Part shown: piece by piece, positions 1 through 64,000 of the stretch
Numbering within the stretch: the first letter of the stretch is position 1
Layout of the letters: each line of letters starts with the position of its first letter
From: Candidatus Omnitrophota bacterium
GTDB taxonomy: Bacteria > Omnitrophota > Gorgyraeia > JABMQH01
Length of the DNA stretch: 64,000 nucleotides
Assembly: GCA_028715645.1 (NCBI GenBank)
Contig: JAQURK010000002.1
Location: 756 to 64,755, forward strand
Reading direction: 5' to 3'
Program-made: the position numbers and the translations under genes
Notes under the pieces: generated by a model
Databases searched by the model: none
What the model saw: the letters and a program-made list of their open reading frames with translations, nothing else
What the model was told of the DNA's origin: nothing

Positions 1-95
1 TCAAGGATTTTTATCATGACCTTAAGGCTTTCCGCCTCGTTATAAACCGGTAAAAAAATCGACAGTTTCCGGAACCCCATATTTATATCAGCCAT

Positions 96-545
96 TTATA
101 ACCCGCCTTTGCTTCCTGATGCCGCCGGCAAGACAATTTTATCGTTTTCAATACCTGCATAGGGCCCTTGTTTGGCTGTAATACATTCAACATCCTCTAA
201 AACCCTTATCGCATGGCCCCCGTTCATAAGAAGAACCGCATCGCCTTTAGTTACGATAACTTCCCCTTCCTTGATTCCTTTGCTGTTAAAAAAATCTACC
301 GCTAATTTACCTTTAACGATATAGAGCATCTGAAAGATATCCGCTTTAATATTAATTTTCTGGTGGGTATGCGGGGCTTCCAGGTATCCGGCCTTATGCG
401 CTATTACACCAAACTGCATGGGGCTCTGCGGCCCTGTAAAAAAATCTGACTTTTCAGCCGCAAAACCTTTTCTTATGACTATAGCGTAATCCAATTTATT
501 AAAAGTTATTTTATCGACATGCATATTGCCATTATAATATGTCAC
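96..545 (-). CDS. Cupin-fold protein (WbuC-like), linked to polysaccharide biosynthesis
   Basis: 149-aa ORF. Small beta-rich protein with His-containing cupin-like motifs. Sits at the edge of a sugar-biosynthesis cluster. Confidence 0.55.
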   Translation of the reverse strand: MTYYNGNMHVDKITFNKLDYAIVIRKGFAAEKSDFFTGPQSPMQFGVIAHKAGYLEAPHTHQKINIKADIFQMLYIVKGKLAVDFFNSKGIKEGEVIVTKGDAVLLMNGGHAIRVLEDVECITAKQGPYAGIENDKIVLPAASGSKGGL

Positions 546-2686
546 CGGGTCAAGTCAAGAAAAATGGGATATATAAACTTCGCCAATTTCTTTCCTATAA
601 TATCGCATCCTGTTTCATTAAAATGGGTAGAGGTGTTAAGCGGGTCATATTCATACATATTTCTATCCGGTTTTGTGAACATTTCATTGAAAGTATAAAT
701 TTTAAAACTATTATTTAATAAAACCTCGCGCTGCCAGTCTTCAATAAAGCCGGTGGCTACCAATGGTATTTTATGGTCCTTGGCTGTGTTGGCGAAATCA
801 CAAATATATTTTTTCCAGTTGTCGTTGCCAAGCATATAATGATATCGTGGAGGGACTCGATCCTTGGTGCGGGGAGGATGGGGCAGATGCACGGCGGTCT
901 CCCTGTCCTTGTCGGCCCTCGCTGTCCCTGTCAATCCTTCAATAAAAAGCAGTGCGTCTGTATAATTTTGTTCAAACCAACTATAAAAAAATTTCTCAGA
1001 CACGGCAGAGTATATAAATCTCTTCCACAAGAAAACCAATATATAACTTTTGTACACCATGTGATTTAAAAGTTTATTTTCAGGCTGGATATAGTTGCAT
1101 ACATGGGTATCGTTTATCGCGATTTGGAGAATAATCAAATTTGGATTAAAACGCAAGGCCCTGGTTTTAAGCAGTTCGATCTCCTGGGAGGTATTATAAC
1201 CCGGCACGCCGAAATTTAATACCTTGATCTTTACGTCTTTATTAAGGGTACTTAAATAATTTTCCATTATGTTGGGGTATGTATTATGCCAATCCTTCAC
1301 AGAGCTGCAAAAGGTATGGGAATCGCCTATCACGGCGATAACATAACTGCCGCTCAAATCCCTCATATCAAATTCATCCTGGCGCATTCCAAAACTGTTG
1401 ACTTGAGGGTACGCCGGGTTAAGTTCGTAAACAAGCTCTGGGTTTTTGCTTGAGACGTAGATAGATACCGGCTCTTTATATCGCAGATAAACTTCGGCTA
1501 TCAGAAGAATACTAAAAAATATAATTAGCATTTTTTTATATTCTCTAAGTTTGGAGGAGGCGGCAATTAATGAGGCCCTGATATCGGGCATCAATTCCTT
1601 TGTCAAAATTGCAATAAAGTACAAATGGAAAATTGTTCTAATGAAACAGGCCGGGGTCAGCAGGCTTTCCTTAAATCCGTCATAAGCGATAGGAAAATGA
1701 AAATACGTCGCAAAATCAAAAAGGGCTATCGGCACGATATCCTTCCAATTTCGCGCTCGCAGGATGAGAAATGGCGTGACCCATAAAATCCATTGAGGCG
1801 AATAGAATTTTGCAAAAAGCATAAACACCAAAATGGAAAGGGCCGCCCAGCGGATTATTTTTTGAAAAGAATCTATTTTACTAATCGCGGTTAACGGCAT
1901 GACTGCAAATTGAAGCATAAAAAATATAAAATACCAGATTTTAGTTTTTGATGTGACGCCCACCAGATACAGCAGGTAAAAAAAGGACTCCGCATTACAC
2001 CCTCTCCTCGCCTGAATTACATATGGAATTAAACAGGCCCTAAGCCCCCCGGTTAAAAACGTAGTAACTACTGCGGAAAAAATAACAAGAAAAAACATCG
2101 ATAATGCAACCACATCGATTTTTTTAAGCCGATAATATTGAAAACTTAAAAAAATAGGCAAAAGAACGAGCAGATACCATTTGGCTAAAATGCCCAATGA
2201 CAGGACAAGGATGGCCGCTTTGTGCCTGTTCTCTGATAAAAATTTTACGCTTAAGAGGCTTAAAAATACAGGGAAGATGTCATATCTGTAAAGTGAAAAA
2301 TAGAGCGACGCGGGCAAAAACATGGCTAATGCGAAATATCTGTGGTCTCTCCTTAGACGGTATAACAGTATCACGGAGGCCAAGAAAAAAATAAGCATAA
2401 TAGCCGAAAAAATGATCGAATATCCCTGGACCGTATAATTAATTCTTAAAAGGGAAAGTAGAACGTGCGGCACCGCAAATAGGCATACTGCAAGCTGCGG
2501 GTATTCAGAACCTATATCCTTATATGGAACTTTCTTAAGAGGATACCACATCCCTTCGTCATGATAGCGCTTTCTGTCACAAGGATCGTTCAAAAACCTT
2601 ATACTATGGCCCTTTTCCGCGTAGTACAACAGACCTATAAAAAGTAAAATAAAAATCAGAATGATTAAAATCCAATGATTTTTCAT
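542..2686 (-). CDS. Polytopic membrane protein fused to a C-terminal SGNH/GDSL hydrolase domain (possible glycan O-acyl modification enzyme)
   Basis: 714 aa. The N-terminal ~400 aa are strongly hydrophobic, with roughly 11 predicted TM helices. The C-terminal part carries GDSL/SGNH blocks (VIGDSHT; GVPGYNT; D..THFNETG). Overlaps the neighbouring gene by 4 nt. Confidence 0.6.
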   Translation of the reverse strand: MKNHWILIILIFILLFIGLLYYAEKGHSIRFLNDPCDRKRYHDEGMWYPLKKVPYKDIGSEYPQLAVCLFAVPHVLLSLLRINYTVQGYSIIFSAIMLIFFLASVILLYRLRRDHRYFALAMFLPASLYFSLYRYDIFPVFLSLLSVKFLSENRHKAAILVLSLGILAKWYLLVLLPIFLSFQYYRLKKIDVVALSMFFLVIFSAVVTTFLTGGLRACLIPYVIQARRGCNAESFFYLLYLVGVTSKTKIWYFIFFMLQFAVMPLTAISKIDSFQKIIRWAALSILVFMLFAKFYSPQWILWVTPFLILRARNWKDIVPIALFDFATYFHFPIAYDGFKESLLTPACFIRTIFHLYFIAILTKELMPDIRASLIAASSKLREYKKMLIIFFSILLIAEVYLRYKEPVSIYVSSKNPELVYELNPAYPQVNSFGMRQDEFDMRDLSGSYVIAVIGDSHTFCSSVKDWHNTYPNIMENYLSTLNKDVKIKVLNFGVPGYNTSQEIELLKTRALRFNPNLIILQIAINDTHVCNYIQPENKLLNHMVYKSYILVFLWKRFIYSAVSEKFFYSWFEQNYTDALLFIEGLTGTARADKDRETAVHLPHPPRTKDRVPPRYHYMLGNDNWKKYICDFANTAKDHKIPLVATGFIEDWQREVLLNNSFKIYTFNEMFTKPDRNMYEYDPLNTSTHFNETGCDIIGKKLAKFIYPIFLDLTR

Positions 2687-2697
2687 ACAAGGTCCAA

Positions 2698-2856
2698 TTA
2701 AAATATGGCGTAAATAAACGGGGCTACTGCGGATCCTTCGCTAAATATAATCAAAAAGCTGGCTAATATCAGGATTATTATTATTGGCAGAAGCCAATAC
2801 CTTTTCCTGCATCTTAAGAATTCCCATAATTCAGCGACCAATTCAAGCTTACTCAT
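2698..2856 (-). CDS. Small membrane protein, DUF5989/SxtK-like (copy 1; absent from the ORF track because it is under 60 aa)
   Basis: 52-aa ORF MSKLELVAELWEFLRCRKRYWLLPIIIILILASFLIIFSEGSAVAPFIYAIF. Resembles the short 'ELWEFL...RKKYWLLPI...GSAVAPFIYTLF' peptides that accompany carbamoyltransferase/SxtJ genes. A tandem paralog follows. Confidence 0.5.
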   Translation of the reverse strand: MSKLELVAELWEFLRCRKRYWLLPIIIILILASFLIIFSEGSAVAPFIYAIF

Positions 2857-2872
2857 CTAATCTCATATTATT

Positions 2873-3031
2873 TTAAAAAAACGTGTACAGAAAAGGAGAC
2901 AGAATCGAGCTTTCGGTAAATATAATTAAAAGGCCTAATAACAGAAGAACTATTACTATTGGTAAAAGCCAATATCGTTTCCTGTATTTTAAAAATTCCC
3001 AAAGTTCCCTGACCAGCCGAAATTTACCCAT
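2873..3031 (-). CDS. Small membrane protein, DUF5989/SxtK-like (copy 2, tandem paralog)
   Basis: 52-aa ORF MGKFRLVRELWEFLKYRKRYWLLPIVIVLLLLGLLIIFTESSILSPFLYTFF. About 70% nucleotide identity to the adjacent copy across a ~115-nt unit. Confidence 0.5.
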   Translation of the reverse strand: MGKFRLVRELWEFLKYRKRYWLLPIVIVLLLLGLLIIFTESSILSPFLYTFF

Positions 3032-4043
3032 TCAACCTTCTTTTCCCTATCATCAAAAAAAGTCCCCCTTCCCTATGGCCTGTAAATACAAGTCTGCCTT
3101 GCGCTGTAAAATGGCTTAGGGCATTTCCCCTTGGAGATGCCCTGAACAGGCGTTCCTTTTCTGAAAAAGGTTCGAAGGTTATCTTTGGTATGCTATTTAC
3201 AAAATCAAAGCCTGTCTGGTCAAACCATCTCAGCACCTCTCCAACCGTATGTTTCGATTCATGGGGGTTTTTATACTGGTCAAGAAACCAGGTATTTTTC
3301 TTAACGCCTCCCGTATCTTTCCGTTTTAACTGTTTATCGAAAATCACTGATTTTTCGCCAAATACACTGAAGACAAGCCGCTGGATATCCGTTGCCAGTC
3401 GCCCATATCTATTGTACAGGCCCACCATTATAAATCCGCCTTTTTTTACAAGCCCGGCTATGGACTTAAATCCCAAAAATGGATCGCTGGTATGATGGAG
3501 AACGCCGTTGCAGATAACAAGCGGGAAACTCTTCTCTTTAAATATGGGCCTGAAAAGATTCATCTGATAAAACCCGGCGTTCCTTAGATCGTTTTTTTCC
3601 TTAAACTCCTGCGCCAACCGCAAAGAATTTAAACATATGTCGGCCCCAAACACGCGCCTGTTTGCGATGCCCAAAAAATTGCTTAACTGTCCTGTCCCGC
3701 ATCCGACCTCAAGCACCCTTATGTTAAAAGGTATCTGCTCATTAAGCATGCGCGCAAAAAAACCCTTCTCGGCCTTGTTGACCAGATCGCCCGCGTCTTC
3801 CAGATCGTCGTAGTTTGGAAATGGCGTCTTTTCATAAAAGGATTTTATAACCGAGGTGACATCGCCTTGTGATTCGTCCCAATCATTCGGCCAAAAAAGA
3901 AGAGGCACCCCGCCCTCAAAGCGGTAATTATTTCCGCATCCCTTGCACCTTATGGCGCCAGAGAACATCTCTAATCCGCCGCTGCATATGGGGCATATAA
4001 AAATCTCCATATTTTCGAGCATATGGGTCATTGGCGAGCTCAT
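3024..4043 (-). CDS. Class I SAM-dependent methyltransferase with an N-terminal Trm112-like zinc ribbon
   Basis: CPICSGGL...CKGCG zinc-ribbon motif, followed by a Rossmann SAM-binding motif (VLEVGCGTGQLS). Confidence 0.7.
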   Translation of the reverse strand: MSSPMTHMLENMEIFICPICSGGLEMFSGAIRCKGCGNNYRFEGGVPLLFWPNDWDESQGDVTSVIKSFYEKTPFPNYDDLEDAGDLVNKAEKGFFARMLNEQIPFNIRVLEVGCGTGQLSNFLGIANRRVFGADICLNSLRLAQEFKEKNDLRNAGFYQMNLFRPIFKEKSFPLVICNGVLHHTSDPFLGFKSIAGLVKKGGFIMVGLYNRYGRLATDIQRLVFSVFGEKSVIFDKQLKRKDTGGVKKNTWFLDQYKNPHESKHTVGEVLRWFDQTGFDFVNSIPKITFEPFSEKERLFRASPRGNALSHFTAQGRLVFTGHREGGLFLMIGKRRLNG

Positions 4044-4044
4044 G

Positions 4045-4809
4045 TCAGGCTGTCCCCCTGTAATAGTCTTTTCTGCTTAATGATCTCTCAAGCCATAGGT
4101 ATAGAATGATAAACAGGTACCTTGATCCCATCTCTCCTATATTCCATTTTGACACACCCTTGATCCTGCCGTACCAATTTGTTGGCACCACACACCATCT
4201 ATATCCTCTTACAATAGTCTTTAGCGGCATTTGTACCGTCAGATTGAAATGGCAGGAGATAAGTGGCTGCATCCCCGCTATGGCTTTTCTTGAATAACAC
4301 TTAAAGGCGTTGGTAACATCATTATAAGGCAGCCAGAAAAGAATCTGAATAAAAAGATTGCCTATTCTGTTTAATAAAAACTTGTGACGGGGATAGTTAA
4401 TAACCCTGGCCTGACGGCAAAATCGTGTCCCAAAAACGCATTCGAATCCTTCCAGAATTTTTTTGTAATATTTAATAATATCACTCGGGTCATCTGAAGA
4501 GTCCGCCATGACAATAACAACCGCCTCGCCCCTTGCGAACTCAAGGCCGCGGCGCACGGTGTACCCGTATCCCGGGGCATAAATGTTCTTTACTAATTTC
4601 ACCCTTGAGTCTTTTTCAGATATACGGTTTATTGTCTCGGCGGTCTTATCGGTGCTGTGGTCATCAATCACTATTATCTCAAAAGGTATTGCCTCGGTTT
4701 CCAAAACCCCCGTAATCCCCTGGAGCGTATTCGGCAAATTACCGGCCTCATTGTGGGCTGGGATTACAACCGATAATAACGCCCCTGATTTGTTATTATT
4801 GGATTGCAT
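4045..4809 (-). CDS. Family 2 glycosyltransferase (polyprenyl-phosphate sugar transferase-like, DPM1/GtrB type)
   Basis: LSVVIPAHNEAGNL...VIDDHSTDKT...D.D motifs typical of GT2. Confidence 0.8.
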   Translation of the reverse strand: MQSNNNKSGALLSVVIPAHNEAGNLPNTLQGITGVLETEAIPFEIIVIDDHSTDKTAETINRISEKDSRVKLVKNIYAPGYGYTVRRGLEFARGEAVVIVMADSSDDPSDIIKYYKKILEGFECVFGTRFCRQARVINYPRHKFLLNRIGNLFIQILFWLPYNDVTNAFKCYSRKAIAGMQPLISCHFNLTVQMPLKTIVRGYRWCVVPTNWYGRIKGVSKWNIGEMGSRYLFIILYLWLERSLSRKDYYRGTA

Positions 4810-4811
4810 CG

Positions 4812-5213
4812 TTAAAATTGCTTTTCATATTGCGCCGGCTCAAGGACCTTCTTGCGGGGTCTTGCAATCCAATATGACTCCTTTACCCTATCCATCTTCA
4901 AACCCAGCAAATCCTTGCCTGTCAGCCTCATGAATAAACCAATCGGCAAAAAAATCAAATAGAAAATCAATAACAGCAGAAACTTCGTATTTAACCAGCC
5001 GATGATATGCGCAATACGCATCCATACCTTGTAGATAGGCCTTAAGATTGAGGGCGCGACCAAACCCGCTATGCCAAAGGCGCTTCCTGCTATCACAAAA
5101 TATATCCAGGTCATAGGCTGGCCCTTGAAACAGAGCCGAATACTGAGAGCCAAAAGTATGCTTCCCAATATAAGGCCAAAGCTGCGTAAATTTTTACCTT
5201 CTGTTTTAGCCAT
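4812..5213 (-). CDS. SxtJ-like small membrane protein, carbamoyltransferase-associated
   Basis: 133 aa with 3-4 predicted TM helices. Lies immediately downstream of the carbamoyltransferase gene, matching the conserved sxtI-sxtJ-sxtK-type arrangement. Confidence 0.45.
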   Translation of the reverse strand: MAKTEGKNLRSFGLILGSILLALSIRLCFKGQPMTWIYFVIAGSAFGIAGLVAPSILRPIYKVWMRIAHIIGWLNTKFLLLLIFYLIFLPIGLFMRLTGKDLLGLKMDRVKESYWIARPRKKVLEPAQYEKQF

Positions 5214-5219
5214 TGATTT

Positions 5220-7037
5220 TTAGTCTAATTCAAACTCCTTTCTCCAATCGGTCTCTTCTTGAACATACCTCTGCTTGTGTTTATCCAAAAGAAAGCTCCC
5301 CATCACCAGGTAATCCATGTTTGTACGCATGAAGCAGCGGTAGGCCTCTTCCGGTCGGCAGACTATCGGTTCTCCTCTTACATTGAAGGAGGTGTTAATT
5401 ATCACCGGACAGCCGGTCTTTTCGTAAAATTTTTTTATGAGCGCATAATATACGGGGTGCTCCGTTTCTTTTATTGTCTGGATTCTGGCGGAGTAATCCA
5501 CATGAGTTACCGCCGGTATCTCTGAGCGAGCTACATTCAATTTGTCTATCCCGAACAGACTCTCCTGTTCCCCGGTAATCGCTATTCGCTTTTCTTTGCG
5601 CACGGGGCTTACCAAAAGCATATAAGGGCTGTCCTGTTCCATCTCAAAGTATTCGGAGACGCTTTCGCTCAAGACCGTCGGCGCAAATGGTCTGAACGAC
5701 TCCCTGAACTTTATCTTAAGATTCATAACGGACTGCATCTTTATTGAACGGGCGTCGCCGATGATGCTCCTTGCGCCAAGCGCCCTTGGGCCAAACTCCA
5801 TCCTTCCCGAAAACCAGCCGATGACCTTTTCCTGGCTTATTAGTCCGGCGACGGTTTCCAGAAGGGCATCCCTGTCTAATTTATTATGCGGTATAGACCT
5901 CTCCTTTAAAAAGGCTTCTATCTCTTGATCGGTGAAACTGGGGCCCAGGAGAGAGGCTTTCTGTGAATCAGTCACGCCATTTGACTTCCTTTCGTTGCCA
6001 AGATACTGATACCAGATAAAAAGGGCTGTTCCTAACGCCCCGCCCGCGTCCCCTGCCGCAGGTTGTATCCAGATATTCTTAAAGGGTCCGTCTTTTAAAA
6101 TCCGGCCGTTTCCGACGCAATTTAACGCGACCCCGCCGGCCAGGCACAGATTGTCTTTTCCCGTTTTCTTATGGACGCGCCTTGCCGACCTGAGCATAAT
6201 CTCCTCGGTAACAACCTGTATTGACCTCGCCAAATCCATGTCTTTCTGCGTAATTTTTGATTCGGGTCTTCGCGGAGGGCCGCCAAATAATTTGTCAAAC
6301 CGTCGATTCGTCATCGTGAGCCCGACCGCGTAATTAAAATATTTCATATTCATTTTAAAAGAGCCATCTTCCTTTAAATCCAGGAGTTCACTTAAAATCA
6401 TATCCACATATCTGGGCTTCCCATAAGGAGCGAGCCCCATTACCTTGTATTCCGCGGAATTCACCTTGAATCCCGTATAGTAGGTAAAGGCGGAATATAA
6501 AAGCCCCAGTGAATGCGGAAATCTCTGCTCTTCCAGTAATTCAATTCTGTTTCCGTCTCCCACACCAAAACTTGAAGTATCCCATTCACCCACAGCGTCC
6601 ATTGTCAATATCGCCGCGTCCTGAAACGGGGACGGGAAAAACGCCGATGCGGCATGGGATTCATGATGCTCTGGAAAAATAAGCTTACCCTTGTAATTCA
6701 ATTCATTACTGATGAAATCTGACATCCAGAGCCTCTGCTTAATCCAGATAGGCATGGCCTTCATAAAAGAGCGGATACCCCACGGGCTGTTTGCCAGATA
6801 CGTAAAAAGTATTCTCTCAAATTTTATAAAAGGCTTCTCATAAAAACCTATGAAGTCAACATCGCCTATGCCGATCCCACCTTCTTTCAGGCAATAGGCA
6901 ATCGCATTTTTAGGAAAATTGGCGTCGTGTTTTTTTCTTGTAAACCTTTCTTCCTGGGCGGCGGCCACTATCTCGCCGTCCTTCACAAGGCAGGCGGCCG
7001 AATCATGATAAAAACAGGATATCCCCAGAATATTCAT
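5220..7037 (-). CDS. Carbamoyltransferase (NodU/CmcH/SxtI family)
   Basis: 605 aa. The N-terminus MNILGISCFYHDSAACLV...PEHHESHAASAF is the Kae1/YgjD-like carbamoyltransferase domain, and a C-terminal YrdC-like domain follows. Confidence 0.85.
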   Translation of the reverse strand: MNILGISCFYHDSAACLVKDGEIVAAAQEERFTRKKHDANFPKNAIAYCLKEGGIGIGDVDFIGFYEKPFIKFERILFTYLANSPWGIRSFMKAMPIWIKQRLWMSDFISNELNYKGKLIFPEHHESHAASAFFPSPFQDAAILTMDAVGEWDTSSFGVGDGNRIELLEEQRFPHSLGLLYSAFTYYTGFKVNSAEYKVMGLAPYGKPRYVDMILSELLDLKEDGSFKMNMKYFNYAVGLTMTNRRFDKLFGGPPRRPESKITQKDMDLARSIQVVTEEIMLRSARRVHKKTGKDNLCLAGGVALNCVGNGRILKDGPFKNIWIQPAAGDAGGALGTALFIWYQYLGNERKSNGVTDSQKASLLGPSFTDQEIEAFLKERSIPHNKLDRDALLETVAGLISQEKVIGWFSGRMEFGPRALGARSIIGDARSIKMQSVMNLKIKFRESFRPFAPTVLSESVSEYFEMEQDSPYMLLVSPVRKEKRIAITGEQESLFGIDKLNVARSEIPAVTHVDYSARIQTIKETEHPVYYALIKKFYEKTGCPVIINTSFNVRGEPIVCRPEEAYRCFMRTNMDYLVMGSFLLDKHKQRYVQEETDWRKEFELD

Positions 7038-7966
7038 CTTGATTTAAACCAGTCCAGGGTAAGTTTGAGTCCGCGATCGAACTTTACGGAAGGGGTGATG
7101 CCAAGGTATGCCTTTAAGCCTTTGATATCCGCCTGTGTCTTTCTGGCGTCACCTTTACGGGCGGGGCCGAAGACAGGCTTTATTTTAGCGCCGAGGAATT
7201 TATTAAGGAATTTTATGATATCAAGCACGGAATAGCTGTCTCCGCATCCAACATTGATGACCCGGCCCGCGGCCTTTTTTGACAGGGCCGCGGCAAGATT
7301 TGCCTCAACTACGTTGAAAACGTAGGTAAAATCCCTCGATTGTACGCCCGTGCCGTCCACCATCGGGCTTTCTCCCTTAATCATCCTTGAGATAAATGCC
7401 GGTATTACGGCCGAATATTTGGATTCCGGGTTCTGCCTTGGGCCGAAAACATTGAAATACCGAAGCGAAACCGTCTCAAGGCCAAAGGTGGCGCTGTAGA
7501 CGCCGCAGTAATATTCACCTGCCAGTTTTGAGGCGCCGTACGGGGAAAGCGGGTTCAATAAGATATCCTCTTCCTGCGGAAATTTATCTACATTCCCATA
7601 TACCGAACTGCTTGAGGCATAGACAATCCTTTTTACCTTGGTCCTGTGGGCCGCTATGAGGACATTTAATGTCCCTGCGACATTTGTCTCGTTGCACAAT
7701 GTGGGGTTTTCAACGGATTTGGGCACGGAACGAAAGGCGGCCTGATGGATTACATAATCAATATCCTTCGAAACCTTTTCCATCAGCCCCAGGTCCCTTA
7801 TATCGCCTTCTATAAGCTCTATCCTTTTTAAAAAAGGCTCGAGGTTCTCCCTTTTACCGGTAATAAAATTGTCTATAACCCTTACTTCCTCGCCCCTCTT
7901 TACCAACTCCTCGACGATATTTGAACCTATGAAACCGGCGCCTCCGGTAACAAGATATCTGCTCAT
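7034..7966 (-). CDS. NAD-dependent nucleotide-sugar epimerase (UDP-GlcNAcA/UDP-GlcNAc 4-epimerase-like, TviC/WbpP family)
   Basis: GGAGFIGSN Rossmann motif, YxxxK active-site region, 310 aa. Paired with an adjacent UDP-sugar dehydrogenase. Confidence 0.75.
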   Translation of the reverse strand: MSRYLVTGGAGFIGSNIVEELVKRGEEVRVIDNFITGKRENLEPFLKRIELIEGDIRDLGLMEKVSKDIDYVIHQAAFRSVPKSVENPTLCNETNVAGTLNVLIAAHRTKVKRIVYASSSSVYGNVDKFPQEEDILLNPLSPYGASKLAGEYYCGVYSATFGLETVSLRYFNVFGPRQNPESKYSAVIPAFISRMIKGESPMVDGTGVQSRDFTYVFNVVEANLAAALSKKAAGRVINVGCGDSYSVLDIIKFLNKFLGAKIKPVFGPARKGDARKTQADIKGLKAYLGITPSVKFDRGLKLTLDWFKSR

Positions 7967-9285
7967 AATCTGACCAGATTTTTAGCTTTTATGTTTTTAT
8001 AAACATTCCGGGTGTCAAACACTATCTTTGAATTCTTAAGTATCTCCTCATAGTCAACTGAAGAATGGTCCGTGATAATAACAACACAATCCTTATCGCG
8101 GAACTTCCGTATGTTCCACGCCATGGATCTGAAGCAATTGCCGTCTATCTTTATCTCGGAGACATAAGGGTCAAAGAACGAAACAACCGCGCCTTTTTTC
8201 TCCAAAAGCCTTATGATCTCGATGGAAGGCGACTCCCTTGTATCATTTACGTCCTTCTTGTAAGAAACCCCCGATATAAGTATGCGCGAGCCTGAAAGCG
8301 GCTTACGGGCCTTATTCAGGATCTCCGCTATTCTTTTTACGACATATTCGGGCATGTAAGAATTGACCATATCGGCAAGTTCTATAAAACGCGCCTCGAA
8401 CCCATGCAGCCTTGCCTTCCATGAAAGGTAAAGAGGATCTATTGGTATGCAATGGCCCCCCAGACCCGGGCCCGGATAAAACGGCATAAAGCCAAAGGGC
8501 TTGGTCTTTGCCGACTCGATTACCTCCCAGACATTTATATCGAGCTTGTGGCACATCAACGCTATCTCGTTTACCAGGCCTATATTTACGCTCCTAAAGG
8601 TATTTTCAAGCAGTTTGACCATTTCGGCGGTCTTTGCGGAGGAAACTACCATGACCGTTCTTATGACCTGCTTGTAAAACAGCTGCCCGAGTTCAGCCGA
8701 TTTTTTTGTAACCCCGCCCACTACCTTGGGGATGTCCTTTGTCTTGTATCTTATGTTGCCGGGATCCACCCTTTCCGGCGAAAATGCGAGGAAAAAATCC
8801 GTATCGAGTCTCATCTTGCTTTTAGAAAGGGCCGGTAATACCACTTCATCCGTTGTCCCGGGATACGTAGTGCTTTCAAGGATTATAAGCTGCCCCTTCT
8901 TCCGGTGGCGGGCGATCTCTTCGGCGGCATTGACTATATACGAGATATCCGGTTCCCTGGTTTTCCTTAATGGGGTAGGGACGCAGATAATTATCACGTC
9001 CAGTTTTTTTACCGCCCTGTAGTCCGCCGCGGCGGAAAAAAGCCCCGCGTCCATAATGGCCCTTATATCCTCATTAGTGACGTCAAGGATATAACTTTTC
9101 TTGTTTTGCAGGGCAGTTACGCGTGACCGGTCAAGGTCTACCCCGGACACCTCAAAACCCTTCTTGGCAAATTCAACGGCCAGCGGAAGGCCTACATAAC
9201 CTAGGCCTATAACGCCCAGCCTCGCCTTTTTTGTAACGATCTTATTTTTTAACCTTGAGTACATTTTTTTAATTCCTTCCACCAC
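7963..9285 (-). CDS. UDP-N-acetyl-D-hexosamine 6-dehydrogenase (TviB/WbpA/WecC family nucleotide-sugar dehydrogenase)
   Basis: GVIGLGYVGLPLAVEFAKKG N-terminal NAD-binding motif with a catalytic Cys region. 440 aa. Confidence 0.75.
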   Translation of the reverse strand: MVEGIKKMYSRLKNKIVTKKARLGVIGLGYVGLPLAVEFAKKGFEVSGVDLDRSRVTALQNKKSYILDVTNEDIRAIMDAGLFSAAADYRAVKKLDVIIICVPTPLRKTREPDISYIVNAAEEIARHRKKGQLIILESTTYPGTTDEVVLPALSKSKMRLDTDFFLAFSPERVDPGNIRYKTKDIPKVVGGVTKKSAELGQLFYKQVIRTVMVVSSAKTAEMVKLLENTFRSVNIGLVNEIALMCHKLDINVWEVIESAKTKPFGFMPFYPGPGLGGHCIPIDPLYLSWKARLHGFEARFIELADMVNSYMPEYVVKRIAEILNKARKPLSGSRILISGVSYKKDVNDTRESPSIEIIRLLEKKGAVVSFFDPYVSEIKIDGNCFRSMAWNIRKFRDKDCVVIITDHSSVDYEEILKNSKIVFDTRNVYKNIKAKNLVRL

Positions 9286-10217
9286 TTTTCATTCATCTGA
9301 TACCACTCTACTGTCTCTTTAAGGGCTTCATTAAAGCTTTTTTTAGGCCGCCAGCCCAGCGCCTTTACCTTTTCGCAATTTACGGCGTACCTCTTATCAT
9401 GGCCTGGGCGGTCTTCGACGAATTTTATGAGCGACTCCGGCTTTCCCATAATAGCCAGGATCTGCCTGGTCAGGTCTATATTTCGCATTTCGGATCCGCC
9501 GCCTATATTGTAAATTGCCCCGGCGTCTCCCTTATGGAGCACCGTGTCTATGGCCGCGCAGTTGTCCTCGACATACAGCCAATCCCGGACATTTAAACCG
9601 TCCGCGTAGACAGGCAGGCTTTTATCTTGAATGGCGTTGGTTATAAACAAGGGCATCACCTTCTCCGGGTACTGGTAGGGCCCAAAATTATTAGACGACC
9701 TTGTTATGAGGACAGGTGTTTTGTAGGTTATAAAATAAGCCCTGCACAGGAGGTCGGCGCTTGCCTTGCTTGCGGCGTAAGGGCTGTTTGGTCTTAATGG
9801 GTCCGCCTCCGTGAATTTGCCTTCCGCGATGCTGCCATAGACCTCGTCTGTCGAGATCTGGATATATCTTTTTACGCCGTTCTTCCTGACCGCCTCAAGC
9901 AAGGCGTGGGCCCCATCCACATTTGTGACTATAAAATCCGTGGCGTCTTTAATCGATCTGTCTACATGGGTCTCCGCGGCGAAATTAATTACGGCGTCAC
10001 AGCCTTCGGATCCCTTTAAGACAAGCTTTTCGTCGCAAATATCCCCTTTTATAAACCGGTAATTTTTATCTGTCTCTATTGCCTTAAGGTTCTTCCTGTT
10101 TCCCGCGTAGGTCAGTTTATCGAGGTTTATTATCTTGTAGGAAGGGTGTCTTTTTAGCAAATAGCGTATAAAATTTGAACCGATAAATCCGCAGCCGCCT
10201 GTAATTAATAGTTTCAT
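9249..10217 (-). CDS. rfbB: dTDP-glucose 4,6-dehydratase
   Basis: MKLLITGGCGFIGSNFIRYLL..., 322 aa. Classic RmlB family. Confidence 0.85.
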   Translation of the reverse strand: MKLLITGGCGFIGSNFIRYLLKRHPSYKIINLDKLTYAGNRKNLKAIETDKNYRFIKGDICDEKLVLKGSEGCDAVINFAAETHVDRSIKDATDFIVTNVDGAHALLEAVRKNGVKRYIQISTDEVYGSIAEGKFTEADPLRPNSPYAASKASADLLCRAYFITYKTPVLITRSSNNFGPYQYPEKVMPLFITNAIQDKSLPVYADGLNVRDWLYVEDNCAAIDTVLHKGDAGAIYNIGGGSEMRNIDLTRQILAIMGKPESLIKFVEDRPGHDKRYAVNCEKVKALGWRPKKSFNEALKETVEWYQMNEKWWKELKKCTQG

Positions 10218-11323
10218 TTCAGCAATGTTACTATAAATTCCTGCTGTTCCCGGGTCAATTCTGGATACATCGGTATCGCGAGCGTCTCTCTAGAGGCGCC
10301 TTCCGCCTCAGGGAAATCGCCTTTCTTATATCCCAAGTATTTAAAACATTCCTGGAGATGCAGGGGGATGGGATAATATGTCCTCGCGTCCACGCCGTTT
10401 TCGTTAAGCAGCCTTTCCGCGGTGTCTCTCTTTCTCTTATCCTTAAACCTTATGACGTATAAATGGTACGTATGGAATTTGCCCTTTGGGACAAAAGGAG
10501 TTATGATACCAAGGGGGCCCAATCTCTCGTCATAAAAAGCGGCCAGAGACTGCCTTTTTGCATTCCATTCGTCAATGTATTTCAGCTTCACCCTTAGGAT
10601 AGCCGCCTGGATGGTATCCATGCGGCTATTGTGGCCGATAACCGTATGCCGGTACCTTATCTTATTCCCCTGATTGCGGTAGATCTTTAAGGTATCGACG
10701 CACCGCGCGTCATCCGTTAAAACCATGCCCGCGTCGCCATAGGCGCCAAGGTTCTTTCCGGGATAAAAACTGAAGCAGCCCGCGTCGCCCATTGAACCCG
10801 CCTTTTTGCCGTTAAAGGCCGCTCCGAATGCCTGCGCCGCGTCCTCAACAACCTTTATATTATATTTCTTCGCTATTTTTAAAATTTCTCCCATGTCGGC
10901 CATTTGGCCATAGAGATGCACGGGAATCACCGCCTTGACCCTAGATCCTGCACTCTTGACCTTTAATAATTTCTCGAGTCCCTCTGGCGAAATATTATAC
11001 GTCCGGCGGTCCATATCGCAAAAAACCGGTCTTGCCCCGCACCTTGCTATGGCCCCGGCCGTCGCGAAATAAGTAAACGCGCATGTTATAACTTCGTCGC
11101 CTTCCTTTACCCCAAGGGCCTTAAGCGCAAGTAATATGGCATCTGTCCCGTTCGCTACCGCACAGGCATATTTTTTGCCGGCATATCTTGCGACCTCTTC
11201 CTCAAATTTATTTACGTCTTCTCCAAGTATAAACTGGCAGCTGTCAAGGGCGTCTTCTACCGCGCGCATTATTTCTTTTTTTACGCCGAGATACTGCCCT
11301 TTTAAATCAACTATCGGTATCAT
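10214..11323 (-). CDS. DegT/DnrJ/EryC1/StrS-family PLP-dependent sugar aminotransferase (FdtB/WecE-like)
   Basis: 369 aa. Conserved family motifs including the PLP-lysine region. Confidence 0.85.
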   Translation of the reverse strand: MIPIVDLKGQYLGVKKEIMRAVEDALDSCQFILGEDVNKFEEEVARYAGKKYACAVANGTDAILLALKALGVKEGDEVITCAFTYFATAGAIARCGARPVFCDMDRRTYNISPEGLEKLLKVKSAGSRVKAVIPVHLYGQMADMGEILKIAKKYNIKVVEDAAQAFGAAFNGKKAGSMGDAGCFSFYPGKNLGAYGDAGMVLTDDARCVDTLKIYRNQGNKIRYRHTVIGHNSRMDTIQAAILRVKLKYIDEWNAKRQSLAAFYDERLGPLGIITPFVPKGKFHTYHLYVIRFKDKRKRDTAERLLNENGVDARTYYPIPLHLQECFKYLGYKKGDFPEAEGASRETLAIPMYPELTREQQEFIVTLLK

Positions 11324-12051
11324 TTCAAGCCCTTTAGATTCTTATTGGCCACCAGCATATTCGCCCGCAAGAGAGAATCAAACGTCCCCGAATCCGTCCA
11401 CCAGCCGTCAAGTATATCATAGGTCATCAGCCGCATCTGAATATAGGCGTTATTAACGTCTGTTATCTCCAATTCACCCCGGCCTGAAGGTTTTAGTTTT
11501 TTAACGATATCAAAAACCCTTTTGTCATACATATAAATGCCGGTTACCACATAGTCGGATTTTGGTCTTTTCGGTTTTTCCTCTATGGAAATGACCTTTT
11601 TATTCCTGATTTCCGCTACGCCGAAGCGCCCGGGGTCGTTAACCTTCTTTAGGAGGATCCTCGCGCCCTCTTTTTGAGACTGGAATCTCTCAACTTGTTT
11701 TTTTATGCTTTTTTCAATGATATTGTCGCCAAGCATTACAACTATCTTTTGCCCGTCGGAAAAATGTTCGGCCAATTTTAAGGCCTCCGCGATACCCCCT
11801 TCGCCTTCCTGATAGGTATAATTTATGTGCTTCAGCCCGAAATCGCCTCCATTGCCGAGCAGTCTTAAAAATTCGCCCGCGTGATTGCCGCCTGTAACCA
11901 CAAGGATATCCTTTATGCCGGCATCCACCAGCGTTTGCAATGGATAATAGATCATCGGTTTGTCGTAGATGGGAAGCAGATGTTTATTGGTGATCTTTGT
12001 GAGGGGGTAAAGCCTCTTGCCCAATCCTCCAGCCAGGATTATGCCCTTCAT
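11320..12051 (-). CDS. Sugar-1-phosphate nucleotidyltransferase (short-form glucose-1-phosphate thymidylyltransferase-like)
   Basis: MKGIILAGGLGKRLYPLT...N-terminal signature. 243 aa. Confidence 0.75.
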   Translation of the reverse strand: MKGIILAGGLGKRLYPLTKITNKHLLPIYDKPMIYYPLQTLVDAGIKDILVVTGGNHAGEFLRLLGNGGDFGLKHINYTYQEGEGGIAEALKLAEHFSDGQKIVVMLGDNIIEKSIKKQVERFQSQKEGARILLKKVNDPGRFGVAEIRNKKVISIEEKPKRPKSDYVVTGIYMYDKRVFDIVKKLKPSGRGELEITDVNNAYIQMRLMTYDILDGWWTDSGTFDSLLRANMLVANKNLKGLK

Positions 12052-12054
12052 CTA

Positions 12055-12534
12055 TCATCTCTCCTTGTTTTTCGGGCGGAGCCTGTCCCAGTCATAATAC
12101 TCGTTTTTTACCCTGAACTCATCCGGCTCTTCCCTGTTATATTCCCGGTCTATGCAATTAATGATAAAGGCCTCGCCTTTCAGGCTTTTGAACGCATGGA
12201 GAACGCCTTTGGGTATGGTAATAAAACAGAAATTCTCATCGCCTATCTCAAATTCGTTTATCGAGCCTTTTGTTTCGCTGTCTTCCCTGGTATCGATTAA
12301 AACGAGCTTGATTGAGCCCTTTACGCAGCAGAAAAAATCCGTCTGTTTTTTATGCATATGAAAACTGTCCTTGTCCTTTACGACCCCTTCATATGCGGTG
12401 GTCAGGTATACCTGATTTGGCGGGCAATGAGTCTCAGAGACACGCAATATCTCCATTAATCGGCCGCGTTTATCCGATAATACTTTTAGCTTCTTTACCT
12501 TTACGCCGTCTATCATGACGACCGCCCCATACAC
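12055..12534 (-). CDS. Cupin-type nucleotide-sugar isomerase/epimerase (FdtA/WxcM 3,4-ketoisomerase-like or RmlC-like)
   Basis: 159-aa cupin with His motifs. Clustered with RmlA/RmlB and a DegT aminotransferase, which fits a dTDP-3-amino-3,6-dideoxyhexose route. Confidence 0.5.
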   Translation of the reverse strand: MYGAVVMIDGVKVKKLKVLSDKRGRLMEILRVSETHCPPNQVYLTTAYEGVVKDKDSFHMHKKQTDFFCCVKGSIKLVLIDTREDSETKGSINEFEIGDENFCFITIPKGVLHAFKSLKGEAFIINCIDREYNREEPDEFRVKNEYYDWDRLRPKNKER

Positions 12535-13814
12535 ACGTATTTAAAACCGAGTTTTTTCATCGCGGCGGGCTCATACATGTTCCTGCCGTCAATAATAAGA
12601 GGCTGTTTTAACAAGCCCTTTATTTTTTTCAAATCAAGTTCTTTAAACTCGTTCCATTCCGTTATGATTACAAGGCAATCAGCCGAATCCGCCGCCTCAT
12701 AAGGGCCATTGCAAAATTTTACGCCGCGCAAGACTGACTTTGCCTTTTTCATCGCCTGCGGGTCAAATACCTTGAGCTTGGCGCCCGCCTTTACCAGCGA
12801 GCCGATGATATCCAGTGACGGGGCAAATCTTATATCATCCGTATCGGGCTTAAATGAAAGGCCGAGGATACCTATGGTCTTTCCCTTGACGATCCAGAGA
12901 TTTTCCTCTATTTTTTTCACCAAGAGCCTTTTTTGCGCCTCGTTTATCTTTTCCACCTCTTTAAGCAGGCCGAAATCATAACCGAGTTTTTCCGAGATCC
13001 TGATAAAGGCGGCGAGGTCCTTTGGAAAGCAAAAACCGCCGAATCCCGCGCCGGCGTTTAAGAAACTCTTGCCGATCCTCTTATCAAGGCCCATCCCTAA
13101 AGCGACGTTTTTGACGTCCGCGCCGGCCCTTTCACAGATGTTACTAATGGCATTTATGAAAGAGATCTTCGCGGCCAGGAATGAGTTTGAGGCGTGTTTT
13201 ATAATTTCGGCGCTCTTGATATCGGTGACAACGATGGGCGCGTTAAGCGGCCTGTAAAGTTCCGACAAGAGTTCCTTTGCCTTTTTTGATTCGACCCCGA
13301 GGACGACCCTGTCCGGATGCATGAAATCCTCTATGGCGGAGCCCTCACGCAAAAACTCGGGATTTGACGCGACATCAAAATCGACCTTATGCTTGTTATT
13401 TATTTTAACCGTATGCCTTACCCATTCGCCTGTCTCTACGGGGACAGTGCTCTTTTCAACTATCAGCTTATAAGACGTCATGCACCTGGCGATCTCGCTG
13501 GCAACATCTTCCACAAAAGTCAGGTCCGCTTCGCCGTTATCCCTCGGCGGCGTCCCGACCGCTATAAAAATTATTGAAGACTTCTTGACCCCTTCCTTAA
13601 GGTCGGTCGTAAAACTTATCCTGCCCTTTTTCTGGCTGTTTTTTACGAGCTCGGCCAATCCCGGTTCATATATGGGGATTATGCCCTTCTTTAAATTTTT
13701 TATCTTTTCCTTGTCCACATCTACGCAGACAACCTTATTACCCAGGTCTGAGAAGCATGCGCCTGTAACAAGCCCTACATACCCGGTTCCTATCACGCAA
13801 ATATTCATACTCAA
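12513..13814 (-). CDS. ugd: UDP-glucose 6-dehydrogenase
   Basis: MNICVIGTGYVGLVTGACFSDLGNKV...GGFCFPKD catalytic Cys motif. 433 aa. Confidence 0.85.
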   Translation of the reverse strand: MSMNICVIGTGYVGLVTGACFSDLGNKVVCVDVDKEKIKNLKKGIIPIYEPGLAELVKNSQKKGRISFTTDLKEGVKKSSIIFIAVGTPPRDNGEADLTFVEDVASEIARCMTSYKLIVEKSTVPVETGEWVRHTVKINNKHKVDFDVASNPEFLREGSAIEDFMHPDRVVLGVESKKAKELLSELYRPLNAPIVVTDIKSAEIIKHASNSFLAAKISFINAISNICERAGADVKNVALGMGLDKRIGKSFLNAGAGFGGFCFPKDLAAFIRISEKLGYDFGLLKEVEKINEAQKRLLVKKIEENLWIVKGKTIGILGLSFKPDTDDIRFAPSLDIIGSLVKAGAKLKVFDPQAMKKAKSVLRGVKFCNGPYEAADSADCLVIITEWNEFKELDLKKIKGLLKQPLIIDGRNMYEPAAMKKLGFKYVCMGRSS

Positions 13815-13875
13815 TCCTCTCCTTAGTTATTGAATCAAAATTATATCACAGCATACCGGTCAATTTCCAATAAAA

Positions 13876-15990
13876 TCAACTGCCGCTGCCGGTCCTGGGC
13901 CCATAATAGCTTGCCCCCAGTTTAAGCGGCAATTCGGGGAAGGCCTTAAGGCGGAATATAACCCATAAAGTATTGGCTTCACCGACCGAATAAGTGACCT
14001 CCATCTCCCAGCAATGAAGGTCTCGGGTCACTGAATATTCCTGCGCCTTCATCTCATTTCCCTTGAACTCATACCTCTCATAAACCCTGATCTTCCATCT
14101 GGGGGTAAGCCTTGTCTCAAGTTCTGTGGTCAGCTGTGAGCTGTCGCCCTCTTCATATATGTGTCCCGCCCCGATCCGCCAGTTATCCTTGGGATCATGC
14201 GCGGTAAGATCCGTCTTTAAGGATTTAAGGTCATTCCATTTAAGGTCATACAACGCGGTCTGTTTTAAAAAAAGCCAGTTATAAGGCCGTATCTCAAGAT
14301 CGGAGGCCAAATTTGTGAAACTGCTGTCCTGCTCCTTTCTTAAGAGATAATCGGTTTCAACCACCCATCTTAAAAGCTCCGCGGCGACAAGGGAGTCGTT
14401 TTCAAGCCTTTTGGTCTGCAGCTTATTCTCAAACGAAATGCCGATGCCGTTTCTTGAGTCCACCTTGTCGGTTTCGTCGAACTCAAACAGGTCCTGCGGC
14501 AGGAGGGTCGGTTTGCTTACATAAAAATAACTAAGGGTCGGCATGAATATATGGCGCAGGCCCTCTATGTCCAGGTTCATGAAATTTGTCCGGTAATCGT
14601 AGATCCTGTAAAAATTAGTGCTTAGATCGGCGCCCGAATACAATGCCCCTCTGAACCGCTCCTTGTCCGTTGAAGCCTCCCTCGTGTACAAAGTTTCTCT
14701 CGCAGCGATATAAGGGTCGACGCTTAAAAAATCCATGAACCTGAACGGCAGCGAGGCCTGGTTGTATGTATCGGCCCTTACAACGTTATTATCCTCGCCG
14801 GAATCCGCGTCCTTTTTATTAAGATTTACGACATCGAAATCCCCTTTATAAAAAAACGGCAGCCCTTCTAACAAGCGCTGATTTTTGATATTTAATTCAG
14901 CTTCGGGCAGGCGCTCGGTCTCCGTAAAAAACCGGTTTACCCTTTTTTCGGCAGTGAGGGTTGCGGCATAATTTGGGCGGGTATGGATAACGGAAACAAG
15001 GCTTTTAGGCTCGGGTTCCCTTTCGAATTCCTCCCTGTAAAAAAAATCTTTTGTAAAACTTATGTCGCTCATTCTGTGGTATTCCAATATTGCCGTGGTA
15101 TCGGGCCGCATTTCCCACTTATGCCTGTACATGACGCGCCAGCGGTCCGTATTGCTGTGCCTGACCTTGTCCCTTTCATCTATAAAATAGGTCCTGAGAT
15201 ATCCCTTTCCGATTGCCTTATTTTTATAACTGTAGTCTACGCCTTCACCGACTCCTTTATTTTGACGGTAATCGAGATGCAGGTTTCCTTTTACGTCGTC
15301 GCTGAGGTTGTACCTGTAAGATGATAATAGATAACTTCCCCACACCTTGTCACGGCCCGGCACAAGGCTTATCTTGGGGAACTTCTCTTTCATGGGCTGG
15401 CTATAGACAGGCAGATATAAAATGGGGACGCCTCCTACATCAAAGGTTACATTTTTAGCGACGACCCTCTTGCCAAGGAATATCTTTACCTGCCTTGAAC
15501 GGATCCTGTAATGAGGTTTGGGCAGATCGCAGGTGGTAATATAGCCGTTTTTTATGTCTATCTCATCAGGGCTTACCTTATTGAGTTCATCGCCGCCGGC
15601 ATACCAGACACCGGCCGTTGCGACCCCTTTTAAGATCACCCCTGTCTCATTCTCAAAATTATACCTGATGCTCTCCCCCTTAAGCACCTCATCGCCTCTG
15701 GTGATAACAACGTCTCCTTCGGCTATCGCATCCTTGGAATCTAAGAAGGCGGTAACCTGTTTGCAGGTCATTCGAATATCCTTGTATTTGACTATAACGT
15801 TCCCTTTACCTACTACTTTTTTTTCGGTATCGAAGTACTCAACCTGGTCACCGTTGACTTCCACGGGTAGCGTCCCGATGTCTGTATCAGATGCGGCATA
15901 AACAAGGGTCGATAGTCTATGGTCTATGGTCAATAGTCCGAAAAATAAAAAAACTGCCGAAAATAAATTTATCTTATGAAAAATTTTCAT
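13876..15990 (-). CDS. lptD: LPS-assembly outer-membrane protein LptD (OstA family)
   Basis: Signal peptide, N-terminal OstA-like domain, and a long C-terminal beta-barrel region with alternating aromatic residues. 704 aa. Confidence 0.7.
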   Translation of the reverse strand: MKIFHKINLFSAVFLFFGLLTIDHRLSTLVYAASDTDIGTLPVEVNGDQVEYFDTEKKVVGKGNVIVKYKDIRMTCKQVTAFLDSKDAIAEGDVVITRGDEVLKGESIRYNFENETGVILKGVATAGVWYAGGDELNKVSPDEIDIKNGYITTCDLPKPHYRIRSRQVKIFLGKRVVAKNVTFDVGGVPILYLPVYSQPMKEKFPKISLVPGRDKVWGSYLLSSYRYNLSDDVKGNLHLDYRQNKGVGEGVDYSYKNKAIGKGYLRTYFIDERDKVRHSNTDRWRVMYRHKWEMRPDTTAILEYHRMSDISFTKDFFYREEFEREPEPKSLVSVIHTRPNYAATLTAEKRVNRFFTETERLPEAELNIKNQRLLEGLPFFYKGDFDVVNLNKKDADSGEDNNVVRADTYNQASLPFRFMDFLSVDPYIAARETLYTREASTDKERFRGALYSGADLSTNFYRIYDYRTNFMNLDIEGLRHIFMPTLSYFYVSKPTLLPQDLFEFDETDKVDSRNGIGISFENKLQTKRLENDSLVAAELLRWVVETDYLLRKEQDSSFTNLASDLEIRPYNWLFLKQTALYDLKWNDLKSLKTDLTAHDPKDNWRIGAGHIYEEGDSSQLTTELETRLTPRWKIRVYERYEFKGNEMKAQEYSVTRDLHCWEMEVTYSVGEANTLWVIFRLKAFPELPLKLGASYYGPRTGSGS

Positions 15991-16952
15991 TTACCCTTTA
16001 GTCGCACAAGTACAGCGGCGCCGATCAAGCCCGCATCCTGACCTAGTTTTGCCTTCACAATCTTCGCGCAATCTGCCGGCAACCTCATGGCCCTTTGCTT
16101 GACGGTCTTTCTTATCGCTTCAAATAAAATCTTACCCGCATCCGCAATTCCGCCTCCGACAATAATCCTTTCAGGATTTAATAAATTTATCACGCCTGCT
16201 ACGGTTACGCCCAGATGACCGCCTATCTCTTCCCAGACTGAGGCGGCAAGCCTGTCGCCTTTTTTTTCGGCCATTGAAATAATCTCCGGCGTTATCTTTT
16301 TAAGGTCGCCGTTGACAAGGCCTGTAACGGCGGTTTTTTTACCTTCCTTTATTTTTCTGATAGCGACCTCAACTATGTACTTATTACCTACATATTTTTC
16401 CATACAGCCAAAACCGCCGCAGTTACAATTTGGACCTTTTTCATTTAAGGGCATATGGCCTATCTCACCGGCCGAAAGGGTGCTGCCTCTGTACAGCCTG
16501 CCATCAATGACAATGCCGCCGCCAACGCCGGTGCCAAGGGTAATGCATACCATGTTCTTCGCCCCTCGCCCTGCTCCGTGATGAAGTTCTCCGAGAGTCA
16601 TCACATTCACATCATTGTCAATAAAAACACTCATGCCGGTGGTTTTTTCAACAAGGTCTTTGAGCGGGACTTCTTTAAAACCTTTTATGTTAACGAGTTG
16701 ATGTATGATCCCCCTTTTTGAGTCAATAAGGCCCGGCGCCCCTATTCCTATGCCGAGTATATCCTGTTTCCTGAGACCGGCTTCTTTCATAATTTCAAGG
16801 CAGGCATTAGACAGGGCGCTTATCAGCGATGTCTTGCCTTTGTAGGCCCTTGTTGAAAGGTTGGACTTCTTCACTATCCTGTTCTCATCCTTAACAAGAG
16901 CGATTTTTATATTGGTCCCTCCCAGATCCGCCGCAATGACATATCTTTTCAT
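15987..16952 (-). CDS. ROK-family sugar kinase (glucokinase/N-acetylglucosamine kinase-like)
   Basis: ADLGGTNIKIALV N-terminal ATP motif, CxCGxxGC zinc motif, 321 aa. Confidence 0.8.
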   Translation of the reverse strand: MKRYVIAADLGGTNIKIALVKDENRIVKKSNLSTRAYKGKTSLISALSNACLEIMKEAGLRKQDILGIGIGAPGLIDSKRGIIHQLVNIKGFKEVPLKDLVEKTTGMSVFIDNDVNVMTLGELHHGAGRGAKNMVCITLGTGVGGGIVIDGRLYRGSTLSAGEIGHMPLNEKGPNCNCGGFGCMEKYVGNKYIVEVAIRKIKEGKKTAVTGLVNGDLKKITPEIISMAEKKGDRLAASVWEEIGGHLGVTVAGVINLLNPERIIVGGGIADAGKILFEAIRKTVKQRAMRLPADCAKIVKAKLGQDAGLIGAAVLVRLKGK

Positions 16953-17650
16953 GTTTCTACCCTGTTTCTCCCTTTTGTCTTTGCCCTGTACAGCGCCTCA
17001 TCCGCCATTTTTATAAAGTTCTCTTTCGTAAAATCAGTACTAAAGCCGTCAAAAAAACCGGCGCCCACGCTGAGCGTAACCTTCCTGTCGCCTCTGACTT
17101 TCATCTCTTCCGCCTTTTTCCTCAACCTTTCCGCCAGGGCAAGGGCATTTTCCTTTTTTATCTCCGGCATGATCACCGCAAACTCCTCGCCGCCGTACCT
17201 TGCGATGATATCGATCTTCCTGCAGGAGACCTTGAACATCCTTGCCAGTTCTATGAGGATGGCATCGCCCGCCTGATGGCCGAAACTGTCATTATAATTT
17301 TTAAAACGGTCAATATCAAGCATAAGTAATGAAAGCGGCCTGAGGTATCTTTTTGACCGCTCTATCTCCTCTCCAAGCCTCCTCATCAGATACTTGTGAT
17401 CGTAAAGGCCGGTGAGACTGTCCGTTATGGAAAGAAAATTGCTTATCTGCTTTTCAATCGCCTTATTGAACCGCGCCAGTATCGACAAGACAATCACGAT
17501 CGCCGCGCCCGAGGCGCAGGAAGCGGTAAGATAATCAAGGGAAAAAAGCTTCTGCGCGGCCTTCGTGGCTAAACTTTGCGATAAAAGGACAGCGCCCATA
17601 AAAAAAGCCATTAAAAAAATGAATTTTTTCATGCCTATGCTTACTGCCAT
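16949..17650 (-). CDS. Membrane-anchored GGDEF diguanylate cyclase
   Basis: Two N-terminal TM helices. The GGDEF domain has an intact RYGGEEF active site. Confidence 0.85.
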   Translation of the reverse strand: MAVSIGMKKFIFLMAFFMGAVLLSQSLATKAAQKLFSLDYLTASCASGAAIVIVLSILARFNKAIEKQISNFLSITDSLTGLYDHKYLMRRLGEEIERSKRYLRPLSLLMLDIDRFKNYNDSFGHQAGDAILIELARMFKVSCRKIDIIARYGGEEFAVIMPEIKKENALALAERLRKKAEEMKVRGDRKVTLSVGAGFFDGFSTDFTKENFIKMADEALYRAKTKGRNRVET

Positions 17651-18708
17651 CGCCCCTCCCCCGAAAACTGGATAACCTTGTTCCTGCCCATTGTCTTTGC
17701 CGCGTACAAGGCCTTATCCGCGGATTCCATTAACTCGGCAATTGTCTTCGCGTTATCCGGAAAAGTTGAAACCCCTATGCTTATCGTTATCTTAAGGGAC
17801 TCATTATAGATCATGAAATTCTGCCTGGCAACGGCCTCTCTCAGCCTCTCCGCCGCAAGCACCGCGCCGGCCTTATCCGTTTCAGGCAGGAGTATGGAAA
17901 ATTCTTCGCCTCCATACCTGCCGATGAGGTCTATCTCTCGAATGTTTTGTTTCAATACCCTTGCGACCTCTTTTAAGACCATATCGCCGAAAAGGTGGCC
18001 AAACCTGTCATTGCAGTCCTTGAAATGATCAAGGTCGACCATAAGATATGAAAGCCTGAACTTGCTTTTAAAGGAACGCTCAAATTCTTCCGCAAGCATT
18101 CCGATGAAATACCTCCTCACAAAGATGCCTGTTACCCCGTCGGTTATAGCGAGCTCCTGGATCTCTTTGTAAAGCCGCGCCTTATCTATCTGGAGGCTAA
18201 ACTGCCTGGCCACTATCAGGAATTTATCGACCGCTACCTCCTCCAGCCCTTCCACATCCACCGCGCCGATCGCCTGATTTCTGCTTTTAAGAGGAACGCG
18301 AAAATCCGCGGCGCTCATGCCTCCGCCCGCATTCTTTACCTCATAGACCTTTTCCTGAGCTTTCGTCCCGCTGCCGGAAAGAGACAGCCTGCAGGTCCGG
18401 AACCTGAAGTTCTTTTTTATGAATTCGCTGAATATCCTGAAGATATCCTCAAATAAAAGGGCTTGAGACATATTTTTTGTTATTTCATAAAGTCCTGATA
18501 TCTCGGAGATCCTTTCCTCAAGGGCCTTGTGGCGCGCAATAAGACCTTTGTTTTTTTCCTCAAGGTTTCGCAGTATTTTTTCAGAATCCGCTACTTCCTC
18601 CGTAAAAGACCTCTTTCTGTCAATGAGCGCTTTACCCAACACGACAAATACCACGGGGGCTGCGCAATACGCCGCAAGCGCGGGAACAATCAGATAGAAC
18701 CCGGCCAT
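17641..18708 (-). CDS. GGDEF diguanylate cyclase with N-terminal TM helix, coiled coil and GAF-like sensor region
   Basis: 355 aa with RYGGEEF motif. Overlaps its neighbours by a few nt, which suggests operon organisation. Confidence 0.85.
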   Translation of the reverse strand: MAGFYLIVPALAAYCAAPVVFVVLGKALIDRKRSFTEEVADSEKILRNLEEKNKGLIARHKALEERISEISGLYEITKNMSQALLFEDIFRIFSEFIKKNFRFRTCRLSLSGSGTKAQEKVYEVKNAGGGMSAADFRVPLKSRNQAIGAVDVEGLEEVAVDKFLIVARQFSLQIDKARLYKEIQELAITDGVTGIFVRRYFIGMLAEEFERSFKSKFRLSYLMVDLDHFKDCNDRFGHLFGDMVLKEVARVLKQNIREIDLIGRYGGEEFSILLPETDKAGAVLAAERLREAVARQNFMIYNESLKITISIGVSTFPDNAKTIAELMESADKALYAAKTMGRNKVIQFSGEGRWQ

Positions 18709-20138
18709 GTCCTGTTCCTGCCTGATTCTTTTGCCTTATATAAATTGCTATCGGCGGTTTTTAACAGCTTCTCAGCGGTAGTCCCGTCTTCCGGGAAAGA
18801 AGATATTCCTATGGAAACCGTCAGTTTTACCTCGTCCCTTCTTAGCGTAAAAAGTGTTTTTTCAAGCCCCTTTCTTATATCCTCGGAAATCTTCATTGCG
18901 GCTTTTTTATCTGCCTTGGGAAGGATCATGGCGAATTCTTCGCCGCCGTATCTCGCGATAACATGGCCTTCGCCGGCCAGGGCCCTAATGGCCTGGGCGA
19001 GTTTTATGAGCAGCAGGTCGCCTGCGGCATGGCCGTATTTATCATTATAACCCTTGAAATAATCTACATCTATCATGGCAACCGAAAATCTGCCGGCTTG
19101 CGCCCCCGCATTTCCTACCTTCAGCTCGAGCGCCTCCTTAAAATATCTCTGCACATAAAAACCGGTAAGGCCATCGGTGATCGCGAGCTCGTTTGTCCTT
19201 TCGTAAAGCATGGAGTTTTCGATGGAAACGGCGGCAAGGTCAGAAATGATATCAAGGAGCCTAAGATCGTCCTGGGTATAGGCGCCCTTCGCCATGGAAT
19301 CCATCCTGAGCACGCCCATTACCTTTTTCTCGCTCATTAACGGAACGCCTATGATGGATTTATATTGCCGGTCCGCGGGATCGGCAAGGGCCTCAATGGA
19401 AAACCTGAAATCGTTATCGAGGTCCTGTATTATAAGCGATTTCCTGTGTTTTAATATCCAGCTGTCGAAAGTCGTCAACCTTTGCTGTTTTTGGCCGCTT
19501 AAAAATAAAAACACCCTGTCTGAGCCTATGATCTTAAACGCCTTTGAGGTCACAAGTTTTATCGTCTCATCCAGGTTAAGGGTAGAGCTCAGCGCCTCTG
19601 TTATGTCTTTAAGCGCGGCGTACCCTTTAAACCTTTTTTCCGCGAACTCCATATCCTTTTCTTTTTTTGAGATCTTGAGGGCAAGGCTGTTTTCCTCAAC
19701 TTCCAGGACCTCAAGCATCGCAAGCGAACGGTTTCTGAAGGCGTTTAAACGCGAAAGGATTTTATATCCGGCAAAAGCGGCAATGCAGAATAAAGGAACA
19801 TAGATATTGTAGTCAAAAACGCCGTATCGAAGGAGGGTCATAAGAACAAAAAAACAGGAAAAAATAAGGATAAGCACGCCGCCTAACTGCCCCAGACAGA
19901 GCCAACTTATTAAATTGAGAGGGATAAACAAGGAGAGGTAAAGGACTATTACATTTCTATACTCCGCGGAAGACACCCTTAACCCCGGTGAAATGGCGCT
20001 CAACAGGCAATATACGATAATAAAAACAACTACTGTGCCTGTACCGGTAAAAAATATGGTCTTGGACGATTTTCTGTTATACAATTGTCCTGCCGGTATC
20101 TTTATCAAAAAAGTGGGCCTTTGACATGTCAAAAACAA
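18690..20138 (-). CDS. Polytopic membrane GAF-GGDEF diguanylate cyclase
   Basis: 482 aa with a multi-TM N-terminus, a GAF-like middle region, and RYGGEEF. The annotated 5' end overlaps the upstream gene by 62 nt, so the true start may be an internal Met. Confidence 0.8.
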   Translation of the reverse strand: MFLTCQRPTFLIKIPAGQLYNRKSSKTIFFTGTGTVVVFIIVYCLLSAISPGLRVSSAEYRNVIVLYLSLFIPLNLISWLCLGQLGGVLILIFSCFFVLMTLLRYGVFDYNIYVPLFCIAAFAGYKILSRLNAFRNRSLAMLEVLEVEENSLALKISKKEKDMEFAEKRFKGYAALKDITEALSSTLNLDETIKLVTSKAFKIIGSDRVFLFLSGQKQQRLTTFDSWILKHRKSLIIQDLDNDFRFSIEALADPADRQYKSIIGVPLMSEKKVMGVLRMDSMAKGAYTQDDLRLLDIISDLAAVSIENSMLYERTNELAITDGLTGFYVQRYFKEALELKVGNAGAQAGRFSVAMIDVDYFKGYNDKYGHAAGDLLLIKLAQAIRALAGEGHVIARYGGEEFAMILPKADKKAAMKISEDIRKGLEKTLFTLRRDEVKLTVSIGISSFPEDGTTAEKLLKTADSNLYKAKESGRNRTWPGSI

Positions 20139-21180
20139 GTTCCATGTCCTGGTTTGAGCCCGGTTTTTGGCTGCTGGGGATCTTGGCGATAAAGCTGCTG
20201 CGCTTTGTTTTCAGGTAGAGATAGGATTCAACCCCAACAGATTCAACTACCTCCAAAAACGCCTTGAGGCTGTTTTCAGGAGGGACATCCGAAACAAAAA
20301 GCCTGTCATATATATCCTCGGGCCGTATGCCAAGGGTAAGCTTTTTATTTACATAATCAACAAGGGCCTGCCTTGAGGCCTCTGAAACCTTAACTTGAAA
20401 AGAGCCCTCGTCAAAATAAAGCTTTTCCTGCTTTTTTACAATAGAACCTTCGATAAAATTCATGGGTGGTGATCCTATGAAACCCGCGACGAACTTGTTT
20501 GAAGGGTTTTTATACAGCGACATCGGCAGATCCGTCTGAAGGATGCTTCCATTATTCATGATAGCAATCCTGTCCCCCAGCGTCATGGCCTCAAGTTGAT
20601 CGTGAGTCACGTATATCATGGTGGTGCGCAGCCTGGAATGCAGCCTGTGTATTTCGGTCCTCATCTGTGTCCTGAGGTTGGCGTCAAGATTGCTTAAGGG
20701 TTCGTCGAAAAGGAATACGAGTGGTTTTCTTACAATGGCCCTGCCCACAGCGACCCTCTGGCGCTCGCCGCCTGAGAGTTCGTATGGCCTCCTGTGCATT
20801 ATACTCGATATCTCAAGGATGGCGGCCGCCTCTTTTACGCGTTTTTCTATTTCAGGGACAGGATATCCCCGGAGTTTAAGACCAAAACCCATATTCTCAT
20901 ATACATTCAGATAGGGATAAAGGGCGTAGTTCTGAAAGACCATCGCGACATCCCTCGCCCTGGGCGGGGTATCATTGACAAGGTATTTTCCGATGTAGAT
21001 CTTGCCCTCGGTCAGGTCCTCAAGGCCGGCGATCATTCTTAGGACTGTAGTCTTACCGCAGCCTGAGGGGCCGACAAGCACCATGAATTCGCGGCTTTCA
21101 ACGCCGAGATTAAGGCGGGAAACAGCCTTTGTGCCGTTTGGGTATATCTTTGTTACATCGCAGAGGCTTACTTGTGACAT
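20077..21180 (-). CDS. ABC transporter ATP-binding protein, MalK/UgpC/MsmX type with C-terminal TOBE domain
   Basis: Walker A GPSGCGKTT, the LSGGERQRVA signature, and Walker B FLFDEPLSNLD. No permease or solute-binding protein gene is adjacent. Confidence 0.85.
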   Translation of the reverse strand: MSQVSLCDVTKIYPNGTKAVSRLNLGVESREFMVLVGPSGCGKTTVLRMIAGLEDLTEGKIYIGKYLVNDTPPRARDVAMVFQNYALYPYLNVYENMGFGLKLRGYPVPEIEKRVKEAAAILEISSIMHRRPYELSGGERQRVAVGRAIVRKPLVFLFDEPLSNLDANLRTQMRTEIHRLHSRLRTTMIYVTHDQLEAMTLGDRIAIMNNGSILQTDLPMSLYKNPSNKFVAGFIGSPPMNFIEGSIVKKQEKLYFDEGSFQVKVSEASRQALVDYVNKKLTLGIRPEDIYDRLFVSDVPPENSLKAFLEVVESVGVESYLYLKTKRSSFIAKIPSSQKPGSNQDMELVFDMSKAHFFDKDTGRTIV

Positions 21181-22016
21181 AGATAATCTAACAACTGGCC
21201 AAGCGTGTCTTTTAAGTTTTTTCTTTGCACGACCATATCTATGAGGCCGTGCTCCAGCAGGAATTCGGAACGCTGAAAACCTTTTGGGAGTTTCTGATGT
21301 ATTGTCTGCTCTATGACCCTGGGGCCCGTAAAACCTATCAATGCCTTTGGTTCCGCGACAATTACATCGCCTAAAGACGCGAATGAGGCCATTACGCCTG
21401 CCATGGTAGGATTGGTCAAAACCGAGATAAAAAGGTTGCCCGCCTCTTTCTGCCTTGCGACCGCCGCTGAGGTTTTGGCCATCTGCATAAGGGAGAGTAT
21501 CCCCTCATACATCCTTGCCCCGCCTCCCGAACCGGAGACGATTATCACCGGAAGCCCGTTTTTTACAGCCTTTTCAAAAAGCCTCGTCAGCTTTTCGCCG
21601 ACTACAGAGCCCATGGAACCCATGATAAACCTTGAATCCGTAACCCCAAAGGCTATCTTTTTTCCCTTTAGCGCGCCCTCACCGGTTATAACGGCCTCTT
21701 TTAAGCCTGTGGCATTCTGGTCTTCCTTAAGTTTATCCTTATAACCCTTTATACCGACGAATGTAAGAGGGTCCTCAGAGGTCATATTGACGTCGTATTC
21801 CGTGAATGAGGCCTCATCAATAAGCAATCTTATCCTTTCCCTCGCGCCTAACGTAAAGTGATAACTGCATTTAGGGCAGACCCTCAGATTCTCCTCAAGC
21901 TGTTTATTATAAATGATCTCGCCGCAGTCTTCGCATTTTACCCAAAGGCCAGAAGGCATTTCCTTTTTTTTTGAGACCTTTACTACGGTATACTTGGGTT
22001 TTCCGAATATCGCCAT
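21168..22016 (-). CDS. accD: Acetyl-CoA carboxylase carboxyltransferase subunit beta
   Basis: N-terminal C4 zinc ribbon (CEDCGEIIY...CPKCSYH) followed by the CoA-carboxyltransferase domain. 282 aa. Confidence 0.9.
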   Translation of the reverse strand: MAIFGKPKYTVVKVSKKKEMPSGLWVKCEDCGEIIYNKQLEENLRVCPKCSYHFTLGARERIRLLIDEASFTEYDVNMTSEDPLTFVGIKGYKDKLKEDQNATGLKEAVITGEGALKGKKIAFGVTDSRFIMGSMGSVVGEKLTRLFEKAVKNGLPVIIVSGSGGGARMYEGILSLMQMAKTSAAVARQKEAGNLFISVLTNPTMAGVMASFASLGDVIVAEPKALIGFTGPRVIEQTIHQKLPKGFQRSEFLLEHGLIDMVVQRKNLKDTLGQLLDYLCHK

Positions 22017-22049
22017 TATATTACAATTATAACATAATAAGCTGCTGAA

Positions 22050-23471
22050 TTAAAATATTTTCCCTGGATTTAATATCCCATTTGGATCAAATACCGCTTT
22101 TATTTTTTTCATAATTTCAACCTGGGTATCCCCTAAAAATTCCCCCAGGTATCCTTTTTTCACAAGCCCTATTCCATGTTCGCCGGAAACAATCCCTCCC
22201 CTTTTCCTTGCGTCTTCATGCAGAAGATCCCTGACAACCGGATAGATAGCCTCCCACCCCTTTTGCTCCGAAAAAACCGGCCTTCCTTCCTTAAAACCGA
22301 ATTTCATAATGTGAGTATGGACGTTTCCGTCGCCCGCATGGCCGTAAGTAGGAAGCCAAAGCCCGTGTTCCTTTTCTATACGGTGCACCGCCTCAACATG
22401 TCCGGCTATCTCAGAGAGGGGAACGGCTATGTCAAGGGTTTCAATACAGTTCGGCTTCATTGCGGTATACATCTGGCTCCTAAAATCAAGGATCTCCTTC
22501 TGCCGGGCCTTGTTATCGGCGACAAAAACATCCCTGGCGCCATTCTTAAGGCATATCTCGGCTATTATTTCAGAGGAATGGTTTATCCCTTCCTTATCCG
22601 CCGCATCAAGGAGGATCATCAAATACGCGCCTCCACCCTTTACGGGCCAGGCCCTGCCAAGATATCTTTCAGTCAATTCAATGGCATCCAGTTCAATAAA
22701 TTCGACCGCAAGCGGTATACAGTCGCTTTTTACGATTTCAGGCGCCGTTTTTATCGCATCCGCGATTTTTTCATAGGACACCACAAGGCAGCCGGTCTCC
22801 TTCGGCATCGGAAGCAGCCCTATGATTGCCTTTGTGATTACGCCCAGGGTCCCCTCAGAACCAATAAAAAGATTGAGCAGGTTTAACCCAGAGCTGTTTT
22901 TGATGAATTTTCCGCCTATTTTTATTATGCCGCCGCCTGGCAGGACCACTTCAAGGCCCCTGGTAAAATTCCTTATTGTGCCGTGTTTTACCGCCCTTGA
23001 GCCGCCCGCATTGGTCGCTATAACGCCGCCTACCGTAGCCGTTTCATCACCGGGATGGGGTGGGAAAAACAGCCCCTCCTTTTCTATAACTACGTAGAGG
23101 TCTTTTAACATTACCCCGGCCTCGGATGTAACCATAAAATTCCGGTTATCCACTTCAAGGACCTTATTAAGGTTATCAAATAATATGACTATACCTCCCT
23201 TTGCCGGAACGCATCCGCCGCAAAGGCCTGTCCCGCCGCCCCTTGGCGTTACCGGTATTTTTTCCTTATTCGCCAATTTTAAGATTTGTGAAATATCGTC
23301 GGCGGTTCTGGGTTTGACCGCAAGCAAAGGCAGGTTTTTTATGGCAGGGAGCGGAAATTCGTCGTGGGAATAATCCTGTAATTTCTCATTCTCAAAAATT
23401 ACATTTTGTATACCTGCTATACCCTGTAATTTTTTAATTAAACCGGCTTCCATTACCCTAAAATTTAGCAT
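22050..23471 (-). CDS. FAD-linked oxidase (GlcD / D-lactate dehydrogenase family)
   Basis: FAD-binding PCMH domain motifs in the N-terminal half. 473 aa. Confidence 0.8.
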   Translation of the reverse strand: MLNFRVMEAGLIKKLQGIAGIQNVIFENEKLQDYSHDEFPLPAIKNLPLLAVKPRTADDISQILKLANKEKIPVTPRGGGTGLCGGCVPAKGGIVILFDNLNKVLEVDNRNFMVTSEAGVMLKDLYVVIEKEGLFFPPHPGDETATVGGVIATNAGGSRAVKHGTIRNFTRGLEVVLPGGGIIKIGGKFIKNSSGLNLLNLFIGSEGTLGVITKAIIGLLPMPKETGCLVVSYEKIADAIKTAPEIVKSDCIPLAVEFIELDAIELTERYLGRAWPVKGGGAYLMILLDAADKEGINHSSEIIAEICLKNGARDVFVADNKARQKEILDFRSQMYTAMKPNCIETLDIAVPLSEIAGHVEAVHRIEKEHGLWLPTYGHAGDGNVHTHIMKFGFKEGRPVFSEQKGWEAIYPVVRDLLHEDARKRGGIVSGEHGIGLVKKGYLGEFLGDTQVEIMKKIKAVFDPNGILNPGKIF

Positions 23472-23504
23472 AATCGACGGCTTTTAGCAATAAAAAAGGG
23501 GTAC

Positions 23505-23624
23505 TTAAAATCCTACAGGCATACCTGCATATGCGCGCAGGGCCTGAAGAAAATTCAGGCGTTTCTTAAGGTACCTTGCGTGCCTTTTTATGTGCCGTTT
23601 GGCCTTATGATATATGCGCTTCAT
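23505..23624 (-). CDS. Candidate 39-aa highly basic peptide (MKRIYHKAKRHIKRHARYLKKRLNFLQALRAYAGMPVGF)
   Basis: A perfect AAGGAGG Shine-Dalgarno lies 6 nt upstream of the ATG and overlaps the stop codon of the upstream 1101-aa gene. Not in the ORF track because it is under 60 aa. No homolog recognised. Confidence 0.35.
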   Translation of the reverse strand: MKRIYHKAKRHIKRHARYLKKRLNFLQALRAYAGMPVGF

Positions 23625-23635
23625 TTTGCGCCTCC

Positions 23636-26600
23636 TTACTGTGTCGTTCCAAATGCTGTATTTGAGTATTTTGACTTCTCATTCCCTCTATATGCACACA
23701 CCCTATAATAATATGTTTTTCCCGAAGCAAGTCCTCCGGCCGTATATGTTGTTTTATTAGCGGTTACATAACCTTTATATGCGAATGTTACCCCATCCAT
23801 GCTTTGCTCTATCCTGAATCCTGTCTCATCAGCAGAATCATCCTGCCAGGTAAGTCTTATCTGGGTCGAGGACAATGCCTGGGCTATTAGGTTGGAGGGG
23901 GCTGCCGGAAGAACGGTCTTCAGTACCGTAGTGCCATATTGAGAGGCGCTGTCTCCTGTGGGCCCTGTCCCTGTCAAGATATAGGTATATGTCCCATCCG
24001 GCAAAAGGACGCCGGAGACATTCCTCCCATTCCACTTCACAGCAAGATTTGCCCCGAGGCCGGAGAAGGAGCGCACCGTTTGGTCAGCGGCATCTTTTAT
24101 CTCAATTGTCCAGACAACAGATTGATTAAACTTACCGCTTATCATTGTCGTTTCATTCACCCCGTCGCCATTAGGACTAAAAGGATCTGGAGTATCGCGC
24201 AATGAAAGGATGGAAACGGAATTAGGCATTACGGTAACTTTTGCCGTATCAATCACCGGCCCGTTACCTGCCGCGTCATCAACAGATAAGGCCACTATAT
24301 AATCTCTTACCTGTATAAAGGTAAAAGTGGGGTTTACGCCCCGGGCGTCTGCCTGAAAGCCCTGATGCGGATCATAGTCAAAATCCCAGAGATATGAAAC
24401 AGCGCCGACATTATCGCTTGAACCGGAGCCGTCGAAACTTACCGCTGTGTTTAACTTTACTGTTTTATCCTCTCCTGCGTTGGCTACAGGCGGTGTGGTA
24501 TCAGGCGGCATGTGCGTTTCCCCTCCGGGCACCCAGATCGTCAATCTATTGATCATAGTGGCGGCATCATGGCCTGGTGTGCCGTAACCCAATCTTACAT
24601 CAAGACGGCCGTCGGTTACCTTTACCTTTGCCGGCCAGACCCATAAGGTATTGGCTGGATCGTTGGGTTTTAGCGCATCAAGGATTATTTCGTTTGGAGT
24701 TCCGGGTTCAAGAACGATGTGGGTATCCCCGAAGAAAGTAAGCGGAGACGTATTCCCTGAAGCCCTCCCCCTTCCAACAGTGATATTGACATCATATTCG
24801 CCGTTAGGAAGATCCGTGGACCATGTGTTTAGAGTGTTATTCGCCACATAGCAGAATGAATTATCGGCGTCCAGATATGCGTTGTTGTAATTATAGTCAT
24901 AATTATAGTAATAATTAACATTAGCATTTGACCAGCCGTTACGTATCTTGGCATCATACAGCCCTAATGATACCCTTGTTCCTTGAGGAAGACAGACAAG
25001 CGGGCCAAAGTCAAATTCTCCTACAAGTTCACCCGCGTCTGACAGCGCAGGTGTCGTGAATGAGTATTCATCGCTTATCGCCTCCTCGCCCTCGCGCCAG
25101 CTCTTTACGCGGTAGTAATATGTAGTATTGGGTTTGAGGCAGTTTAGGGCCAACCTGTGTGAGGATTTGAATACCTGATTTTGGTCGCCCCTCATATCTA
25201 TATAAGGATATCTCCCTGCGGTGGTCCCGAATTCTATTTGTCCTCTGGTAGCGAGGGCGTTATTTTGGCTGTCTTTAGAGTCCCATGTTATGACTGCCCT
25301 CTCGGATGTAAGCTCCGCGACGCTTACATCCGAGATGAATGGCGTATTAAGCGTTGTATCGTTTTTATCTATGATATATTTATCGCGTAAGTTTCTGCTT
25401 GCCCTGCGCGCGGTGTATGTCCCGCTTTCCTGGTATCCGTATGTCTCAACCGTGCATTTTTTATCTTCTACGGTCATCTCAATATAGCTCACCTTGCCAT
25501 CCCCTGGCGGTGTATTGTAAAGAGAGTTATGCGCTATCCCAAGGCCGTCAACTCCGGATTGGCAAAGATGATATATCGTTCCTTTGCAATTGGCGTTATA
25601 ATATCCTGCATCCTGCGAACAGATGATGCCCCATTGTTTGGGGTCAATGGGGTTTCTGATTAATGGGTATGTCCTTTCATGTATATGCCAATGGCCCGAA
25701 AATTGAATGTCTACATCATACGTATCATAAAGACGCATTGTCTCTAAATCTGTATGGGATAATTTTAATTGCGTATTTACCAACGACCTCTTAGTTGTGC
25801 CACCGTCTCCGTATACAGGACCATGCCGGCCTGTAAATATATAGTTTATGTCCCTTGCCCTCGCCTGGATGAGGTCCTGCTCTCCCCATGCATTGTAGGT
25901 TAAGGATAAACCCCATTCCCCATAAGAAACAAAATGCGCTTTGCCGTAGTCGAAACTGAAGATAACCTCTTTTTTATCATCCGGGCCGTTCTCAGGGAAA
26001 TAATTGAATTCTCTATACCTCGCCAACCCAGCTCCGCTGCCTTCCGTACTATCGCAGTCCCTCTCGTGGCCGCCTGTTATATGAACATAAACGGCTGTGG
26101 CGTAAAGCTCGCGGAACATAAAGAACATATCCGTATAATTAGTTAAAGTACCGGAGGCGACTATATCACCCTGCAGGAATATAACATCCGGATCAAACTT
26201 TAGCATATCCGGCAACATGGAGGAAAGCGATAAAACCGCCTGAGGTTTTATACTATGGAAGTCGGCTCCCACCAATACCTTAAACCTTCCATCAGGAGGC
26301 GATGTCTTAAACTCATAGACAGGCGAGGTATCGTTATCACCTTCCACATAGTAGCGGTATGTCGTTCCCGGCTCAAGGTCGGTGAGTTTAATGAAGTGTT
26401 TGGTGTCAATATCTGGAAGTATGATTGAATATTCATTCTCGTCTGATATTCCATAATGTATGACCGCTGAAGAAGGATTGGCGGTCCTGAAAGCGACACC
26501 GATGGCTGCGCGTAATCTTTCGGTACCGTCACTATAGAGGAGCTCCCCTGTGTTGATATCGGGGTCAGCCCCTCCTGTCGGCTGTAGATACGGCCCAACA

Positions 26601-26941
26601 GTGATACCTGAGCCATCGTCGGGGATAAAAGACACCCCGATATTTTTGTTTGAATCCATCGTGATGTATATGGGATTATACCTGTCTTGGCCTTGCGGTA
26701 TATCCCCCGACCATCTATCAAAAACATTCTTGCTCACGTAATCACCGGAAGCGATTAACCTTACTACCGTCCCTGCGGGATAGTCTTGGCCGGATGGGCT
26801 GGCCACATATTGGCCATTGCCCTGTGTGCTCACAGTTAGGGTATAGGTGCCTTCGACAAAGCCTATACTCATCGGTATTGCAAAGAAGACAATGCTAAGT
26901 ACTATAATAGAGGATATTTTAATTACCTTATATTTCTTCAT
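23636..26941 (-). CDS. Large secreted multi-domain metallophosphoesterase (purple-acid-phosphatase-like calcineurin-type domain with FN3, PKD and FlgD Ig-like domains)
   Basis: 1101 aa. Signal peptide; PAP N-terminal FN3-like domain; metallophosphoesterase motifs (GDxxASG...GHWH); PKD-like segment (VSFDGSGSSD...); FlgD Ig-like motif (DPFSPNGDGVNE); C-terminal FN3 domain. Confidence 0.75.
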   Translation of the reverse strand: MKKYKVIKISSIIVLSIVFFAIPMSIGFVEGTYTLTVSTQGNGQYVASPSGQDYPAGTVVRLIASGDYVSKNVFDRWSGDIPQGQDRYNPIYITMDSNKNIGVSFIPDDGSGITVGPYLQPTGGADPDINTGELLYSDGTERLRAAIGVAFRTANPSSAVIHYGISDENEYSIILPDIDTKHFIKLTDLEPGTTYRYYVEGDNDTSPVYEFKTSPPDGRFKVLVGADFHSIKPQAVLSLSSMLPDMLKFDPDVIFLQGDIVASGTLTNYTDMFFMFRELYATAVYVHITGGHERDCDSTEGSGAGLARYREFNYFPENGPDDKKEVIFSFDYGKAHFVSYGEWGLSLTYNAWGEQDLIQARARDINYIFTGRHGPVYGDGGTTKRSLVNTQLKLSHTDLETMRLYDTYDVDIQFSGHWHIHERTYPLIRNPIDPKQWGIICSQDAGYYNANCKGTIYHLCQSGVDGLGIAHNSLYNTPPGDGKVSYIEMTVEDKKCTVETYGYQESGTYTARRASRNLRDKYIIDKNDTTLNTPFISDVSVAELTSERAVITWDSKDSQNNALATRGQIEFGTTAGRYPYIDMRGDQNQVFKSSHRLALNCLKPNTTYYYRVKSWREGEEAISDEYSFTTPALSDAGELVGEFDFGPLVCLPQGTRVSLGLYDAKIRNGWSNANVNYYYNYDYNYNNAYLDADNSFCYVANNTLNTWSTDLPNGEYDVNITVGRGRASGNTSPLTFFGDTHIVLEPGTPNEIILDALKPNDPANTLWVWPAKVKVTDGRLDVRLGYGTPGHDAATMINRLTIWVPGGETHMPPDTTPPVANAGEDKTVKLNTAVSFDGSGSSDNVGAVSYLWDFDYDPHQGFQADARGVNPTFTFIQVRDYIVALSVDDAAGNGPVIDTAKVTVMPNSVSILSLRDTPDPFSPNGDGVNETTMISGKFNQSVVWTIEIKDAADQTVRSFSGLGANLAVKWNGRNVSGVLLPDGTYTYILTGTGPTGDSASQYGTTVLKTVLPAAPSNLIAQALSSTQIRLTWQDDSADETGFRIEQSMDGVTFAYKGYVTANKTTYTAGGLASGKTYYYRVCAYRGNEKSKYSNTAFGTTQ

Positions 26942-27231
26942 TTGATTACCTCCGTTTTTTTCCTGCTTTTACTACCCTGAAAAATCGCCTTCCTGGCTAT
27001 TTCTTCAAATATCTTATTCATCAACTCCTCTTTGGAATGGATGTTTTCGCCGGTGACGCCCTTTTTCATACAAGCCTCTACCATCGCTTCTATAATCTTT
27101 GCCTTTGGCAGTTTTGTCCCTGTAGTAAATAAGGAATCCTTGCTGAGCTTATCTATATAATCCAACTCCTCCCTTGTAAGAAAGGTTATGACCCTTGACA
27201 GTAATTCTTTTTTTTCATGTTGAGTGCTCAT
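26938..27231 (-). CDS. Small protein with N-terminal ribbon-helix-helix-like fold (putative DNA-binding protein)
   Basis: 97 aa. The 'LLSRVITFLTREELDYIDKL' segment fits a beta-strand/helix RHH pattern. ATGA overlaps at both ends indicate translational coupling. Confidence 0.45.
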   Translation of the reverse strand: MSTQHEKKELLSRVITFLTREELDYIDKLSKDSLFTTGTKLPKAKIIEAMVEACMKKGVTGENIHSKEELMNKIFEEIARKAIFQGSKSRKKTEVIK

Positions 27232-27422
27232 TTTTGTTCACCTCGATAATAATCCTCAAGTTTTCTCTGTATATTCTCCCTCTCAGCCGGCGTCAATATC
27301 TGTTTTACCACATAGGAATAAACATCTTCGGCTGTCATCACAGGAAGCTTATACTTATTACCGTTGGCGCATGAGAATTCCTTCAATTCCACCTTGCATT
27401 TCCTTACTATATAGATATCCAT
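27228..27422 (-). CDS. Small hypothetical protein (64 aa from the ATG; the ORF track extends it to a TTG start at 27440)
   Basis: The ATG is preceded by AAGGAGG at 5-nt spacing. First gene downstream of the riboswitch-like leader. Confidence 0.5.
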   Translation of the reverse strand: MDIYIVRKCKVELKEFSCANGNKYKLPVMTAEDVYSYVVKQILTPAERENIQRKLEDYYRGEQK

Positions 27423-27446
27423 AGCAACCTCCTTGGGCAATAAAAA

Positions 27447-27476
27447 AACCTTACTCCATTGGGAATAAGGTTTTTT
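27447..27476 (-). terminator. Intrinsic terminator hairpin (9-bp stem CCUUAUUCC/GGAGUAAGG, CAAU loop, U7 tract). Doubles as the candidate riboswitch expression platform and terminates proS.
   Basis: Seen directly. The hairpin is flanked by A6-7 on one side and T7 on the other, so it is bidirectional. It lies about 10 nt upstream of the SD of the small ORF. Confidence 0.6.
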
Positions 27477-27482
27477 ATCACT

Positions 27483-27573
27483 GTCTTCGGCAACCCTGCC
27501 GCCCTATCCCGGTTACGGAACTTAGGCCGTGGCTTTCCGCCCCCCGCTTTCGCGAGGTTAGGCTTGTTCGTAC
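27483..27573 (-). ncRNA. c-di-GMP-I (GEMM) riboswitch-like aptamer
   Basis: The minus-strand RNA is ...ACGAACAAGCCUAACCUCGCGAAAGCGGGGGGCGGAAAGCCACGGCCUAAGUUCCGUAACCGGGAUAGGGCGGCAGGGUUGCCGAAG. It has a GAAA-tetraloop P2, the GCGGAAAGCCACGGCC segment (compare GEMM ACGCAAAGCCnCGG), and a 3' GGCAGGGUUGCCGA segment (compare AGCnGGGUURCCGA). Overall similarity to the V. cholerae Vc2 aptamer. Confidence 0.6.
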
Positions 27574-27630
27574 AGCATACCAAGGTATTTAAAGAGCGAG
27601 CTGACTTTCTATTATTTTACTTGCACTATA

Positions 27631-27659
27631 AGTATACCTGACAAATGTCATTTTGTCAA
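27631..27659 (-). promoter_or_regulatory. Sigma70-like promoter for the riboswitch/small-protein/giant-protein operon (TTGACA, 17-nt spacer, TATACT)
   Basis: Read on the minus strand: attgacaaaatgacatttgtcaggtatact. Overlapped by TGACA-N2-TGTCA and TGTCA-N4-TGACA palindromes. Confidence 0.5.
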
Positions 27660-27678
27660 TAGTGACAAAGTAAAATAA

Positions 27679-29388
27679 TTAAAAAAGTTTTATATGATCT
27701 AAAACGCTATCGGCGGGAACTATTACCCTGTTTCCGGTCCTTCGGTCTTTGATTTCGACTTTTTTGGCCTCGAAATGGCGGTCACTTACGATTATCTGGT
27801 AGGTAAACCCAATAAGATCGGCATCCTTGAATTTGACCCCTGCCCTGTCGTCTCTATCATCCAATATAACTTCTACATACCTCTTATCTAACACCGCATA
27901 TATTTCTTCTGCCATGTCCATAAGTTTTTTATCCGCGGAGTTAACAGGTATAATAACCACCTTGAATGGGCTGATTGAAACCGGCCAGATTATGCCGTTT
28001 TCATCGTTATTCTGTTCTATGGCAGCCGCCGCAATCCGGTTTACGCCTATACCATAGCATCCCATGATCATTGGTTGTTCCCTGCCCTGTTCATCCAGGT
28101 ATGCCGCGCCCAGAGGCTTCGAATATTTGGTTCCTAATTTAAAGGTATGTCCCACTTCTATGGCGGTTTTTAATTTGATTTGCTTGCCGCATCTTGGGCA
28201 CATATCGTCGGGCGTGATGTATCTCAGGTCGGCCCATTCCTCAACCTGAAAATCCCTGCTTAGGTTTACATTTATAAGATGTTTATCTTTTTTATTCGCC
28301 CCTGTGATAAAATCAGTCATAGTGGAAACGCTGTAATCGGCCGCTATTCTTGTTCCTTTTAAATCAACAGGCCCGCTAAAACCAAGAGGGCCTCCCGTAA
28401 CAGATTTTATTGTGCCTTCATCCGCCAGTTCAAGGATTTCGCATTTTAAGTACTTTTTTAGTTTGGCTTCATTTACCTCATGATCGCCCCTTACCAGGAC
28501 CGCTACAGGTTGACCGTCCGCCTTGTATATAAGCGTCTTTACCATTTTCTCGGCAGGGAACTTAAGCAGCGCGCTGACTTTTTCAATAGTCGTCACGCCG
28601 GGGGTGTCCACTTCCTTAAGAGACGCCAATTGGGTCTTGGGTCTATGGTCAATGGTCAATGGTCTATGGTCTTTAATTGCCGCCACTTCCCGGCTTGCAG
28701 AATACCCGCATGAATCGCATATCACGATTAAATCCTCGCCCACCTCTGAAGGCACCATGAATTCATGAGATACGTTTCCCCCCATAAATCCGGGGTCCGC
28801 TTCAACAGGGATGTAATCGAGCCCGCATCTTGAAAAAATACTGCAATAGGCCTCATACATCTTTGCGTAGCTCTTATCCAGGCCCTCCAGGTCACGATCA
28901 AAACTATAAGCGTCCTTCATTATGAATTCTTTCGAACGCAAGATCCCGAATCTGGGCCTGGGTTCGTCTCTGAATTTTGTCTGGATCTGATAAAGTATCT
29001 GCGGGAGCTGCTTGTAGGACTTGACTTCGCCGGCGACAAGAGAGGTTATTATCTCTTCGTGCGTCGGCCCAAGCACGCACTCCTTGTCATGCCTGTCTTT
29101 AAACTTTATTAGCACATCGCCAAGGAGATCATATCTGCCTGTCTGTCTCCATAATTCCGGCGGTTGTATGGCCGGCAAAAGCACTTCCTGGGCGCCTTTT
29201 TTATTCATTTCATCGCGAATAATTTTTTTTACCTTATCGAGCACGCGAAGGCCAAGAGGCAGGTATGAATATGTGCCCGAAGTAAGTTTTCGGATAAGGC
29301 CCGCGCGGACCATCAGGATGTGGCTTTTGGCCTCAGCGTCCTGCGGCGCTTCTTTAAGGGTTGGAATAAGGGCTCGAGTCCATCGCAT
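27679..29388 (-). CDS. proS: Proline--tRNA ligase
   Basis: 569 aa, class II aaRS motifs, N-terminus MRWTRALIPTLKE.... Confidence 0.9.
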   Translation of the reverse strand: MRWTRALIPTLKEAPQDAEAKSHILMVRAGLIRKLTSGTYSYLPLGLRVLDKVKKIIRDEMNKKGAQEVLLPAIQPPELWRQTGRYDLLGDVLIKFKDRHDKECVLGPTHEEIITSLVAGEVKSYKQLPQILYQIQTKFRDEPRPRFGILRSKEFIMKDAYSFDRDLEGLDKSYAKMYEAYCSIFSRCGLDYIPVEADPGFMGGNVSHEFMVPSEVGEDLIVICDSCGYSASREVAAIKDHRPLTIDHRPKTQLASLKEVDTPGVTTIEKVSALLKFPAEKMVKTLIYKADGQPVAVLVRGDHEVNEAKLKKYLKCEILELADEGTIKSVTGGPLGFSGPVDLKGTRIAADYSVSTMTDFITGANKKDKHLINVNLSRDFQVEEWADLRYITPDDMCPRCGKQIKLKTAIEVGHTFKLGTKYSKPLGAAYLDEQGREQPMIMGCYGIGVNRIAAAAIEQNNDENGIIWPVSISPFKVVIIPVNSADKKLMDMAEEIYAVLDKRYVEVILDDRDDRAGVKFKDADLIGFTYQIIVSDRHFEAKKVEIKDRRTGNRVIVPADSVLDHIKLF

Positions 29389-29410
29389 GTTAGTTATTAG
29401 TCGTTAGTCT

Positions 29411-30529
29411 TTAGTCTTTTAGACGGGTTATCTCTCTTAGCAAAACAGTTACAAAATCTTTCTCGCTTACTTTTCTTTCGGGCTTTCCTTTTTTAAACAG
29501 CAGGCCGCATTTCTTGCCGGCGGCGATGCCGATGTCGGCCTCTTCGGCCTCGCCGGGGCCATTCACGACGCAGCCCATGATTGCCACCTTAAGCGGTTGG
29601 GCCAATAGTCGATGGCCCCTTCGGGAGGCTTCGCACTCTATGGTCAATAGTCTTTTTGTTAAGATATCAACAATTTTTATCAGATCGACTTCGCAGCGGC
29701 CGCAGGTAGGACAGGAAATAATATCTATCCCGCCTTTTTTTAATCCCAACGCCCTTAAAATTTCTTTTCCGGAGGCGACTTCATCTTCCGGGCTGCCTGT
29801 CAAAGAAACGCGTATGGTATCACCTATGCCTTCCGAAAGCAGCGTTCCTATCCCTATGCTTGACTTAATTATGCCCTTATCTAGAGGCCCGGCAGCCGTG
29901 ACGCCCAAATGAAATGGATAGTCGCATTTTCCCGACATTTCCCTGTATGCGTCTATGGTAGTAACTACGTCGGAGGCCTTTAATGATATAATTATATCAC
30001 GAAAATCCAGGTCTTCAAAAAGCTTTATGTACGCCAGCGCAGCGCGTGTCATTGCGAGCGAAGCGAAGCAATCTCTATTTTGAGATTGCTTCGGCGCTTC
30101 GCGCCTCGCAATGACATTAGGCACCGATCCAGAATTCACACCGATTCTTATCGGTATCTTTTTTTTCTTCGCCAGCCTTATTACGTCCGCAATGTCTTCT
30201 TTACGCCTTATGTTTCCCGGGTTCAACCGTATCTTGTCCGCTCCGCTTTTTATCGCTTCCAGGGCGAGGCTGTGCTGGAAATGGATGTCTGCGACGAGAG
30301 GTATATTTATTTTTTTCTTTATCGCCTCGATTGCCCTGGCGGCTTCCATATCCGGCACCGCGACCCTGACAATATCGCAGCCGGCGCGCTCAAGCCTCTT
30401 TATCTGTCTTATGGTGCCGGCAACATCCCTTGTATCGGTCTTGGTCATGGATTGGATGGAAATTGGCGCATTGCCGCCGATCTTAACATCCCCCACTTTA
30501 ACCAATCTTGTTTTTCGTCTTTCTATCAT
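29411..30529 (-). CDS. ispG: 4-hydroxy-3-methylbut-2-en-1-yl diphosphate synthase (flavodoxin)
   Basis: TIM-barrel N-terminal domain (IQSMTKTDT...), C-terminal 4Fe-4S CxxC...C domain, 372 aa. Carries an in-frame palindromic repeat insertion. Confidence 0.9.
   Translation of the reverse strand: MIERRKTRLVKVGDVKIGGNAPISIQSMTKTDTRDVAGTIRQIKRLERAGCDIVRVAVPDMEAARAIEAIKKKINIPLVADIHFQHSLALEAIKSGADKIRLNPGNIRRKEDIADVIRLAKKKKIPIRIGVNSGSVPNVIARREAPKQSQNRDCFASLAMTRAALAYIKLFEDLDFRDIIISLKASDVVTTIDAYREMSGKCDYPFHLGVTAAGPLDKGIIKSSIGIGTLLSEGIGDTIRVSLTGSPEDEVASGKEILRALGLKKGGIDIISCPTCGRCEVDLIKIVDILTKRLLTIECEASRRGHRLLAQPLKVAIMGCVVNGPGEAEEADIGIAAGKKCGLLFKKGKPERKVSEKDFVTVLLREITRLKD
30047..30115. repeat. Imperfect palindromic element (GTCATTGCGAG...CTCGCAATGAC, ~30-nt arms) inserted in-frame in ispG
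   Basis: gtcattgcgagcgaagcgaagcaatctc tattttga gattgcttcggcgcttcgcgcctcgcaatgac. Translates within IspG as VIARREAPKQSQNRDCFASLAMT. Confidence 0.6.
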
Positions 30530-30622
30530 TGTTAAGTAAAAAAGAAAAAGTAAAAACCGAAACCAAAAAGTTTTAACTTTTAACTTGTGATTTTACCTTT
30601 TTACTTTTGAATTTTGACTTAA

Positions 30623-31723
30623 TCACCGTTTTAATATAAATTTTAGCGTATCGCTGTAAAACACAAATACCATTAGCGCAATCAATAAGAACAGGCCGGC
30701 TTGTGTTGCTATCTCCTGCGCCTTAGCGCTTAATGGTCGGCCCTTTATTTTTTCAATGATAAGGAACAGGATGTGGCCTCCGTCAAGGACGGGTATGGGC
30801 AAAAGATTGAATATTGCCAATGAGGCGCTAAGGATTGCCATCATCTGAAGAAGGTATACAAGACCCAGTTTCGCCGCCTGTCTTGTAATTATGAATATCC
30901 CTATCGGCCCGGTCATCGATTCCTTTACCGACATTTTTCCGGTCGCTATAAATAACAGCGATTTATAGGTGATCCCGGTAAGCCTTGCGATCTGCTGTCC
31001 GGCCTTGAAAAATGAGTCAAATAAACCATATCTTACGCTGATTACTTCTCCTGACGGCGATACGCCTATCAGCGAGATGACCCTCTTTTTCCCAAAAATA
31101 TCCGTGATCTCTTTTCTTTTTGGCGTCAGGGTTATTTCCCGTGTTTTTTTTACGCCGTCTGTCTCCCTTTCAACAATCAGTTTCAGGCTGCCGTCTGTTT
31201 TATTATGGATGATATCGGTAAGGGCCTCCCAATATTTTGTGGCCTTACCGTCAACGGAGATAATCCTGTCGTTTTGCTTCAGCCCCGCGCTCTCGGCGGG
31301 GTATCCCTTCAATATCTCGCCCACTCTGCTAGTGGCGGTAGGCGCCCCTATAAAAAACACAAACCAGAATAAAAGGAACCCCAGTAAATAATTCAAAAAA
31401 GGACCGCATAACACTATTAAAAACCTCTGCCAGACGGACTTTGAGAGGTATTCAAAACCCTCTCCCTTCGCCAGCGCCGGTTCATCACCGGCCATTTTTA
31501 CGTAACCGCCCAGGGGAATGAGGGAAACCGCGTAATCCGTGTCTCCTTTTTTGATTCCAAATAACCTTGGCCCAAACCCAAATGAGAATTTTTCGATCTT
31601 TACGCCCTGCCTTTTTGCGGCTATGAAATGGCCGAATTCATGGATTATCACAAGAATACTTAAAACAATCAAAAATGAGATTATTGGCAGCAAAGTTTTC
31701 TTACCTCCTCCCTTGACCAGCAA
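30623..31723 (-). CDS. rseP: RIP metalloprotease RseP (site-2 protease)
   Basis: HEFGH zinc motif in TM1, PDZ domain, and an LDGG motif in the C-terminal TM region. Confidence 0.85.
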   Translation of the reverse strand: MLVKGGGKKTLLPIISFLIVLSILVIIHEFGHFIAAKRQGVKIEKFSFGFGPRLFGIKKGDTDYAVSLIPLGGYVKMAGDEPALAKGEGFEYLSKSVWQRFLIVLCGPFLNYLLGFLLFWFVFFIGAPTATSRVGEILKGYPAESAGLKQNDRIISVDGKATKYWEALTDIIHNKTDGSLKLIVERETDGVKKTREITLTPKRKEITDIFGKKRVISLIGVSPSGEVISVRYGLFDSFFKAGQQIARLTGITYKSLLFIATGKMSVKESMTGPIGIFIITRQAAKLGLVYLLQMMAILSASLAIFNLLPIPVLDGGHILFLIIEKIKGRPLSAKAQEIATQAGLFLLIALMVFVFYSDTLKFILKR

Positions 31724-32826
31724 TCAGCGTCCAGGATATCGTTAATGTCATTGGCCGGCTTTCCCCTGTGCCTGGAAAGCGCCTTCTCAATAAACCTTGG
31801 TATATCGGTAAATTTTATCTTTCGGTCAAGGTAATTCAAAACAGCCACCTCATTCGCCGCGTTTAAAACCGCAGGGAATGTCCCCCCCTGTTTTAAAGCG
31901 CCGTAGGCCAGGTCTAGGCAGGGGAATTTTTTCTCATCCGGCTGACAGAAGGTGAGCCTGTCGTACTTTTTAAAATCGAGATAAAGGCCGAATTTCTGGG
32001 CAATCCTTTCGGGATAGCCGACCGCGTATTGTATCGGCAGCCTCATGTCGGTTATGGATAACTGCGCCAGGATTGACCCGTCTATAAACTCAACCATTGA
32101 ATGAATGACCGCTTCGGGGTGAACGAGGATTTCAATCTGATCCAGGGCAAGTGAAAAAAGCCATTTGGCCTCTATCACTTCAAGGCCCTTATTCATGAGT
32201 GTCGCCGAATCAACGGATATCTTCTTCCCCATTTTCCACTTTGGGTGATTTAAGACTTCTTCGGGTTCAAGGCCGTCAAATAATTTACCGGGGACATTCC
32301 TCAAAGGCCCGCCTGTGCCGGTAAGATAAACTTTTTTCAGTTCCTTGCTGGGACTCGTATTAATGCATTGGAATATCGCGCTATGCTCGCTGTCAATAGG
32401 TATGATCCTGACATTGTTTTTTCTCGCGGCCTTCATCACAAGCTCGCCGGCGGTAACAAACGCCTCCTTGCTGGCAAGGGCGATCTGTTTTTTCGCCGCG
32501 ATCGCCTCAAGCAAGGGGATCAGCGAAACGCTTCCCATTATCGCCATTATCACAAGGTCAACGTCCGGATGGGTCGCTACTTCTATAAGTCCTTCCATAT
32601 CCGAGACGACCCTTGTCCCCCTTCTCTTTTCCAAAGATCGCGCCTTTTCCCGGGACATAATACAGGCCAGCCTCGGTTTAAATCTTCTTATCTGTTCCGA
32701 AAGGAGCTCCGTATTTGAGTTGGCCGAAAGACCCACCACCCGGAACCTGTCCTTATGCGAGGCGATGACATCAAGGGCGTTTACTCCTATGGAACCCGTC
32801 GAACCAAGTATGGCTATCCGTTTCAT
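31681..32826 (-). CDS. dxr: 1-deoxy-D-xylulose 5-phosphate reductoisomerase
   Basis: MKRIAILGSTGSIGVNALDV... NADPH-binding motif. 381 aa. Confidence 0.9.
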   Translation of the reverse strand: MKRIAILGSTGSIGVNALDVIASHKDRFRVVGLSANSNTELLSEQIRRFKPRLACIMSREKARSLEKRRGTRVVSDMEGLIEVATHPDVDLVIMAIMGSVSLIPLLEAIAAKKQIALASKEAFVTAGELVMKAARKNNVRIIPIDSEHSAIFQCINTSPSKELKKVYLTGTGGPLRNVPGKLFDGLEPEEVLNHPKWKMGKKISVDSATLMNKGLEVIEAKWLFSLALDQIEILVHPEAVIHSMVEFIDGSILAQLSITDMRLPIQYAVGYPERIAQKFGLYLDFKKYDRLTFCQPDEKKFPCLDLAYGALKQGGTFPAVLNAANEVAVLNYLDRKIKFTDIPRFIEKALSRHRGKPANDINDILDADCWSREEVRKLCCQ

Positions 32827-33632
32827 TTTTTTAAGAGATACATGCTTACATAAAAATAAAATATGGGCGTAGTAAACAGCAGGCTGTCTATCACATCAAG
32901 GACGCCGCCAAGGCCGGGCAGATAGCCGGCCGCGTCTTTGACCTGACAATCCCTTTTTATAAGGGATTCCGACAAATCGCCGATTTGCGAGAGACTGCCT
33001 AGAAGTACGCCGAGTATAATCAGGTCAACCGTGGATGCGCCCGGCAAAAGGCCCTTCCCCAAAAAGGCGGCGGCGATGCTTGAAAAGAACCCTCCCAGCG
33101 TCCCCTCAACTGTTTTTTTCGGGCTTATCCTGGGGATAAGATTATGCCTTCCGGCGAGGCTTCCTATAAAATAGGCGCCTGTATCGCCGCCTTTTGTAAC
33201 CAGTAAAAGAAAGGCAATAAGGAAGGCGCCATGGGGAAGATATTTTAATCTTAAGATAAAACTGAAAAACCAGCTTATGTATAAGATGCCCAAAAGGGTA
33301 ATAGAGATCCCTGACAGGGCCTGGGAATTATCCTTGCGTATGAACTGGAGGATAAAAACGAAAAGCGATATCACAACGATCAAAAAAGGCTCAAGATCAG
33401 GCACAAAACCGCCGTATTTTAGATAGATGACGACGGGAAGGAGGATCCCCGTAAGGGTCCCGAAATATTTATAGACAAAGATGCCCTTGTTGCTTACCAT
33501 CCTGAAAAATTCGGAAAGCGCGAGGCCGATAAGTGCAGTTATGACAAAGCAGAAAAACCAGTCAGGGAGAAAAAATATGGTAACATAAACGCCTAAGATC
33601 AATATACTCGATGTTATAGTTCTACGCCCCAT
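32823..33632 (-). CDS. cdsA: Phosphatidate cytidylyltransferase (CDP-diglyceride synthase)
   Basis: Polytopic protein with the C-terminal CdsA signature (GDLSESLIKRDCQVKDAAGYLPGLGGVLDVID). The start is taken at the internal Met at 33632 to avoid a 95-nt overlap with uppS. The ORF track extends it to 33716. Confidence 0.8.
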   Translation of the reverse strand: MGRRTITSSILILGVYVTIFFLPDWFFCFVITALIGLALSEFFRMVSNKGIFVYKYFGTLTGILLPVVIYLKYGGFVPDLEPFLIVVISLFVFILQFIRKDNSQALSGISITLLGILYISWFFSFILRLKYLPHGAFLIAFLLLVTKGGDTGAYFIGSLAGRHNLIPRISPKKTVEGTLGGFFSSIAAAFLGKGLLPGASTVDLIILGVLLGSLSQIGDLSESLIKRDCQVKDAAGYLPGLGGVLDVIDSLLFTTPIFYFYVSMYLLKK

Positions 33633-34326
33633 ATCTACGACGCCTTTTCTTATATTCCTCAATGGCCCGTTCGAGGTCTTTTTTCCTAAAATCCGGCCAG
33701 AGCTTTTTCGTAACATAAAATTCGCTGTACGATATTTGCCAAAGCAAAAAATTTGAGACCCGCATTTCGCCGCTTGTGCGGATCAAAAGGTCGGGGTCAG
33801 GCATACCGTTCGTATAAAGATACCGGCCAAAGCTTTCCTCGTCTATGTCCTCTTTCTTTAACCTGCCTTGTTCCATGTCATCAAGAATTTTTTTTATACC
33901 ATCGATTATTTCCGCCCGACTCCCGTAGCTAAGCGCGAGGGTAAGCACTACGCCTGTGTTCGCGCGGGTCAATTCCATGGACCTTTTTATTTTTGACTGG
34001 AGGCGCTCGGGCAGGTCGGCGATCCTCCCTATCACATTGAACCTTACGCCGTTCTTCATTAAATTCCTGATCTCTCGATTGAGCTGTGCCTCAAGAAGGC
34101 GCATAAGGGCGCCGACCTCTCCCTTCGGCCTTTTCCAGTTTTCCGTGCTAAATGCGTATAAGGTAAGGTAGTTAACGCCGAACTCGGCGCAGGCCTTTAA
34201 GATCTCCCTGATGGCCTCAGCGCCTTTCCTGTGGCCGACGATCTTAGGAAGCCTTCTTTCCCTGGCCCACCTGCCGTTACCGTCCATTATTATAGCTATA
34301 TGCGTCGGAATGCTATCCATCATCAT
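33622..34326 (-). CDS. uppS: Isoprenyl transferase (undecaprenyl-diphosphate synthase)
   Basis: HIAIIMDGNGRWA signature. Start chosen at the ATG cluster at 34320-34326. The ORF track's GTG at 34341 would extend it. Confidence 0.9.
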   Translation of the reverse strand: MMMDSIPTHIAIIMDGNGRWARERRLPKIVGHRKGAEAIREILKACAEFGVNYLTLYAFSTENWKRPKGEVGALMRLLEAQLNREIRNLMKNGVRFNVIGRIADLPERLQSKIKRSMELTRANTGVVLTLALSYGSRAEIIDGIKKILDDMEQGRLKKEDIDEESFGRYLYTNGMPDPDLLIRTSGEMRVSNFLLWQISYSEFYVTKKLWPDFRKKDLERAIEEYKKRRRRYGA

Positions 34327-34337
34327 TACAAATAGAA

Positions 34338-34419
34338 ACACGAATTAACACGAACAAACATCGAATTTACACGAATAAATATTCGTGGTAATTCGATAAA
34401 AATTCGTGTTAATTCGTGT
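34338..34419. promoter_or_regulatory. Phased array of CACGAA/TTCGTG half-sites forming a ~40-bp-arm imperfect palindrome upstream of uppS
   Basis: acacgaattaacacgaacaaacatcgaatttacacgaataa|atattcgtggtaattcgataaaaattcgtgttaattcgtg. Half-sites are spaced at about 10-12 bp. Confidence 0.45.
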
Positions 34420-34435
34420 AAGAATTAATGCTATA

Positions 34436-35131
34436 TTACTTTACCTTTTCGTATGTTACCGGTTGCTGCGCGCCAACGTTGCCCTTGTTTCCTTCCCTTT
34501 CCTTCGCCAGTTTAGGTATGATAACGATCTCAACCCTTCTATTCTTCTGCCTGCCTTCTTCCGTATCGTTTGAGGCGACCGGCCTGTATTCCCCGTAACC
34601 TATCGCGGACAGTTTCTTGGGGTTCAATTTTCCGCTGTCAACCAGGTAATGGAGAACGCTTGTCGCCCTTGCGGTCGAAAGCTCCCAATTGGATTTCCAG
34701 CCGGAATGGACTATCGGCTCGTTGTCGGTATGCCCTTCAACGCCTATATCCCTGTCGTAAACCTTGTCCCTGATTACGGCGGCAACCTTGTCCAGGGCGG
34801 GATACGCCTCTTTCTTTACGACCGCCTTTCCCGAGTCAAACAGTACCTCTGCCACGAACGTTATGACAAGGCCTCTCTCGGCCATCTGGAGGCTTACCTC
34901 TTTGTCGTCGATCTCCTGTTTTAACCTTTTTTGTAAAAGGTCCATCGCCTCCTGAAGCTCCTGCCTTTCCTGCTCTCTCAATTTTTGAAGCCTGTCAACC
35001 TCGCTTGAAAGGGCGCCGATCTTGGCCTGGTCAGAAGGCCTTCCAGAATAAAGATTTACCGCGCAGCCTGCGGCAATAAACGTGAAGAGCAGCATGCCGA
35101 TAAGATTATACATTATGACTTTTTTTCTCAT
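34436..35131 (-). CDS. OmpA-family protein (coiled-coil region plus C-terminal OmpA/MotB peptidoglycan-binding domain)
   Basis: C-terminal OmpA-like motif (...GHTDNEPI...NWELSTARA...). 231 aa with signal/TM sequence. Confidence 0.75.
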   Translation of the reverse strand: MRKKVIMYNLIGMLLFTFIAAGCAVNLYSGRPSDQAKIGALSSEVDRLQKLREQERQELQEAMDLLQKRLKQEIDDKEVSLQMAERGLVITFVAEVLFDSGKAVVKKEAYPALDKVAAVIRDKVYDRDIGVEGHTDNEPIVHSGWKSNWELSTARATSVLHYLVDSGKLNPKKLSAIGYGEYRPVASNDTEEGRQKNRRVEIVIIPKLAKEREGNKGNVGAQQPVTYEKVK

Positions 35132-35222
35132 CTTTTTCTTCTCCTATTTTCCATTTTTTACTTTCTTTTTACAACTTTCCGCTATTCTATTATAAATTTC
35201 TTTTTTAGTCAAGTCCTTAAAA

Positions 35223-39853
<4,631 letters not shown>

Positions 39854-39857
<4 letters not shown>

Positions 39858-41437
39858 AGTTTCACCTGTTTCACGTCATGTATGTTGTCGGCCGTCCTTA
39901 TCTTGGCCAAGACCTCTTTCGGCACGACGCTGTCTACATTTAAAACAGATACCGCCTTTCCGCCGGGCTTTTCCCTTCCAAAACTCATCCCGGCTATATT
40001 GATACCGTTCTTCCCGAGCAGTGTTCCGATCTGACCGATGATGCCCGGCACGTCCTTGTTTGAGATAACCAGCATGTACCCGCTCGGGACCGCCTCCACG
40101 TAAAAACCGCCGATCCTTACTATCCTGGAATCCGTTTTCGTAAAGAGCGTTCCGTCTACGTTTAATTTTGTTTTATCGGTCTCTATGTCAACGCTGATAA
40201 GGTTCGCGAATGTTTCAATCTCGGCCGTCTTTGTCTCATCTATCTTTATGCCCCTCTCCCTGGCGATCATGGGCGCATTAACAAAATTTACGGTCTCCTG
40301 AAGGATGGGCGTCAAAATCCCCTTTAATACCGCGATGGTAAGGGGCGCGGTGTCATAATTAGTGATATCACCCGTGTATTTTATAACGACTTTTTTGATG
40401 TGGCCTTCAACCAGCTGCGCCGCGAGCGAGCCCAATTTTTCGGATAGTGTAAGATACGGCTGCAATATCTTCAGCAATTCCGTGTCCACACAGGGCATAT
40501 TTACCGCGTTTCGTATGCACCTGTTTAAAAGCACATCGAGGACGATCTCCGCTATGTCTATCGAAACACTGACCTGCGCCTCTTCCGTCGAAGCGCCGAT
40601 GTGGGGCGTGATCACCACATTGTCCATTTTAGCGAGCGTGAAATCCTTTGGCGGTTCATTTTCAAATACGTCGAGGGCGCATCCGGCTACCTTGCCCGAT
40701 TCCACTGCTTTGGCAAGGGCCTGCTCATCAATTATGCCTCCTCTGGCGCAATTTATTATGCGCACGCCCGTCTTCATGATTTTAAACTGCGCCTCGGCTA
40801 TGATGTGACGGGTCTCTTCGGTAAGCGGCGTGTGCACCGTAATGTAATCGGACACTTTTAACAGTCCTTCCAGGTCTGAAAGCTCGACCCCGATCTGTTT
40901 TGCCTTATCGGCGGATAAAAACGGGTCATAGGCCATTACCTTCATCTGGAAACTAAGGGCCCTTCGTGCCACCTCTGTCCCTATCCGGCCCATACCCACT
41001 ATTCCAAGGACCTTGCCGTAAAGTTCAACGCCCATAAAACGTTTGCGGTCCCATTCGCCGTTTTTTATTGAGCGGTCTGCCTTGGGAATATTCCTTGAAA
41101 GAGAAAGTATCATCGCGATGGTGTGTTCGGCCGTCGAGATCGTATTTCCCGCCGGCGCGTTCAAGACGATGATGCCCTTTTTGCTGGCCGCCTCTACGTC
41201 AACATTATCGAGTCCCACGCCCGCCCTGCCTATCACGCGCAATTTGTCAGAGGCCTCTATGACCTCCTTTGTCACCTTTGTCGCGCTTCTTACGATAATG
41301 GCGTCGTAACCTTTTATGGTCTCTTTAAGCTGCTCAGGCGTCAGCTTCGACTTGACGTCAACCTTTAATTCCTTTTCGCTTTCAAGGATCTTTAAACCCT
41401 CTTTGGTCATGGGGTCCGTTATCAAAACCTTTATCAT
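39854..41437 (-). CDS. serA: D-3-phosphoglycerate dehydrogenase with C-terminal ACT domain
   Basis: 2-hydroxyacid dehydrogenase NAD motif (GIVGMGRIGTEVA) and ACT domain. 527 aa. Confidence 0.9.
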
Positions 41438-41464
41438 TTTTTTAGCTCTCCTGTAGTGGAATTT

Positions 41465-42601
41465 CTACCCTAAAAATACCTTCTGAGCCGCCGACACGCC
41501 CGCGCCCAGTTCAAACTTGTATCCCATCCTGCTTAATACAATCTCCAGACACGATATGGCCACTATTATGTCAAACTGGTTCATGTACCCCATGCTGGCT
41601 ATCCTGAAGACCTTGCCTTTTAATTCCGATTGTCCTCCGGCAATGCCTACCCCATATTCATCCCTCATGGTCTTGACCAGCTTTTCCCCGTCGATACCTT
41701 CAGGGACTTTTATTGCCGTTACCGCGTCGCTTGAAGCGGCGGCGCTGAACAGACCCAGGCCCAGGGCAGCCGCTGCGTCGCGGATCGCCTTGGCCATTTT
41801 TTTGTGGCGCGCTATGGCGGCCTCCAGCCCTTCCTGCTTTATAATCTTGAGGGCCTCGTTAAGGCCGATCACAAGGGTAAGGGCGGGCGTAAATGGGGTA
41901 TCCGTCTTTATCATGGCCTTCCTTGAGGCCTTGAAATCAAAATAATATTTCGGGCATTTCGACTGTTCGGCGAGTTTCCAGGCCTTTTCGCTTACGCTCG
42001 CAAAGGCAAGGCCCGGCGGTATCATAAGGCCTTTTTGAGAACCGGCCACTACGACATCAACGCCCCATTCATCCGTTTTACACTCTACGGCGCCAAGCCC
42101 GCTTATGGCATCAACGACTAATGCCGCCTGTGTCTTTTTTACGACTTCGGCGATTGCCTTTATATCCGTGGCCACTCCGGTTGAGGTCTCGCAGAGTGTG
42201 GTCAATACGGCCTTTATACCCTTATTCCTGGAAAGCAACTGTTCTATGTCCTTTGCGGAGGCCGCCTTTCCCCATTCGACATCCAAAACTACCGGCTCGA
42301 CACCGTACGCCTTGCAAAGCTCGGTCCAGCGCTCCCCGAATTTACCGCCCTGTACCGCAAGGGCCTTATCCCCCGGCGACAAAAGATTGCAAACGGCGGC
42401 TTCCATAGCGCCTGTCCCCGAACTGGTAAATATCAAGACCTCGCCCCTTGTCTGAAAAACATATTTTAAGCCTTCCTCGGCCTCTTGCAATATCCTCTGG
42501 AACTGAGGCGTCCTGTGATGGATTATAGGTCTTGCCATTCCTAAAAGGACATCCGGCGGGACCGGTGTCGGCCCCGGCGTAAGTAGATAACTCTTAATCA
42601 T
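41465..42601 (-). CDS. Class V aminotransferase (phosphoserine / serine-pyruvate aminotransferase family, serC-like)
   Basis: 378 aa with a PLP-lysine region. Lies immediately upstream of serA in the same orientation. Confidence 0.7.
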   Translation of the reverse strand: MIKSYLLTPGPTPVPPDVLLGMARPIIHHRTPQFQRILQEAEEGLKYVFQTRGEVLIFTSSGTGAMEAAVCNLLSPGDKALAVQGGKFGERWTELCKAYGVEPVVLDVEWGKAASAKDIEQLLSRNKGIKAVLTTLCETSTGVATDIKAIAEVVKKTQAALVVDAISGLGAVECKTDEWGVDVVVAGSQKGLMIPPGLAFASVSEKAWKLAEQSKCPKYYFDFKASRKAMIKTDTPFTPALTLVIGLNEALKIIKQEGLEAAIARHKKMAKAIRDAAAALGLGLFSAAASSDAVTAIKVPEGIDGEKLVKTMRDEYGVGIAGGQSELKGKVFRIASMGYMNQFDIIVAISCLEIVLSRMGYKFELGAGVSAAQKVFLG

Positions 42602-42614
42602 TTTTCTTCCCCCT

Positions 42615-42704
42615 GTTGGTTATAGGGTTTTTGGGGTTATTGAGTTTATTGGGTTAAAAAACCTGATAACCCTACAAACTCTATAAACCCTATAACCCTA
42701 TAAC
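42615..42704. repeat. Long imperfect palindrome (TATAGGGTT / AACCCTATA repeats, ~42-nt arms around an A6 loop) between clpP and the serC-like gene
   Basis: gttggttatagggtttttggggttattgagtttattgggtt aaaaaa cctgataaccctacaaactctataaaccctataaccctataac. Confidence 0.5.
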
Positions 42705-42708
42705 TATT

Positions 42709-43305
42709 TTATTTTTTCTTTATCGAGGTAATTACCTCGTCCACTATCCCGTATGCCTTTGCCTCTTCCGCCGACATAAAATAATCGCGATCTGTATCTT
42801 TCTCTATCTTCTCAATCGGCTGTCCCGTGTGTTTCGCCAGGATCTCGTTTAATTTTTGTTTCAGCCTTAATATCTCCTGCGCCTGGATATTTATATCTGC
42901 GGCCGCGCCCTGCGCGCCGCCCCACGGCTGGTGTATCATTATCCTTGCGTGCGGCAGGGCATGACGCTTTCCCTTCGTGCCGGCGGCAAGCAATAAAGCG
43001 CCCAGGCTCGCCGCCTGGCCGAGGCAGTAGGTGTTAACAACGGGTTTTATAAATTGCATCGTGTCATATATCGCAAGACCGCTCGTAACGGAGCCGCCCG
43101 GCGAATTAATATAAACATTTACCTCTTTTTCAGGGTCCTCCATCTGAAGGAACAATAATTGCGCGATGATGATGTTGGCGACGTTGTCATCAACCGGCGT
43201 GCCGATAAATACGATTCTGTCTTTTAAAAGCCTTGAATATATGTCATATGCCCTCTCGAAACCTCTAGAGGTTTGTTCTACTACCATCGGAATGAGTACA
43301 CTCAT
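42709..43305 (-). CDS. clpP: ATP-dependent Clp protease proteolytic subunit
   Basis: [11 protein letters not shown] catalytic Ser region plus His/Asp triad motifs. 198 aa. Confidence 0.9.
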
Positions 43306-43319
43306 ATTAACCCCCTTTG

Positions 43320-44594
43320 TTAACTAACGACTATATTGGCTTGTTTTATCAATAAATCAAGAATCTTGCCGTTTCTTAATTCCATTTTAAGATTTGACAG
43401 CAGGTCATTATCCTTGTAATATTTTTCAATCTTTGCCTTGCCCTGGTTATGGCGTTTGGCGATCTCCTCGAGGGTCTCATCAAGTTCCTCACTGGATACG
43501 CTTATCTTTTCCTTGTGGGCGATCTCATCAAGGATAAACATCGTTTTCACCTGTTTCTCGGAAACGGGCCTCAGCCTGGCCTCCAATTCCTTCTCTTTCG
43601 CTTCTATATCCGGCTCTTTAAGCCCCTGTTTTATCAGCCTTTCCTTTTCTTCGGCGATAAGATACTTCAGCTGTTCCTCAACAAGAGAAGTTGGGACCGT
43701 GAAATTCGCGTTTTCAAGGAGCCTTTCTATGACCTGATGCTCCATTTCATGCCTGGTCTTCAGTTCCGCCTGTCTTTCGAGCATCTTCCTGACCGATTCT
43801 TCCAGAGCGGAAAGGTTATTATACCCCAAATCCTTTGCGAATTCATCATCTATTTGCGGTAATATTTTTTCCTTTATCTCCTTTACCTTGATCTTAAAGA
43901 TGGCCTTCTTGTCCGCGTATTCCTTATTCGAGAAATCGGCCGGAATCGTGCTTTCTATCTCCTTTTCATCGTTAAGATTCGCCCCCATGAGGGCCGCGGA
44001 GAGATTGGGTATATAGGATTTTTCCTCTATGGGCATCCAGATATTTTCCCTCTTTTTCGAAATGGGCTTTCCTTCCACAAGTATCTCTGAATCGCACACA
44101 ATATAATCGCCAAGCCGCACAGGCCTGTTTTCAGCGTTCTTGAACTTGGCGCTTGATTCTCTTAGCGCCTCAACCGATTCCCGGACGTCCTTTTCCTTTA
44201 TCTCAACGCTCTTTTTGGTGATCTTTAAGGCCTTATAATCTTTTAATTCTATCCTAGGCCTGATGTTGAACTCGGCCTTAAAGGACAGGCTGCTTGAATC
44301 ATCCAGCTTTATATCGCTTATATCGGGAAGGCCCAGGGGAATAAAGCCCTCCTCGTTGATCGCCTTCTGATAAGAATCGGAGATCAAGTCCTCGATGACT
44401 TCTTTTAAAACCCTGTCGCCATAGTGCTTCTCCAATAAGTCCCTCGGCGCCTTTCCCATCCTGAAACCGGGCACGGCCGCCGTTTTTCCGATTTTGTTGA
44501 ACAGCTCATCCTTGCGCGTTTTCACATCCTTCGCCGGTATCTCTATGTCAAAGGCCTTCCGGTTTTCCTCTATATGCGTGATCTTTTTTTTCAT
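43320..44594 (-). CDS. tig: Trigger factor
   Basis: 424 aa. Ribosome-binding N-terminal domain with GFRMGKAP motif, and a PPIase middle domain. Confidence 0.9.
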
Positions 44595-44596
44595 TT

Positions 44597-45109
44597 TTAT
44601 TCAGGGATTATCAGGCCGTAATTTCCATCCTCTCTCTTATAGGCCACGTTTATTGCTTCTGTTTCCGCGTTCCTAAAAACCAAAAAATTATCATTAAACA
44701 GGTCCAGCTCCATGCAGGCCTCATCAATCGACATCGGCTTGGGTTGAAACTGTCTTGTTATTACCTTTTCCTTTTTTTCCTTTTGGGGCAGGGCCGCGGC
44801 TTTCTCGAAACGGGTCCTCGGTTTATGTTCCTTTATACGGTCCCTGAGTTTTAAAAGCTGCTTATGAAGGCTGCCCAGGGCATTGTCTATCGAGGAATAC
44901 ATGTCGCGACTTTCCTCTATTGCGGTAAGTTTAAAATATTTCAGGAAAAGCGTAATCTCGGCTATATGACGGAATTTCTGCACCTCCAATATGACATGGG
45001 CCCCTTTTATCTTTTTGGCATACTTCTCAAGTTTTAGCAGCTTTGAATCAACGTATTTTTTTACCGCCTCTGTAGCGTCGAAGTGCCTGCTGACTACCGT
45101 GATCTGCAT
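44597..45109 (-). CDS. hpf: Ribosome hibernation-promoting factor (long form)
   Basis: MQITVVSRHFDATEAVKKYV... with a C-terminal extension. 170 aa. Confidence 0.85.
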   Translation of the reverse strand: MQITVVSRHFDATEAVKKYVDSKLLKLEKYAKKIKGAHVILEVQKFRHIAEITLFLKYFKLTAIEESRDMYSSIDNALGSLHKQLLKLRDRIKEHKPRTRFEKAAALPQKEKKEKVITRQFQPKPMSIDEACMELDLFNDNFLVFRNAETEAINVAYKREDGNYGLIIPE

Positions 45110-45122
45110 CGTTCCTCCCTTG

Positions 45123-45848
45123 TTATGTCAAATTAAATTTCTCACCCAGATAGATGCGCCGCGCCTCGGGGTTGTTCGTCAACTCTTCGGCGGTCCCCGA
45201 TATGAGTATCCTTCCGGAGACCATGATATAGGAGCGGTCTGTAACCGCGAGCGTCTCTCTCACGTTATGGTCGGTAAGCAGTATCCCGAGCCCTTTTTCC
45301 TTTAAATATCCGATAATCTGCTGGCACTCAAATACCGCGATGGGGTCTATCCCCGAAAAAGGCTCATCCAGCAGGATAAATAAGGGGTTTGTGACAAGGG
45401 CGCGGGTTATCTCAAGACGCCGGCGTTCTCCTCCTGACAGGGTATAGGCCTTGTTCTTCGCAAGATGGGCAATCTTGAGCTCGTTTAATAATTTGGCCAG
45501 CCTCTGCTCCCTTTCCTTCGCGGAGATATTAAGCGTCTCAAGTATCGCCATTATATTTTCCTCGACCGTCAGTTTCCGGAAAACGGACGGCTCCTGGGCG
45601 AGATAACCTATGCCGCATCTGGCGCGCTCATGCATGGGCAGGTTGGCAATGTCCTGTTCATCAAAAATAATCTCGCCTGCGTCGGGTTTTATAAGGCCGA
45701 TTATCATGTAAAAGGTCGTTGTCTTCCCTGCCCCGTTCGGGCCTAAAAGTCCGACGATCTCTCCGCGCCTCACATTGATCTGGACATTATTCACTACGGT
45801 CCTGTCGCCGTACCTTTTAACTAATGACCTTGTCTCCAAAAGATGCAT
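45123..45848 (-). CDS. lptB: LPS export ABC transporter ATP-binding protein
   Basis: Walker [21 protein letters not shown] signature, 241 aa. Followed directly by hpf. Confidence 0.85.
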
Positions 45849-45850
45849 TA

Positions 45851-46720
45851 TTAATTCCTTTTTCCCTTTGGGAAAACTACCAGTCTGGGTTTTCCTATAA
45901 GCCTTACCCTCCCGTCCCTAACGGTGTATACCGCCTTGTCCGAGTATGTGGAATTGCCTTCCCTGGCTATCTTCACATTTCCTATGGCAACCACCCTCAC
46001 GATCTTCCTGGTATCGGGATTGAATAGAACCTTCATGATATCCGAATATATCTCGCCCCTCTTGTCGCGGATGCGGACATTGTTGTAAAGCACTGAAAGG
46101 TTCTTTTTGTAATTAACTACCAGGGGACCGTCGCAGGTTATGAGTGTCGGCGTATCTTCCTTTAGTTCTACAACAACATCTTTCTTAAGTTCGACCTTTC
46201 TCAATCCCGGCGTACCGATGGCTCCCCTGCCGGTCGAGACCAGATTTTCCCTCTCGATCCTTACGACCGAATCGGTACTGACGCACTCTTCCTTATCGTC
46301 CCAATGGAGGCGGTCGGTCATAAGGAGGGTGCCATCCGAGGTCCTGCCCACGACATTCTTTTCCAAGTCTATGTCCTTTGTGACCTTATCGTATACCCCC
46401 CGCCTGGCCTTCACCGTCAGCGATGAACCTTCATCCCCATAGGCCTTTGCGGTGATATAATCAAGTTTTATTACATTTGAGAGGATATCCGCGCATGCCC
46501 CGTTAAGTTCCCACTTTTTGGTTCCGTCGTCATGGTATCCTTCCAGGTTAAAGGACAATATCTTCTGCGCGAGGCTCTGGTCAGTTGCTTCGTCATCGGA
46601 TATATCTTCCTTGGACACAGTGTCCCCTGCGGCAGGCGTTCTTTTCGCGCAGCCGGTACCCAAGGATATAATTATCATAAGTAATATGGATATTAAGGTA
46701 GGAAGAATGCTTCGCCACAT
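45851..46720 (-). CDS. LptC/LptA-family (OstA-like) periplasmic LPS transport protein, possibly a fused or extended form
   Basis: N-terminal anchor. Two OstA-like beta-jellyroll-like segments. 289 aa, longer than either LptC or LptA alone. Immediately upstream of lptB. Confidence 0.5.
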
Positions 46721-46783
46721 GACAAGGCAAGATTATAACATTTTATATGCTGTGATACAAGAAAATAAACTATTTATTCTATA

Positions 46784-46865
46784 TGCGGAAGGAGAGATTT
46801 GAACTCTCAAGGGTTGCCCCATACGGTCCTGAGCCGTACGCGTATGCCAGTTCCGCCACTTCCGC
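46784..46865 (-). tRNA. tRNA-Leu (anticodon CAG)
   Basis: Cloverleaf folds cleanly. 7-bp acceptor stem GCGGAAG/CUUCCGC; D-loop with GG; anticodon stem UACGG/CCGUA with loop CUCAGGA; long variable arm GGGG-CAA-CCCU; T-loop UUCAAAU. No encoded CCA. Confidence 0.9.
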
Positions 46866-46875
46866 GGCTTGTTTT

Positions 46876-47349
46876 TTACTTCCTTTCGATCTTTACTACC
46901 TTATATCTAAGGGCCCCTGCCGGCACTTCCAGTTCTATGGTATCGTTTACCGCATGGCCAAGGACGGCCTTGCCTACCGGCGAGGATACTGAGATTTTAT
47001 TATTGGCGAAATCCGCTTCCTCCTGGTTGACAAGCATATATATAAGCACTTCCCCTGAATCAAGGTCTTTCAGCGTAACTGTCGCCCCCAGATACGCCTT
47101 GTTTTTATCTATTTTTTCGTTGTCCAGTATCTTAACTCGGCTAAGGTCCCTTTCAAGCTCCGCTATCCTCTTCTCAAGAAGGGCCTGCGCCTGTTTCGCG
47201 GAGTCATATTCGGCGTTCTCGCGGAGGTCGCCGAGAGAACGGGCATGTTCCAGCTGCTCGGAGATCTCGCGCCGTTTTGTCTTTTTTAGATATTCCAGTT
47301 CCTTAAAGAGTTTTTCGTATCCCTCGCGTGTCAGATATGTATAATCCAT
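46876..47349 (-). CDS. greA: Transcription elongation factor GreA
   Basis: Coiled-coil N-terminal domain plus FKBP-like C-terminal domain. 157 aa. Confidence 0.9.
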   Translation of the reverse strand: MDYTYLTREGYEKLFKELEYLKKTKRREISEQLEHARSLGDLRENAEYDSAKQAQALLEKRIAELERDLSRVKILDNEKIDKNKAYLGATVTLKDLDSGEVLIYMLVNQEEADFANNKISVSSPVGKAVLGHAVNDTIELEVPAGALRYKVVKIERK

Positions 47350-47351
47350 GA

Positions 47352-48785
47352 TTATCCCTTCTCCAGTGAATGCCTGGATGGCTTGTGTTTGACGGCTACA
47401 GGATAATTGCCGTCAAAACAGCAGGTGCAAAATTCTTCTTTGGGAAGAGGCATTGAGGCAAGCATCCCTTCGAGGCTAAGATAACCCAGGCTGTCAAGGC
47501 CGATATAATCCCTTATCTCATCGACCGTCCTCTGCGAAGCTATGAGTTCCTCTTTTGTCGGAAAATCAATGCCATAATAACACGGGTGCCTGAGAGGAGG
47601 ACAGCTTATTCTCATATGCACCTCTTTTGCGCCGGCGTCCCTTATTGCCTTTACCCTCGCCCTTGAAGTCGTGCCTCTGACAATGGAATCCTCAATTATG
47701 GCAACGCGTTTGCCCTTAAGCAATTCCTTTACCGGATTAAGTTTTACTTTTACGCCGAAATCCCTTATATGCTGTGATGGCAGAATAAATGTCCTCCCTA
47801 TATAATGGTTCCTTATGATGCCCATCTCAAAGGGTATGCCCGAGGACTGCGCATAGCCCAGCGCGGCGCATGTCCCTGAATCCGGAACAGGGACGATCAT
47901 ATCTACGGCGGCGGGATGTTCCTTAAAAAGTCTTTCGCCAAGCCTTTTTCTGGCCAGGTATACGCTATGCCCGAATATGTTGGAATCGGGCCTGGCAAAA
48001 TAGATGTATTCAAAAATGCAGAAGGCGTGCCTTGCAGGAGGAAAAGGGCTGACTGAATGAATACCCCTTTTATTTATGAATACCACTTCTCCGGGCTCTA
48101 TCTCCCTTATATACCTGGCCTGGATAAGGTCCAGGGCGCAGGTCTCTGACGACAGAACCCAGGAGCCATCCACCTGGCCAAGGCATAACGGCCTAAACCC
48201 ATTTGGGTCTCTTACTCCTATGACCTGGTCCTTGGTAATAAGGACCAGCGAAAAGGCGCCTTTTATCCTGGAAAGCGCGTCAATCAGCCTGTCCTGTAAT
48301 TTTTTCTTTTTTGACCTTGCCACAAGGTGTACGATGATCTCGCTATCCATAGTAGTCTGGAATATCGCCCCTTCCTTCTCCAGTTCCTGGCGAAGAGGCA
48401 AGGCATTCACTAACGTCCCGTTGTGGCCGACCGCGAGAAAGTCATTGGCATATTCGACCATAAACGGCTGGGTGTTTTTTAAAAGTGTGGAACCTGTAGT
48501 AGAATAGCGGACATGGCCTATCGCGAGATGGCCCTTAAGCGATTTTAGATTCTCATCATTAAAGACATCGGAGACAAGGCCCATCCCTTTAAATTGTCGC
48601 ATCTCTTTTTCATCCGAAACCACAATGCCGGCGCTCTCCTGTCCCCTGTGCTGAAGCGAATATAGACCGAGATACGCGAGCTGGGCCGCGTCCTTATGCC
48701 CGTATATGCCAAAAAGCCCGCAGTATTCTTTTTTATCCGCCTGCGGCGAGATATTACAGCATCTTTTTTGCATAAATAACCCCAT
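47352..48785 (-). CDS. purF: Amidophosphoribosyltransferase
   Basis: Ntn-hydrolase CGLFGIYGH N-terminus following a propeptide-like extension, PRTase motif, C-terminal Cys cluster. Confidence 0.9.
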   Translation of the reverse strand: MGLFMQKRCCNISPQADKKEYCGLFGIYGHKDAAQLAYLGLYSLQHRGQESAGIVVSDEKEMRQFKGMGLVSDVFNDENLKSLKGHLAIGHVRYSTTGSTLLKNTQPFMVEYANDFLAVGHNGTLVNALPLRQELEKEGAIFQTTMDSEIIVHLVARSKKKKLQDRLIDALSRIKGAFSLVLITKDQVIGVRDPNGFRPLCLGQVDGSWVLSSETCALDLIQARYIREIEPGEVVFINKRGIHSVSPFPPARHAFCIFEYIYFARPDSNIFGHSVYLARKRLGERLFKEHPAAVDMIVPVPDSGTCAALGYAQSSGIPFEMGIIRNHYIGRTFILPSQHIRDFGVKVKLNPVKELLKGKRVAIIEDSIVRGTTSRARVKAIRDAGAKEVHMRISCPPLRHPCYYGIDFPTKEELIASQRTVDEIRDYIGLDSLGYLSLEGMLASMPLPKEEFCTCCFDGNYPVAVKHKPSRHSLEKG

Positions 48786-49602
48786 TCCTGAAAATTGCCA
48801 GGCCGTCGCCCTCTTTCAAATTTCTCAACCCACGTAAGCTGGCCTGCCCGCCGAAGCCAATATTCTCTGAATCGCAGAAGCTGCGAAGGCGGGTCCATCT
48901 GGGATGCTGGGTATAATGGATATGTCTTTCCGGATGCGGCATCAGGCCGAATATCCTGCCTGTCTGGTCGCAAATCCCGGCAATATCTTCAATGGAACCG
49001 TTCGGATTGGCGGGATAGCCGGCGGAATTTCCTTCTTTATCAGAGTATTTAAAGGCGATCAGGCCTTCGGAATCTAGCAGCCTTAATAGTGTCTCGTCCC
49101 TGGCTATAAATCTTCCTTCGCCGTGAGCGACAGGCAAGTATATTATGTCATCCGGCAGATCCTTCGTCCAGATACATCTTGAGTGCATCCTTTTTAAATA
49201 AACCCATCTGTCCTCGAACCTCGCGGAATTATTCAAGGTCAATGTCGCCTCTATCTGAAAACCGCTGTTTAAATTCGGCAGAAGGCCTGCCTTGACCAGG
49301 ACCTGAAAACCGTTGCAGATACCGATAATTAGTTTACCGCTGGAGATAAATCGTTTTACTTCATCCTCGAGTTTATATCTCAGTTCATTCGCGAGAAGTT
49401 TTCCGCTGGCGATATCGTCCCCATATGTGAAGCCGCCGGGGATAGCCAGTATCTGGTAATTATTAAGCTCTTTTTCGCCCCTCACCAGCTGGTTGATATG
49501 GACGGAATCCGTCTTCGCGCCTACTTCCTCAAAGGCAAAAGCAGTCTCCCTGTCGCAATTTGTCCCGGCCGCCCGCAATATAACCACCCTTGGTCTGCCC
49601 AT
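48754..49602 (-). CDS. purQ: Phosphoribosylformylglycinamidine synthase, glutamine amidotransferase subunit
   Basis: Class I GATase (ICNGFQ catalytic Cys, His/Glu). 282 aa. Confidence 0.8.
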   Translation of the reverse strand: MGRPRVVILRAAGTNCDRETAFAFEEVGAKTDSVHINQLVRGEKELNNYQILAIPGGFTYGDDIASGKLLANELRYKLEDEVKRFISSGKLIIGICNGFQVLVKAGLLPNLNSGFQIEATLTLNNSARFEDRWVYLKRMHSRCIWTKDLPDDIIYLPVAHGEGRFIARDETLLRLLDSEGLIAFKYSDKEGNSAGYPANPNGSIEDIAGICDQTGRIFGLMPHPERHIHYTQHPRWTRLRSFCDSENIGFGGQASLRGLRNLKEGDGLAIFRNGVIYAKKML

Positions 49603-49603
49603 A

Positions 49604-52510
49604 TCAAAATCCTTTAAAAGGCCGCTGCCATGCGTCTTTAAGTTCTTTTAAGCCGGCGTCTATCACCGCGGATTTACCGTCAATGCCGGTTACCCGGAAT
49701 CTCTCTTCCTTGGTAACCTCTCCTATCAGCCCTATAGGGGCGCCTTTCATGGCCTTCCTGAACTTTTTTTTCAATTTCCTGGGCACCTCTACGATAAATC
49801 TCGTATTCGATTCTGAGAATAACAATATATCATTCCTCTTGTGTCCTTTATAAGGCACCTTATCAACGCGCATCTCCATACCTAAACCGCCGGCAAAGGC
49901 CATCTCCGCGCAGGCGACCGCGATGCCGCCTTCCGAACAGTCATGGCAGGCGCTGACAAGGCCCCTGTTAACGGCCTTTGAGAGTTTCCGCATTACCGCC
50001 TTGCCGGACTTGGCGTTTACCTTGGGCACATTTTTCCCCACTTCCCCGTTAATATGATAATAATGAGATCCGCCCATCTCATTATAAGTAGCGCCTACCG
50101 CAAAAATGAGGTCGCCTGGCTTTTTCAAGTCCATGCTTACTGCTTTCGATACATCATCCATGACCGCCATGGCGGATATTAAAAGGGTGCCCGGGATCGC
50201 GATAGATTTTCCGTCAACCGTGTACTCATTATTGAGGCTGTCCTTGCCCGAGATAAATGGGACGCCATATGCCTTGGCAACGTCATAACAGCCTTGAGCG
50301 GCCCTGACCAGCCCTCCAAGCCTGTCAGGTTTGTCTGTATTGCCCCAGCAGAAATTATCCAAAAGCGCTACTTCTTTTAAAGAACCTCCTACGGCGATTA
50401 TCTGCCGGAGCGCCTCATCTATCGCCGAGGCGGCCATCCAGTATGGATCGATAAGGCCGTACATCGGATTTATGCCGTTTGAAACTATCACCGCTTTCTT
50501 GGAATCCAGGATCGGTTTAACGATGCAGGCGTCCGAGGGCCCGTCATTTTCCGCGCCTACAAGCGGCTTAAGCGCGCTTGCCCCCTGCACCTCATGATCG
50601 TATTGCCTGATAATCCATTCCTTGCTTGCGACGTTCAGACTGGAGAGTATCTTCATAAGCGGCAGGGTCGATTGTTTTTCCGCCTGGATCTGAGGTTCCT
50701 TTAGGTCAGGCGGCTCCCACAACGCGGTTCTTTTTATCTTCGGCAGGCCGTTATGAAGGAATCGCATATCAAGATCGCAAACCTTTTTCCGGTTGTAGAA
50801 AAGTTCCAGCCGTTTTGTTTTTGTGAATTCGCCTATGACGGTAGCCTCAACATCCTCTTTCCTGAATACCTCCAATATGGCGTCTATCTTTGACTTGTCG
50901 ACGGCAAGGAGCATCCGTTCCTGGGCCTCCGAGATCCATATCTCCGTATATGTCAGCCCTTTATATTTTAACGGTATTTTTTCCAGGTAAACCCTGACGC
51001 CGGTCTCTTCTCCCATCTCTCCGACCGCGCTTGAAAGGCCTCCCCCGCCGCAGTCCGTGATGGCATCGAAGAGGTTCCTGTCCCTTGCCTTAAGGAGCGT
51101 GTCGGTTACCTTTTTCTCGGTTATCGGGTTGCCTATCTGCACGGCGGAGCCCGACCTCGTCTCCGATTCCGCGGTAAGCTCGCCTGAGGAAAAGGTGGCG
51201 CCATGTATCCCGTCCCTTCCTGTCCGGCCTCCGACTAAAAGGACAAGATCGCCGCTCTCAACTTTTTTTGTAGATCTGTCTTTGGGTATAAGTCCGACGT
51301 TTCCGCAAAATACGAGCGGATTTCCTATGTAGCGTTCATCGAACAAAACGGCGCCGTTGGCGGTCGGTATTCCCATCCTGTTTCCATAATCGCGCACGCC
51401 GGCGACTACGCCTTTCATTATCCGCTTGGGGTGCAAGACGCCCTTGGGTAATTTTTCATGCGGATAATCGGGCGGGCCGAAACAAAAGACATCTGTGTTT
51501 AATATAGGCCTCGCCCCCCTGCCTGTCCCGAGCGGGTCCCTTATTACGCCGCCTGTCCCTGTGCCGGCGCCTCCGTAAGGCTCAAGGGCCGATGGATGAT
51601 TATGCGTTTCAACCTTGAAGCAGACATTGAATTTTGGATTGAATTTTATGACACCCGAATTGTCTTTGAAGACGGAAACACACCAGGATTTCTTTAATTC
51701 CCTGGTGACTTTCATTATTGTCTCTTTGAGCAGATTATTATAAATCCTGGTCGATGGTCCCGTTTTCTTTATCTCTTTATATTCCACCGCCCCTCTAAAC
51801 GTCTTGTGCTTGCAGTGTTCAGACCAAGTTTGGGCTATCGTCTCAAGCTCGCAATCCGTAGGCGGCTTTCCGAGTTTCTTAAAATAATCCCTTATCGTCC
51901 GCATCTCATTCAGGTTCAAAAAAAGCTGCCCCTTGGCGCTTAGCGCAAGCAGGGCCTTGTCATCCATCTCCAGCATATCCACATTGATGAGCCTGAATTT
52001 ATACGGCGCCACCTCGCCCTTCTCGATCTTTAAGTCAGCCGCTTCCTTTTTCGCGTCGGAAATGTGCTGTATCACCTTGTTGTAAAGAAGCTTATCGCCG
52101 ATATAATTGACCTGTTCCTGGGCAATGCCGCCTTTTATCAAATATTTACGCGCGGTCTTTATAGAGTTGACCCCCGGTATGCCAAGGTCCCTGATACCTT
52201 TTTTTGTTGAATCCTCAACCGGGTCCATAACCCCCGGCTTGTAGCAGACCTCAAGGGCATGGACATCGCCTCGCCCTTTAGTCTCAAATGAGCCGTCATA
52301 CCTGTATTCCTGGGTTATGGGGTCGGTAAGCAGCTCCTCGCAGATCCTCCTGATCTCGGAAGCCGTTATCTTTCCCTCTATGTTATAGATATCTATAACG
52401 CCTACTTCTTCGACCTGTTTTATGTTCAGATCCAGGATATCTTTTTTGATCCCTTCGCCTGCGGCGTCAAAAATACCCGGTTTATTTTTTACCTCAACCC
52501 GCCATATCAT
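49604..52510 (-). CDS. purL: Phosphoribosylformylglycinamidine synthase PurS-PurL fusion
   Basis: 968 aa. The N-terminal ~80 aa are PurS-like, followed by PurM-like AIRS domains of PurL. Confidence 0.85.
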   Translation of the reverse strand: MIWRVEVKNKPGIFDAAGEGIKKDILDLNIKQVEEVGVIDIYNIEGKITASEIRRICEELLTDPITQEYRYDGSFETKGRGDVHALEVCYKPGVMDPVEDSTKKGIRDLGIPGVNSIKTARKYLIKGGIAQEQVNYIGDKLLYNKVIQHISDAKKEAADLKIEKGEVAPYKFRLINVDMLEMDDKALLALSAKGQLFLNLNEMRTIRDYFKKLGKPPTDCELETIAQTWSEHCKHKTFRGAVEYKEIKKTGPSTRIYNNLLKETIMKVTRELKKSWCVSVFKDNSGVIKFNPKFNVCFKVETHNHPSALEPYGGAGTGTGGVIRDPLGTGRGARPILNTDVFCFGPPDYPHEKLPKGVLHPKRIMKGVVAGVRDYGNRMGIPTANGAVLFDERYIGNPLVFCGNVGLIPKDRSTKKVESGDLVLLVGGRTGRDGIHGATFSSGELTAESETRSGSAVQIGNPITEKKVTDTLLKARDRNLFDAITDCGGGGLSSAVGEMGEETGVRVYLEKIPLKYKGLTYTEIWISEAQERMLLAVDKSKIDAILEVFRKEDVEATVIGEFTKTKRLELFYNRKKVCDLDMRFLHNGLPKIKRTALWEPPDLKEPQIQAEKQSTLPLMKILSSLNVASKEWIIRQYDHEVQGASALKPLVGAENDGPSDACIVKPILDSKKAVIVSNGINPMYGLIDPYWMAASAIDEALRQIIAVGGSLKEVALLDNFCWGNTDKPDRLGGLVRAAQGCYDVAKAYGVPFISGKDSLNNEYTVDGKSIAIPGTLLISAMAVMDDVSKAVSMDLKKPGDLIFAVGATYNEMGGSHYYHINGEVGKNVPKVNAKSGKAVMRKLSKAVNRGLVSACHDCSEGGIAVACAEMAFAGGLGMEMRVDKVPYKGHKRNDILLFSESNTRFIVEVPRKLKKKFRKAMKGAPIGLIGEVTKEERFRVTGIDGKSAVIDAGLKELKDAWQRPFKGF

Positions 52511-52513
52511 AAA

Positions 52514-54058
52514 TTATTCCCATTCTATAGTCGCCGGCGGCTTTGAACTGATATCGTAGACCACCCGGTTAATCCCTCTTACTTCATTGATGATGCGGTT
52601 CGAAATCCTTGTCAGGAGGTCTTCAGGCATACGCGCCCAATCGGCAGTCATCCCGTCAATACTTGTAATAACCCTTATCGCAATAACATTCTCATACGTG
52701 CGTTCATCGCCCATAACGCCCACAGATTTAACCGGCAAGAGGACGCAAAAGGCCTGCCAAACTTTCCTGTAATATGCGGCCTTTTTTATCTCATCGATAA
52801 GTACCCAGTCCGCCTCCCTCAGCAAATCAAGACGCTCTTTTGTGACCTCACCTATGACGCGCACGGCAAGCCCCGGTCCCGGGAACGGATGACGCCAGAC
52901 TATCTCATCAGGCAGCCCCAGTTCCTTCCCCAAAAGCCTCACCTCATCCTTGAATAGATATTTAAACGGTTCTAGTAATTTCAAGTTCATTTTTTTGGGG
53001 AGCCCGCCTACATTGTGGTGTGTCTTTATTGTCGCGGACGGACCTCCGAAGGCCGAGCGGCTTTCGATAAGGTCGGGATAAAGCGTCCCCTGGGCCAGGA
53101 ATTTGACGGCCCCGGCCTTTTTGGCCTCTTTTTCAAATACCCTTATGAATTCTCTGCCTATGATCTTTCTCTTTTTTTCAGGATCGGTCACCCCGCGCAA
53201 TTTTTTTAAAAAAATTGATTCGGCGTCAACTGCCCTTAAATTGATCTTATAATAGTTCCTGAATTTCCTTATAACCAATTCCCGTTCGCCTTTTCTGAGC
53301 AGGCCGTTGTCAACAAATATGCAGACCGATCTTTTACCCACCGCCTTATTAAGCAGGACAGAAAGGACGGAGGAATCGACGCCGCCTGAAAGCGCGCACA
53401 GGACCTTTTTATCGCCGACCGTTTCCCTGATACCGGCTATCGCGTCATTTATGAAGGACCTCATATTCCAGATCCTGGAACAGCCGCAGATGTCATATAA
53501 AAAATTTTTAAATATCTTTCCGCCTAGAGGGGTATGCGCCACCTCCGGATGGAACTGGACCCCATAGATCTTTTTTTCCCGGTTTTCCATCGCCGCGATC
53601 CTGGAATTCGGCGTGCCGGCGATTATTTCAAAGCCTTTTGGCGGCCGCGTTACCCTGTCCCCGTGGCTCATCCATACGGAAAATCTTCTTGGGATACCGG
53701 TGAACAGGGCGCTTGCCTTTTTTTGGTCAAGCTCAGCGAACCCATATTCCCTTTTTTCTGCCCTTGATATCCTTCCTCCAAGGAACCTTCCCTCAAGCTG
53801 CATACCGTAACATATGCCCAGTATGGGAGCGCCCAGATCGAAGATTCCGGGTTCACAAACCGGGCTTTTTCTCACGGTAAGGCTCGCCGGGCCGCCGGAC
53901 ATGATTATGGCCTTCGGAAATTTCCCTGCTATGACACCGAGAGGGGTGTTATAGGGCAGGATCTCGCAATATACACCGCATTCCCTTACCCTTCTTGCGA
54001 TCAACTGGGTGTACTGCGAGCCAAAATCAAGTATTATAACAAGTTCCCTGTATTCCAT
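52514..54058 (-). CDS. guaA: GMP synthase (glutamine-hydrolysing)
   Basis: GATase domain with catalytic Cys, ATP-PPase SGGVDSS motif, 514 aa. Confidence 0.9.
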
Positions 54059-54112
54059 AAAATATAATGAGGCCAGGACCCTTTGAGTGTCTCTGACCTC
54101 CTTGTCTCCTTA

Positions 54113-54141
54113 ATAATATCAAAATGCGTATGTAATGTCAA
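54113..54141 (-). promoter_or_regulatory. Candidate sigma70 promoter for guaA (TTGACA, 17-nt spacer, TATTAT)
   Basis: Read on the minus strand: cttgacattacatacgcattttgatattatt, about 55 nt upstream of the guaA ATG. Confidence 0.4.
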
Positions 54142-54163
54142 GAATATCACTCGGTAAAAAATT

Positions 54164-54916
54164 TCATTCAATTACCAAATCGAGTTTGTGCGTTCGCTGC
54201 TTGGCAAGGTCCCAGGCGTATTCATAGAGGTGAAGGCCCTTGCTTGCCGCTATGATCTCGCCGTTTTCGACCCCTATCTCTTCCGCCATGTATTGTTTTA
54301 CCAGTTCCAGCCCGCCAAGGTTAGAAGGAAAACCTCCCCAAAGATCCCAGGAGCGGAAATACAGGAAGAAATGCAGCTTGCCGTACCTGACCCGGGTATC
54401 TATAAGCCGCAGGCAGGGCGGGTCAGCCAGTTTTAAGTCGGATGGCATCCCTATTTCCATGACCGCCTGGTTGGTCCCGAACCCCTGTGTCTTGTAGATC
54501 TTTATTACCTCTTCTATCTGGTTGCAGTTAAGCGGCATTTCGCGTATCAGTTTTTTCCCGTCTATGACCTCTTCTATCTTTGCCTTCGGCTCCACGAGCC
54601 TCTCGCCGTACGTATAATCCTCGGTCTGGGTTTTCATGCCGGTCAATAGATATGAAAGGTACTGTTTTATGTAATCCATGCTTGTAGGCGCGGGTATCCC
54701 TAGGCCTTCCGGCATTATCGGTATTATTTGGTGAGCGGGGTTCTTTACGCGCACCGTCACAAAATCAAATTCAAGCCTGCGCTGCCCCTCGTAACTGCCC
54801 CTGTCAATCTTATAAACATGCCCGTTTTCAAGTATCTCAGAAAGGCACCTGAACCAGGCGTCATCGAGATCGAATGCCTCTATGTGAACGGGTTTTAGCT
54901 CGTTTCTTTTCATCAT
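54164..54916 (-). CDS. Thymidylate synthase (ThyA) family protein, short archaeal-like form
   Basis: Aligns to the ThyA core (DPPCL = catalytic Cys region; LYFRSWDLWGGFPSNL ~ LYQRSCDVFLGLPFNI). 250 aa. The His after the catalytic Cys is replaced. Confidence 0.6.
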   Translation of the reverse strand: MMKRNELKPVHIEAFDLDDAWFRCLSEILENGHVYKIDRGSYEGQRRLEFDFVTVRVKNPAHQIIPIMPEGLGIPAPTSMDYIKQYLSYLLTGMKTQTEDYTYGERLVEPKAKIEEVIDGKKLIREMPLNCNQIEEVIKIYKTQGFGTNQAVMEIGMPSDLKLADPPCLRLIDTRVRYGKLHFFLYFRSWDLWGGFPSNLGGLELVKQYMAEEIGVENGEIIAASKGLHLYEYAWDLAKQRTHKLDLVIE

Positions 54917-54923
54917 CCCTCCG

Positions 54924-56822
54924 TTATTCCGCTATTAATTTCTTTATCTCGGGAAGCGCCGCCATGCAGGCCTCTTCTCCAAGAGAAATCAGAACCTCCG
55001 GATTGAAGAAATCCTTCCATGACCAGCCAATGATGCGCGGGTGTATAACTACATCTGCCTGCCGGCAATTGGCCTCCGCTGTTGAATATTCCAGCGCCTC
55101 AATGGAATCCATTATTATTTCAAGTATATTCGGTTTAAGGAAGTTCAGGATTTTTTTCTTTAGCCTTGATATGGTACCTTTTGGTTCACTGGCAGGCTTT
55201 CCCTTTTCTATTAAAAGCCCCTTTTGGACATCTTCAGGGCTCGGAATGGTGTTAACCGCGATGATCTTTTTTATATTCATCCTGTTAAGCAGGGAGACGG
55301 GTACAGGGTCCAGGATGCCGCCGTCTATCACGATCCTTCCTTCATGAATAACGGGCGAGTATACGCCCGGTATTGAGATGCTTGCCCTTACCGCGTCAAC
55401 AAGGCTGCCGGAAGCGATAATGGTCTCTTTCCGGTCAGTGAGGCCTGAGCAAACTATCCTTAATGGAAATTTTATTTCCTGAAATGTCCGGTTTCCCAGA
55501 TACCTTCTCAAAAAATGCATGGTCTTGGTGTCAGATAGAAGGCCTCTTATCGGGAACTTCAGGTCCTTAAGGCTGAGGGCGCCGAACTGCTTTTTATTTT
55601 CTATAGCTATTCTCTCCATGTCGGCGCCGGTGTAACCGGCGGCCCAAAACGCCCCTATGAGGCCGCCCATGCTTGAGCCGGCCGCGACATCTATGAGCAC
55701 CCCTTCCCTTTCAAGCACCTTGATCACTCCAATAATGGAAAGGCTCCAGGCCGCGCCTGAACCCAGCGCGATCCCGACCCGGACACCGCCGATCTCTCTC
55801 GCCACGCGTCTTACGGCAAGATTGTATTCCTGGCTGTTTTTAGCCGGGTCAGGCAATGTTGCGTATATGCCGTACTTTAAAACAGGCAGGTTGGCGGGCC
55901 TTCCGGCGGCCTCGCTGACAATGAACTTTATCATTTTACGCGGTTCACGAAACTGCCCTTCAAGTTTGTCTAGAAGGCTATTAACGGAATTAATATTTTC
56001 ACTCGAGTAGCCGGTAACAATATGGATGGTATCCGACTGTACGAGGGTGGCGACGGCGCATTCCGCCTCTTGGCCCGGAACCCCTACGATACAATAATCA
56101 AAATTTGCCGCCAGATAAGTAAGCAGCCACGCCGTTTGTCTTTCCGCAAGACGGGTACCGGCCCCTGCCGTCGCCTTTAACACGCTTATCCCTGTCTCAA
56201 ATTTTATAATCGCGCTTTTAAGTTCTTCTTCATCATGAATGGCCGGCAGGTTCGCGGTATCTAGGAATATGACTTCTTTGGCAGTTTCCCGGTAAAGAGC
56301 GGCTGCCAGCGCCATGGCATAATCTCCGCTGCCGGCCTCATTCGAAGGCCCATAAACGGAGATGATAGTGCTTTCAAACACGTTCTTTCTGCCCTTCTCT
56401 CTTCTTCGTAATCTGCGGGCGAGCACCGAACTAAAATGCAGGGCCAGATGCGGAAGTTCATTGAGTACCGCATGGAAATTTTCCTGGCCAATCTTTAAGA
56501 TAATGGAATCATTAACTGCCTCTGCCGAAACAGAATGAGATTCATTGGTAAGCAGCGATATGATGCCGAAATATGAACCACGGTAAAGGCATTCAAGGGT
56601 GACATTTCCTCCGGCCGCCTCTGTAAAAATGCGCACCCTGCCCGAAACTATCAGGTAGAAGGCATCAGGGACATCGCCTTCCCTGTAGATGGTTTCGCCT
56701 TTTTTATATTCAAAAAAATCGGACCTTTTTGAAATAAAATCTATCTGGCCGGCTTCTAAATCAGAAAAGAAACTGATTTGTTTAATAAGGAGGGTCTTGT
56801 CTGTGATTACCTTTTGGGGCAT
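54924..56822 (-). CDS. Cyclic-nucleotide-binding domain protein fused to a patatin-like phospholipase (bacterial NTE-like)
   Basis: N-terminal cNMP-binding domain (FYLIVSGRVRIF...). C-terminal patatin domain with a GSGAAW oxyanion region, GSSMG nucleophile elbow and DGG. 632 aa. Confidence 0.75.
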   Translation of the reverse strand: MPQKVITDKTLLIKQISFFSDLEAGQIDFISKRSDFFEYKKGETIYREGDVPDAFYLIVSGRVRIFTEAAGGNVTLECLYRGSYFGIISLLTNESHSVSAEAVNDSIILKIGQENFHAVLNELPHLALHFSSVLARRLRRREKGRKNVFESTIISVYGPSNEAGSGDYAMALAAALYRETAKEVIFLDTANLPAIHDEEELKSAIIKFETGISVLKATAGAGTRLAERQTAWLLTYLAANFDYCIVGVPGQEAECAVATLVQSDTIHIVTGYSSENINSVNSLLDKLEGQFREPRKMIKFIVSEAAGRPANLPVLKYGIYATLPDPAKNSQEYNLAVRRVAREIGGVRVGIALGSGAAWSLSIIGVIKVLEREGVLIDVAAGSSMGGLIGAFWAAGYTGADMERIAIENKKQFGALSLKDLKFPIRGLLSDTKTMHFLRRYLGNRTFQEIKFPLRIVCSGLTDRKETIIASGSLVDAVRASISIPGVYSPVIHEGRIVIDGGILDPVPVSLLNRMNIKKIIAVNTIPSPEDVQKGLLIEKGKPASEPKGTISRLKKKILNFLKPNILEIIMDSIEALEYSTAEANCRQADVVIHPRIIGWSWKDFFNPEVLISLGEEACMAALPEIKKLIAE

Positions 56823-56841
56823 CTAATCTGTCTAGAACGGT

Positions 56842-56869
56842 CATTGCGGGGCGCTTGCGCCCCGCAATG
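56842..56869. repeat. Perfect 13-bp inverted-repeat hairpin (CATTGCGGGGCGC tt GCGCCCCGCAATG) in the short intergenic gap
   Basis: Seen directly. Shares GTCATTGCG/CGCAATG termini with the palindrome inside ispG. Possible terminator or REP-like element. Confidence 0.5.
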
Positions 56870-56881
56870 CCTTTTATAGAT

Positions 56882-57268
56882 CTATCTTTTCGCTGCTATA
56901 CCGGCGGCATAACCTTTGTCGTAGCCGTCCTGGAAACCCCTTTGATATCCCTGATCAAATAAAGACGGCACGCCCGAGACCTGCTGGACCGGAACTGCCT
57001 GGACTGCTTGAACCTGTTGTGTCGGCTGCGGCGCAGGCGCCGTTATTGTATCAAGTAGAGCGCCTCCTACAACATTTACCCCGGCGCCTATAAGCGCCCC
57101 CTTTCCCGCCTTTCCGCCTGACGCGCTTGAGGCTATCGCGCCCGTTGCCGCGCCCATAAGGCCTTCCTTAAGGATGCTCTTATTCTCATCTTGTTGCGCG
57201 AAACACACGGGTGCTAACAATCCCAACACCAATGCAAGGCTTAACGCTATGCATATTGTCCTCATCAT
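56882..57268 (-). CDS. Secreted glycine-zipper protein (small Gly/Ala-rich envelope protein)
   Basis: Signal peptide, Gly-zipper segment GALIGAGVNVVGGALL, Q/V-rich linker, 128 aa. Good SD (AAGGAGGG). Confidence 0.6.
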   Translation of the reverse strand: MMRTICIALSLALVLGLLAPVCFAQQDENKSILKEGLMGAATGAIASSASGGKAGKGALIGAGVNVVGGALLDTITAPAPQPTQQVQAVQAVPVQQVSGVPSLFDQGYQRGFQDGYDKGYAAGIAAKR

Positions 57269-57369
57269 ATCCCTCCTTTCTTTCTATATGGTATTAAAAT
57301 ACATCATTCTTCCCCCTTCGTCAAGGTTAAAGTGTTCATGCCGGGGCAGCTCAACCCTTTCTATTGGTC

Positions 57370-57525
57370 AGCAACGGGTCCTGCCGCCGAACAGCCCAAA
57401 TTTCTTAGGGGGGTTTATCCCGCCTTCGGCGGGATCCAAGCAATACGTAAAGCTGGCTGTGGGTTTCTGTACCCCCCATCCCCCTATTCAAAATTTGGGC
57501 GCCCGTTCGGCGTCACCCGTTGCTT
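57370..57525. repeat. ~155-nt nested palindromic structured element within a 660-bp divergent intergenic region (candidate ncRNA or MITE-like element)
   Basis: Outer ~30-nt inverted arms (gcaacgggtcctgccgccgaacagcccaaattt / aaatttgggcgcccgttcggcgtcacccgttgc). Inner GGGGGGT...ACCCCCC stem and a CCCGCC-UUCG-GCGGG hairpin. Confidence 0.4.
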
Positions 57526-57885
57526 TGCCCACTTATTTAGAAATTTTTACTCTTCATACTAGTAAAGGGGTCCCCCGAGGGGTAGTGCCTCGACTCCTCT
57601 GCTTATCTTGTGACAACCCAGGAAAAAGGAATTGTGAGCGAATAGAAAATTTAGCCTTTTATGAGCATTTTGGCGGTTTCTAAAAGGGCGGCGGTTGTTT
57701 GAGCCGACACTCCTTATGTGTCAGGCGAGTTCCGCCGCCCCCGTCAAAATGCGATATAAAAGGCGTTTAAAATTTTCTCCCTGAGCGAACAATCCTTTTT
57801 CCTGGGTTGACAATAGTGTTCCCGCTTTGGCACTGCCCCGAGAGGGGAAACATAGAGAGAAGTAAAAATTTCTCTCCCGCTCCAG

Positions 57886-57914
57886 TTGACTTGTGAAATG
57901 CAATGTGCTAAGAT
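57886..57914 (+). promoter_or_regulatory. Candidate sigma70 promoter (TTGACT, 17-nt spacer, TAAGAT) for the lone plus-strand gene
   Basis: ttgacttgtgaaatgcaatgtgctaagat, about 15 nt upstream of GGAGGAGG and the ATG at 57930. Confidence 0.4.
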
Positions 57915-57929
57915 TCGGAGGAGGATGAA

Positions 57930-58424
57930 ATGAGAAGAATTTTAATAGGGTTAATAATAGGTGTAGTGGTAGTTTATCTTGCCTATAACGGGCTGAGGGC
58001 GAGATTCTACAGGACGATCTCGCAGGAAACGCTGGTGGGAACGGTGCAGTGTGCCCCGGCGCGGGACCGCACACATGATTTTTATTTGTTTTATTTCCCG
58101 GGCAAGAACGCGGACAGGTCAGATTTTATCTTTTTAAAATTAAACGGCGATTACTGGGCGTTCGAGGGCGAGATCATCAAATGGAAAAGGCCGGTGAATT
58201 TCGCGGGCCTTAGGACCTGCCATCGCCCGGTGAGGATCTATGATTCAAAAGGGACTTCTCAGCCGCTTGAAACAGGACCGGGCAGATTTGCCTTTAGAAC
58301 CGAGAAGCTCCTTCCGTTTATTGACACAAGCTTCATATCAATAGTGAAACAACCCTTCAAGCCAAGGCTTAAGTTCGGTATTTACGCCACAAACACAGGT
58401 TATCTGGTCAGGAGGATCAGGTAG
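57930..58424 (+). CDS. Hypothetical membrane-anchored protein
   Basis: 164 aa, strong SD GGAGGAGG, one N-terminal TM helix. The only convincing plus-strand CDS in the window. The overlapping minus ORF at 57721..58074 is low-complexity. Confidence 0.6.
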   Translation: MRRILIGLIIGVVVVYLAYNGLRARFYRTISQETLVGTVQCAPARDRTHDFYLFYFPGKNADRSDFIFLKLNGDYWAFEGEIIKWKRPVNFAGLRTCHRPVRIYDSKGTSQPLETGPGRFAFRTEKLLPFIDTSFISIVKQPFKPRLKFGIYATNTGYLVRRIR

Positions 58425-59100
58425 CTTTTCCGCGGCAGGCCTTCACGCATATTCCGCAGACATATTGAGGGACGTATCTTTGTTTCTGGAAAAATTTTAG
58501 TTTTTCAAAACACGCCAGATGGTCGAATTCTTCCTGCGAACTTTTGATAGCGTTCGCCGGGCATACGGCGGCGCAGCGGCCGCATTCCGCGCATCCATTC
58601 TTAAGGGGTTTATCTGTTTTGACAGGCATATCCGTAAGCAGCGTCGCCAGCCTTATACGCGACCCGTATTTCGGATGGACGATAAGATTATGGAGCCCAA
58701 GCCATCCTATTCCTGAGAGTTGCGCGACCCTCTTATGAGAAACATGGGCGGTTTGTTTTTCCCAGTCGACTATCTGCGAGGCGGGGACAGGCAGGGCATT
58801 AAAACCGCGGCCCTGTATTACTCCCGTAAGCCGCATCGTGATCTGATCTAACAGGTTGTTTGCCTGACGGTAATGATGAAAATAGAGGTTTGTCGGCCGG
58901 TCAATGATCCCTTCAAGTATGTTTTTAGAAAGCCCTATGGCGATGGAAATTGCAAAATCCAGATCCTCTGTCGCCTGGGCGGGCAGGTTAAAGCTTTTCT
59001 TCTCATTTTCAATGCGGCAGGCGCCAAACGCTATTGCTCCCAGCGTCATGGCTGTTTTTTTTAGCCGATTATAGTTATCTTTTTGTTTGTTTGCGGCCAT
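58417..59100 (-). CDS. QueG-like (epoxyqueuosine reductase family) 4Fe-4S protein, short form
   Basis: [28 protein letters not shown] matches the QueG core motif. C-terminal CxxCxxCxxxCP ferredoxin motif. 227 aa, shorter than canonical QueG. Confidence 0.5.
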
Positions 59101-60868
59101 GCAGATTCACCATGAGTATGGAAATTGCTACAGGCGTAATCCCGGATATCCTTGAGGCCTGGCCGAGGGATCGCGGCCGGAAATGGGTCAATTTCTCGCG
59201 AACCTCGTTGGAAAGACCGAAAACACCGCTGTAATCAAAGCCTTCCGGGATTGTTATCCCTTCTATTTTTTTAAATCTCTCGATATCCTTAAGTTGTCTC
59301 TCTATAAAACCTTCATATTTTATCTCTATCTCAACCTGCCTCTTTATATTTTCAGGCATTGCTTCGCTAAACGCGGTATCCCTGCAAATATTGGCGTATG
59401 TTACCGAAGGCCGCCTGAGTATCCTGTCGAGCCTTTCCCTTTTAAGCCTCGCTATCTCTGCCCTGATAAGGCGCGCCTTTTCGATTACAATTTCATAATC
59501 TTCTTTTTTAACAAGGCCGAGCCGATATCCGAACCCTCTTAACCTGATGTCGGCATTGTCTTCTCTTAAGATAAGCCTGTATTCTGCCCTCGAGGTAAAC
59601 ATCCGGTACGGTTCATTCGTCCCCTTGGTAACCAAATCATCTATCAAAATTCCTATATAAGCTTGAGACCTGTCCAGGATAAGCGGCGCCGTGCCCTGTA
59701 TCATAAGGGCGGCGTTTATACCCGCGATCAGTCCCTGGGCCGCCGCCTCTTCATATCCGGTCGTCCCGTTTATCTGTCCCGCCAAAAAAAGCCCTGCCAG
59801 AGCCTTTGTCTCAAGGGTGGGTTTAAGCTGTGTCGGTTCGACAAAATCATATTCTATTCCGTAACCCGGTTTTAAGATCTCCGCCTTTTCAAGCCCCTTT
59901 ATTGACCTTAGCATCTCACGTTGGACATCTAAAGGTAAGCTTGTCGAGACGCCGTTTGGATAGCATTCGACGGTATCCGTACCCTCCGGCTCCAGAAATA
60001 TCTGGTGCTGCGCCCTCTGGCTAAAACGCACAATTTTGTCTTCAATGGAAGGACAATACCTGACGCCTCTTGCCTTGATTACGCCTGCGTACAGGGGTGA
60101 ACGGTCAAGGTTGCGTCTTATGATATCGTGCGTTGTTTTATTCGTGTAAGTAATGTAACACGGGACCTGTTCTCGGGAAATGCCGCGCGTTGAAAAAGAA
60201 AACGGGACAGGCACTTCATCACCGTTCTGGACTTTAAGGCCGGAAAAATCTATGGTTCTCGAATCCAGCCTTGGAGTGGTCCCGGTCTTAAGCCGGCCTA
60301 AAACGATGCCGGCCGCCTTAAGGCTGTCCGAAAATCCGGACGCCGGCTCACCGAGCCTGCCGCCCGGGAAATGCTTAAGGCCGATATGTATGACACCGTT
60401 TAAAAAAGTTCCCGTTGTAACAACCACCGCGGCGCCGAAAATCTTTTCGCCGTTTGTCAACCTCACGCCTTCAATCTGCCCTGAGCCAAACAGAATGCCC
60501 GCGGCCTCCCCTTCCATTATGGAAAGATTTTCCTGCGCTTCAAGTACGGCCTTCATGTAATCCCTGTATTTTTTGAGATCTACTTGCGCGCGCGAAGAAC
60601 GGACTGCCGGGCCCTTGCTCATGTTGAGCATCCTGTACTGGATGGCGGTCGCGTCCGTCGCCTTCGCCATCTCGCCGCCAAGGGCATCGATCTCCTTAAC
60701 CAGCTGGCCCTTGCCCACCCCGCCGATAGCCGGGTTGCAGGACATAAGTCCGATGGTTTCCTTACTCATAGTGAGCATAAGGACACGCTTTCCCATGCGC
60801 GCCGCGGCCAGCGCCGCCTCGCACCCCGCGTGTCCCGCCCCTATCACTATTATGTCATACTTATTCAT
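59075..60868 (-). CDS. mnmG: tRNA uridine 5-carboxymethylaminomethyl modification enzyme MnmG (GidA)
   Basis: [29 protein letters not shown] motif. ATG at 60868 with AAGAGGAAAT upstream. The ORF track's GTG at 60910 would extend into the repeat region. Confidence 0.9.
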
Positions 60869-60878
60869 ATTTCCTCTT

Positions 60879-60926
60879 GGGGACACCTCTAGGTTCAAAA
60901 ATGGGGACACACCTAGGTTTAAAAAT
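60879..60926. repeat. Two tandem 24-bp direct repeats (GGGGACAC[CT/AC]CTAGGTT[C/T]AAAAAT) immediately upstream of the mnmG RBS, followed by the GGGACAGTCCC palindrome
   Basis: Seen directly. 22 of 24 positions are identical between the two copies. Confidence 0.5.
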
Positions 60927-60946
60927 GGGACAGTCCCCTAAAACTA

Positions 60947-60975
60947 ATTACTGATTACTGATTACCGGTTACTGA
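60947..60975. repeat. Heptamer tandem repeat (ATTACTG x ~4.5) abutting the GH57 stop codon
   Basis: taattactgattactgattaccggttactgattac. Confidence 0.5.
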
Positions 60976-62571
60976 TTACTTTTTGCAATAAATCTTGTAA
61001 TCAATATCAGGAAAGATGTTGTCCTTACCTTCTATATCGGACAAAAAATTCGAGTCCACCCTGCCGGATCTTATCTCGTTATATAATCTGGTGAACCTGT
61101 AGATGTGGTCCTTGGTTCGACGGTAGGCGTATGAGGAATGGGTTCTGGTCTTCATGATAAAGGCCCAATCGCTTGATTGAGCCAGCAAAAGTTCCCTTGC
61201 GGCCTGGTTAAGGCCGCGTCTCATTATGCCGTTGGGCTGCGATTCGCAATAAGTATCAGCCAATTCGACCATGCGCTCCGCCGCCTTGTGAAGGTGCCTA
61301 TATATCCAGTCGTTGGATCCTTCAAGCCATACCTCATTATACCCCTTCCAGCCCCAGCTTGAATAAGACGGGGTAAGCACCTGGTTCCGCGGATAGATCT
61401 TGAGATAATCCAATGGGGTAATCAATTTTATGTTTTTCTGATCGTAATAGATCTTCCTTATCAGGAAATTAAGCCAATCAGGCCCTTCGAACCACCAGTG
61501 CCCGAAAAGTTCAGCGTCATACGGCGATACGATTATCGGCCGCCTGCCCATGATGCCAAGGAGGTGCTCTGCCTGCTTTTCCCTGTTGAACATGAAGTTC
61601 GCGGCATGGGCGGCCGCCGCATCCAGGGCGTTTTTTCTGACATACGGTTCTTTATTCTCTGTCTCGCCGGTTATCTTGTAATATTTAATACCTGTGTTCA
61701 CCCGCGTGCCGTCCGGCAATATATAGGGTTTTACGTAATCATACTCAAGATCATGGCCTATATCGCGGTAAAACTCCCTGTAATTATAATCACCAGGATA
61801 CCCTTCCTGGGAGCTCCAGACGGATTTTGAGCTCTCAACGTCCCTGCCAAAAGCGGCGACCCCCGACTTGCAGTAACAGGGCGCGAATATCCCAAACTTT
61901 GGCCGCGGCGAGCCGAAAAGGATGCCGTGTGTATCCGTAAGAAAATACCTTATACCAAATTCTTTAAGTATTTCGTCGTCGCCCGGATTATAAGCGCATT
62001 CGGGCAGCCATATCCCCGGAGGCGTCTTCCCGAATAATTTTCTATGGATGTCGACGCCGACCTTTATCTGCGCCCTTACCGATACCTTTCTTTCTACCTC
62101 CATAAGAGGCAAGTAGCCGTGAGTTGCCCCGCAGGTTATGATCTCAAGCACGCCCGCGTCAGAGAATTTCTTAAAGGCATTGATTATGTTCATCTTGTAT
62201 TCATCGCAAAAGATATACCTTGCCCGGCTGAACCTCTGATGATACATAAGCGCCAGCTCATGAAATTGCCCCTGCCAGCGCGTGCGCTCGATTTCCTTTG
62301 AGGATAATTCGATCAGTTTATCGAGATGCTTCAGATAGCGATTCTGCAGGAGGGGGTCCATAAGCATGGACAAAAGGGTGGGCGTAAGCGACATGGTTAT
62401 CCTGAAACCTATGTTTTCCTTTAATAGCCCCTCAAAGACATCTATGAGCGGGATATAGGTTTCGGTAATGGCCTCGTAAAGCCAATCCTCTTCTAAAAAA
62501 TCCTCATGCTCCGGATGGCGTACAAACGGAAGATGGGCATGCAGGACTAAAGCGAGATAACCCTTTTCCAT
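60976..62571 (-). CDS. Glycoside hydrolase family 57 protein (1,4-alpha-glucan branching enzyme-like)
   Basis: LALVLHAHLPFVRHPE... GH57 N-terminal signature. 531 aa. Confidence 0.8.
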   Translation of the reverse strand: MEKGYLALVLHAHLPFVRHPEHEDFLEEDWLYEAITETYIPLIDVFEGLLKENIGFRITMSLTPTLLSMLMDPLLQNRYLKHLDKLIELSSKEIERTRWQGQFHELALMYHQRFSRARYIFCDEYKMNIINAFKKFSDAGVLEIITCGATHGYLPLMEVERKVSVRAQIKVGVDIHRKLFGKTPPGIWLPECAYNPGDDEILKEFGIRYFLTDTHGILFGSPRPKFGIFAPCYCKSGVAAFGRDVESSKSVWSSQEGYPGDYNYREFYRDIGHDLEYDYVKPYILPDGTRVNTGIKYYKITGETENKEPYVRKNALDAAAAHAANFMFNREKQAEHLLGIMGRRPIIVSPYDAELFGHWWFEGPDWLNFLIRKIYYDQKNIKLITPLDYLKIYPRNQVLTPSYSSWGWKGYNEVWLEGSNDWIYRHLHKAAERMVELADTYCESQPNGIMRRGLNQAARELLLAQSSDWAFIMKTRTHSSYAYRRTKDHIYRFTRLYNEIRSGRVDSNFLSDIEGKDNIFPDIDYKIYCKK

Positions 62572-63680
62572 TATGTGGTTCGTCTTGTTACGATGGGCGT
62601 GATAGTCCTTGTATCATCGCCATCAAAAGAAGTGGCAGAGACAGGAATTTCCTGCTTGCCATCGGGAAGAGCAAACCTTAAACTGAAACTGCCGTCTTTT
62701 CTTAAGCGTACCGGCTTGTTTTGCACGGTCAGTTTCGCGTCAGGCTCGGTTTGTCCGTAAATGATCAATTCGGCGTCTACCATCAGCCAGAAACCTTTTT
62801 GCTTCAAGGCCTTTTTTACGGGGCTCGACAGACTGCTTACCGCGCCGGATGAAACCTGCTGAAGCAGCCTTTTCTTAAACATCTCCCTCATGGCAAGAGA
62901 GGCCTTGCCCATGCCGAATCCCCCTGAAAGACCGAACATCTTCCAGTAATCGTCCTCCTGGCACATCCACTCCTCATCTATGATATCCGACATCCCGAAT
63001 CTCGGGGTCCTGACGCAATTGGACCTTGCGAGCGCCACGAAGTCGCCGTTATTGGCCAGGATCCCGATTTCTATGATCCATGCCCTGTTGGGGGCGCCGA
63101 CGTTTATGTACCAATTGTTAGCCAGGCCGGTCAATTCTATATCGAAATAGCTGTGGGCATTGTCTCCGTTAAAATTTATATCGGTAACGTCATATACCCT
63201 TAATATCGATTTAACGGCCCTGAGCCCCTTCCGGTGTAATTTATCCCTGGCCTCGTTTTCCCTGTCGGCGGTTATTTCCCAATAGCTGTAGAGCCACCAC
63301 GGGTCCCTTACAAGCGCCACTATCCTGTTATCGCCGTAGCCGTAGGGAAATTCAAAATTTTCCTGGCTTTTATATTCGGGGATGGGTCCTATATAATATT
63401 TTGCCTCTTCAACCTTTTGCTGGCCGACCACCTTCTCGAGGATGCTTGAAGGCGCCAGCCTTTCACGAAGCCGGTATTGCGGCAGGGTCTTTATCTGCCT
63501 GATCACTTTTTCCGCCCTTGGCCTGGTTACCTTTTTCGTCCTGCTTTTCTTCGCGCTCACGCGGCTGAGGCGGTCAATCAGCCTCTCCTTGCTCATAAGG
63601 TGGGCCCCTCTTATGTTGCTTCGGCGGGCCAGCGAAATAAGCTTGCTCTTTTTTGCCCTTCTTATCTTTTCCCTGTCCAT
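62571..63680 (-). CDS. DUF4912-like protein with N-terminal Rho-N-like domain (GH57-associated)
   Basis: N-terminal SKLISLARRSNIRGAHLMSKERLIDRL resembles the Rho termination factor N-terminal helix-hairpin. 369 aa. Shares 1 nt with the GH57 gene. Confidence 0.45.
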   Translation of the reverse strand: MDREKIRRAKKSKLISLARRSNIRGAHLMSKERLIDRLSRVSAKKSRTKKVTRPRAEKVIRQIKTLPQYRLRERLAPSSILEKVVGQQKVEEAKYYIGPIPEYKSQENFEFPYGYGDNRIVALVRDPWWLYSYWEITADRENEARDKLHRKGLRAVKSILRVYDVTDINFNGDNAHSYFDIELTGLANNWYINVGAPNRAWIIEIGILANNGDFVALARSNCVRTPRFGMSDIIDEEWMCQEDDYWKMFGLSGGFGMGKASLAMREMFKKRLLQQVSSGAVSSLSSPVKKALKQKGFWLMVDAELIIYGQTEPDAKLTVQNKPVRLRKDGSFSLRFALPDGKQEIPVSATSFDGDDTRTITPIVTRRTT

Positions 63681-63837
63681 AATCAGCTCCGTTTTTTCCT
63701 AATATCCTAATATAACGTTATATTTATGATAATATTACTTCCGCCGGCATTGTAAATGGGCGTTAGTTTCTTTTCGCTGATTTTTTTCTACTTTAGCTAA
63801 CTATAGCACATGCCGCTGATTAATTCAAATAAAAAAA

Positions 63838-63862
63838 TCCCGCACCATTGGCTGGTGCGGGA
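63838..63862 (-). terminator. Intrinsic terminator (stem CCCGCACCA/UGGUGCGGG followed by a U-rich tract on the minus strand)
   Basis: Read on the minus strand: cccgcaccagccaatggtgcgggattttttta, directly after the stop of the partial CDS at the window edge. Confidence 0.55.
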
Positions 63863-63886
63863 TCGTAATTTTTGAAATCCTTATTG

Positions 63887-64000
63887 TTATTCTGTCTTGG
63901 GCGGTTCTGGCTGCGCTTCCTGGGGTGCCGGAGCAGGCTCCTGTGTCAGCACATCGATCCATATCGCGACCATCTTGTCGTCTTTGTTCTTATAATATTC
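63887..64000 (-). CDS. 3' end of a CDS that starts beyond the window (...EYYKNKDDKMVAIWIDVLTQEPAPAPQEAQPEPPKTE*)
   Basis: The only open frame across the last 114 nt. Followed by an intrinsic terminator. Product unknown. Confidence 0.3.
   Translation of the reverse strand, partial: EYYKNKDDKMVAIWIDVLTQEPAPAPQEAQPEPPKTE

Follow-up and report, generated by a model that had tools for sequence, protein, structure and literature searches.

Saxitoxin clusters hold, in sxtI-J-K-L, the same four gene kinds that are encountered in the locus described here (PMC2679770). A carbamoyltransferase, a small SxtJ-family membrane protein, and DUF5989 proteins form a trio in this locus that is homologous to SxtI/J/K of those clusters. 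The structurally solved relatives of the carbamoyltransferase in the PDB (GdmN, NovN, and TobZ) are all O-carbamoyltransferases.

The trio lies in a 64-kb stretch of DNA from a Candidatus Omnitrophota bacterium (hereafter the window), where an lptD-like gene opens a series of 16 tightly packed minus-strand genes that reaches the window edge, and a 17th gene crosses that edge. Comparison with NCBI proteins gave exact matches to those of an Omnitrophica MAG. Profile searches recovered in place every gene listed in a preliminary description of this DNA, all on the minus strand, to which all coordinates below refer. That description had read the genes as producing a carbamoylated or methylated 3-amino-dideoxyhexose that decorates LPS or another glycan. 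Its interpretation is partly supported, in that the inventory stands and the proposed chemistry is one of several readings.

The lptD-like gene (13876..15990) encodes a 704-aa outer-membrane protein (Pfam LptD, 24.9 bits; cut-off 22.4), and such a gene is also located upstream of Ugd in loci L013, L023, L029, L034, L036, L037, L039, L040, and L041. In our preferred reading, the region is a portion of a single long operon that begins just past this gene and contributes to a surface glycan. The cluster is cut by the window edge, because an open reading frame running from position 95, right behind the stop codon of a 149-aa cupin gene, exits the window start. As the operon runs past this edge, an acetyltransferase, a flippase, and a polymerase could lie beyond it.

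Nucleotide-sugar genes and two variants of the locus

Two branches of nucleotide-sugar synthesis are represented. On the UDP side, Ugd (12513..13814) is a UDP-glucose 6-dehydrogenase (TuaD model, 578 bits; TIGR03026, 477 bits, above the cut-off). A second, Cap5O/WecC/TviB-like enzyme (7963..9285; TIGR03026, 435 bits) is a putative UDP-HexNAc 6-dehydrogenase. The preliminary description had left the choice between TviB and WecC to profile assignment, and the enzyme proves to be closer to UDP-ManNAc dehydrogenases (Cap5O, 8.8e-73) than to TviB, although it reaches no equivalog cut-off among the NCBIfam profiles. Its neighbor is an SDR epimerase (7034..7966) whose best match is TviC UDP-GlcNAcA 4-epimerase (235 bits, cut-off 760; GalE, 192 bits).

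On the dTDP side, the reported RmlA-like and RmlB proteins are both present. The former is a short sugar-1-phosphate nucleotidyltransferase of 243 aa (11320..12051; PF00483, 206 bits; TIGR01207, 260 bits, below the 360 cut-off), and the latter is a dTDP-glucose 4,6-dehydratase (9249..10217; TIGR01181, 463.8 bits, cut-off 365.1). Between them is a DegT-family PLP aminotransferase (10214..11323) whose reading frame overlaps rmlA and rmlB by 4 nt each. It belongs to the QdtB/WbpE/DesV/WlaRG clade, and its nearest solved relatives with assignable activity are C3-aminotransferases (QdtB at 1.8e-92, WbpE, WlaRG, and DesV), which agrees with its earlier placement in a 3-amino route. C4-aminotransferases are weaker matches by 30 orders of magnitude or more, and the protein is at least 150 bits nearer to the C3 than to the C4 enzymes, ArnB included.

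The conserved gene order in Omnitrophota is LptD-Ugd-cupin-RmlA-RmlB-RmlD, from which the window departs in that RmlD is gone and DegT is placed between rmlA and rmlB. This DegT variant, with the trio, is shared by two metagenomic relatives (L040 and L041), whereas the RmlD variant is represented by L013, L014, L020/22, L021, L025, L030, and L036. All eight sister loci (seven independent) that reach past rmlB have the order cupin-RmlA-RmlB-RmlD, and RmlD exceeds the TIGR01214 equivalog cut-off in L013 and L014 (311 and 301 bits), the two loci tested.

The cupin (12055..12534; ~150 aa, 153 aa according to NCBI), which the preliminary description called FdtA-like with the recommendation that profiles decide between FdtA and RmlC, passes both PF00908 (59 bits) and PF05523 FdtA (32.6 bits). 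Its histidine pair supports the earlier label. An FdtA/QdtA-type HxHK motif, with spacing identical to that of FdtA/QdtA, supplies H59 and H61, the equivalents of the FdtA catalytic residues His49/His51, and both are invariant in 26 members of the cupin family. The N-terminal half finds only QdtA/FdtA among PDB matches. The C-terminal half is RmlC-like, however, and the overall fold and Pfam score are nearer to RmlC than to FdtA. We therefore consider this cupin to be either a candidate dTDP-4-keto-6-deoxyhexose 3,4-ketoisomerase or a non-canonical epimerase.

An RmlC-like role must be weighed because cupins ~70-77% identical to this one adjoin RmlA-RmlB-RmlD in the sister loci. It is conceivable, albeit rather unlikely in our estimation, that the cupin is the non-canonical RmlC (3,5-epimerase) of the lineage, and that RmlD was lost and DegT inserted. 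DegT might then yield a dTDP-4-amino-4,6-dideoxy-L-hexose, form dTDP-viosamine directly from the RmlB product, or act on a UDP-sugar route (e.g., on a UDP-4-keto-pentose) such that no 3-amino sugar is made. The consistent position of RmlD after rmlB and the lack of any other cupin in the RmlD-carrying sister loci favor this alternative, as do the higher PF00908 score and a Foldseek comparison that places RmlC-type structures above QdtA. Use of a UDP-4-keto-pentose is suggested by the RmlD-variant loci L013 and L020/L022, where DegT adjoins a UXS/ArnA-C-like SDR and Ugd is also present. Against these clues stand the active-site residues. Where RmlC has Lys and Tyr, which together with an Asp we take to be its catalytic residues, HMMER alignment to an RmlC homologue places Asp66 and Ile125/Asn126 in this cupin, and the C-terminal segment bearing the catalytic Asp is missing. 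The exact HxHK spacing and the C3 affinity of DegT likewise speak against this alternative. Nor does the window hold a full rhamnose pathway with a canonical RmlC, the finding that would have undercut the earlier proposal: RmlD was not found in the 64 kb, and the cupin scores 42 bits with TIGR01221 versus a cut-off of 156.

A conserved carbamoyltransferase trio

The NodU/CmcH-family carbamoyltransferase (5220..7037; 605 aa) matches PF02543 at 338 bits and PF16861 at 244 bits (E values of 1e-101 and 1e-73). It is followed by the 133-aa SxtJ-family membrane protein (4812..5213; PF19588, 50.4 bits, cut-off 24.4), for which hydropathy indicates three to four hydrophobic segments. The DUF5989-like partner in the preliminary description turns out to be two tandem genes rather than one, encoding single-pass, SxtK-like membrane proteins (copy a, 2873..3031, PF19451 75.1 bits; copy b, 2698..2856, 79.3 bits) that are 62% identical to each other.

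This trio is a highly conserved and widespread module. The carbamoyltransferase has more than 8000 homologues, the best 120 of which are at least 69% identical over 605 aa, and homologues at this level of identity span Omnitrophica, Scalinduaceae, and a Patescibacteria-labelled MAG. Its neighbors differ from locus to locus. In a Scalinduaceae contig (L042), the trio is solitary, flanked by a GH123 gene on one side and tad pilus genes on the other; in L014 it sits beside an rmlABD set and is accompanied by an SGNH gene; and in L002 it occurs with a GT-C homologue. Because the trio also occurs without sugar genes nearby, its acceptor need not be an amino sugar, and the earlier assignment of an amino sugar as the carbamoylation target does not follow from adjacency.

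Similarly, because all solved relatives are O-carbamoyltransferases, the default expectation is not that N-carbamoylation replaces N-acetylation. A non-acetylated 3-amino-3,6-dideoxyhexose that is N-carbamoylated and/or N-methylated, giving an unusual ureido or methylamino sugar on LPS, seems improbable to us. Its appeal derives from the C3 clade of DegT, the FdtA motif of the cupin, and the joint presence of an in-operon DegT and the trio in three of three loci of the variant. As reported earlier, there is also no FdtC-type N-acetyltransferase in the window or in the orthologous, fully visible loci L040 and L041, and no LbH-type acetyltransferase was found in the 64 kb or in those two loci, although the operon is cut at the window edge. 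The proposal is further weakened by the occurrence of the enzyme, at least 70% identical, in L042 without amino-sugar genes and in L014 beside rmlABD, and by the GNAT and polysaccharide deacetylase genes that lie downstream in L040. Finally, the methyltransferase is missing from L040 and L041, which places it outside the conserved pathway.

The variable neighbors, the solitary trio in L042, and the high identity across phyla might also be explained if the trio is independent of the genes around it and merely parked in a glycan-locus hot spot. Its target would then be some conserved part of the envelope or else a common metabolite, and the genes after it would form a separate GtrB/GtrC-like decoration system. 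We regard this as doubtful. The dTDP-sugar genes adjoin the trio in two differently arranged kinds of locus (that of L014 and that of the window, L040, and L041), and genes peculiar to this genome interrupt the trio between SxtJ and DUF5989 and add another DUF5989 copy, which suggests functional coupling.

A probable lipid-carrier glycosylation cassette

The inserted genes and those that follow the trio constitute an acquired cassette, probably for lipid-carrier glycosylation, that is specific to this genome and partly low in GC (0.33-0.41 across positions 1-3031 versus 0.45-0.485 in the conserved block). Its methyltransferase, GT2, GT-C::SGNH protein, and 149-aa cupin are all absent from L040 and L041.

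The preliminary description had listed a GT2 enzyme and a polytopic membrane protein fused to an SGNH hydrolase. Both are present, but the polyprenyl-phosphate type of the former and the GT-C nature of the latter had been missed, and these change the likely mechanism. The GT2 (4045..4809; 254 aa; PF00535, 82 bits) is of the polyisoprenyl-phosphate (Dpm1/GtrB/ArnC-like) type. At E≤1e-5, its PDB sequence matches are DPMS, GtrB, and ArnC only, and its best NCBIfam matches are PgfS, ArnC, AglJ, and PpgS. Unlike GtrB and ArnC, which have C-terminal TM helices, it has no predicted TM helix. The adjacent class-I SAM methyltransferase (3024..4043; Methyltransf_11, 56 bits) carries an N-terminal, Trm112-like 4-Cys Zn-ribbon that is readable in the sequence as CPICSG...CKGCG (CxxC...CxxC), with weak Trm112 matches.

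The membrane-SGNH protein (542..2686; 714 aa) begins with a domain (1532..2686; residues 1 to ~385) that AlphaFold and Foldseek identify as a GT-C fold resembling PimE, ALG3, and GPI-mannosyltransferase I. Mean AlphaFold confidence in 10-residue blocks is mostly >90 (80-98) over residues ~41-370, and the best 11 PDB matches are all GT-C(B) folds with probability 1.00, including Dol-P-Man and polyprenyl-P-Man enzymes. Some homologues of this domain bear the names GT87 or Gpi18-like, and only one of about nine other loci has a member of this family beside the trio. The remainder (542..1531; residues ~384-714) is a TM-anchored SGNH/GDSL hydrolase domain whose PF13472 score of 32.6 bits is just under the 32.9 cut-off and whose predicted model is poor; GDSH, GxND, and the C-terminal His can nevertheless be read in the sequence. 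Stand-alone SGNH homologues of 336-400 aa begin at the GT-C/SGNH junction with an N-terminal TM anchor. The join spans, and depends on, an A7 run at 1531-1537, and no second example of the fusion was seen. By the positive-inside rule at the junction, the SGNH domain would be located outside.

Two further reading frames lie toward the window start. A metal-type cupin of 149 aa (96..545) has a weak WbuC-like match (TIGR04366, 22.8 bits, cut-off 42), no PDB or Pfam match, and no counterpart in any related locus examined. The gene that leaves the window contributes its first 31 codons (1..95) and probably encodes a GT-A/GT2 glycosyltransferase. This fragment has no Pfam match, and BLASTP aligns it (E 0.001) to the N-terminal motif of the GT2 described above.

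A proposed three-layer explanation of the operon

These components can be assembled into a provisional scheme of three layers, whose chance of being right as a whole we put slightly below even. The gene identities, fold classes, synteny, and conservation on which it builds are demonstrated; its substrates, acceptor, topology, and sequence of steps are inferred. The first layer, shared across the lineage, would supply nucleotide sugars. Ugd would provide UDP-GlcA, the second dehydrogenase and the TviC-like epimerase would provide a UDP-HexNAc uronic acid, and the RmlA-like protein, RmlB, cupin, and DegT would provide a dTDP-amino-6-deoxyhexose, with the aminotransferase filling the place that RmlD has in sister genomes. 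The likeliest product would be dTDP-3-amino-3,6-dideoxyhexose (Qui3N or Fuc3N), with the cupin acting as the 3,4-ketoisomerase.

In the second layer, the soluble, ATP-/carbamoyl-phosphate-dependent carbamoyltransferase would most likely O-carbamoylate a lipid-linked, membrane-associated glycan intermediate on one of its hydroxyls, and the SxtJ and DUF5989 membrane proteins may be its tether or partners. The third layer is the cassette, whose genes suggest that a sugar carried on polyprenyl phosphate is used for glycosylation beyond the cytoplasmic membrane. The GT2 would place a sugar on polyprenyl phosphate at the cytoplasmic face, and the Zn-ribbon methyltransferase, and possibly also the carbamoyltransferase, would tailor that sugar. 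After flipping, the GT-C domain would pass the sugar to an acceptor on the outside, and the anchored SGNH domain would add or remove an ester-type group there. The glycan served would be capsule-type or LPS-linked, and since wzi and wza come after the trio in related loci, the two possibilities are equally likely.

Gene order and boundaries of the operon

The surface-sugar genes at positions 1-15990 all lie on the minus strand, and ORF listing combined with HMM scans places neighboring genes in overlap or no more than ~60 nt apart. In transcription order, an LptD-like gene (13876-15990) is followed by genes for Ugd (12513-13814), whose identity is clear, a cupin of ~150 aa (12055-12534), a short RmlA-like nucleotidyltransferase (11320-12051), a DegT aminotransferase (10214-11323), RmlB (9249-10217; 463.8 bits with TIGR01181, against an equivalog cut-off of 365.1), a nucleotide-sugar dehydrogenase (7963-9285), and a TviC-like SDR (7034-7966). 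Then come a NodU/CmcH carbamoyltransferase (5220-7037), an SxtJ-family protein (4812-5213), a GT2 enzyme (4045-4809), a class-I methyltransferase with a four-Cys ribbon (3024-4043), two tandem DUF5989 genes (2873-3031 and 2698-2856) that are 62% identical to each other, a 714-aa protein joining a GT-C membrane domain to an SGNH domain (542-2686), and a separate 149-aa cupin (96-545). Every gene named in the preliminary description was recovered by this listing and these scans. The remainder of the window beyond the operon is housekeeping.

The operon is cut by the window edge because an ORF (MADINMGFRKLSIFLPVYNEAESL...) that begins at position 95 on the minus strand, right behind the stop codon of the 149-aa cupin, runs off the window at its start. 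This 31-aa ORF has no Pfam assignment, and its start matches the motif found at the N-terminus of the GT2 enzyme in the same operon. Promoter and terminator scans returned counts not above shuffled expectation.

Some neighboring features can be recorded here. The 149-aa cupin has the classical metal-binding HxH...E / H motif; its WbuC match is below threshold, it has no PDB or Pfam match, and its counterpart is absent from all related loci fetched. Upstream of lptD lie a ROK kinase gene and a run of three GGDEF diguanylate cyclase genes, of which one also encodes a GAF domain (16949-20138). Elsewhere, lptD is preceded by two GGDEF genes in related locus L013, from which ROK is absent, and by ROK in L040 and L041. 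An 1101-aa protein (23636-26941) combines a purple-acid-phosphatase N-terminal domain with metallophosphoesterase, PKD, FlgD-Ig, CHU_C (type IX secretion signal-like), and fn3 domains.

Nucleotide-sugar branches

The operon was compared with 24 metagenome loci and several genome loci, supplemented by contig look-ups. The conserved order in this lineage is LptD-Ugd-cupin-RmlA-RmlB-RmlD-dehydrogenase-epimerase(-SDR)-DegT, and RmlD directly follows rmlB in every locus of this type that reaches that far (L013, L014, L020/22, L021, L025, L030, and L036). RmlD was scored in two of them, L013 (311 bits) and L014 (301 bits), and passes the TIGR01214 cut-off in both. The window, L040, and L041 share a second arrangement, cupin-RmlA-DegT-RmlB-dehydrogenase-epimerase-carbamoyltransferase-SxtJ-DUF5989, from which RmlD is absent. 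In the window, DegT overlaps both rmlA and rmlB by 4 nt, and a phmmer search of the 64 kb with the RmlD of L013 found weak SDR cross-hits only. The matching Logan contig (L015) stops inside DegT. Also, L014 carries a SemiSWEET transporter gene between DegT and the cupin (L014:9750-10004); this contig is labeled Patescibacteria, and in score its rml and carbamoyltransferase genes are nearly level with those of Omnitrophota (cupin 73% identical), which could reflect mis-binning or horizontal transfer.

The preliminary description had proposed a dTDP-3-amino-3,6-dideoxyhexose route that lacks an FdtC-type acetyltransferase. A dTDP-amino-6-deoxyhexose branch without such an acetyltransferase is real, is also devoid of RmlD, and is common to at least two relatives. 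No LbH-type (FdtC/QdtC) N-acetyltransferase occurs within the 64-kb window or in L040 or L041, with ~2 kb of contig past the window start unseen. Nor does the window encode a canonical RmlC with a full rhamnose pathway, given the absence of RmlD and a cupin that falls below the TIGR01221 cut-off.

Among solved relatives of assignable activity, the best matches to DegT are C3-aminotransferases (QdtB, 313 bits; WbpE, WlaRG, and DesV, 266-280 bits), ahead of the C4 enzymes perosamine synthase (213 bits), ArnB (155 bits), and the WecE/PglE/PseC types (132 bits or less). By similarity, DegT is therefore a candidate C3-aminotransferase of the FdtB/QdtB kind. Its top PDB match overall is 7B0D, an entry identified by no paper in our literature search. 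A conserved extra SDR, with scores resembling those of UXS (UDP-xylose synthase) or of the C-terminal domain of ArnA, is present in L013, L020/L022, L040, and L041 (e.g., L020:6599-7570). Together with Ugd, this SDR is a hint that the lineage has a branch of the UDP-pentose or Ara4N-like kind. It lies directly after DUF5989 in L040 and L041, and it adjoins DegT in the RmlD-carrying loci L013 and L020/L022, so that a UDP-4-keto-pentose is also conceivable as the DegT substrate.

The dTDP-branch cupin belongs to a highly conserved family of 729 homologues, with 69-100% identity among the 120 listed. The mechanical ORF has a GTG start, encodes 159 aa, and overlaps the end of Ugd at 12513-12534; the NCBI product has 153 aa, homologues begin at an MI(E/D)GV motif, and the real start is probably ~12516.

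In its N-terminal half, this cupin matches only QdtA and FdtA in the PDB, with FHMHKK aligned to FHAHKK of FdtA at identical spacing. Residues H59 and H61 align with His49 and His51 of FdtA, positions marked by the deposited mutants H49N and H51N (2pae, 2pak), and both are invariant across the family, including the 55%-identical copy in L040. The protein scores 32.6 bits with PF05523 (cut-off 23). It also passes the Pfam RmlC-family threshold, but reaches only 42.4 bits with TIGR01221 (cut-off 155.75). Its C-terminal half aligns to RmlC homologues, and comparison with 2b9u puts Asp66 at the Lys position and Ile125/Asn126 at the Tyr position. The chain ends ~10 residues past W149, and the segment bearing the RmlC catalytic Asp is absent. 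The roles of the RmlC His, Lys, Tyr, and Asp used in judging this alignment follow the RmlC literature. Foldseek ranks the uncharacterized 3EJK first and RmlC-type structures next (TMq 0.70-0.75), with QdtA at rank 41 (TMt 0.76); the fold search cannot separate RmlC from FdtA and was set aside as an arbiter.

Overall, the cupin is a mosaic of an FdtA/QdtA-like N-terminal half with an RmlC-like C-terminal half and overall fold. Its residues point to an FdtA-like isomerase, and its synteny with RmlD points to RmlC. There is roughly an even chance that it is a 3,4-ketoisomerase, in which case the branch would yield a 3-amino-3,6-dideoxyhexose. An RmlC-like 3,5-epimerase, the function that its synteny would favor, is the less likely alternative; the protein has neither an equivalog-level RmlC score nor the complete RmlC catalytic set. 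The HxHK His pair and the PF05523 match agree with the original FdtA-like assignment; the C-terminal half, fold ranking, and synteny speak against it. Because a cupin with FdtA catalytic residues occupies the operon place of RmlC, automated reports of a rhamnose pathway in candidate phyla may mislead.

The branch resembles two known systems without matching either. Like the Fdt/Qdt pathways for dTDP-3-amino-3,6-dideoxyhexoses of S-layer glycans and O-antigens, it has an RmlA-like enzyme, RmlB, an aminotransferase near QdtB, and an HxHK cupin. Unlike them, it has no FdtC/QdtC acetyltransferase, its cupin is RmlC-like in the C-terminal half and fold, and orthologues of this cupin sit in rmlABD-type operons. 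With rmlABCD it shares the cupin-rmlA-rmlB(-rmlD) order kept in sister genomes and a cupin over the Pfam RmlC-family threshold, but DegT stands in the operon place of the RmlD missing from the 64-kb window, and the cupin lacks the RmlC catalytic Lys and Tyr and scores far under the TIGR01221 cut-off.

A UDP branch accompanies these genes. The second dehydrogenase clears the cut-off of just one model, the general TIGR03026, and its Cap5O match (8.8e-73) places it nearer by sequence to UDP-ManNAc dehydrogenases than to TviB, one of the alternatives raised previously. Its partner is the TviC-like SDR rather than a WecB-type 2-epimerase. This pair is conserved in sister loci, and its predicted product is some UDP-HexNAc uronic acid. 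A WbpA/B/E-type UDP-GlcNAc3NA route was set aside, as a WbpB-type oxidoreductase is absent.

The carbamoyltransferase, SxtJ, and DUF5989 trio

The carbamoyltransferase contains both family domains (Carbam_trans_N, 338.5 bits; Carbam_trans_C, 244.1 bits) and scores far from the NodU equivalog (139.5 bits, cut-off 1000). The relatives with solved structures, GdmN, NovN, and TobZ, are O-carbamoyltransferases. Among the more than 8000 homologues scored, the top 120 share 69% identity or more, nearly all with a length of 605 aa; they come from Omnitrophica, Scalinduaceae, and unclassified bacteria. The SxtJ protein scores 50.4 bits with PF19588, and the two DUF5989 copies score 79.3 and 75.1 bits with PF19451.

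The same trio is present in L014, L040, L041, and L042, and also in L002 with a divergent SxtJ-like protein. Its surroundings differ from locus to locus. In L040 and L041 it is followed by an SDR, wzi, and wza, which points to capsule-type export. In L014 it comes directly after rmlABD and an SGNH gene, in the Scalinduaceae contig L042 it stands on its own, and in L002 it comes after a GT-C homologue. A 175-aa membrane protein between that homologue and the carbamoyltransferase (L002:11326-11853) is recognized by neither Pfam nor NCBIfam; an SxtJ C-terminal motif (SYW...QF) can be seen by eye, and it is probably a divergent SxtJ. A fixed module of GT-C plus trio was considered and rejected, as a genome scan of the GT-C family placed the trio adjacent in only one of 10 loci (Aminicenantes, L002/L005).

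Because the trio is highly conserved and its neighbors vary, adjacency in the window does not show that the amino sugar is the carbamoyl acceptor. The initial proposal that a 3-amino-dideoxyhexose on LPS or another glycan is carbamoylated or methylated is partly supported: the dTDP-amino-6-deoxyhexose branch is retained, and a link of the carbamoyl and methyl groups to the amino sugar stays hypothetical. LPS is no likelier as the target than a capsule-type glycan. The most economical guess is that the trio O-carbamoylates a membrane-associated glycan intermediate. Our literature search found no paper mentioning DUF5989 and none linking a carbamoyltransferase to undecaprenyl-linked glycans.

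To our knowledge, an acceptor for the trio has never been identified outside saxitoxin biosynthesis. Saxitoxin clusters contain sxtI-sxtJ-sxtK-sxtL, in which the functions of J and K are unknown and SxtL is a GDSL lipase with a proposed role in decarbamoylation (PMC2679770). The window shares with SxtI-SxtJ-SxtK(-SxtL) a NodU/CmcH carbamoyltransferase, an SxtJ-family membrane protein, a protein of ~52 aa, and a nearby GDSL/SGNH component (PMC2679770). The small protein is DUF5989 in the window; SxtK is similar in size, and the two are likened by kind and size. Similarly, the SGNH domain is likened to SxtL as a kind of component. The systems differ in that the window genes sit in a context of glycan rather than alkaloid biosynthesis, DUF5989 is duplicated, and the SGNH domain is joined to a GT-C.

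The distal cassette and a possible lipid-linked relay

In L040 and L041, DUF5989 lies directly behind SxtJ; in the window, a GT2-methyltransferase-DUF5989 insertion occupies this site. Past it come the other DUF5989, the GT-C::SGNH gene, the 149-aa cupin, and the start of another glycosyltransferase. Positions 1-3031 have a GC content of 0.33-0.41 (GC3 0.34-0.43 for complete genes), compared with 0.45-0.485 (GC3 0.54-0.58) for the conserved block at 5220-15990; values for the GT2 and methyltransferase genes (3024-4809) fall in between (GC 0.435-0.45, GC3 0.48-0.50). Given this difference in composition, at least the distal part of the cassette may have been acquired recently.

The sole PDB sequence matches of the GT2 are archaeal DPMS, GtrB, and ArnC (E 1e-15 to 4e-11), which would make it a polyisoprenyl-phosphate glycosyltransferase of the Dpm1/GtrB/ArnC domain type. 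No segment passes the hydropathy threshold for C-terminal TM helices like those of GtrB, ArnC, and archaeal DPMS. Eukaryotic DPM1 is likewise TM-less and needs small membrane partners, being tethered by DPM2 and DPM3.

The GT-C domain forms the N-terminal ~385 residues of the 714-aa protein, and its model has mean pLDDT values mostly >90 (80-98) in 10-residue blocks over residues ~41-370. In a Foldseek search with this domain, the top 11 matches are all GT-C(B) folds at probability 1.00, including GPI mannosyltransferase I, ALG6, ALG3, PimE, ALG9/12, and PIG-U (9wno, E 2e-6, TMt 0.64; ALG3, TMt 0.66; PimE, TMt 0.59). The modeled fold is that of GT-C enzymes with polyprenyl-P-monosaccharide donors (PimE/GT87, ALG3, PIG-M). 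As candidates for the acidic residue that these enzymes conserve in their first extracytoplasmic loop, E61 is invariant and D136 nearly invariant among 24 homologues. Pfam GT87 does not match the window protein; it matches some homologues, and some are named GT87 or Gpi18-like.

The SGNH domain scores 32.6 bits with PF13472 (cut-off 32.9) and displays GDSH, NFGVPG, AIND, and C-terminal THF blocks, with the block-V Asp absent. It has no significant PDB sequence match, and its part of the AlphaFold model is of low quality owing to a shallow alignment in this region. The charge distribution puts this domain, by prediction, outside the cytoplasmic membrane.

With the 714-aa query, 890 proteins match at E<=1e-10. 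Among 1.84 billion representatives, none of the best 150 matches spans both halves, and 34 of those 150 match the C-terminal half only. Stand-alone homologues of that half are TM-anchored SGNH proteins whose N-terminus aligns exactly at the junction. The junction falls on an A7 run (1531-1537; ...tat aaa aaa atg..., 1529-1540, minus strand), and gain or loss of one A would yield two genes in place of the single ORF, one for the GT-C and an overlapping one for a TM-anchored SGNH protein, the arrangement of the stand-alone homologues P0271 and P0270. The fusion may be real, variable (phase variation), or a 1-nt assembly error; whichever way the run is read, the two parts are adjacent and co-transcribed.

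By analogy with polyprenyl-phosphate-sugar relays, the Dpm1-type GT2 would place a sugar on polyprenyl phosphate at the cytoplasmic face, where the methyltransferase and perhaps the carbamoyltransferase, as soluble enzymes, would tailor it at the membrane. SxtJ and DUF5989 may tether these enzymes, as DPM2 and DPM3 do DPM1. The lipid-linked sugar would then be flipped, the GT-C would move it to a surface glycan, and the SGNH domain would handle an ester-type group on the outside. The donor sugar, the acceptor, and the sites that bear carbamoyl and methyl are matters of inference.

Like ArnC/ArnT, GtrB/GtrC, Ppm1/PimE, LgmA/LgmB, and FlmF2/FlmK, the operon pairs a Dpm1/GtrB/ArnC-type GT2 with a GT-C, and like such relays it has possible tailoring enzymes between the two and an envelope-related setting, here beside lptD. 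It differs in that the GT-C is PimE/ALG3-like rather than ArnT/PMT-like and TM helices are missing from the GT2. The window shows neither an ArnA-, ArnD-, or NaxD-type enzyme nor a recognizable flippase. An Arn-type Ara4N system was considered in view of Ugd, DegT, the ArnC-like GT2, and a GT-C beside lptD, and was rejected because the window lacks an ArnA-like SDR, DegT scores well away from ArnB, and the GT-C does not resemble ArnT. The locus is a member of none of the Arn, Gtr, Ppm/PimE, Lgm, and Flm relays; the likeness is one of proposed mechanism only. As in AT3-SGNH O-acetyltransferases (OafA/OafB) and PatB/Ape-type SGNH enzymes, a polytopic membrane domain precedes an SGNH domain that is anchored by a TM segment, probably lies outside the cytoplasm, and would work on a surface glycan, but the membrane domain has a GT-C fold rather than an acyltransferase-3 or MBOAT fold.

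A bolder and quite improbable reading is that carbamoyltransferase, SxtJ, DUF5989, and SGNH constitute a conserved membrane-coupled machine for carbamoylating lipid-linked sugars, of which SxtIJKL is a recruited copy. Working here with a Dpm1-type GT2 and a GT-C, it would attach a carbamoyl to a polyprenyl-phosphate sugar, on either an amine or a hydroxyl, on the cytoplasmic side of the membrane. This carbamoyl could serve as a protecting group or flipping signal, as formyl does in the Arn pathway, with SxtJ and DUF5989 acting as tether or flippase during flipping. The GT-C would hand the sugar to an acceptor outside the cytoplasmic membrane, and the extracytoplasmic SGNH domain would trim or relocate the carbamoyl.

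The locus is built from known kinds of parts in a new arrangement, and its most interesting element is the highly conserved, uncharacterized carbamoyltransferase-SxtJ-DUF5989(-SGNH) module. Omnitrophota and their neighbors are uncultured, often ultra-small or host-dependent, and their surface chemistry is unknown; the locus supplies a concrete set of components, open to testing, for an Omnitrophota surface glycan. Finding the substrate of the trio would assign function to two Pfam families, and could explain the origin of part of the saxitoxin pathway.

Follow-up and report, generated by a model that had tools for sequence, protein, structure and literature searches.

The four-gene unit described here comes from Candidatus Omnitrophota bacterium (GCA_028715645.1 JAQURK010000002.1:756-64755; this whole stretch of 64,000 nucleotides is called the window). 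It places a very large exported protein among three small ones behind a GEMM-like leader, and the question is which of these genes is the constant partner of the switch. An earlier note on this DNA had treated the four genes as one combined system. Here it is proposed, as the favoured but by no means secure reading, that the locus is a conserved regulatory cassette with swappable cargo under a c-di-GMP riboswitch, with the second gene (ORF2) as a c-di-GMP output module. ORF2, which belongs to a previously undescribed family, and not the enzyme, is the partner of the switch that is conserved across the phylum.

Organization of the operon

The four genes (Table 1) form one translationally coupled transcription unit, predicted to be c-di-GMP-gated, in an Omnitrophota host. 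As the earlier note had described, all four ORFs are coupled on the minus strand, through 4-nt ATGA overlaps at the ORF1/ORF2 and ORF2/ORF3 junctions and through an AAGGAGG Shine-Dalgarno (SD) sequence of pep39 that overlaps the TAA stop of ORF3. Position 27440, previously taken as the end of the unit, is a TTG start giving a longer reading of ORF1; all ORF1 homologues begin with MDIYI. The combination had not been recognised there as a described system, and this was borne out within Pfam, NCBIfam, PADLOC, PHROGs and the literature searched, where no described match to the four genes was found.

Table 1. Features of the riboswitch-controlled operon and its leader, in window coordinates
Feature	Nucleotides	Residues	Strand	Remarks
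Half-site array	27639..27667		-	TGTCA-N4-TGACA-N3-TGACA-N2-TGTCA; candidate operator, inferred
Sigma-70-type promoter	27631..27659		-	TTGACA 27659..27654, 17-nt spacer, TATACT 27636..27631
c-di-GMP-I riboswitch aptamer (GEMM-I)	27486..27573		-	RF01051, E 3.3e-10
Intrinsic terminator	27442..27470		-	CCUUAUUCC, loop CAAU, GGAGUAAGG, then U7; from sequence and fold
ORF1	27228..27422	64 aa	-	Counted from ATG; AAGGAGG SD at 27428..27434
ORF2	26938..27231	97 aa	-	Founding member of an unannotated family
ORF3	23636..26941	1101 aa	-	Exported, multidomain, PAP-like metallophosphoesterase
ORF3 signal peptide		1-31	-	Signal-peptide-like segment in the translation
ORF3 InlB-B-repeat-like		33-114	-	
ORF3 Metallophos	25682..26281	221-420	-	Pfam, 30.8 bits (cutoff 21.5)
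ORF3 Pur_ac_phosph_N	25052..25327	539-630	-	Pfam, 84 bits
ORF3 PKD (PKD_4)	24230..24496	816-904	-	Pfam
ORF3 FlgD_ig	23966..24115	943-992	-	Pfam
ORF3 fn3	23657..23902	1014-1095	-	Pfam
pep39	23505..23624	39 aa	-	Lys/Arg/His-rich peptide

Riboswitch leader and promoter

The GEMM-like leader noticed earlier proved to hold a full-length RF01051 aptamer, the match covering model positions 1-87 of 87, with the P2/P3 hairpins and the conserved core, and scoring 64 bits where the gathering score is 35. The predicted ligand is c-di-GMP rather than cGAMP, based on context: the gene run includes three GGDEF genes, and PilZ fusions occur among ORF2 relatives. The terminator, a 9-bp hairpin followed by U7, lies 15 nt past the aptamer and 19 nt ahead of the ORF1 start. 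A comparable hairpin with a U-run follows the aptamer in all eight close-clade leaders (8/8), and in none of them (0/8) does it overlap the aptamer.

A duplex between the 3' half of the aptamer and the 5' arm of the terminator outperforms shuffled sequences in the window (1/200), L001 (2/200), L002 (0/200) and L005 (5/200), and its statistics are weak in L007, L022, L021 and L024. When the leader is cut just before the 3' arm of the terminator, the minimum free energy structure pairs the 5' arm with the aptamer GGCAGGGUU strand in six of the eight leaders. The truncated leader of the window itself keeps the aptamer intact, so the choice between ON and OFF is unsettled; as judged from folding, the switch is probably of the OFF type. 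In the absence of c-di-GMP, the aptamer's 3' strand would then pair with the terminator 5' arm and allow read-through; with c-di-GMP, the aptamer would be locked and the terminator would form, turning off the regulator and the secreted enzyme together.

Upstream of the leader, the sequence indicates a strong sigma-70-type promoter, with 11 of 12 consensus positions and the top promoter-like site within 16-28 kb, and its -35/spacer/-10 block is kept at the nucleotide level among close-clade loci. An array of TGTCA/TGACA half-sites, read from the sequence, overlaps the -35 box and the spacer, and is kept in L001, L002, L021 and L024 and partly in L007. The proposal of an operator draws on k-mer enrichment: across 23 loci, TGACAA and GTACAA show a 17- to 24-fold excess upstream of the riboswitches over the remaining, mostly coding sequence of the same loci. 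ORF2 may act on these repeats, which overlap its own promoter.

The ORF2 family and its role

ORF2 (24 non-identical homologues, E down to 2e-36) defines an unannotated family of ~95-aa cytoplasmic proteins, with 240 cluster representatives and the motif RVITFLTREELDFIDK...G.KL.R. Homologous aptamers precede ORF1/ORF2 in related loci, and RF01051 or RF03167 scores above its gathering threshold upstream of ORF2 homologues in L002-L005, L007-L016, L018-L028, L030, L031 and L033-L035, as well as ahead of each of the three PilZ-fused members analysed (L038, L039, L040). The match in L017 is sub-threshold (32.7 bits), and L006, L029 and L032 end at contig edges, hence their lack of an upstream match. 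Thus, all ORF2 loci with sufficient upstream sequence have a c-di-GMP riboswitch match (one sub-threshold), with the sole exception of the REC fusions L036 and L037, upstream of which none was found. Among 139 diverse representatives, the ORF2 domain is fused to PilZ in 29 and to Response_reg (REC) in three; ORF1, ORF2 and pep39 of the window have no Pfam match to PilZ, a domain marked by RxxxR and D/NxSxxG motifs.

The gene that follows ORF2 varies among these genomes and encodes an S8 subtilase, a GH9 cellulase, a cadherin/Ig protein, a HAMP-GAF-GGDEF cyclase, a PilT-like ATPase, a TIGR04073 protein or a ~96-aa exported protein. It often overlaps the ORF2 stop by 3-13 nt, and in some relatives (L030, L013) a second riboswitch lies ahead of this cargo.

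The ribbon-helix-helix (RHH)-like N-terminus claimed earlier for the 97-aa protein was the one point of that description that could not be firmly confirmed. RHH domains, some 45 residues long, fold as strand-helix-helix, pair through the ribbon and bind repeated DNA sites. An hhalign comparison with seven RHH sequences aligned ORF2 in the RHH register, at only P=0.03; neither the 25 close nor the 139 diverse members matched an RHH family in Pfam, even at E<=1-10, and a PDB-profile search found none. The predicted structure is all-helical with a poor pLDDT of 64, a Foldseek search with this model gave no match (E>2), and the putative ribbon RVIxxL reads as a mostly hydrophobic run that lacks the classic RHH alternation of polar and hydrophobic residues. 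ORF2 is possibly ribbon-helix-helix-like and probably a DNA-binding output module of the c-di-GMP pathway. It would most likely act as a small dimeric regulator of this fold, its amount set by the riboswitch in the window and by riboswitch and PilZ together in relatives.

The same observations could fit, though we think it unlikely, a family of cytoplasmic adaptors that do not bind DNA and that couple c-di-GMP, through PilZ or through riboswitch-set abundance, to the export, folding or anchoring of the downstream protein; such a partner might be, for instance, a secretion ATPase of type II/IV or the exported protein in its nascent state. Very often, the next gene is coupled to ORF2 in translation and has an exported product (by a signal-peptide heuristic), it encodes a T2SSE/PilT-like ATPase in two loci, PilZ fusions commonly work via protein-protein contacts, as in YcgR-type proteins, and both the sequence searches with ORF2 and Foldseek returned no DNA-binding family. 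However, the cargo includes cyclases of the cytoplasmic membrane and some loci have no exported neighbour, and therefore a single export client for ORF2 is unlikely. Response regulators join REC to a C-terminal output domain that is most often DNA-binding, and the REC-ORF2 fusions have this same layout, which, like the conserved repeats overlapping the promoter, speaks against an adaptor.

Conserved cassette and interchangeable cargo

In related Omnitrophota the conserved unit consists of the promoter, the riboswitch, ORF1 (close clade only), the ~95-aa ORF2 and pep39. The gene order in L001, L002 and L006 is proS, riboswitch, ORF1, ORF2, pep39, (TIGR04073), glcD-like, accD, ABC ATPase and three GGDEF genes. 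ORF1, ORF2 and pep39 follow one another, uninterrupted by any large gene, in L002/L003/L004/L023, L006, L021 and L022, and in L002 pep39 starts at the ORF2 stop (ATGA). Because pep39 directly follows ORF2 in these loci, the 1101-aa gene appears to have been inserted in a lineage-specific manner. The sole other copy with all four genes (L041) is 100% identical in DNA and is thus the same population. Compared with the proteins of the other fetched loci, ORF3 has in common with them its terminal fn3 and InlB-B-repeat-like domains alone.

These observations do not support the four genes as one dedicated system; the sister loci, the variable next gene and the identity of L041 lead us to regard the phosphoesterase as interchangeable cargo in a conserved riboswitch/small-protein cassette. 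That the small proteins serve the secreted phosphoesterase as dedicated accessories, whether chaperone, inhibitor/immunity or maturation factors, would agree with the tight coupling of the four genes in a single transcription unit and with the lack of a described system in the libraries searched. We consider this very unlikely, since ORF1, ORF2 and pep39 stay together at loci without such an enzyme, ORF2 homologues accompany unrelated cargo, L041 provides no independent second instance, and so little of ORF3 recurs in the other fetched loci.

The cargo of the window was described earlier as a large secreted metallophosphoesterase with FN3, PKD and FlgD modules, and Pfam confirmed these domains; its translation shows both the signal-peptide-like N-terminus and the YYNYDYNYNNAY tract. 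Among solved structures, plant purple acid phosphatases (PAPs) come nearest, namely 6gja (E 2e-8) and 3zk4 (E 6e-6). Like these, ORF3 has an N-terminal FN3-like Pur_ac_phosph_N followed by Metallophos, both above Pfam cutoffs, and its GD, GRHGPxY and GHWHIHER segments align with PAP motifs. PAPs bind their metals through seven invariant ligands, spread over the motifs GDxG / GDxxY / GNH(D/E) / VxxH / GHxH. In the phmmer alignment of ORF3 to 6gja and 3zk4, however, a gap (GDIV-A) stands where motif II has its Tyr ligand, and ORF3 has GGHE for GNHE, with Gly in place of Asn; the other five ligands, D, D, H, H and H, are kept. With two of the seven ligands missing, ORF3 is PAP-like and not a canonical PAP, and its chemistry may be altered, or it may serve for binding instead of catalysis. 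It also differs from plant PAPs as a bacterial exported protein of 1101 aa, with additional InlB-B-repeat-like, second Pur_ac_phosph_N, PKD, FlgD_ig and fn3 domains. As an enzyme, it would act extracellularly on phosphoester substrates, with its Ig-like/PKD/FN3 modules keeping it attached to a surface or polymer. The earlier suggestion of a regulated nuclease/phosphatase or of a module of the biofilm matrix would be a guess that concerns this cargo.

ORF1 and pep39

The earlier note had counted on conservation of the small ORFs; because they are conserved, they withstand that test, and the homologues found for ORF1, ORF2 and pep39 show that these ORFs do not occur by chance. For ORF1 there are 11 non-identical homologues (E down to 6e-25), all within the close clade. 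For pep39, five further loci were found (L001, the L002 group, L006, L021 and, more weakly, L022; hmmsearch E 1e-25 to 1e-29, L022 8e-8), all keeping its length, its frame and a GGAGG SD. Synonymous differences from the window at least equal non-synonymous ones (e.g., 16 vs 12 over 39 codons at 31% nucleotide divergence). The peptide has a conserved KRHxKR (RxxxR) motif and an AGMPVG C-terminus, but shows no similarity to the PilZ linker. By these sequence comparisons pep39 is a real gene, and both it and ORF1 extend the cassette in a clade-specific way. That ORF1 and ORF2 are a toxin-antitoxin-like pair, a small toxin with an RHH antitoxin placed behind the riboswitch by chance, is highly improbable, as the searches of Pfam, NCBIfam, PADLOC and PHROGs gave no significant match and no toxin or antitoxin family, ORF1 is missing from most ORF2 loci, and PilZ/REC fusions and fixed chromosomal synteny (proS...glcD) are atypical of such modules.

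A wider proposal, which we put forward tentatively and with more doubt than confidence, is that the ORF2 domain would be a new DNA-binding c-di-GMP output domain widespread in Omnitrophota, under double c-di-GMP control (riboswitch and often a fused PilZ), serving as master switch for an interchangeable arsenal, with pep39 as a dedicated partner. If true, this arsenal would comprise secreted hydrolases, adhesins, pilus/secretion ATPases and cyclases for an attached or predatory nanobacterial lifestyle, and pep39, with its conserved KRxxxR, could be a minimal c-di-GMP- or nucleic-acid-binding peptide.

Comparison with known systems

MrkH is a PilZ transcription factor whose gene is placed before the mrk fimbrial genes, an arrangement that the ORF2-PilZ fusions ahead of adhesin/hydrolase genes resemble. 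The CdbA protein of Myxococcus xanthus is a c-di-GMP-binding ribbon-helix-helix protein (PMC7156744). PDB-profile and Pfam searches found no sequence similarity of ORF2 to MrkH or CdbA; ORF2 of the window has no PilZ domain, and here c-di-GMP would enter through RNA.

In Omnitrophota, pilZ genes adjoin giant genes, and the giant extracellular proteins have been implicated in a predatory/epibiotic lifestyle (West-Roberts et al., bioRxiv 10.1101/2023.11.21.568195). A term search of that text did not find 'riboswitch', and a description of the ORF2 domain was not found in it. Both cases come from the same phylum and set small c-di-GMP-related genes beside very large extracellular proteins; however, those pilZ genes are stand-alone and downstream of the giant genes, whereas here the small gene is upstream, behind a riboswitch.

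Close in regulation are the Cd1-type OFF switches of C. difficile, the ZmpI/PPEP-1 protease and adhesins under riboswitch control (PMC6200980, PMC6366702), and Vc2-tfoY of V. cholerae, where a c-di-GMP-I riboswitch gates a regulator gene (10.1101/617340). As in these operons, a GEMM-I aptamer gates genes for secreted or surface proteins, or a regulator as in Vc2-tfoY, through a terminator platform. The window differs in its Omnitrophota host, in a direction of regulation that is predicted, in a conserved first gene from an unannotated ~95-aa family, and in an enzyme or adhesin gene that is interchangeable between genomes and can have a second riboswitch of its own before it.

Locus organization

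The window, part of a contig from a Candidatus Omnitrophica metagenome-assembled genome whose proteins are annotated solely as hypothetical, carries every gene on the minus strand. Four coupled ORFs (ORF1, ORF2, ORF3 and pep39), each with a GGAGG-type Shine-Dalgarno (SD) sequence of its own, lie between proS and a glcD-like gene. As an earlier note had described, both the ORF1/ORF2 and the ORF2/ORF3 junctions are ATGA overlaps, and the SD of pep39 is AAGGAGG and overlaps the TAA stop of ORF3; the leader, there called GEMM-like, proved to be a full-length c-di-GMP-I aptamer. The only other Rfam match in the window is a tRNA.

Features of the window and of related loci (L handles); coordinates are those of the sequence named in each row
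Sequence	Feature	Coordinates	Strand	Remarks
Window	proS	27679..29388	-	Upstream flank of the four ORFs
Window	TGTCA/TGACA half-site arrays	27639..27667	-	Candidate operator
Window	Sigma-70-like promoter	27659..27631	-	TTGACA / 17 nt / TATACT; best such site in 12 kb
Window	c-di-GMP-I aptamer	27486..27573	-	64 bits vs gathering score 35
Window	9-bp hairpin + U7	27442..27470	-	After aptamer; sequence and fold
Window	ORF1	27228..27422	-	64 aa
Window	ORF2	26938..27231	-	97 aa
Window	ORF3	23636..26941	-	1101 aa
Window	ORF3 C-terminal fn3	23657..23902	-	aa 1011-1100
Window	pep39	23505..23624	-	39 aa
Window	glcD-like FAD oxidase gene	22050..23471	-	Downstream flank of the four ORFs
Window	Three successive GGDEF genes	16949..20138	-	One is GAF-GGDEF
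Window	tRNA	46784..46865	-	82 nt, long variable arm
L001	Hydrophobic ORF	1722..1850		42 aa
L002	TIGR04073 protein gene	2457..2780
L005	TIGR04073 protein gene	1097..1417
L006	TIGR04073 protein gene	671..997
L021, L022	TIGR04073 protein gene
L002	Gene for >1480-aa protein	329..1411		Upstream of riboswitch
L003	Gene for >1480-aa protein	72..4514		Upstream of riboswitch
L005	Internal fn3 repeats of S8 protease	about 5563..7776
L030	Second riboswitch	6463..6551
L030	C-terminal fn3 of GH9 cellulase	10632..10889
L013	Second riboswitch	7513..7649
L034	Riboswitch	1709
L036	Complete 16S rRNA gene	788..2348	-

Synteny and cargo replacement

The dedicated four-gene system that the earlier note had proposed, a c-di-GMP-controlled phosphoesterase with accessory proteins, was overturned by synteny in a comparison set of 40 related loci. 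The close clade shows the gene order proS - riboswitch - ORF1 - ORF2 - pep39 - TIGR04073-family exported protein - glcD-like - accD - ABC ATPase - three GGDEF genes, and ORF2 and pep39 are adjacent without ORF3 in L002, where pep39 starts at the ORF2 stop (ATGA), and likewise in L006, L021 and L022. In L005, the slot is occupied instead by a TIGR04073-like gene and a 2339-aa S8 subtilase. Because pep39 adjoins ORF2 in these sister loci and the L005 slot holds other genes, the ORF3 gene of the window is, judged from gene order, an apparent insertion between ORF2 and pep39 that has kept the coupling signals. The sole other copy of the four-gene arrangement (L041) is 100% identical DNA and was rejected as an independent syntenic copy. 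SRR22315506, too, contains this contig in identical form. The locus is a clean natural example of a cargo swap behind a constant cassette of riboswitch and regulator.

The window lacks the TIGR04073 "exosortase system-associated" exported protein (~107 aa) that sister loci encode after pep39 or ORF2. In L002-type genomes, the riboswitch is preceded not by proS but by a gene for a >1480-aa protein with nine InlB-B-repeat (Flg_new_2) and TIG domains, so that, depending on the genome, large surface proteins are encoded on one side of the cassette or the other. An origin from a defence system or a phage was discarded, there being no significant PADLOC or PHROGs match.

The gene after ORF2 often overlaps the ORF2 stop. 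This cargo includes S8 subtilases (L005, L018, L031 and L039), a 1417-aa GH9 cellulase behind a second riboswitch (L030), a cadherin/Ig protein (L012), HAMP-GAF-GGDEF cyclases (L014 and L017), T2SSE/PilT-like ATPases (L019 and L020), TIGR04073 proteins, a ~96-aa exported family and, in the window, the purple acid phosphatase (PAP)-like enzyme. Functions of these kinds are classic outputs of c-di-GMP signalling. The second c-di-GMP riboswitch of L030, and that of L013, where the cargo is a 439-aa ORF, stands directly before the cargo, giving the order riboswitch - ORF2 - riboswitch - cargo.

The ORF2 family

Twenty-four non-identical homologues of ORF2 align with it at 43-75% identity, and a profile search of 1.84 billion representatives returned 240 family members at E<=1e-3, of which 141 reach E<=1e-10, with all genome matches in Omnitrophota MAGs or PVC-labelled bins. 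A family gene is present in all loci but L001. Wherever the upstream sequence suffices, an aptamer matching the c-di-GMP-I model (RF01051) or its c-di-GMP-I-GGC variant (RF03167) lies 100-400 nt upstream of this gene, the exceptions being L017, with a sub-threshold match of 32.7 bits, and the receiver-fused L036 and L037, with no upstream riboswitch match. The variant model outscores RF01051 in many distant ORF2 loci (L008, L009, L011, L018, L019, L025-L027, L030 and L040). Only the close clade has ORF1, and only some of its members have pep39; by these distributions, ORF2 is the conserved partner of the riboswitch.

Among 139 family representatives, 29 have a C-terminal PilZ domain with the RxxxR and DxSxxG motifs and three have an N-terminal receiver domain. 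A c-di-GMP riboswitch is present at all three PilZ-fused genes with readable contigs (L038, L039 and L040), and large genes follow in L039 (S8 subtilase) and L038 (DUF2341/LamG/PKD/fn3 protein). Because of these PilZ and receiver fusions together with the riboswitches, the ORF2 domain probably behaves as an output module, taking c-di-GMP input via RNA, PilZ or both, or phosphorylation input via the receiver domain. The contig of the L036 receiver fusion also carries a complete 16S rRNA gene, which could place the lineage taxonomically.

The most likely reading of ORF2, at about an even chance, is that of a DNA-binding, RHH-like protein. As to the RHH-like N-terminus described in the earlier note, hhalign places ORF2 in the RHH register at P=0.03 only, Pfam and PDB-profile searches were negative, and Foldseek gave nothing below E 2; the AF2 model is weak (pLDDT 64) and the putative ribbon is unusually hydrophobic. 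The main rival is a protein-protein adaptor. ComFB, CdbA and any other annotated family were rejected, with no significant match in Pfam, NCBIfam, PHROGs or PADLOC and no PDB sequence-profile match.

ORF1 and pep39

ORF1 has 11 non-identical homologues and a predicted structure of four strands and one helix (pLDDT 73), and no structural or sequence relative was found outside this group. The pep39 gene was found in five more loci with length, frame and SD unchanged, where synonymous codon differences from the window copy equal or exceed non-synonymous ones at ~30% nucleotide divergence. By this conservation, which the earlier note had proposed to check, ORF1, ORF2 and pep39 are real genes. In L001, a hydrophobic ORF stands in place of ORF2, with ORF1, pep39 and the riboswitch intact in an otherwise syntenic locus, which is a natural loss or replacement of ORF2.

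The pep39 product, which ends in an AGMPVG tail, is extremely basic and has a conserved KRHxKR (RxxxR) motif. The idea that it is what remains of the N-terminal RxxxR switch in the PilZ of the fused relatives was rejected, as hmmsearch with a pep39 profile gave nothing below E 0.045 among the 139 family members; no resemblance to PilZ linkers was found. A protein-database search returned the identical sequence only, which is uninformative because short ORFs are seldom called as genes.

The PAP-like protein ORF3

The metallophosphoesterase core and the FN3, PKD and FlgD Ig-like modules attributed to the large protein were all recovered by Pfam, as Pur_ac_phosph_N (three stretches), Metallophos (aa 221-420), PKD, FlgD_ig and fn3, and an N-terminal hydrophobic signal-like segment indicates probable export. 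The closest solved structures to the catalytic part are plant PAPs (6gja and 3zk4). Aligned to these, ORF3 has the GD, GRHGPVY and GHWHIHER motifs, lacks the Tyr ligand of GDxxY (GDIVA) and has GGHE for GNHE. Because of the last two differences, it is best described as PAP-like, of uncertain activity, and falls short of a canonical PAP.

Outside L041, ORF3 has just two pieces in common with proteins of the other fetched loci, its C-terminal fn3 and an N-terminal InlB-B-repeat-like module. At 43-49% identity, the fn3 matches both the internal repeats of this domain in the S8 protease of L005 and the C-terminal copy in the GH9 cellulase of L030. Both of these giants are riboswitch-linked and otherwise unrelated; the domain may represent a common anchoring or sorting module. 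Orthology of ORF3 with other riboswitch-linked giants was rejected, since a BLASTP comparison with the L010 protein and a tblastn search of all loci gave the terminal fn3 and InlB-B-repeat-like modules only.

Regulation of the transcript

Folding moderately favours an OFF switch, in which c-di-GMP would lead to termination, because each of the eight close-clade leaders has its terminator as a self-contained hairpin clear of the aptamer, the 5' arm of the hairpin shows complementarity to the aptamer 3' strand (better than shuffled controls in four of the eight), and cutting the leader just before the terminator 3' arm, to mimic the state during transcription, gives a minimum-free-energy fold pairing the 5' arm with the aptamer GGCAGGGUU strand in six of the eight. 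This pairing is absent from the cut-leader fold of the window itself.

The transcript may continue into glcD and accD, and perhaps into the GGDEF genes, because no convincing terminator was found between pep39 and the glcD-like gene. The three GGDEF genes form part of the same run of genes and lie 3.4-6.6 kb beyond pep39; the intervening sequence has no convincing terminator, and L001, L002 and L006 share the gene order. Were the riboswitch transcript to extend into these genes, c-di-GMP synthesis would come under feedback from c-di-GMP itself.

The arrays of TGTCA/TGACA half-sites, which overlap both the -35 box and the spacer, are kept in L001, L002, L021 and L024 and partly in L007; in 23 loci, the sequence upstream of the riboswitches is enriched in related TGACAA/GTACAA repeats. 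Distant loci have 8-bp-periodic GTGTAAAA/GTACAAAA repeats just upstream of the -35 box, placed in L034 ~80-120 nt before its riboswitch. The arrays and the distant-locus repeats could be operators and are candidates only.

Comparison with known systems

Riboswitches for c-di-GMP with secreted proteases, adhesins and regulators under their control are already known (PMC6200980, PMC6366702, 10.1101/617340), as are c-di-GMP-linked RHH and PilZ regulators (PMC7156744), and PilZ genes adjoining Omnitrophota giant genes were noted earlier (10.1101/2023.11.21.568195). No description of the ORF2 family, its riboswitch link or its PilZ/receiver fusions was found in the papers searched, and what is of interest at the locus is this small protein family, not the phosphoesterase. 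Few c-di-GMP receptors and outputs are known relative to the many genome-encoded cyclases, a gap that has been stressed (PMC12448109). Three properties make the ORF2 domain a strong and testable candidate for a new output module of c-di-GMP signalling in an uncultivated phylum: a near-constant upstream riboswitch, repeated fusion to PilZ or receiver domains, and a place at the head of operons that encode secreted hydrolases, adhesins, cyclases and pilus-type ATPases. The family also offers a handle on how Omnitrophota control their large extracellular proteins, which have been tied to predation or epibiosis (10.1101/2023.11.21.568195).

Follow-up and report, generated by a model that had tools for sequence, protein, structure and literature searches.

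What does the leader of a three-gene operon from Omnitrophota sense, in which direction would it act, and on which genes? Omnitrophota are a phylum of the PVC group, made up mostly of uncultured, ultra-small bacteria; the operon lies on the minus strand of the stretch of DNA analysed here (the window; 64,000 nt of a contig from a Candidatus Omnitrophota bacterium). It begins with the Shine-Dalgarno (SD) sequence AAGGAGG (27434-27428) and a 64-aa ORF (ATG at 27422, stop at 27228; together 27228-27434), continues with a 97-aa ORF (26938-27231) and has a 1101-aa ORF (23636-26941) as its third gene, all three coupled by overlapping stop and start codons (ATGA at 27231/27228 and at 26941/26938). 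The first-pass annotation of this DNA had linked the leader to the downstream 1101-aa protein; the gene for it is third in line, behind the two small ORFs. The products of both small ORFs are identical to the hypothetical proteins PHO42_00715 and PHO42_00720 of a 'Candidatus Omnitrophica bacterium' MAG.

The same annotation had read the leader as a GEMM (c-di-GMP-I) aptamer, and the covariance-model search it proposed bears this out: RF01051 matches the minus strand at 27573-27486 over the whole model (positions 1-87 of 87) with 64.0 bits (E 3.3e-10), against a gathering score of 35 bits, and has no other match in the window. Covariance model R1, built in this analysis, scores the aptamer at 92.7 bits over 27578-27480. 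The landmarks of the class are all found on the minus strand: P1 pairs CG at 27570-27569 with CG at 27489-27488; P1a pairs CC at 27562-27561 with GG at 27538-27537; P2 is the hairpin CCUCGC-GAAA-GCGGGG at 27557-27542, with its GAAA loop at 27551-27548; and P3 spans 27528-27501. This GAAA-capped hairpin and the conserved segments GCGGAAAGCC and GGCAGGGUUGCCGA had been recognized correctly from the letters alone. The P2 loop is a GNRA tetraloop, GAAA, and the aptamer is thus of the type I form; of the tetraloop receptor in P3, the 5' half is exactly CCUAAG, the 3' half AUAGG where the Rfam consensus has uAuGa. The ligand-contacting bases of the Vibrio cholerae Vc2 aptamer, G20, A47 and C92 (PMC5888326, PMC11218506), have their equivalents in G 27563, A 27536 and C 27490.

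For comparison, loci were collected with either small protein as bait: the 97-aa family yielded 30 loci from genomes and metagenomes, all of them in Omnitrophota-type MAGs, and the 64-aa family 8 more. Of the 30 loci of the 97-aa family, 26 have an aptamer of the Rfam c-di-GMP-I clan on the strand of the gene and 100-450 nt 5' of it, and our own covariance model, trained on ten aptamers of the related loci, finds 37 aptamers, including those of L013 and of all the 64-aa loci. The loci without a match (L002, L025 and L028) each have less than 300 nt of upstream sequence; wherever the upstream DNA of the fetched loci suffices, a gene of the 97-aa family is preceded by a c-di-GMP-I aptamer.

Across the 37 aligned aptamers, the base equivalent to G20 is a G in 36, and those equivalent to A47 and C92 are an A and a C in all 37. 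The first-pass annotation had named a lack of covariation in the P2 and P3 stems of homologous loci as a point on which its reading could fail. In these aptamers, 95.1% of cells form standard pairs and double changes occur in 19 of 24 pairs, none of 500 shuffles doing as well and pairing falling to 25-49% (at most 48.7%) when the 3' partners are slid; the alignment, having been fitted to the covariance model, is biased towards this structure, though the margin is wide. One of the exchanges is characteristic of the window's clade: in 12 of 34 distinct sequences P1a is swapped from G-C to C-G on both strands, and this is thus a compensatory change.

The placement is that of a cis-regulatory element, in the 5' UTR, on the strand of the downstream genes, with a conserved promoter on its 5' side and a terminator and SD sequence on its 3' side. 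The element is confirmed as a genuine and canonical member of the c-di-GMP-I riboswitch class; the predicted aptamer is expected to bind c-di-GMP. With Vc2 and the type I members of RF01051 it shares P1, P1a, P2, P3, the three ligand-contacting bases, the GAAA tetraloop and the CCUAAG half of the receptor, as well as its location in the 5' UTR in the orientation of the genes that follow. It departs from Vc2-type aptamers in the C-G instead of G-C pairing of P1a within its clade and in a receptor 3' half of AUAGG, not UAUGG; from known RF01051 members it departs in its host. As one of the commonest riboswitch classes, the riboswitch itself is of modest intrinsic novelty; it provides a canonical example for Omnitrophota, for which the literature searched yielded no published description of c-di-GMP riboswitches or of c-di-GMP sensing.

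The promoter had likewise been noted, as TTGACA-17-TATACT. Its -35 hexamer TTGACA occupies 27654-27659 and its -10 hexamer TATACT 27631-27636, both on the minus strand, and with the 17-nt spacer the two match the consensus at 11 of 12 positions. By itself the promoter scan does not rise above chance (5 sites vs 3.6 +/- 1.7 in shuffles); within the clade, none of the 12 aligned relatives departs from TATACT and 11 of the 12 keep TTGAC, the conservation extending into the spacer and the flanks (GTCACTCTTGACAAATTGACATTTGTATGCTATACTTATAGTGA). Transcription would start at about 27624, leaving a 5' leader of 27574-27624 between the predicted start and the aptamer; this leader contains a conserved GAAAG.(C/T)AG motif and is able, in thermodynamic folds, to pair with the 3' side of the aptamer.

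A repeat search finds two nested palindromic elements around the promoter: an operator-like palindrome, TGACAAA-N6-TTTGTCA (27639-27658), overlapping both the -35 hexamer and the spacer, and, outside it, the inverted repeat CACTAT/ATAGTG (27624-27629 and 27659-27664). Relatives keep an equivalent of the palindrome, ACAAAT-TGAC-ATTTGT. In six or more of them, TTGACAAWTTGR recurs without mismatch some 60 nt further downstream, immediately before the aptamer, the rest of the locus being free of copies; in the window, TTGACAAWTTGR is present as the promoter copy only. Together, the promoter palindromes and the TTGACAAWTTGR repeats look like candidate operators for a protein. The TTGACA-like motif beside the aptamer of the relatives was also considered as a second promoter; it has no acceptable -10 hexamer at 16-18 nt, and a start there would truncate the aptamer.

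On its other side the aptamer is followed by an intrinsic terminator (27442-27470, minus strand), evident from sequence, folding and conservation in relatives and built as the first-pass annotation had described it, with a 9-bp stem and U7: the 5' arm CCUUAUUCC (27470-27462) and the 3' arm GGAGUAAGG (27457-27449) enclose the loop CAAU (27461-27458), and the U7 tract follows at 27448-27442. It starts 15 nt 3' of the aptamer and ends 7 nt before the SD sequence. The core has an energy of -10.5 kcal/mol, or -17.3 kcal/mol with the flanking A/U pairs; this extension of the stem by A-tract and U-tract, which consumes the T run, is probably why a consensus terminator scanner gave no report for this terminator, clear though it is by reading and folding. 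An equivalent terminator is found 3' of the aptamer in 22 of 24 distant loci and in 12 of 12 clade members, its arms showing compensatory differences such as, at arm position 3 of the window's terminator, U-A in place of C-G. In no locus does it overlap the aptamer, the spacer being 9-23 nt long.

How might ligand binding reach this terminator? The first-pass annotation had proposed that the 3' strand of P3 pairs alternatively with the terminator 5' arm, and in the window this strand is indeed the arm's best partner across aptamer and spacer: GGGAUAGGG (27502-27510, minus strand), which includes the 3' half of the tetraloop receptor, forms nine pairs with CCUUAUUCC at -11.1 kcal/mol, a duplex matched by 3 of 300 dinucleotide shuffles. 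This makes it the putative switching (antiterminator) strand. The proposal holds less well among the 11 closest relatives, where the pairing is conserved in part: complementarity between arm and aptamer is above chance in four or five only (significant in L020, L035 and L032, marginal in L033 and L034, not above chance in L003, L018 and L038), and in several clade loci the preferred partner of the arm is the neighbouring GGCAGGGU, not GGGAUAGGG.

The folding of alternative structures, also suggested at first pass, gives a divided answer. For a transcript ending before the terminator 3' arm, the antiterminator fold is favoured (-43.2 kcal/mol, vs -32.7 kcal/mol for the consensus aptamer fold), and locally the P3 hairpin (-10.4 kcal/mol) and the antiterminator are near isoenergetic, as expected if ligand-dependent tertiary docking decides the fate of the strand. 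In the minimum-energy fold of the full-length transcript, however, the terminator forms regardless: the top of P3 is kept and the aptamer is non-native, through a pairing between leader and aptamer that is specific to the window. Switching is thus not predicted by thermodynamic folding alone. As a conserved alternative structure this fold was rejected, relatives having no complementary leader.

In more distant clades, where the principle shows much more clearly, the terminator 5' arm is complementary to other strands of the aptamer. It matches the loop and 3' strand of P2 in L006, where 17 contiguous pairs form at -27.6 kcal/mol (z -7.3), and likewise in L014 (z -4.5), L012 (z -4.6), L030 (z -4.9), L008 (z -3.2) and L004 (z -3.0). 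These pairings covary, CUUGAAAG going with CUUUCAAG in one locus and CCUGAAAG with UUUUCAGG in another. L024 and L027 differ in that the arm matches the 3' strand of P1, including C92. Three different strands, of P1, P2 and P3, thus appear to serve one purpose in different clades, and this is the main argument that c-di-GMP favours termination. The related loci form a natural series of platforms, with the terminator set against a P1, P2 or P3 strand, and should be useful for studying the evolution of switching sequences.

These features fit a transcriptional OFF switch that would work as follows. From the sigma70-type promoter, RNA polymerase would produce a leader of about 185 nt, containing the type I aptamer and, 15 nt later, the intrinsic terminator. 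At low c-di-GMP, the P3 3' strand (GGGAUAGGG) would leave the aptamer and pair with the terminator 5' arm (CCUUAUUCC); the terminator would be blocked, and the polymerase would read through into the three genes. At high c-di-GMP, binding at the junction (G20, A47, C92) and docking of the P2 tetraloop into its P3 receptor would retain the P3 strand in the aptamer, so that the terminator could form and transcription would stop. We consider this promoter-aptamer-terminator model, taken as a whole, reasonably probable. Its direction has to be judged with some caution: since the P3-strand antiterminator is conserved in part, the direction is something we infer, and it leans towards OFF rather than ON. 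Against the model stands the behaviour of secreted and adhesin-like cargo in other bacteria, which c-di-GMP often induces and does not repress. Bc1 of Bacillus thuringiensis, a GEMM-I element with terminators, counts against it as well, since it shows no response to c-di-GMP in vivo (PMC11218506). A precedent in favour of the model is offered by Clostridioides difficile, whose class-I c-di-GMP riboswitches switch transcription OFF (PMC11477304).

The reverse design, an ON switch in which binding of c-di-GMP prevents the terminator and the secreted enzyme and small proteins are induced in the sessile, high-c-di-GMP state, would suit the kind of gene controlled, large secreted multidomain proteins being typical outputs of high c-di-GMP. 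It could also accommodate the full-length minimum-energy fold, where terminator and non-native aptamer are readable as the ligand-free state, and it would not lack precedent: some GEMM-I elements are ON switches, and Bc1 is cited as up-regulating a reporter (PMC11218506). What it does not suit is the geometry. The terminator shares no nucleotides with P1 or any other strand of the aptamer, from which it is always separated by the spacer; the spacer of the window, GACAGUGAUAAAAAA, is complementary to neither arm of the terminator, so that there is no antiterminator for ligand binding to release; and the terminator arms of relatives are complementary to strands internal to the aptamer. A terminator that never overlaps the aptamer fits an OFF design, where the antiterminator is itself a strand of the aptamer, and not an ON design, which we regard as unlikely here.

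It is also conceivable, although distinctly improbable, that the aptamer binds c-di-GMP while attenuation at the terminator is largely constitutive, regulation being exerted by a protein at the palindromic sites of promoter and leader, as with Zur at Bc1. Conservation of the promoter far beyond its hexamers, together with its palindromes, would be explained in this way, as would the second TTGACAAWTTGR that at least six relatives have immediately before the aptamer, the putative RHH-like protein encoded in the operon and the weak conservation of the antiterminator within the clade; Bc1 offers a precedent (PMC11218506). This account leaves aside the very strong complementarity between aptamer and terminator arm in several relatives, and the aptamer itself, which with all its ligand-contacting bases is strictly kept 5' of the gene family wherever the sequence suffices; such strict maintenance argues for selection on ligand sensing. 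The ligand, in turn, might be another cyclic dinucleotide, either 3'3'-cGAMP (GEMM-Ib) or the ligand of the 'GGC' variant, as nine related aptamers match best with RF03167 (c-di-GMP-I-GGC) in Rfam clan competition. The RF03167 consensus, however, has G at the equivalent of Vc2 A47 (ACGCGAA), where all 37 aptamers, the nine included, have A, and the labels were dismissed as an artefact of the competition between models and not taken as altered specificity. For GEMM-Ib, Kellenberger in 2015 and Nelson in 2015 reportedly described an A in place of G20; the window has G at this position (27563), and the aptamers carry G20 in 36 of 37 cases, not the A of cGAMP-selective variants, and C92 in 37 of 37. 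We give a ligand other than c-di-GMP, whether that of the c-AMP-GMP (GEMM-Ib) class noted in PMC7266159 or of the GGC variant, very little credence.

Among known systems, the C. difficile class-I riboswitches are close to the window's element in architecture and in the types of cargo: an intrinsic terminator comes after the aptamer, and the genes controlled are those of secreted enzymes, adhesins and small ORFs, flgB, ppep-1/CD2830 and several genes for small hypothetical proteins being examples (PMC11477304). The strand proposed to switch in the window's element lies within the aptamer itself (the P3 3' strand; P2 in relatives). Bc1 resembles the element in its type I GEMM aptamer and its intrinsic termination, and perhaps in a further layer of control by a protein (Zur in Bc1; here a putative factor at the palindromes); it has two terminators in a 220-nt platform (PMC11218506), where the window has a single one.

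What, then, is regulated? The main lead of this analysis is the regulated protein family, by virtue of its strict, phylum-wide coupling to the riboswitch in the fetched loci and of its PilZ fusions. The 97-aa protein has no sequence match in Pfam, NCBIfam or the PDB, and 240 clusters at E<=1e-3 are recovered when 1.84 billion representatives are searched with a profile of the family. Of 147 members scanned for domains, 24 (about 16%) are fused at the C-terminus to a PilZ domain and one at the N-terminus to a receiver domain, the scan giving no others; the PilZ parts of the fusions carry the RRxxxR and (D/N)xSxxG motifs. The PilZ and receiver-domain fusions corroborate independently the link of the family to c-di-GMP. 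In L040, both connections are seen at one locus: the gene of a PilZ fusion has a c-di-GMP-I aptamer upstream (65.6 bits) and overlaps the following gene, which encodes a 789-aa dockerin protein. The riboswitch thereby marks an unannotated family of some 240 sequence clusters as part of a c-di-GMP regulon.

The AlphaFold model of the 97-aa protein computed from the 147-sequence alignment (pLDDT 80.8) shows an extended segment at residues 11-19, helices at 20-37 and 43-57, and an extra C-terminal helix. It supersedes a first AF2 model from 25 sequences, which was all-helical, with a pLDDT of 64 and meaningless Foldseek hits; with the later model, Foldseek returns no match. In hhalign, RVITFLTREELDYIDKL is placed on the strand and helix A of CopG/NikR, at negligible probability, and no member of the family matches a curated RHH model of Pfam or NCBIfam. 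Judging from the predicted fold, the protein is probably RHH-like and a putative DNA-binding protein. A ribbon-helix-helix (RHH) DNA-binding protein that is itself a c-di-GMP receptor is CdbA of Myxococcus xanthus; no resemblance in sequence could be detected between the 97-aa protein and CdbA or the RHH models of Pfam, and, unlike in CdbA, the link of its family to c-di-GMP lies in the riboswitch and, in the 24 fusions, in the fused PilZ domain. The family is a testable candidate for a family of c-di-GMP-responsive transcription factors.

Taken together, these observations could be read as follows, a reading that we put forward tentatively and with more doubt than confidence. The 97-aa family would represent new RHH output modules dedicated to c-di-GMP signalling, with a c-di-GMP-I riboswitch gating the synthesis of every stand-alone copy; the RHH-PilZ fusions (24/147) would sense c-di-GMP directly, and one member would be the output domain of a response regulator. 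The copy in the window would bind the conserved palindromes of the promoter from which it is itself expressed, and would share in regulating the secreted proteins, variable and very large, that are encoded 3' of the family gene. If this were true, it would amount to a two-tier c-di-GMP circuit in uncultured bacteria, a transcription factor being placed under an RNA sensor.

Of the other two products of the operon, the 64-aa protein, which has no match in Pfam, NCBIfam or the PDB, has 11 metagenomic homologs besides the window's own and 23 invariant residues among them. For the 1101-aa protein, no full-length homolog is found in any related locus, and L034, a syntenic relative, is without the gene altogether. 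Its domains (a signal peptide, Pur_ac_phosph_N, Metallophos, PKD, FlgD_ig and fn3) predict that it is a secreted purple-acid-phosphatase/metallophosphoesterase, a description that replaces the surface protein of the first-pass annotation. At other loci, the small-protein gene is followed by one for a differing large secreted enzyme or a diguanylate cyclase, for example an S8 subtilase, a GH9 with PKD and fn3, a Big_9/cadherin protein, a PKD protein with CarboxypepD_reg, or HAMP-GAF-GGDEF cyclases; in two loci, a second aptamer precedes the downstream cargo gene.

The surroundings of the operon are as follows. Its upstream neighbour is a prolyl-tRNA synthetase gene, and no convincing minus-strand terminator was found after the 1101-aa gene. 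Beside the aptamer, the sole additional Rfam match in the window is a tRNA-Leu(CAG). Three GGDEF genes, whose proximity the first-pass annotation had pointed out, lie 7.3-10.5 kb downstream on the same strand (16949-17650, 17641-18708 and 18690-20138, minus strand), the last of them encoding a GAF-GGDEF protein.

In distant related loci, the terminator 5' arm is complementary to the tetraloop and 3' strand of the aptamer's P2 helix (L006, L014, L012, L030, L008, and L004), with up to 17 contiguous pairs between P2 and the arm, and a third GAAAG-RRUAG-like copy lies 3' of the aptamer. P2 strand, terminator arm, and third copy are predicted to form a three-way competing-pairing design, which would use an internal aptamer helix instead of P1. 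The majority of distant loci carry a GCUCUUU(U)AA motif 15-25 nt 5' of the aptamer, able to pair with the GAAUAGAG tail on its 3' side. The leader motif GAAAG.(C/T)AG, about 25 nt past the -10 element, is conserved between the window (27574-27624, minus strand) and its relatives.

Nine relatives (L004, L005, L007, L014, L015, L021-L023, and L026) have aptamers that Rfam assigns to c-di-GMP-I-GGC (RF03167). We reject this identity, because all nine carry A instead of G at the variant-defining position; the label arises from the competition of models within the Rfam clan, RF03167 having a shorter P3 and including P1.

In the promoter region (window 27624-27664), conservation extends well past the hexamers, and the sequence holds two palindromes, TGACAAA-N6-TTTGTCA and CACTAT...ATAGTG; it looks like an operator. 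In six relatives (L017, L020, and L032-L035), a second TTGACAAWTTGR copy occurs about 60 nt downstream, adjoining the aptamer on its upstream side. Palindromes and second copies together suggest that a protein regulator may act in addition to the riboswitch.

The family of the 97-aa protein (gene at window 26938-27231, minus strand; relatives P0038-P0186) comprises 240 representative clusters and has no Pfam match. A C-terminal PilZ domain is fused in 24 of 147 members, with the canonical c-di-GMP-binding sequence motifs present, and a receiver domain in one of the 147. The gene for one such fusion of the ribbon-helix-helix (RHH)-like protein to PilZ, in L040 (3742-4789), has its own c-di-GMP-I aptamer upstream. 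In L010, L011, and L013 (ORFs from about 6220-6240), a HAMP-GAF-GGDEF diguanylate cyclase gene follows the RHH-like gene; if the riboswitch is an OFF switch, this would amount to negative feedback on c-di-GMP synthesis. The window itself holds three consecutive GGDEF-domain genes with overlapping ends (16949-20138, minus strand), one with a GAF domain.

The cargo of the operon varies. L034 (1354-3501) is syntenic with the window, sharing FAD-oxidase, AccD, ABC-ATPase, and GAF-GGDEF neighbours, and retains the aptamer, the terminator, and a 62-aa gene; the large secreted gene is absent there and no 97-aa gene is recognisable. The 64-aa gene likewise occurs without the 97-aa gene in L035 and L036. 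Judged by these gene contents, the large cargo looks like a recent, dispensable addition. L009 (7508-7655) and L026 (6457-6556) each have a second c-di-GMP-I aptamer, 3' of the small gene and immediately before the next, which in L026 encodes a 1417-aa GH9/PKD/fn3 protein. Elsewhere in the window lies an 82-nt tRNA-Leu(CAG) (46784-46865, minus strand).

Follow-up and report, generated by a model that had tools for sequence, protein, structure and literature searches.

How does a long palindrome come to lie inside the reading frame of an essential gene without disrupting it, and what keeps it there? The ispG gene of a Candidatus Omnitrophota bacterium raises this question, and we analysed it within the surrounding 64-kb stretch of DNA, which we call the window. 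The palindrome is probably an intragenic copy of a REP-type palindromic repeat that persists in a tolerant surface loop of IspG.

The palindrome and its place in IspG

The features discussed below are:

29411..30529, minus strand: ispG (GcpE), the host gene, 372 aa (Pfam GcpE, E 9e-141; PDB 3noy, E 1e-96)
30048..30115, no strand assigned: palindromic element of 68 nt, made of two REP-like units joined as an inverted heterodimer (from termini, fold and profile match, E 2e-14)
30048..30075, plus strand: short arm, GTCATTGCGAG-CGAAG-CGAAGCAATCTC, containing GCGAAGC
30076..30081, no strand assigned: loop TATTTT between the arms
30082..30115, minus strand: long arm, in ispG sense GTCATTGCGAG-GCGCGAAGCGC-CGAAGCAATCTC, encoding VIARREAPKQS; a REP-like hairpin alone
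30080..30535, plus strand: spurious antisense ORF starting in the element (MRLLRRFAPRNDI..) and overlapping the conserved ispG CDS on the opposite strand
29603..29644, minus strand: second hypervariable segment, residues about 296-309 (IECEASRRGHRLLA) in the Fe-S domain, a 12-residue insertion relative to 3noy
56838..56872, no strand assigned: single REP-like hairpin GGTCATTGCGGGGCGCTTGCGCCCCGCAATGCC between two minus-strand ORFs, sharing GTCATTGCG and CGCAATG with the family

The preliminary description of this DNA reported an imperfect palindrome of about 68 nt, and we located it at 30048-30115 with the termini GTCATTGCGAG and CTCGCAATGAC exact. Once the flanking T (30047) and A (30116) are counted, it becomes a 70-nt palindrome with a TGTC tag. 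TGTC stands at its ispG-sense 5' end and GTC at both ends, its stem starts ATTGC..GCAAT, and GCGAAGC is found in both arms on one strand or the other. RNA structure prediction, which the same description had proposed, returned a stable fold (-45.9 kcal/mol, z -8.48), as did folding of the DNA (-31.2 kcal/mol, z -7.40); in each case 0 of 200 shuffles were as good. The long arm alone forms 5 bp, an internal loop, 5 bp and a GAA loop (-8.9 kcal/mol, z -2.2, compared with z -4.6 to -4.8 for reference CGTC-1 and CGTC-3 units), and the short arm and the family consensus have five Watson-Crick pairs only (z about 0). On the ispG mRNA the short arm is the 3' arm and encodes ..RDCFASLAMT. An Rfam scan of 29300-30700 yielded sub-threshold chance matches only (e.g. 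mir-4847, which scored 22.5 bits where the gathering threshold is 100). We saw no target-site duplication at the element, whose flanks are cctaat and acgcgc in the window and cctaat and ggatat in a related IspG gene (L001), with no direct repeat in either.

An NCBI protein from a Candidatus Omnitrophota MAG matches the window IspG at 100% identity, and the window gene sits in a dxr-rseP-ispG-proS arrangement whose synteny is also seen in relatives. Residues C273, C276, C320 and E327 are invariant alignment columns, and we take them to be the ligands of the Fe-S cluster. As first described, the palindrome leaves the ispG frame intact and encodes a peptide, which by read-through is VIARREAPKQSQNRDCFASLAMT, residues 139-161 (V139-T161); judging from the open frame, the insert is probably translated as part of IspG. 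The antisense ORF likewise starts as had been claimed. The site had been assigned to the linker that joins the TIM barrel to the 4Fe-4S domain, which is wrong: the insert comes immediately after strand 127-132 (IRIGVN), which places it in the beta5-alpha5 loop of the TIM-barrel domain, itself extending to about residue 262. The segment is indeed longer than in E. coli, by 8 residues and not the approximately 7 first given; the same difference holds for the Aquifex and Bacillus proteins, and against the closest empty-site relatives it is ~19 residues. Because 68 is not a multiple of 3, the insert is not a clean 68-nt addition. The 3' end of the element (..GCA ATG AC) supplies the Met at the alignment position where all other IspGs have a conserved Met. 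In an AlphaFold2 model of the window IspG (mean pLDDT 89), the insert has a helix at 137-144, a loop at 145-151 (block pLDDT 53) and a helix at 152-173 that is continuous with a native helix. Codons 139-161 would, on this model, be translated as a 23-residue helix-loop-helix, with the C-terminal half extending the native helix and contributing the conserved Met.

A hypervariable loop in Omnitrophota IspG

The beta5-alpha5 loop is hypervariable in Omnitrophota IspG, covering 26-64 aa over the measured segment. The palindrome family is present in 3 of the 120 closest IspGs, the window included, and several others have an empty site, so the insertion is lineage-restricted, as the preliminary description had supposed. 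The two further IspGs carry it at the same codon as the window: in L001 the junction falls at gene nt 415, as it does in the window, and in P0002 the element was recognised from the peptide only. All three share the junction and the flanking VPN/LPS residues, and in a rough, star-like NJ tree of 40 IspGs they were neither grouped nor clearly separated. A metagenome scan for the junction between the element and downstream ispG gave 0 matches, the L001 and L002 samples evidently lying outside that collection. Element variants of 68, about 80 and 122 nt are all stop-free, and because each length is 2 mod 3 the flanks stay in frame on read-through.

Sister lineages differ in what the loop holds. 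A sister family, GTCATCCTGAG, occupies the same ispG junction in L003, which also has two intergenic copies of it; an unrelated palindrome (z -8.3) lies in the same loop in L169; L004 has an empty site, and four IspGs (P0009, P0017, P0020 and P0024) have about 5 residues there. Depending on the Omnitrophota lineage, the loop holds another palindrome, tandem repeats or nothing. The second hypervariable segment spans 27-49 aa in relatives, where heptamer tandem repeats or another palindrome are found, and is weakly structured in the window (z -0.8 to -1.5). One locus with a Y1_Tnp gene near ispG (L170) was rejected as a case of the family, as a different hairpin flanks the Y1_Tnp gene and the loop consists of heptamer repeats.

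Comparison of the nucleotide sequences between lineages showed that 54 of 54 nt of the element block are identical, including 17 third codon positions, whereas third codon positions of ispG between the same lineages are 46.5% identical (38-50%; P about 2e-6 for the block). The same arms recur at a different locus in a relative, L201, at the ispG stop and proS start, where the IspG C-terminus is only 53.5% identical. Identical arms alongside a third-position gene identity of ~46% show that the insert is no drifting relic. The identity of the arms across lineages and loci points to ongoing mobility, to re-insertion or conversion, or to a sequence-specific constraint.

The repeat family and known systems

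The terminus pattern matched at least 120 loci, holding 125 copies, where about 1 locus was estimated by chance; both isolates and MAGs are represented, from at least 12 phyla, CPR among them. The exact 32-nt long arm occurs at at least 120 metagenome loci. A REP/MITE-like family, as first suggested, is thus borne out. Its description as genome-wide in the host was not: a family profile search of the 64-kb window recovered one full copy only, in ispG, and the one related element there is the single hairpin at 56838-56872. Most copies are intergenic (111 of 125 lie outside long open frames) and clusters exist; copies also lie in frame in real genes, namely PurH, a Mur ligase and a GluQRS-like gene. 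For the family overall, four of six frames lack stop codons, and 93 of the 125 copies have 3-4 open. The suggestion that the family's peptide strings recur in hypothetical proteins proved correct, often with several occurrences per protein. Single arms also occur alone and beside CGTC-1 units. An apparent triple copy (L092) proved to be a larger repeat of 142 nt, in which a transposase was not identified, and an in-frame single arm (L289) was left uncounted because the protein that holds it, apparently a membrane protein, matches no Pfam family.

The 125 copies share a common anatomy. At position -1, 77 copies have C and 39 have T (93% together); at position +1, 77 have G and 42 have A (96%); and GCGAAGC is present in at least one arm of 93. 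The family consensus has ..GCAATCCAG at positions 22-29, a CCA-type tail, where the window copy has CTC instead. The arms covary, being identical in 20 of 24 informative copies versus 9 expected. Each unit has an ATTGC..GCAAT stem that encloses a core of the GCGAAGC type, together with a (C/T)GTC tag and a CTC/CCA tail, and two inverted, non-identical units form one long hairpin, a REPIN-like inverted heterodimer. The heptamer is also the d(GCGAAGC) mini-hairpin, a physical DNA motif treated outside repeat families, in phage origins and synthetic uses (review PMC13037366). Here it is central in the arms of 93 of the 125 copies, and any role for it would be conjectural.

CGTC-tagged REPs, which include Neisseria dRS3 and Rickettsia RPE-4/RPE-6, have been reported from 5 phyla, with a unit built of an unpaired CGTC (or TGTC/CCTC) tag at one end, an 8-9 bp stem beginning with complementary A-T pairs, a 4-5 nt loop and a short tail with the consensus CCA (Di Nocera, De Gregorio & Rocco 2013, PMC3733652). 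They occur in many copies per genome and are mostly intergenic, and their in-frame intragenic dimers encode 20-30 aa, often in housekeeping genes (PMC3733652). The window element likewise has a (C/T)GTC tag, a stem starting with AT and, in its family, a CC(A) tail; in both, the inverted dimer can fold as one large stem-loop, and for neither is a dedicated transposase known. The arm CGTCATTGCGAGCGAAGCGAAGCAATCCAG aligns with CGTC-1 (CGTCATTCCCGCGAAGGCGGGAATCCAG) and CGTC-3 (CGTCATTGCCGGGCTTGACCCGGCAATCCA), whose consensus sequences we reconstructed from the same paper (PMC3733652). The published units differ in their perfect 8-9 bp stem, which the short arm of the window element cannot form by itself, and in their 4-5 nt loop, whereas the window family has a GCGAAGC-type or other small hairpin core flanked by G/A mismatches, and in their 5 phyla, against at least 12 including CPR and the host Omnitrophota. 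We found nothing relevant to the family DNA or its peptide strings in the searchable literature, nor in the text and supplements of PMC3733652. The family probably belongs to the CGTC-tagged REP superfamily in a broad sense, spread through many bacterial phyla and mostly intergenic.

REPINs consist of two inverted REPs with a short spacer that form a hairpin of 60-120 nt; their definition involves REPs of the GTAG type and a single-copy cognate RAYT, a Y1 HUH transposase typically flanked by REPs, and they are described as mostly inherited vertically within lineages (Bertels & Rainey 2011, PMC3116915; PMC3337134). The window element is also an inverted pair, and its covarying arms indicate that the doublet acts as a unit. 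It differs in that no RAYT was found near the family's copies and in that identical arms occur in very different genomes. A tblastn search with one Omnitrophota Y1_Tnp query, of limited sensitivity, detected no Y1/RAYT transposase in the 64-kb window and only two weak matches, neither beside a copy, over 291 loci (2.1 Mb); no other transposase was found in the window or adjoining copies elsewhere, and no parent IS was found. As the weakest step of this account, the element probably moves as a hairpin of single-stranded DNA that an enzyme not encoded in the window recognises in trans. Bacterial MITEs in genes, as in Coxiella, are short non-autonomous inverted-repeat elements that extend or alter ORFs (PMC5896051); they differ from the window element in having IS-derived terminal inverted repeats and target-site duplications, neither of which is seen here.

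The functional resemblance is to elements of another phylum. Ogata et al. in 2000 reportedly described the Rickettsia palindromic elements (RPE) as 'selfish DNA in protein-coding genes'. Like the window element, these are palindromes translated in frame in essential genes, in surface-exposed tolerant segments; the resemblance is one of function only. PMC1779305, PMC10969869 and PMC3733652 cite this work. Likeness to RPE-6 (= CGTC-1) is at the superfamily level, through CGTC-1, and the peptides differ (VIPAKAGI and DSRFRGND in RPE-6, VIARREAPKQS and DCFASLAMT in the window). No sequence relation between RPE-1 and the window element is apparent, and the RPE comparison covers RPE-6 peptide patterns only.

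Explanations for the insert and their significance

An intragenic REP-type copy would persist through the family's four stop-free frames and a length-tolerant loop in Omnitrophota IspG. Loop tolerance accounts for the data and no gain of function was seen, so the earlier term "domesticated" is not upheld. It may instead be that the peptide is now required in IspG, replacing an LEKDLxEKYGxP helix-loop absent from Omnitrophota IspG. The predicted helix-loop-helix mimics that canonical segment and lengthens helix alpha5, and the conserved Met comes from the element. However, the model is uncertain in the loop (pLDDT about 53), about 5 residues there suffice in sister lineages, and selection on the peptide cannot account for identical third codon positions; we consider this exaptation rather improbable. 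A one-off insertion long ago, or a loop that grew locally, passed on vertically under neutral drift and unrelated to any currently mobile family, would fit the common junction with its VPN/LPS flanks and the single copy in 64 kb. This reading was already disfavoured and is very unlikely, given arms without a single mismatch over 54 nt, against 38-50% identity at gene third positions, near-identical elements at other loci in other hosts, and the many metagenome loci with the exact 32-nt arm.

Selection at the nucleotide level could also explain the arms if the hairpin were kept for a cis role on the ispG mRNA or DNA, such as a translation pause at beta5/alpha5, an RNase site or an attenuator. 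In favour, the hairpin is highly stable in the context of the mRNA, and its nucleotide-level conservation goes beyond what the protein requires. However, a terminator/promoter scan showed no terminator-like U-run after the hairpin on either strand, which also led us to reject a terminator. The two strands fold almost equally (-42.6 versus -43.2 kcal/mol), with no G-U asymmetry hinting at an RNA-level function; close relatives cope with an empty site or unrelated sequence in the loop, and the sequence also occurs at unrelated loci across phyla. We give a cis role slightly less weight than a one-off insertion. Ribosome bypass, as in the mitochondrial 'byp' elements and the phage T4 gene 60 gap, or removal from the RNA would leave the insert untranslated. 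A stable hairpin within a coding region suits such a mechanism, but bypass needs neither the absence of stops nor the lengths of 2 mod 3 found in all variants, and we regard it as extremely improbable. A repeat-induced chimera in the MAG contig has a probability close to negligible: repeats can mis-join metagenome assemblies, but both flanks are collinear ispG in frame, and independent assemblies, from two JGI samples and from ENA/NCBI, show this arrangement as well.

A bolder and, in our estimate, unlikely extension of the REP-copy reading is that palindromes with GTCATTGCGAG and GCGAAGC form one coherent, still-active class across most bacterial phyla, with CPR and Omnitrophota among them. 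Recognition of single-stranded hairpins by a widely distributed trans-acting enzyme would keep their 30-nt arms identical, and in Omnitrophota these palindromes and their sister families would repeatedly target or refresh one and the same ispG codon and give the enzyme structural residues. If true, this would mean a cross-phylum REP system with an unidentified mobilisation mechanism and recurrent exaptation in an essential gene.

The intragenic palindrome in ispG is a new example of a type of event already known from Rickettsia and other bacteria, and it brings the RPE and intragenic-REP phenomenon into Omnitrophota and into IspG, an Fe-S enzyme of isoprenoid synthesis that is both essential and a drug target. 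In practical terms, such elements leave MAG annotations with spurious antisense ORFs and with 'hypothetical proteins' full of repeats. That the arms are identical at the nucleotide level between hosts with silent-site saturation in their genes, and that no transposase was seen, sharpens the question of how CGTC-type REPs spread and are maintained. The filling of one IspG loop by at least three palindrome families and by tandem repeats in sister lineages provides a natural map of insertion tolerance in this enzyme.

A palindrome within the ispG reading frame

The ispG gene of the window carries a palindromic element in its coding sequence.

Host gene and element (window coordinates)
29411-30529, minus strand: ispG, 372 aa
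30048-30115: element, GTCATTGCGAG CGAAG CGAAGCAATCTC TATTTT GAGATTGCTTCG GCGCTTCGCGC CTCGCAATGAC
30048-30075: short arm
30082-30115: long arm

The ends of the element, 11 nt each, are reverse complements without a mismatch, and the terminal 11-mer has no further exact match elsewhere in the 64-kb window. When folded as RNA or DNA the whole element forms one long hairpin. The RNA in the ispG sense reaches -45.9 kcal/mol, compared with -23.0 +/- 2.7 for dinucleotide shuffles (n=200; z -8.5; 0/200 as good), the DNA fold reaches -31.2 kcal/mol (z -7.4), and both strands fold equally well. The imperfect palindrome of ~68 nt in the preliminary description is therefore real and highly significant, and its predicted RNA structure is a strong hairpin. 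No U-run follows the hairpin, and the element matched no family in a comparison with Rfam.

The host ORF matches Pfam GcpE over its full length (E 9e-141) and the solved IspG structure 3noy (E 1e-96), and its product shows 100% identity to an NCBI protein encoded on a 66-kb contig of a Candidatus Omnitrophota MAG. Read through the ispG frame, the element corresponds to V139-T161 (VIARREAPKQSQNRDCFASLAMT) of this intact protein, which bears out the in-frame placement described earlier. The antisense ORF 30080..30535, which begins MRLLRRFAPRNDI, is also present and is spurious, as had been stated.

When aligned by HMMER with 3noy and with 4mwa, an isolated TIM-barrel domain, the insert falls directly after the strand ..IRIGVNSGS. 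In an AlphaFold2 model of the window IspG (mean pLDDT 89.4, pTM 0.83), strand E127-132 is the fifth barrel strand, and the barrel continues to ~residue 262 before the Fe-S domain begins. The insert therefore lies in the beta5-alpha5 loop of the TIM barrel; the linker between the TIM barrel and the 4Fe-4S domain, where it had been located, is wrong. The model gives a helix at 137-144, a low-confidence loop at 145-151 (block pLDDT 53) and a helix at 152-173, in which the element-encoded RDCFASLAMT runs unbroken into the native alpha5. The insert segment is longer than in E. coli, as had been noted, although the excess is 8 residues rather than ~7; it is likewise +8 relative to the Aquifex and Bacillus proteins and ~19 residues longer than the nearest empty-site Omnitrophota IspGs (GSTAGRSMVK..). 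The element is not a plain 68-nt addition, as 68 divided by 3 leaves a remainder of 2. Its final bases, GCA ATG AC, supply a Met that falls in line with the one conserved in all other IspGs (..xMVxxAL..).

The window IspG retains all family-invariant residues, among them C273, C276, C320 and E327, which we regard as the ligands of the Fe-S cluster, and its neighbourhood keeps the conserved dxr-rseP-ispG-proS arrangement. For these reasons the gene looks functional from its sequence. We infer that the element is translated and that it is tolerated rather than required in IspG.

Variable segments of IspG in relatives

The loop (site 1) was measured between the motifs GVNSGS (residues 130-135) and SLKAS (182-186), helix alpha5 included. 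It spans 26 to 64 aa in the 120 closest IspGs, all Omnitrophota-like (one regex mis-hit excluded). Seven ispG loci were compared at the DNA level.

Content of site 1 at seven ispG loci (protein in brackets)
Window: 68-nt element
L001 (P0003): same family, 122 nt, additional internal hairpins
L003 (P0012): 72-nt sister element GTCATCCTGAG..CTCAGGATGAC, same junction (GGT AAT then element)
L169 (P0007), ispG 2551-3678: unrelated palindrome CCCCTCACCCT..AGGGTGAGGGG (CCCCTCACCCTACCCTCTCCCCAAAGGGGAGAGGGAAAGGGTGAGGGG), -50 kcal/mol, z -8.3
L170 and L171: tandem or complex repeats
L004 (P0009): empty

The L001 element begins at gene nucleotide 415, as in the window, after an identical CCT AAT. A further related IspG, P0002, carries the same family as judged by its peptide, with a left arm equal to that of the window over 12 aa. 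The sister family in L003 has two more copies, both intergenic, within 21 kb (2302-2370, 6203-6270 and 10415-10486 for the family; pattern GTCATCCTGAG..CTCAG(G/A)ATGAC). The L169 palindrome codes for PSPYPLPKGERERVRG, and similar peptides occur in three other IspGs (P0005, P0015 and P0027). Alignment of IspG orthologs thus showed that the insertion is lineage-restricted, the nearest Omnitrophota relatives including empty sites, and that the loop is hypervariable and holds other repeats in sister lineages. It is a permissive site that has been used many times. Separately, L170 (Omnitrophica RIFCSPLOWO2) has a Y1_Tnp gene (PF01797, IS200/RAYT-like) at 4435-4944, 5 kb upstream of ispG; the hairpin preceding it, GATAGGCGGGGTTTTCTAACCCCGC, is a different repeat type.

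A second variable segment (site 2) lies in the Fe-S domain, at residues ~296-309 of the window IspG (29603-29644). In relatives it is 27-49 aa long and contains heptanucleotide tandem repeats or another GTCAT-type palindrome. Most have in-frame tandem heptanucleotides (e.g. CTATACG x5, GCAATAC x4, AATACTC x4.5), which encode peptides such as YAIRYTLNAK, IRNTQYAIR and ILNTQYSILNT. One 7-nt unit gained or lost here would frameshift an essential gene.

Site-2 loci
L170: 10001-11116
L171: 912-2057
L001: 319-1479
L004: 7001-8050

In L003, site 2 (~10925-10970) holds a further palindrome, TATCCCTCGGGCC..GGCCCTCGGGATGAC, of a type (YPSG..RGPRDD) common to ~9 relatives. The window holds further repeats outside ispG. 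The neighbouring proS (27679..29388, minus strand), the prolyl-tRNA synthetase gene, contains in-frame GGTCTAT/GGTCAAT heptamers at 28632-28678 (peptide DHRPLTIDHRPKT), and this repeat recurs at 15906-15938. Two long, intergenic-looking palindromes built of short reiterated units, at 34338-34419 (ACACGAAT-type, 40+40 nt) and 42618-42704 (TATAGGGTT-type, 38+38 nt), are of other families than the ispG element.

A pan-bacterial family of tagged palindromes

We scanned one genome per species (596 Gb) with the pattern GTCATTGCGAG-N(25-55)-CTCGCAATGAC, for which we estimate ~1 match by chance, and found at least 120 loci, with 125 copies among the matches listed. Cultured hosts among these matches include Sphingomonas, Bradyrhizobium, Methylocystis, Pedobacter, Mucilaginibacter, Chitinophagaceae and Nostoc; among the MAG hosts are Chloroflexota, Nitrospirota, Planctomycetota, Desulfobacterota, Myxococcota, Bacteroidota, Ignavibacteria, Firmicutes, Methylomirabilota and several CPR lineages. 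The family is also present on 43 IMG/VR contigs. The window element is therefore a member of a pan-bacterial family of CGTC/TGTC-tagged palindromes. The genome-wide REP/MITE-like family proposed in the preliminary description exists as a widespread one, but the 64-kb window holds a single copy.

The consensus is (C/T)GTCATTGCGAG - variable block (often CGNAGCG) - AAGCAATCC - loop - GGATTGCTTCG - block - CTCGCAATGAC(G/A), with C or T at position -1 in 116/125 listed copies and G or A at +1 in 119/125. The variable blocks covary between arms (20/24 informative copies match vs 9 expected), and in one of the arms there is often a further GC-rich hairpin whose loop is TTCG or GAA. GCGAAGC, an extraordinarily stable DNA mini-hairpin (PMC13037366), is found in one or both arms of 93/125 listed copies. 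The 32-nt sequence of the window copy's long arm, GTCATTGCGAGGCGCGAAGCGCCGARGCAATC, has at least 120 exact matches in metagenome contigs; the listed loci range from 35% to 71% GC, and in them the arm has various partner arms or is solitary, at times beside a classical CGTC-1 unit.

Two arrangements of copies were also observed. L148 (IMG/VR contig, 3000-3450) and L166 contain a BIME-like array of three family copies at 156-nt spacing, alternating with a second palindrome, CATCCTTCGAGG..CCTCAGGATGAG. In L092, a contig labelled Klebsiella pneumoniae MAG, three copies of a palindrome-containing 142-nt unit lie within 8 kb, two in direct and one in inverted orientation (1536-1677, 5537-5678, 7282-7430).

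The category is already known from RPEs, intragenic REPs and REPINs. The CGTC-tagged REPs of Di Nocera et al. have a CGTC/TGTC tag, an 8-9 bp stem starting with A-T pairs, a 4-5 nt loop and a CCA tail, are mostly inverted dimers without a dedicated transposase, include RPE-4 and RPE-6 of Rickettsia, and are found in frame within genes as dimers coding for 20-30 aa (PMC3733652). The family arm CGTCATTGCGAGCGAAGCGAAGCAATCCAG aligns with CGTC-1 CGTCATTCCCGCGAAGGCGGGAATCCAG and CGTC-3 CGTCATTGCCGGGCTTGACCCGGCAATCCA, both reconstructed from peptide tables (PMC3733652). In contrast to the 8-9 bp stem of CGTC REPs, the core of the family arm pairs imperfectly. The window long arm folds alone (-8.9 kcal/mol, z -2.2), whereas the short arm does not (z ~0). 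With a reservation on the stem, we therefore class the window element as a REPIN-like heterodimer of CGTC-type REPs. None of the family DNA strings or peptides was found in the text and supplements of PMC3733652 or in the searchable literature; an earlier depiction in a figure, which a text search does not reach, is possible.

In 14/125 listed copies a frame runs on without a stop for 60 codons or more both before and after the element, and three of these were confirmed within Pfam domains of real enzymes.

Family copies within Pfam domains
PurH, Anaerolineae MAG
Mur ligase, Liptonbacteria MAG
Class-I Glu/Gln tRNA-synthetase-like gene, alphaproteobacterium

In-gene copies are thus a minority, but real. 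The PurH copy (L082, 1384-3015) is in frame at aa 209-232, and the MGS-like domain of this protein holds another repeat-like insert, ..NPPPRSTQPELVEGWG... The family is intrinsically compatible with open reading frames: 3-4 of 6 frames are stop-free in 93/125 listed copies, and the closed frame reads ..IASLRSQ*. The 33-aa insert, used as the query of an exhaustive HMMER search, matched 14 representative proteins with E <= 0.001. Most of them match in 2-5 stretches each, and are therefore ORFs called across copy clusters; the recurring peptide strings reported earlier are thereby supported.

Nucleotide conservation and mobility

Between the window and L001, third codon positions of ispG are 46.5% identical overall, and 38% and 50% identical in the two 40-codon stretches that flank the insert. 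In the shared blocks of the element, 54/54 nt are identical, including 17 third positions (P ~2e-6). Nucleotide conservation of the element is far above that of its host gene, and passive drift of a relic does not account for the insert. The ispG-proS contig L201 of a more distant relative, whose IspG C-terminus is only 53.5% identical to that of the window, has the window's 32-nt and 26-nt arms and differs only in the loop. Its element (1982-2053) lies at the extreme end of ispG, directly before the proS ribosome-binding site, and provides the last 12 codons of IspG (CVIARREAPKQSR) plus the stop codon; P0084, another related IspG, has a comparable C-terminal tail. The same element variant therefore occupies different positions in related operons, as mobility predicts.

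Conversion against other copies is also possible, as is strong sequence-specific constraint. In the 64-kb window an nhmmer family profile found the ispG copy and no other. The sole related feature there is a lone hairpin at 56838-56872 (GGTCATTGCGGGGCGC TT GCGCCCCGCAATGCC), flanked by two ORFs of the minus strand; it has GTCATTGCG/CGCAATG in common with the ispG element and is similar to a single CGTC-3-type unit. A neighbor-joining tree of IspGs was too star-like for counting gains. No target-site duplication is visible at the flanks of the window and L001 elements. In tblastn with one Omnitrophota Y1_Tnp query, a search of limited sensitivity, Y1/RAYT homologs were absent from the 64-kb window, and 2.1 Mb of element-bearing loci gave only two weak matches. 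We propose that the element arrived, or is refreshed, via a hairpin-dependent process, which would probably use single-stranded DNA and a trans-acting enzyme. Worth pursuing are the cross-lineage nucleotide identity and the reuse of one ispG codon by two sister families.
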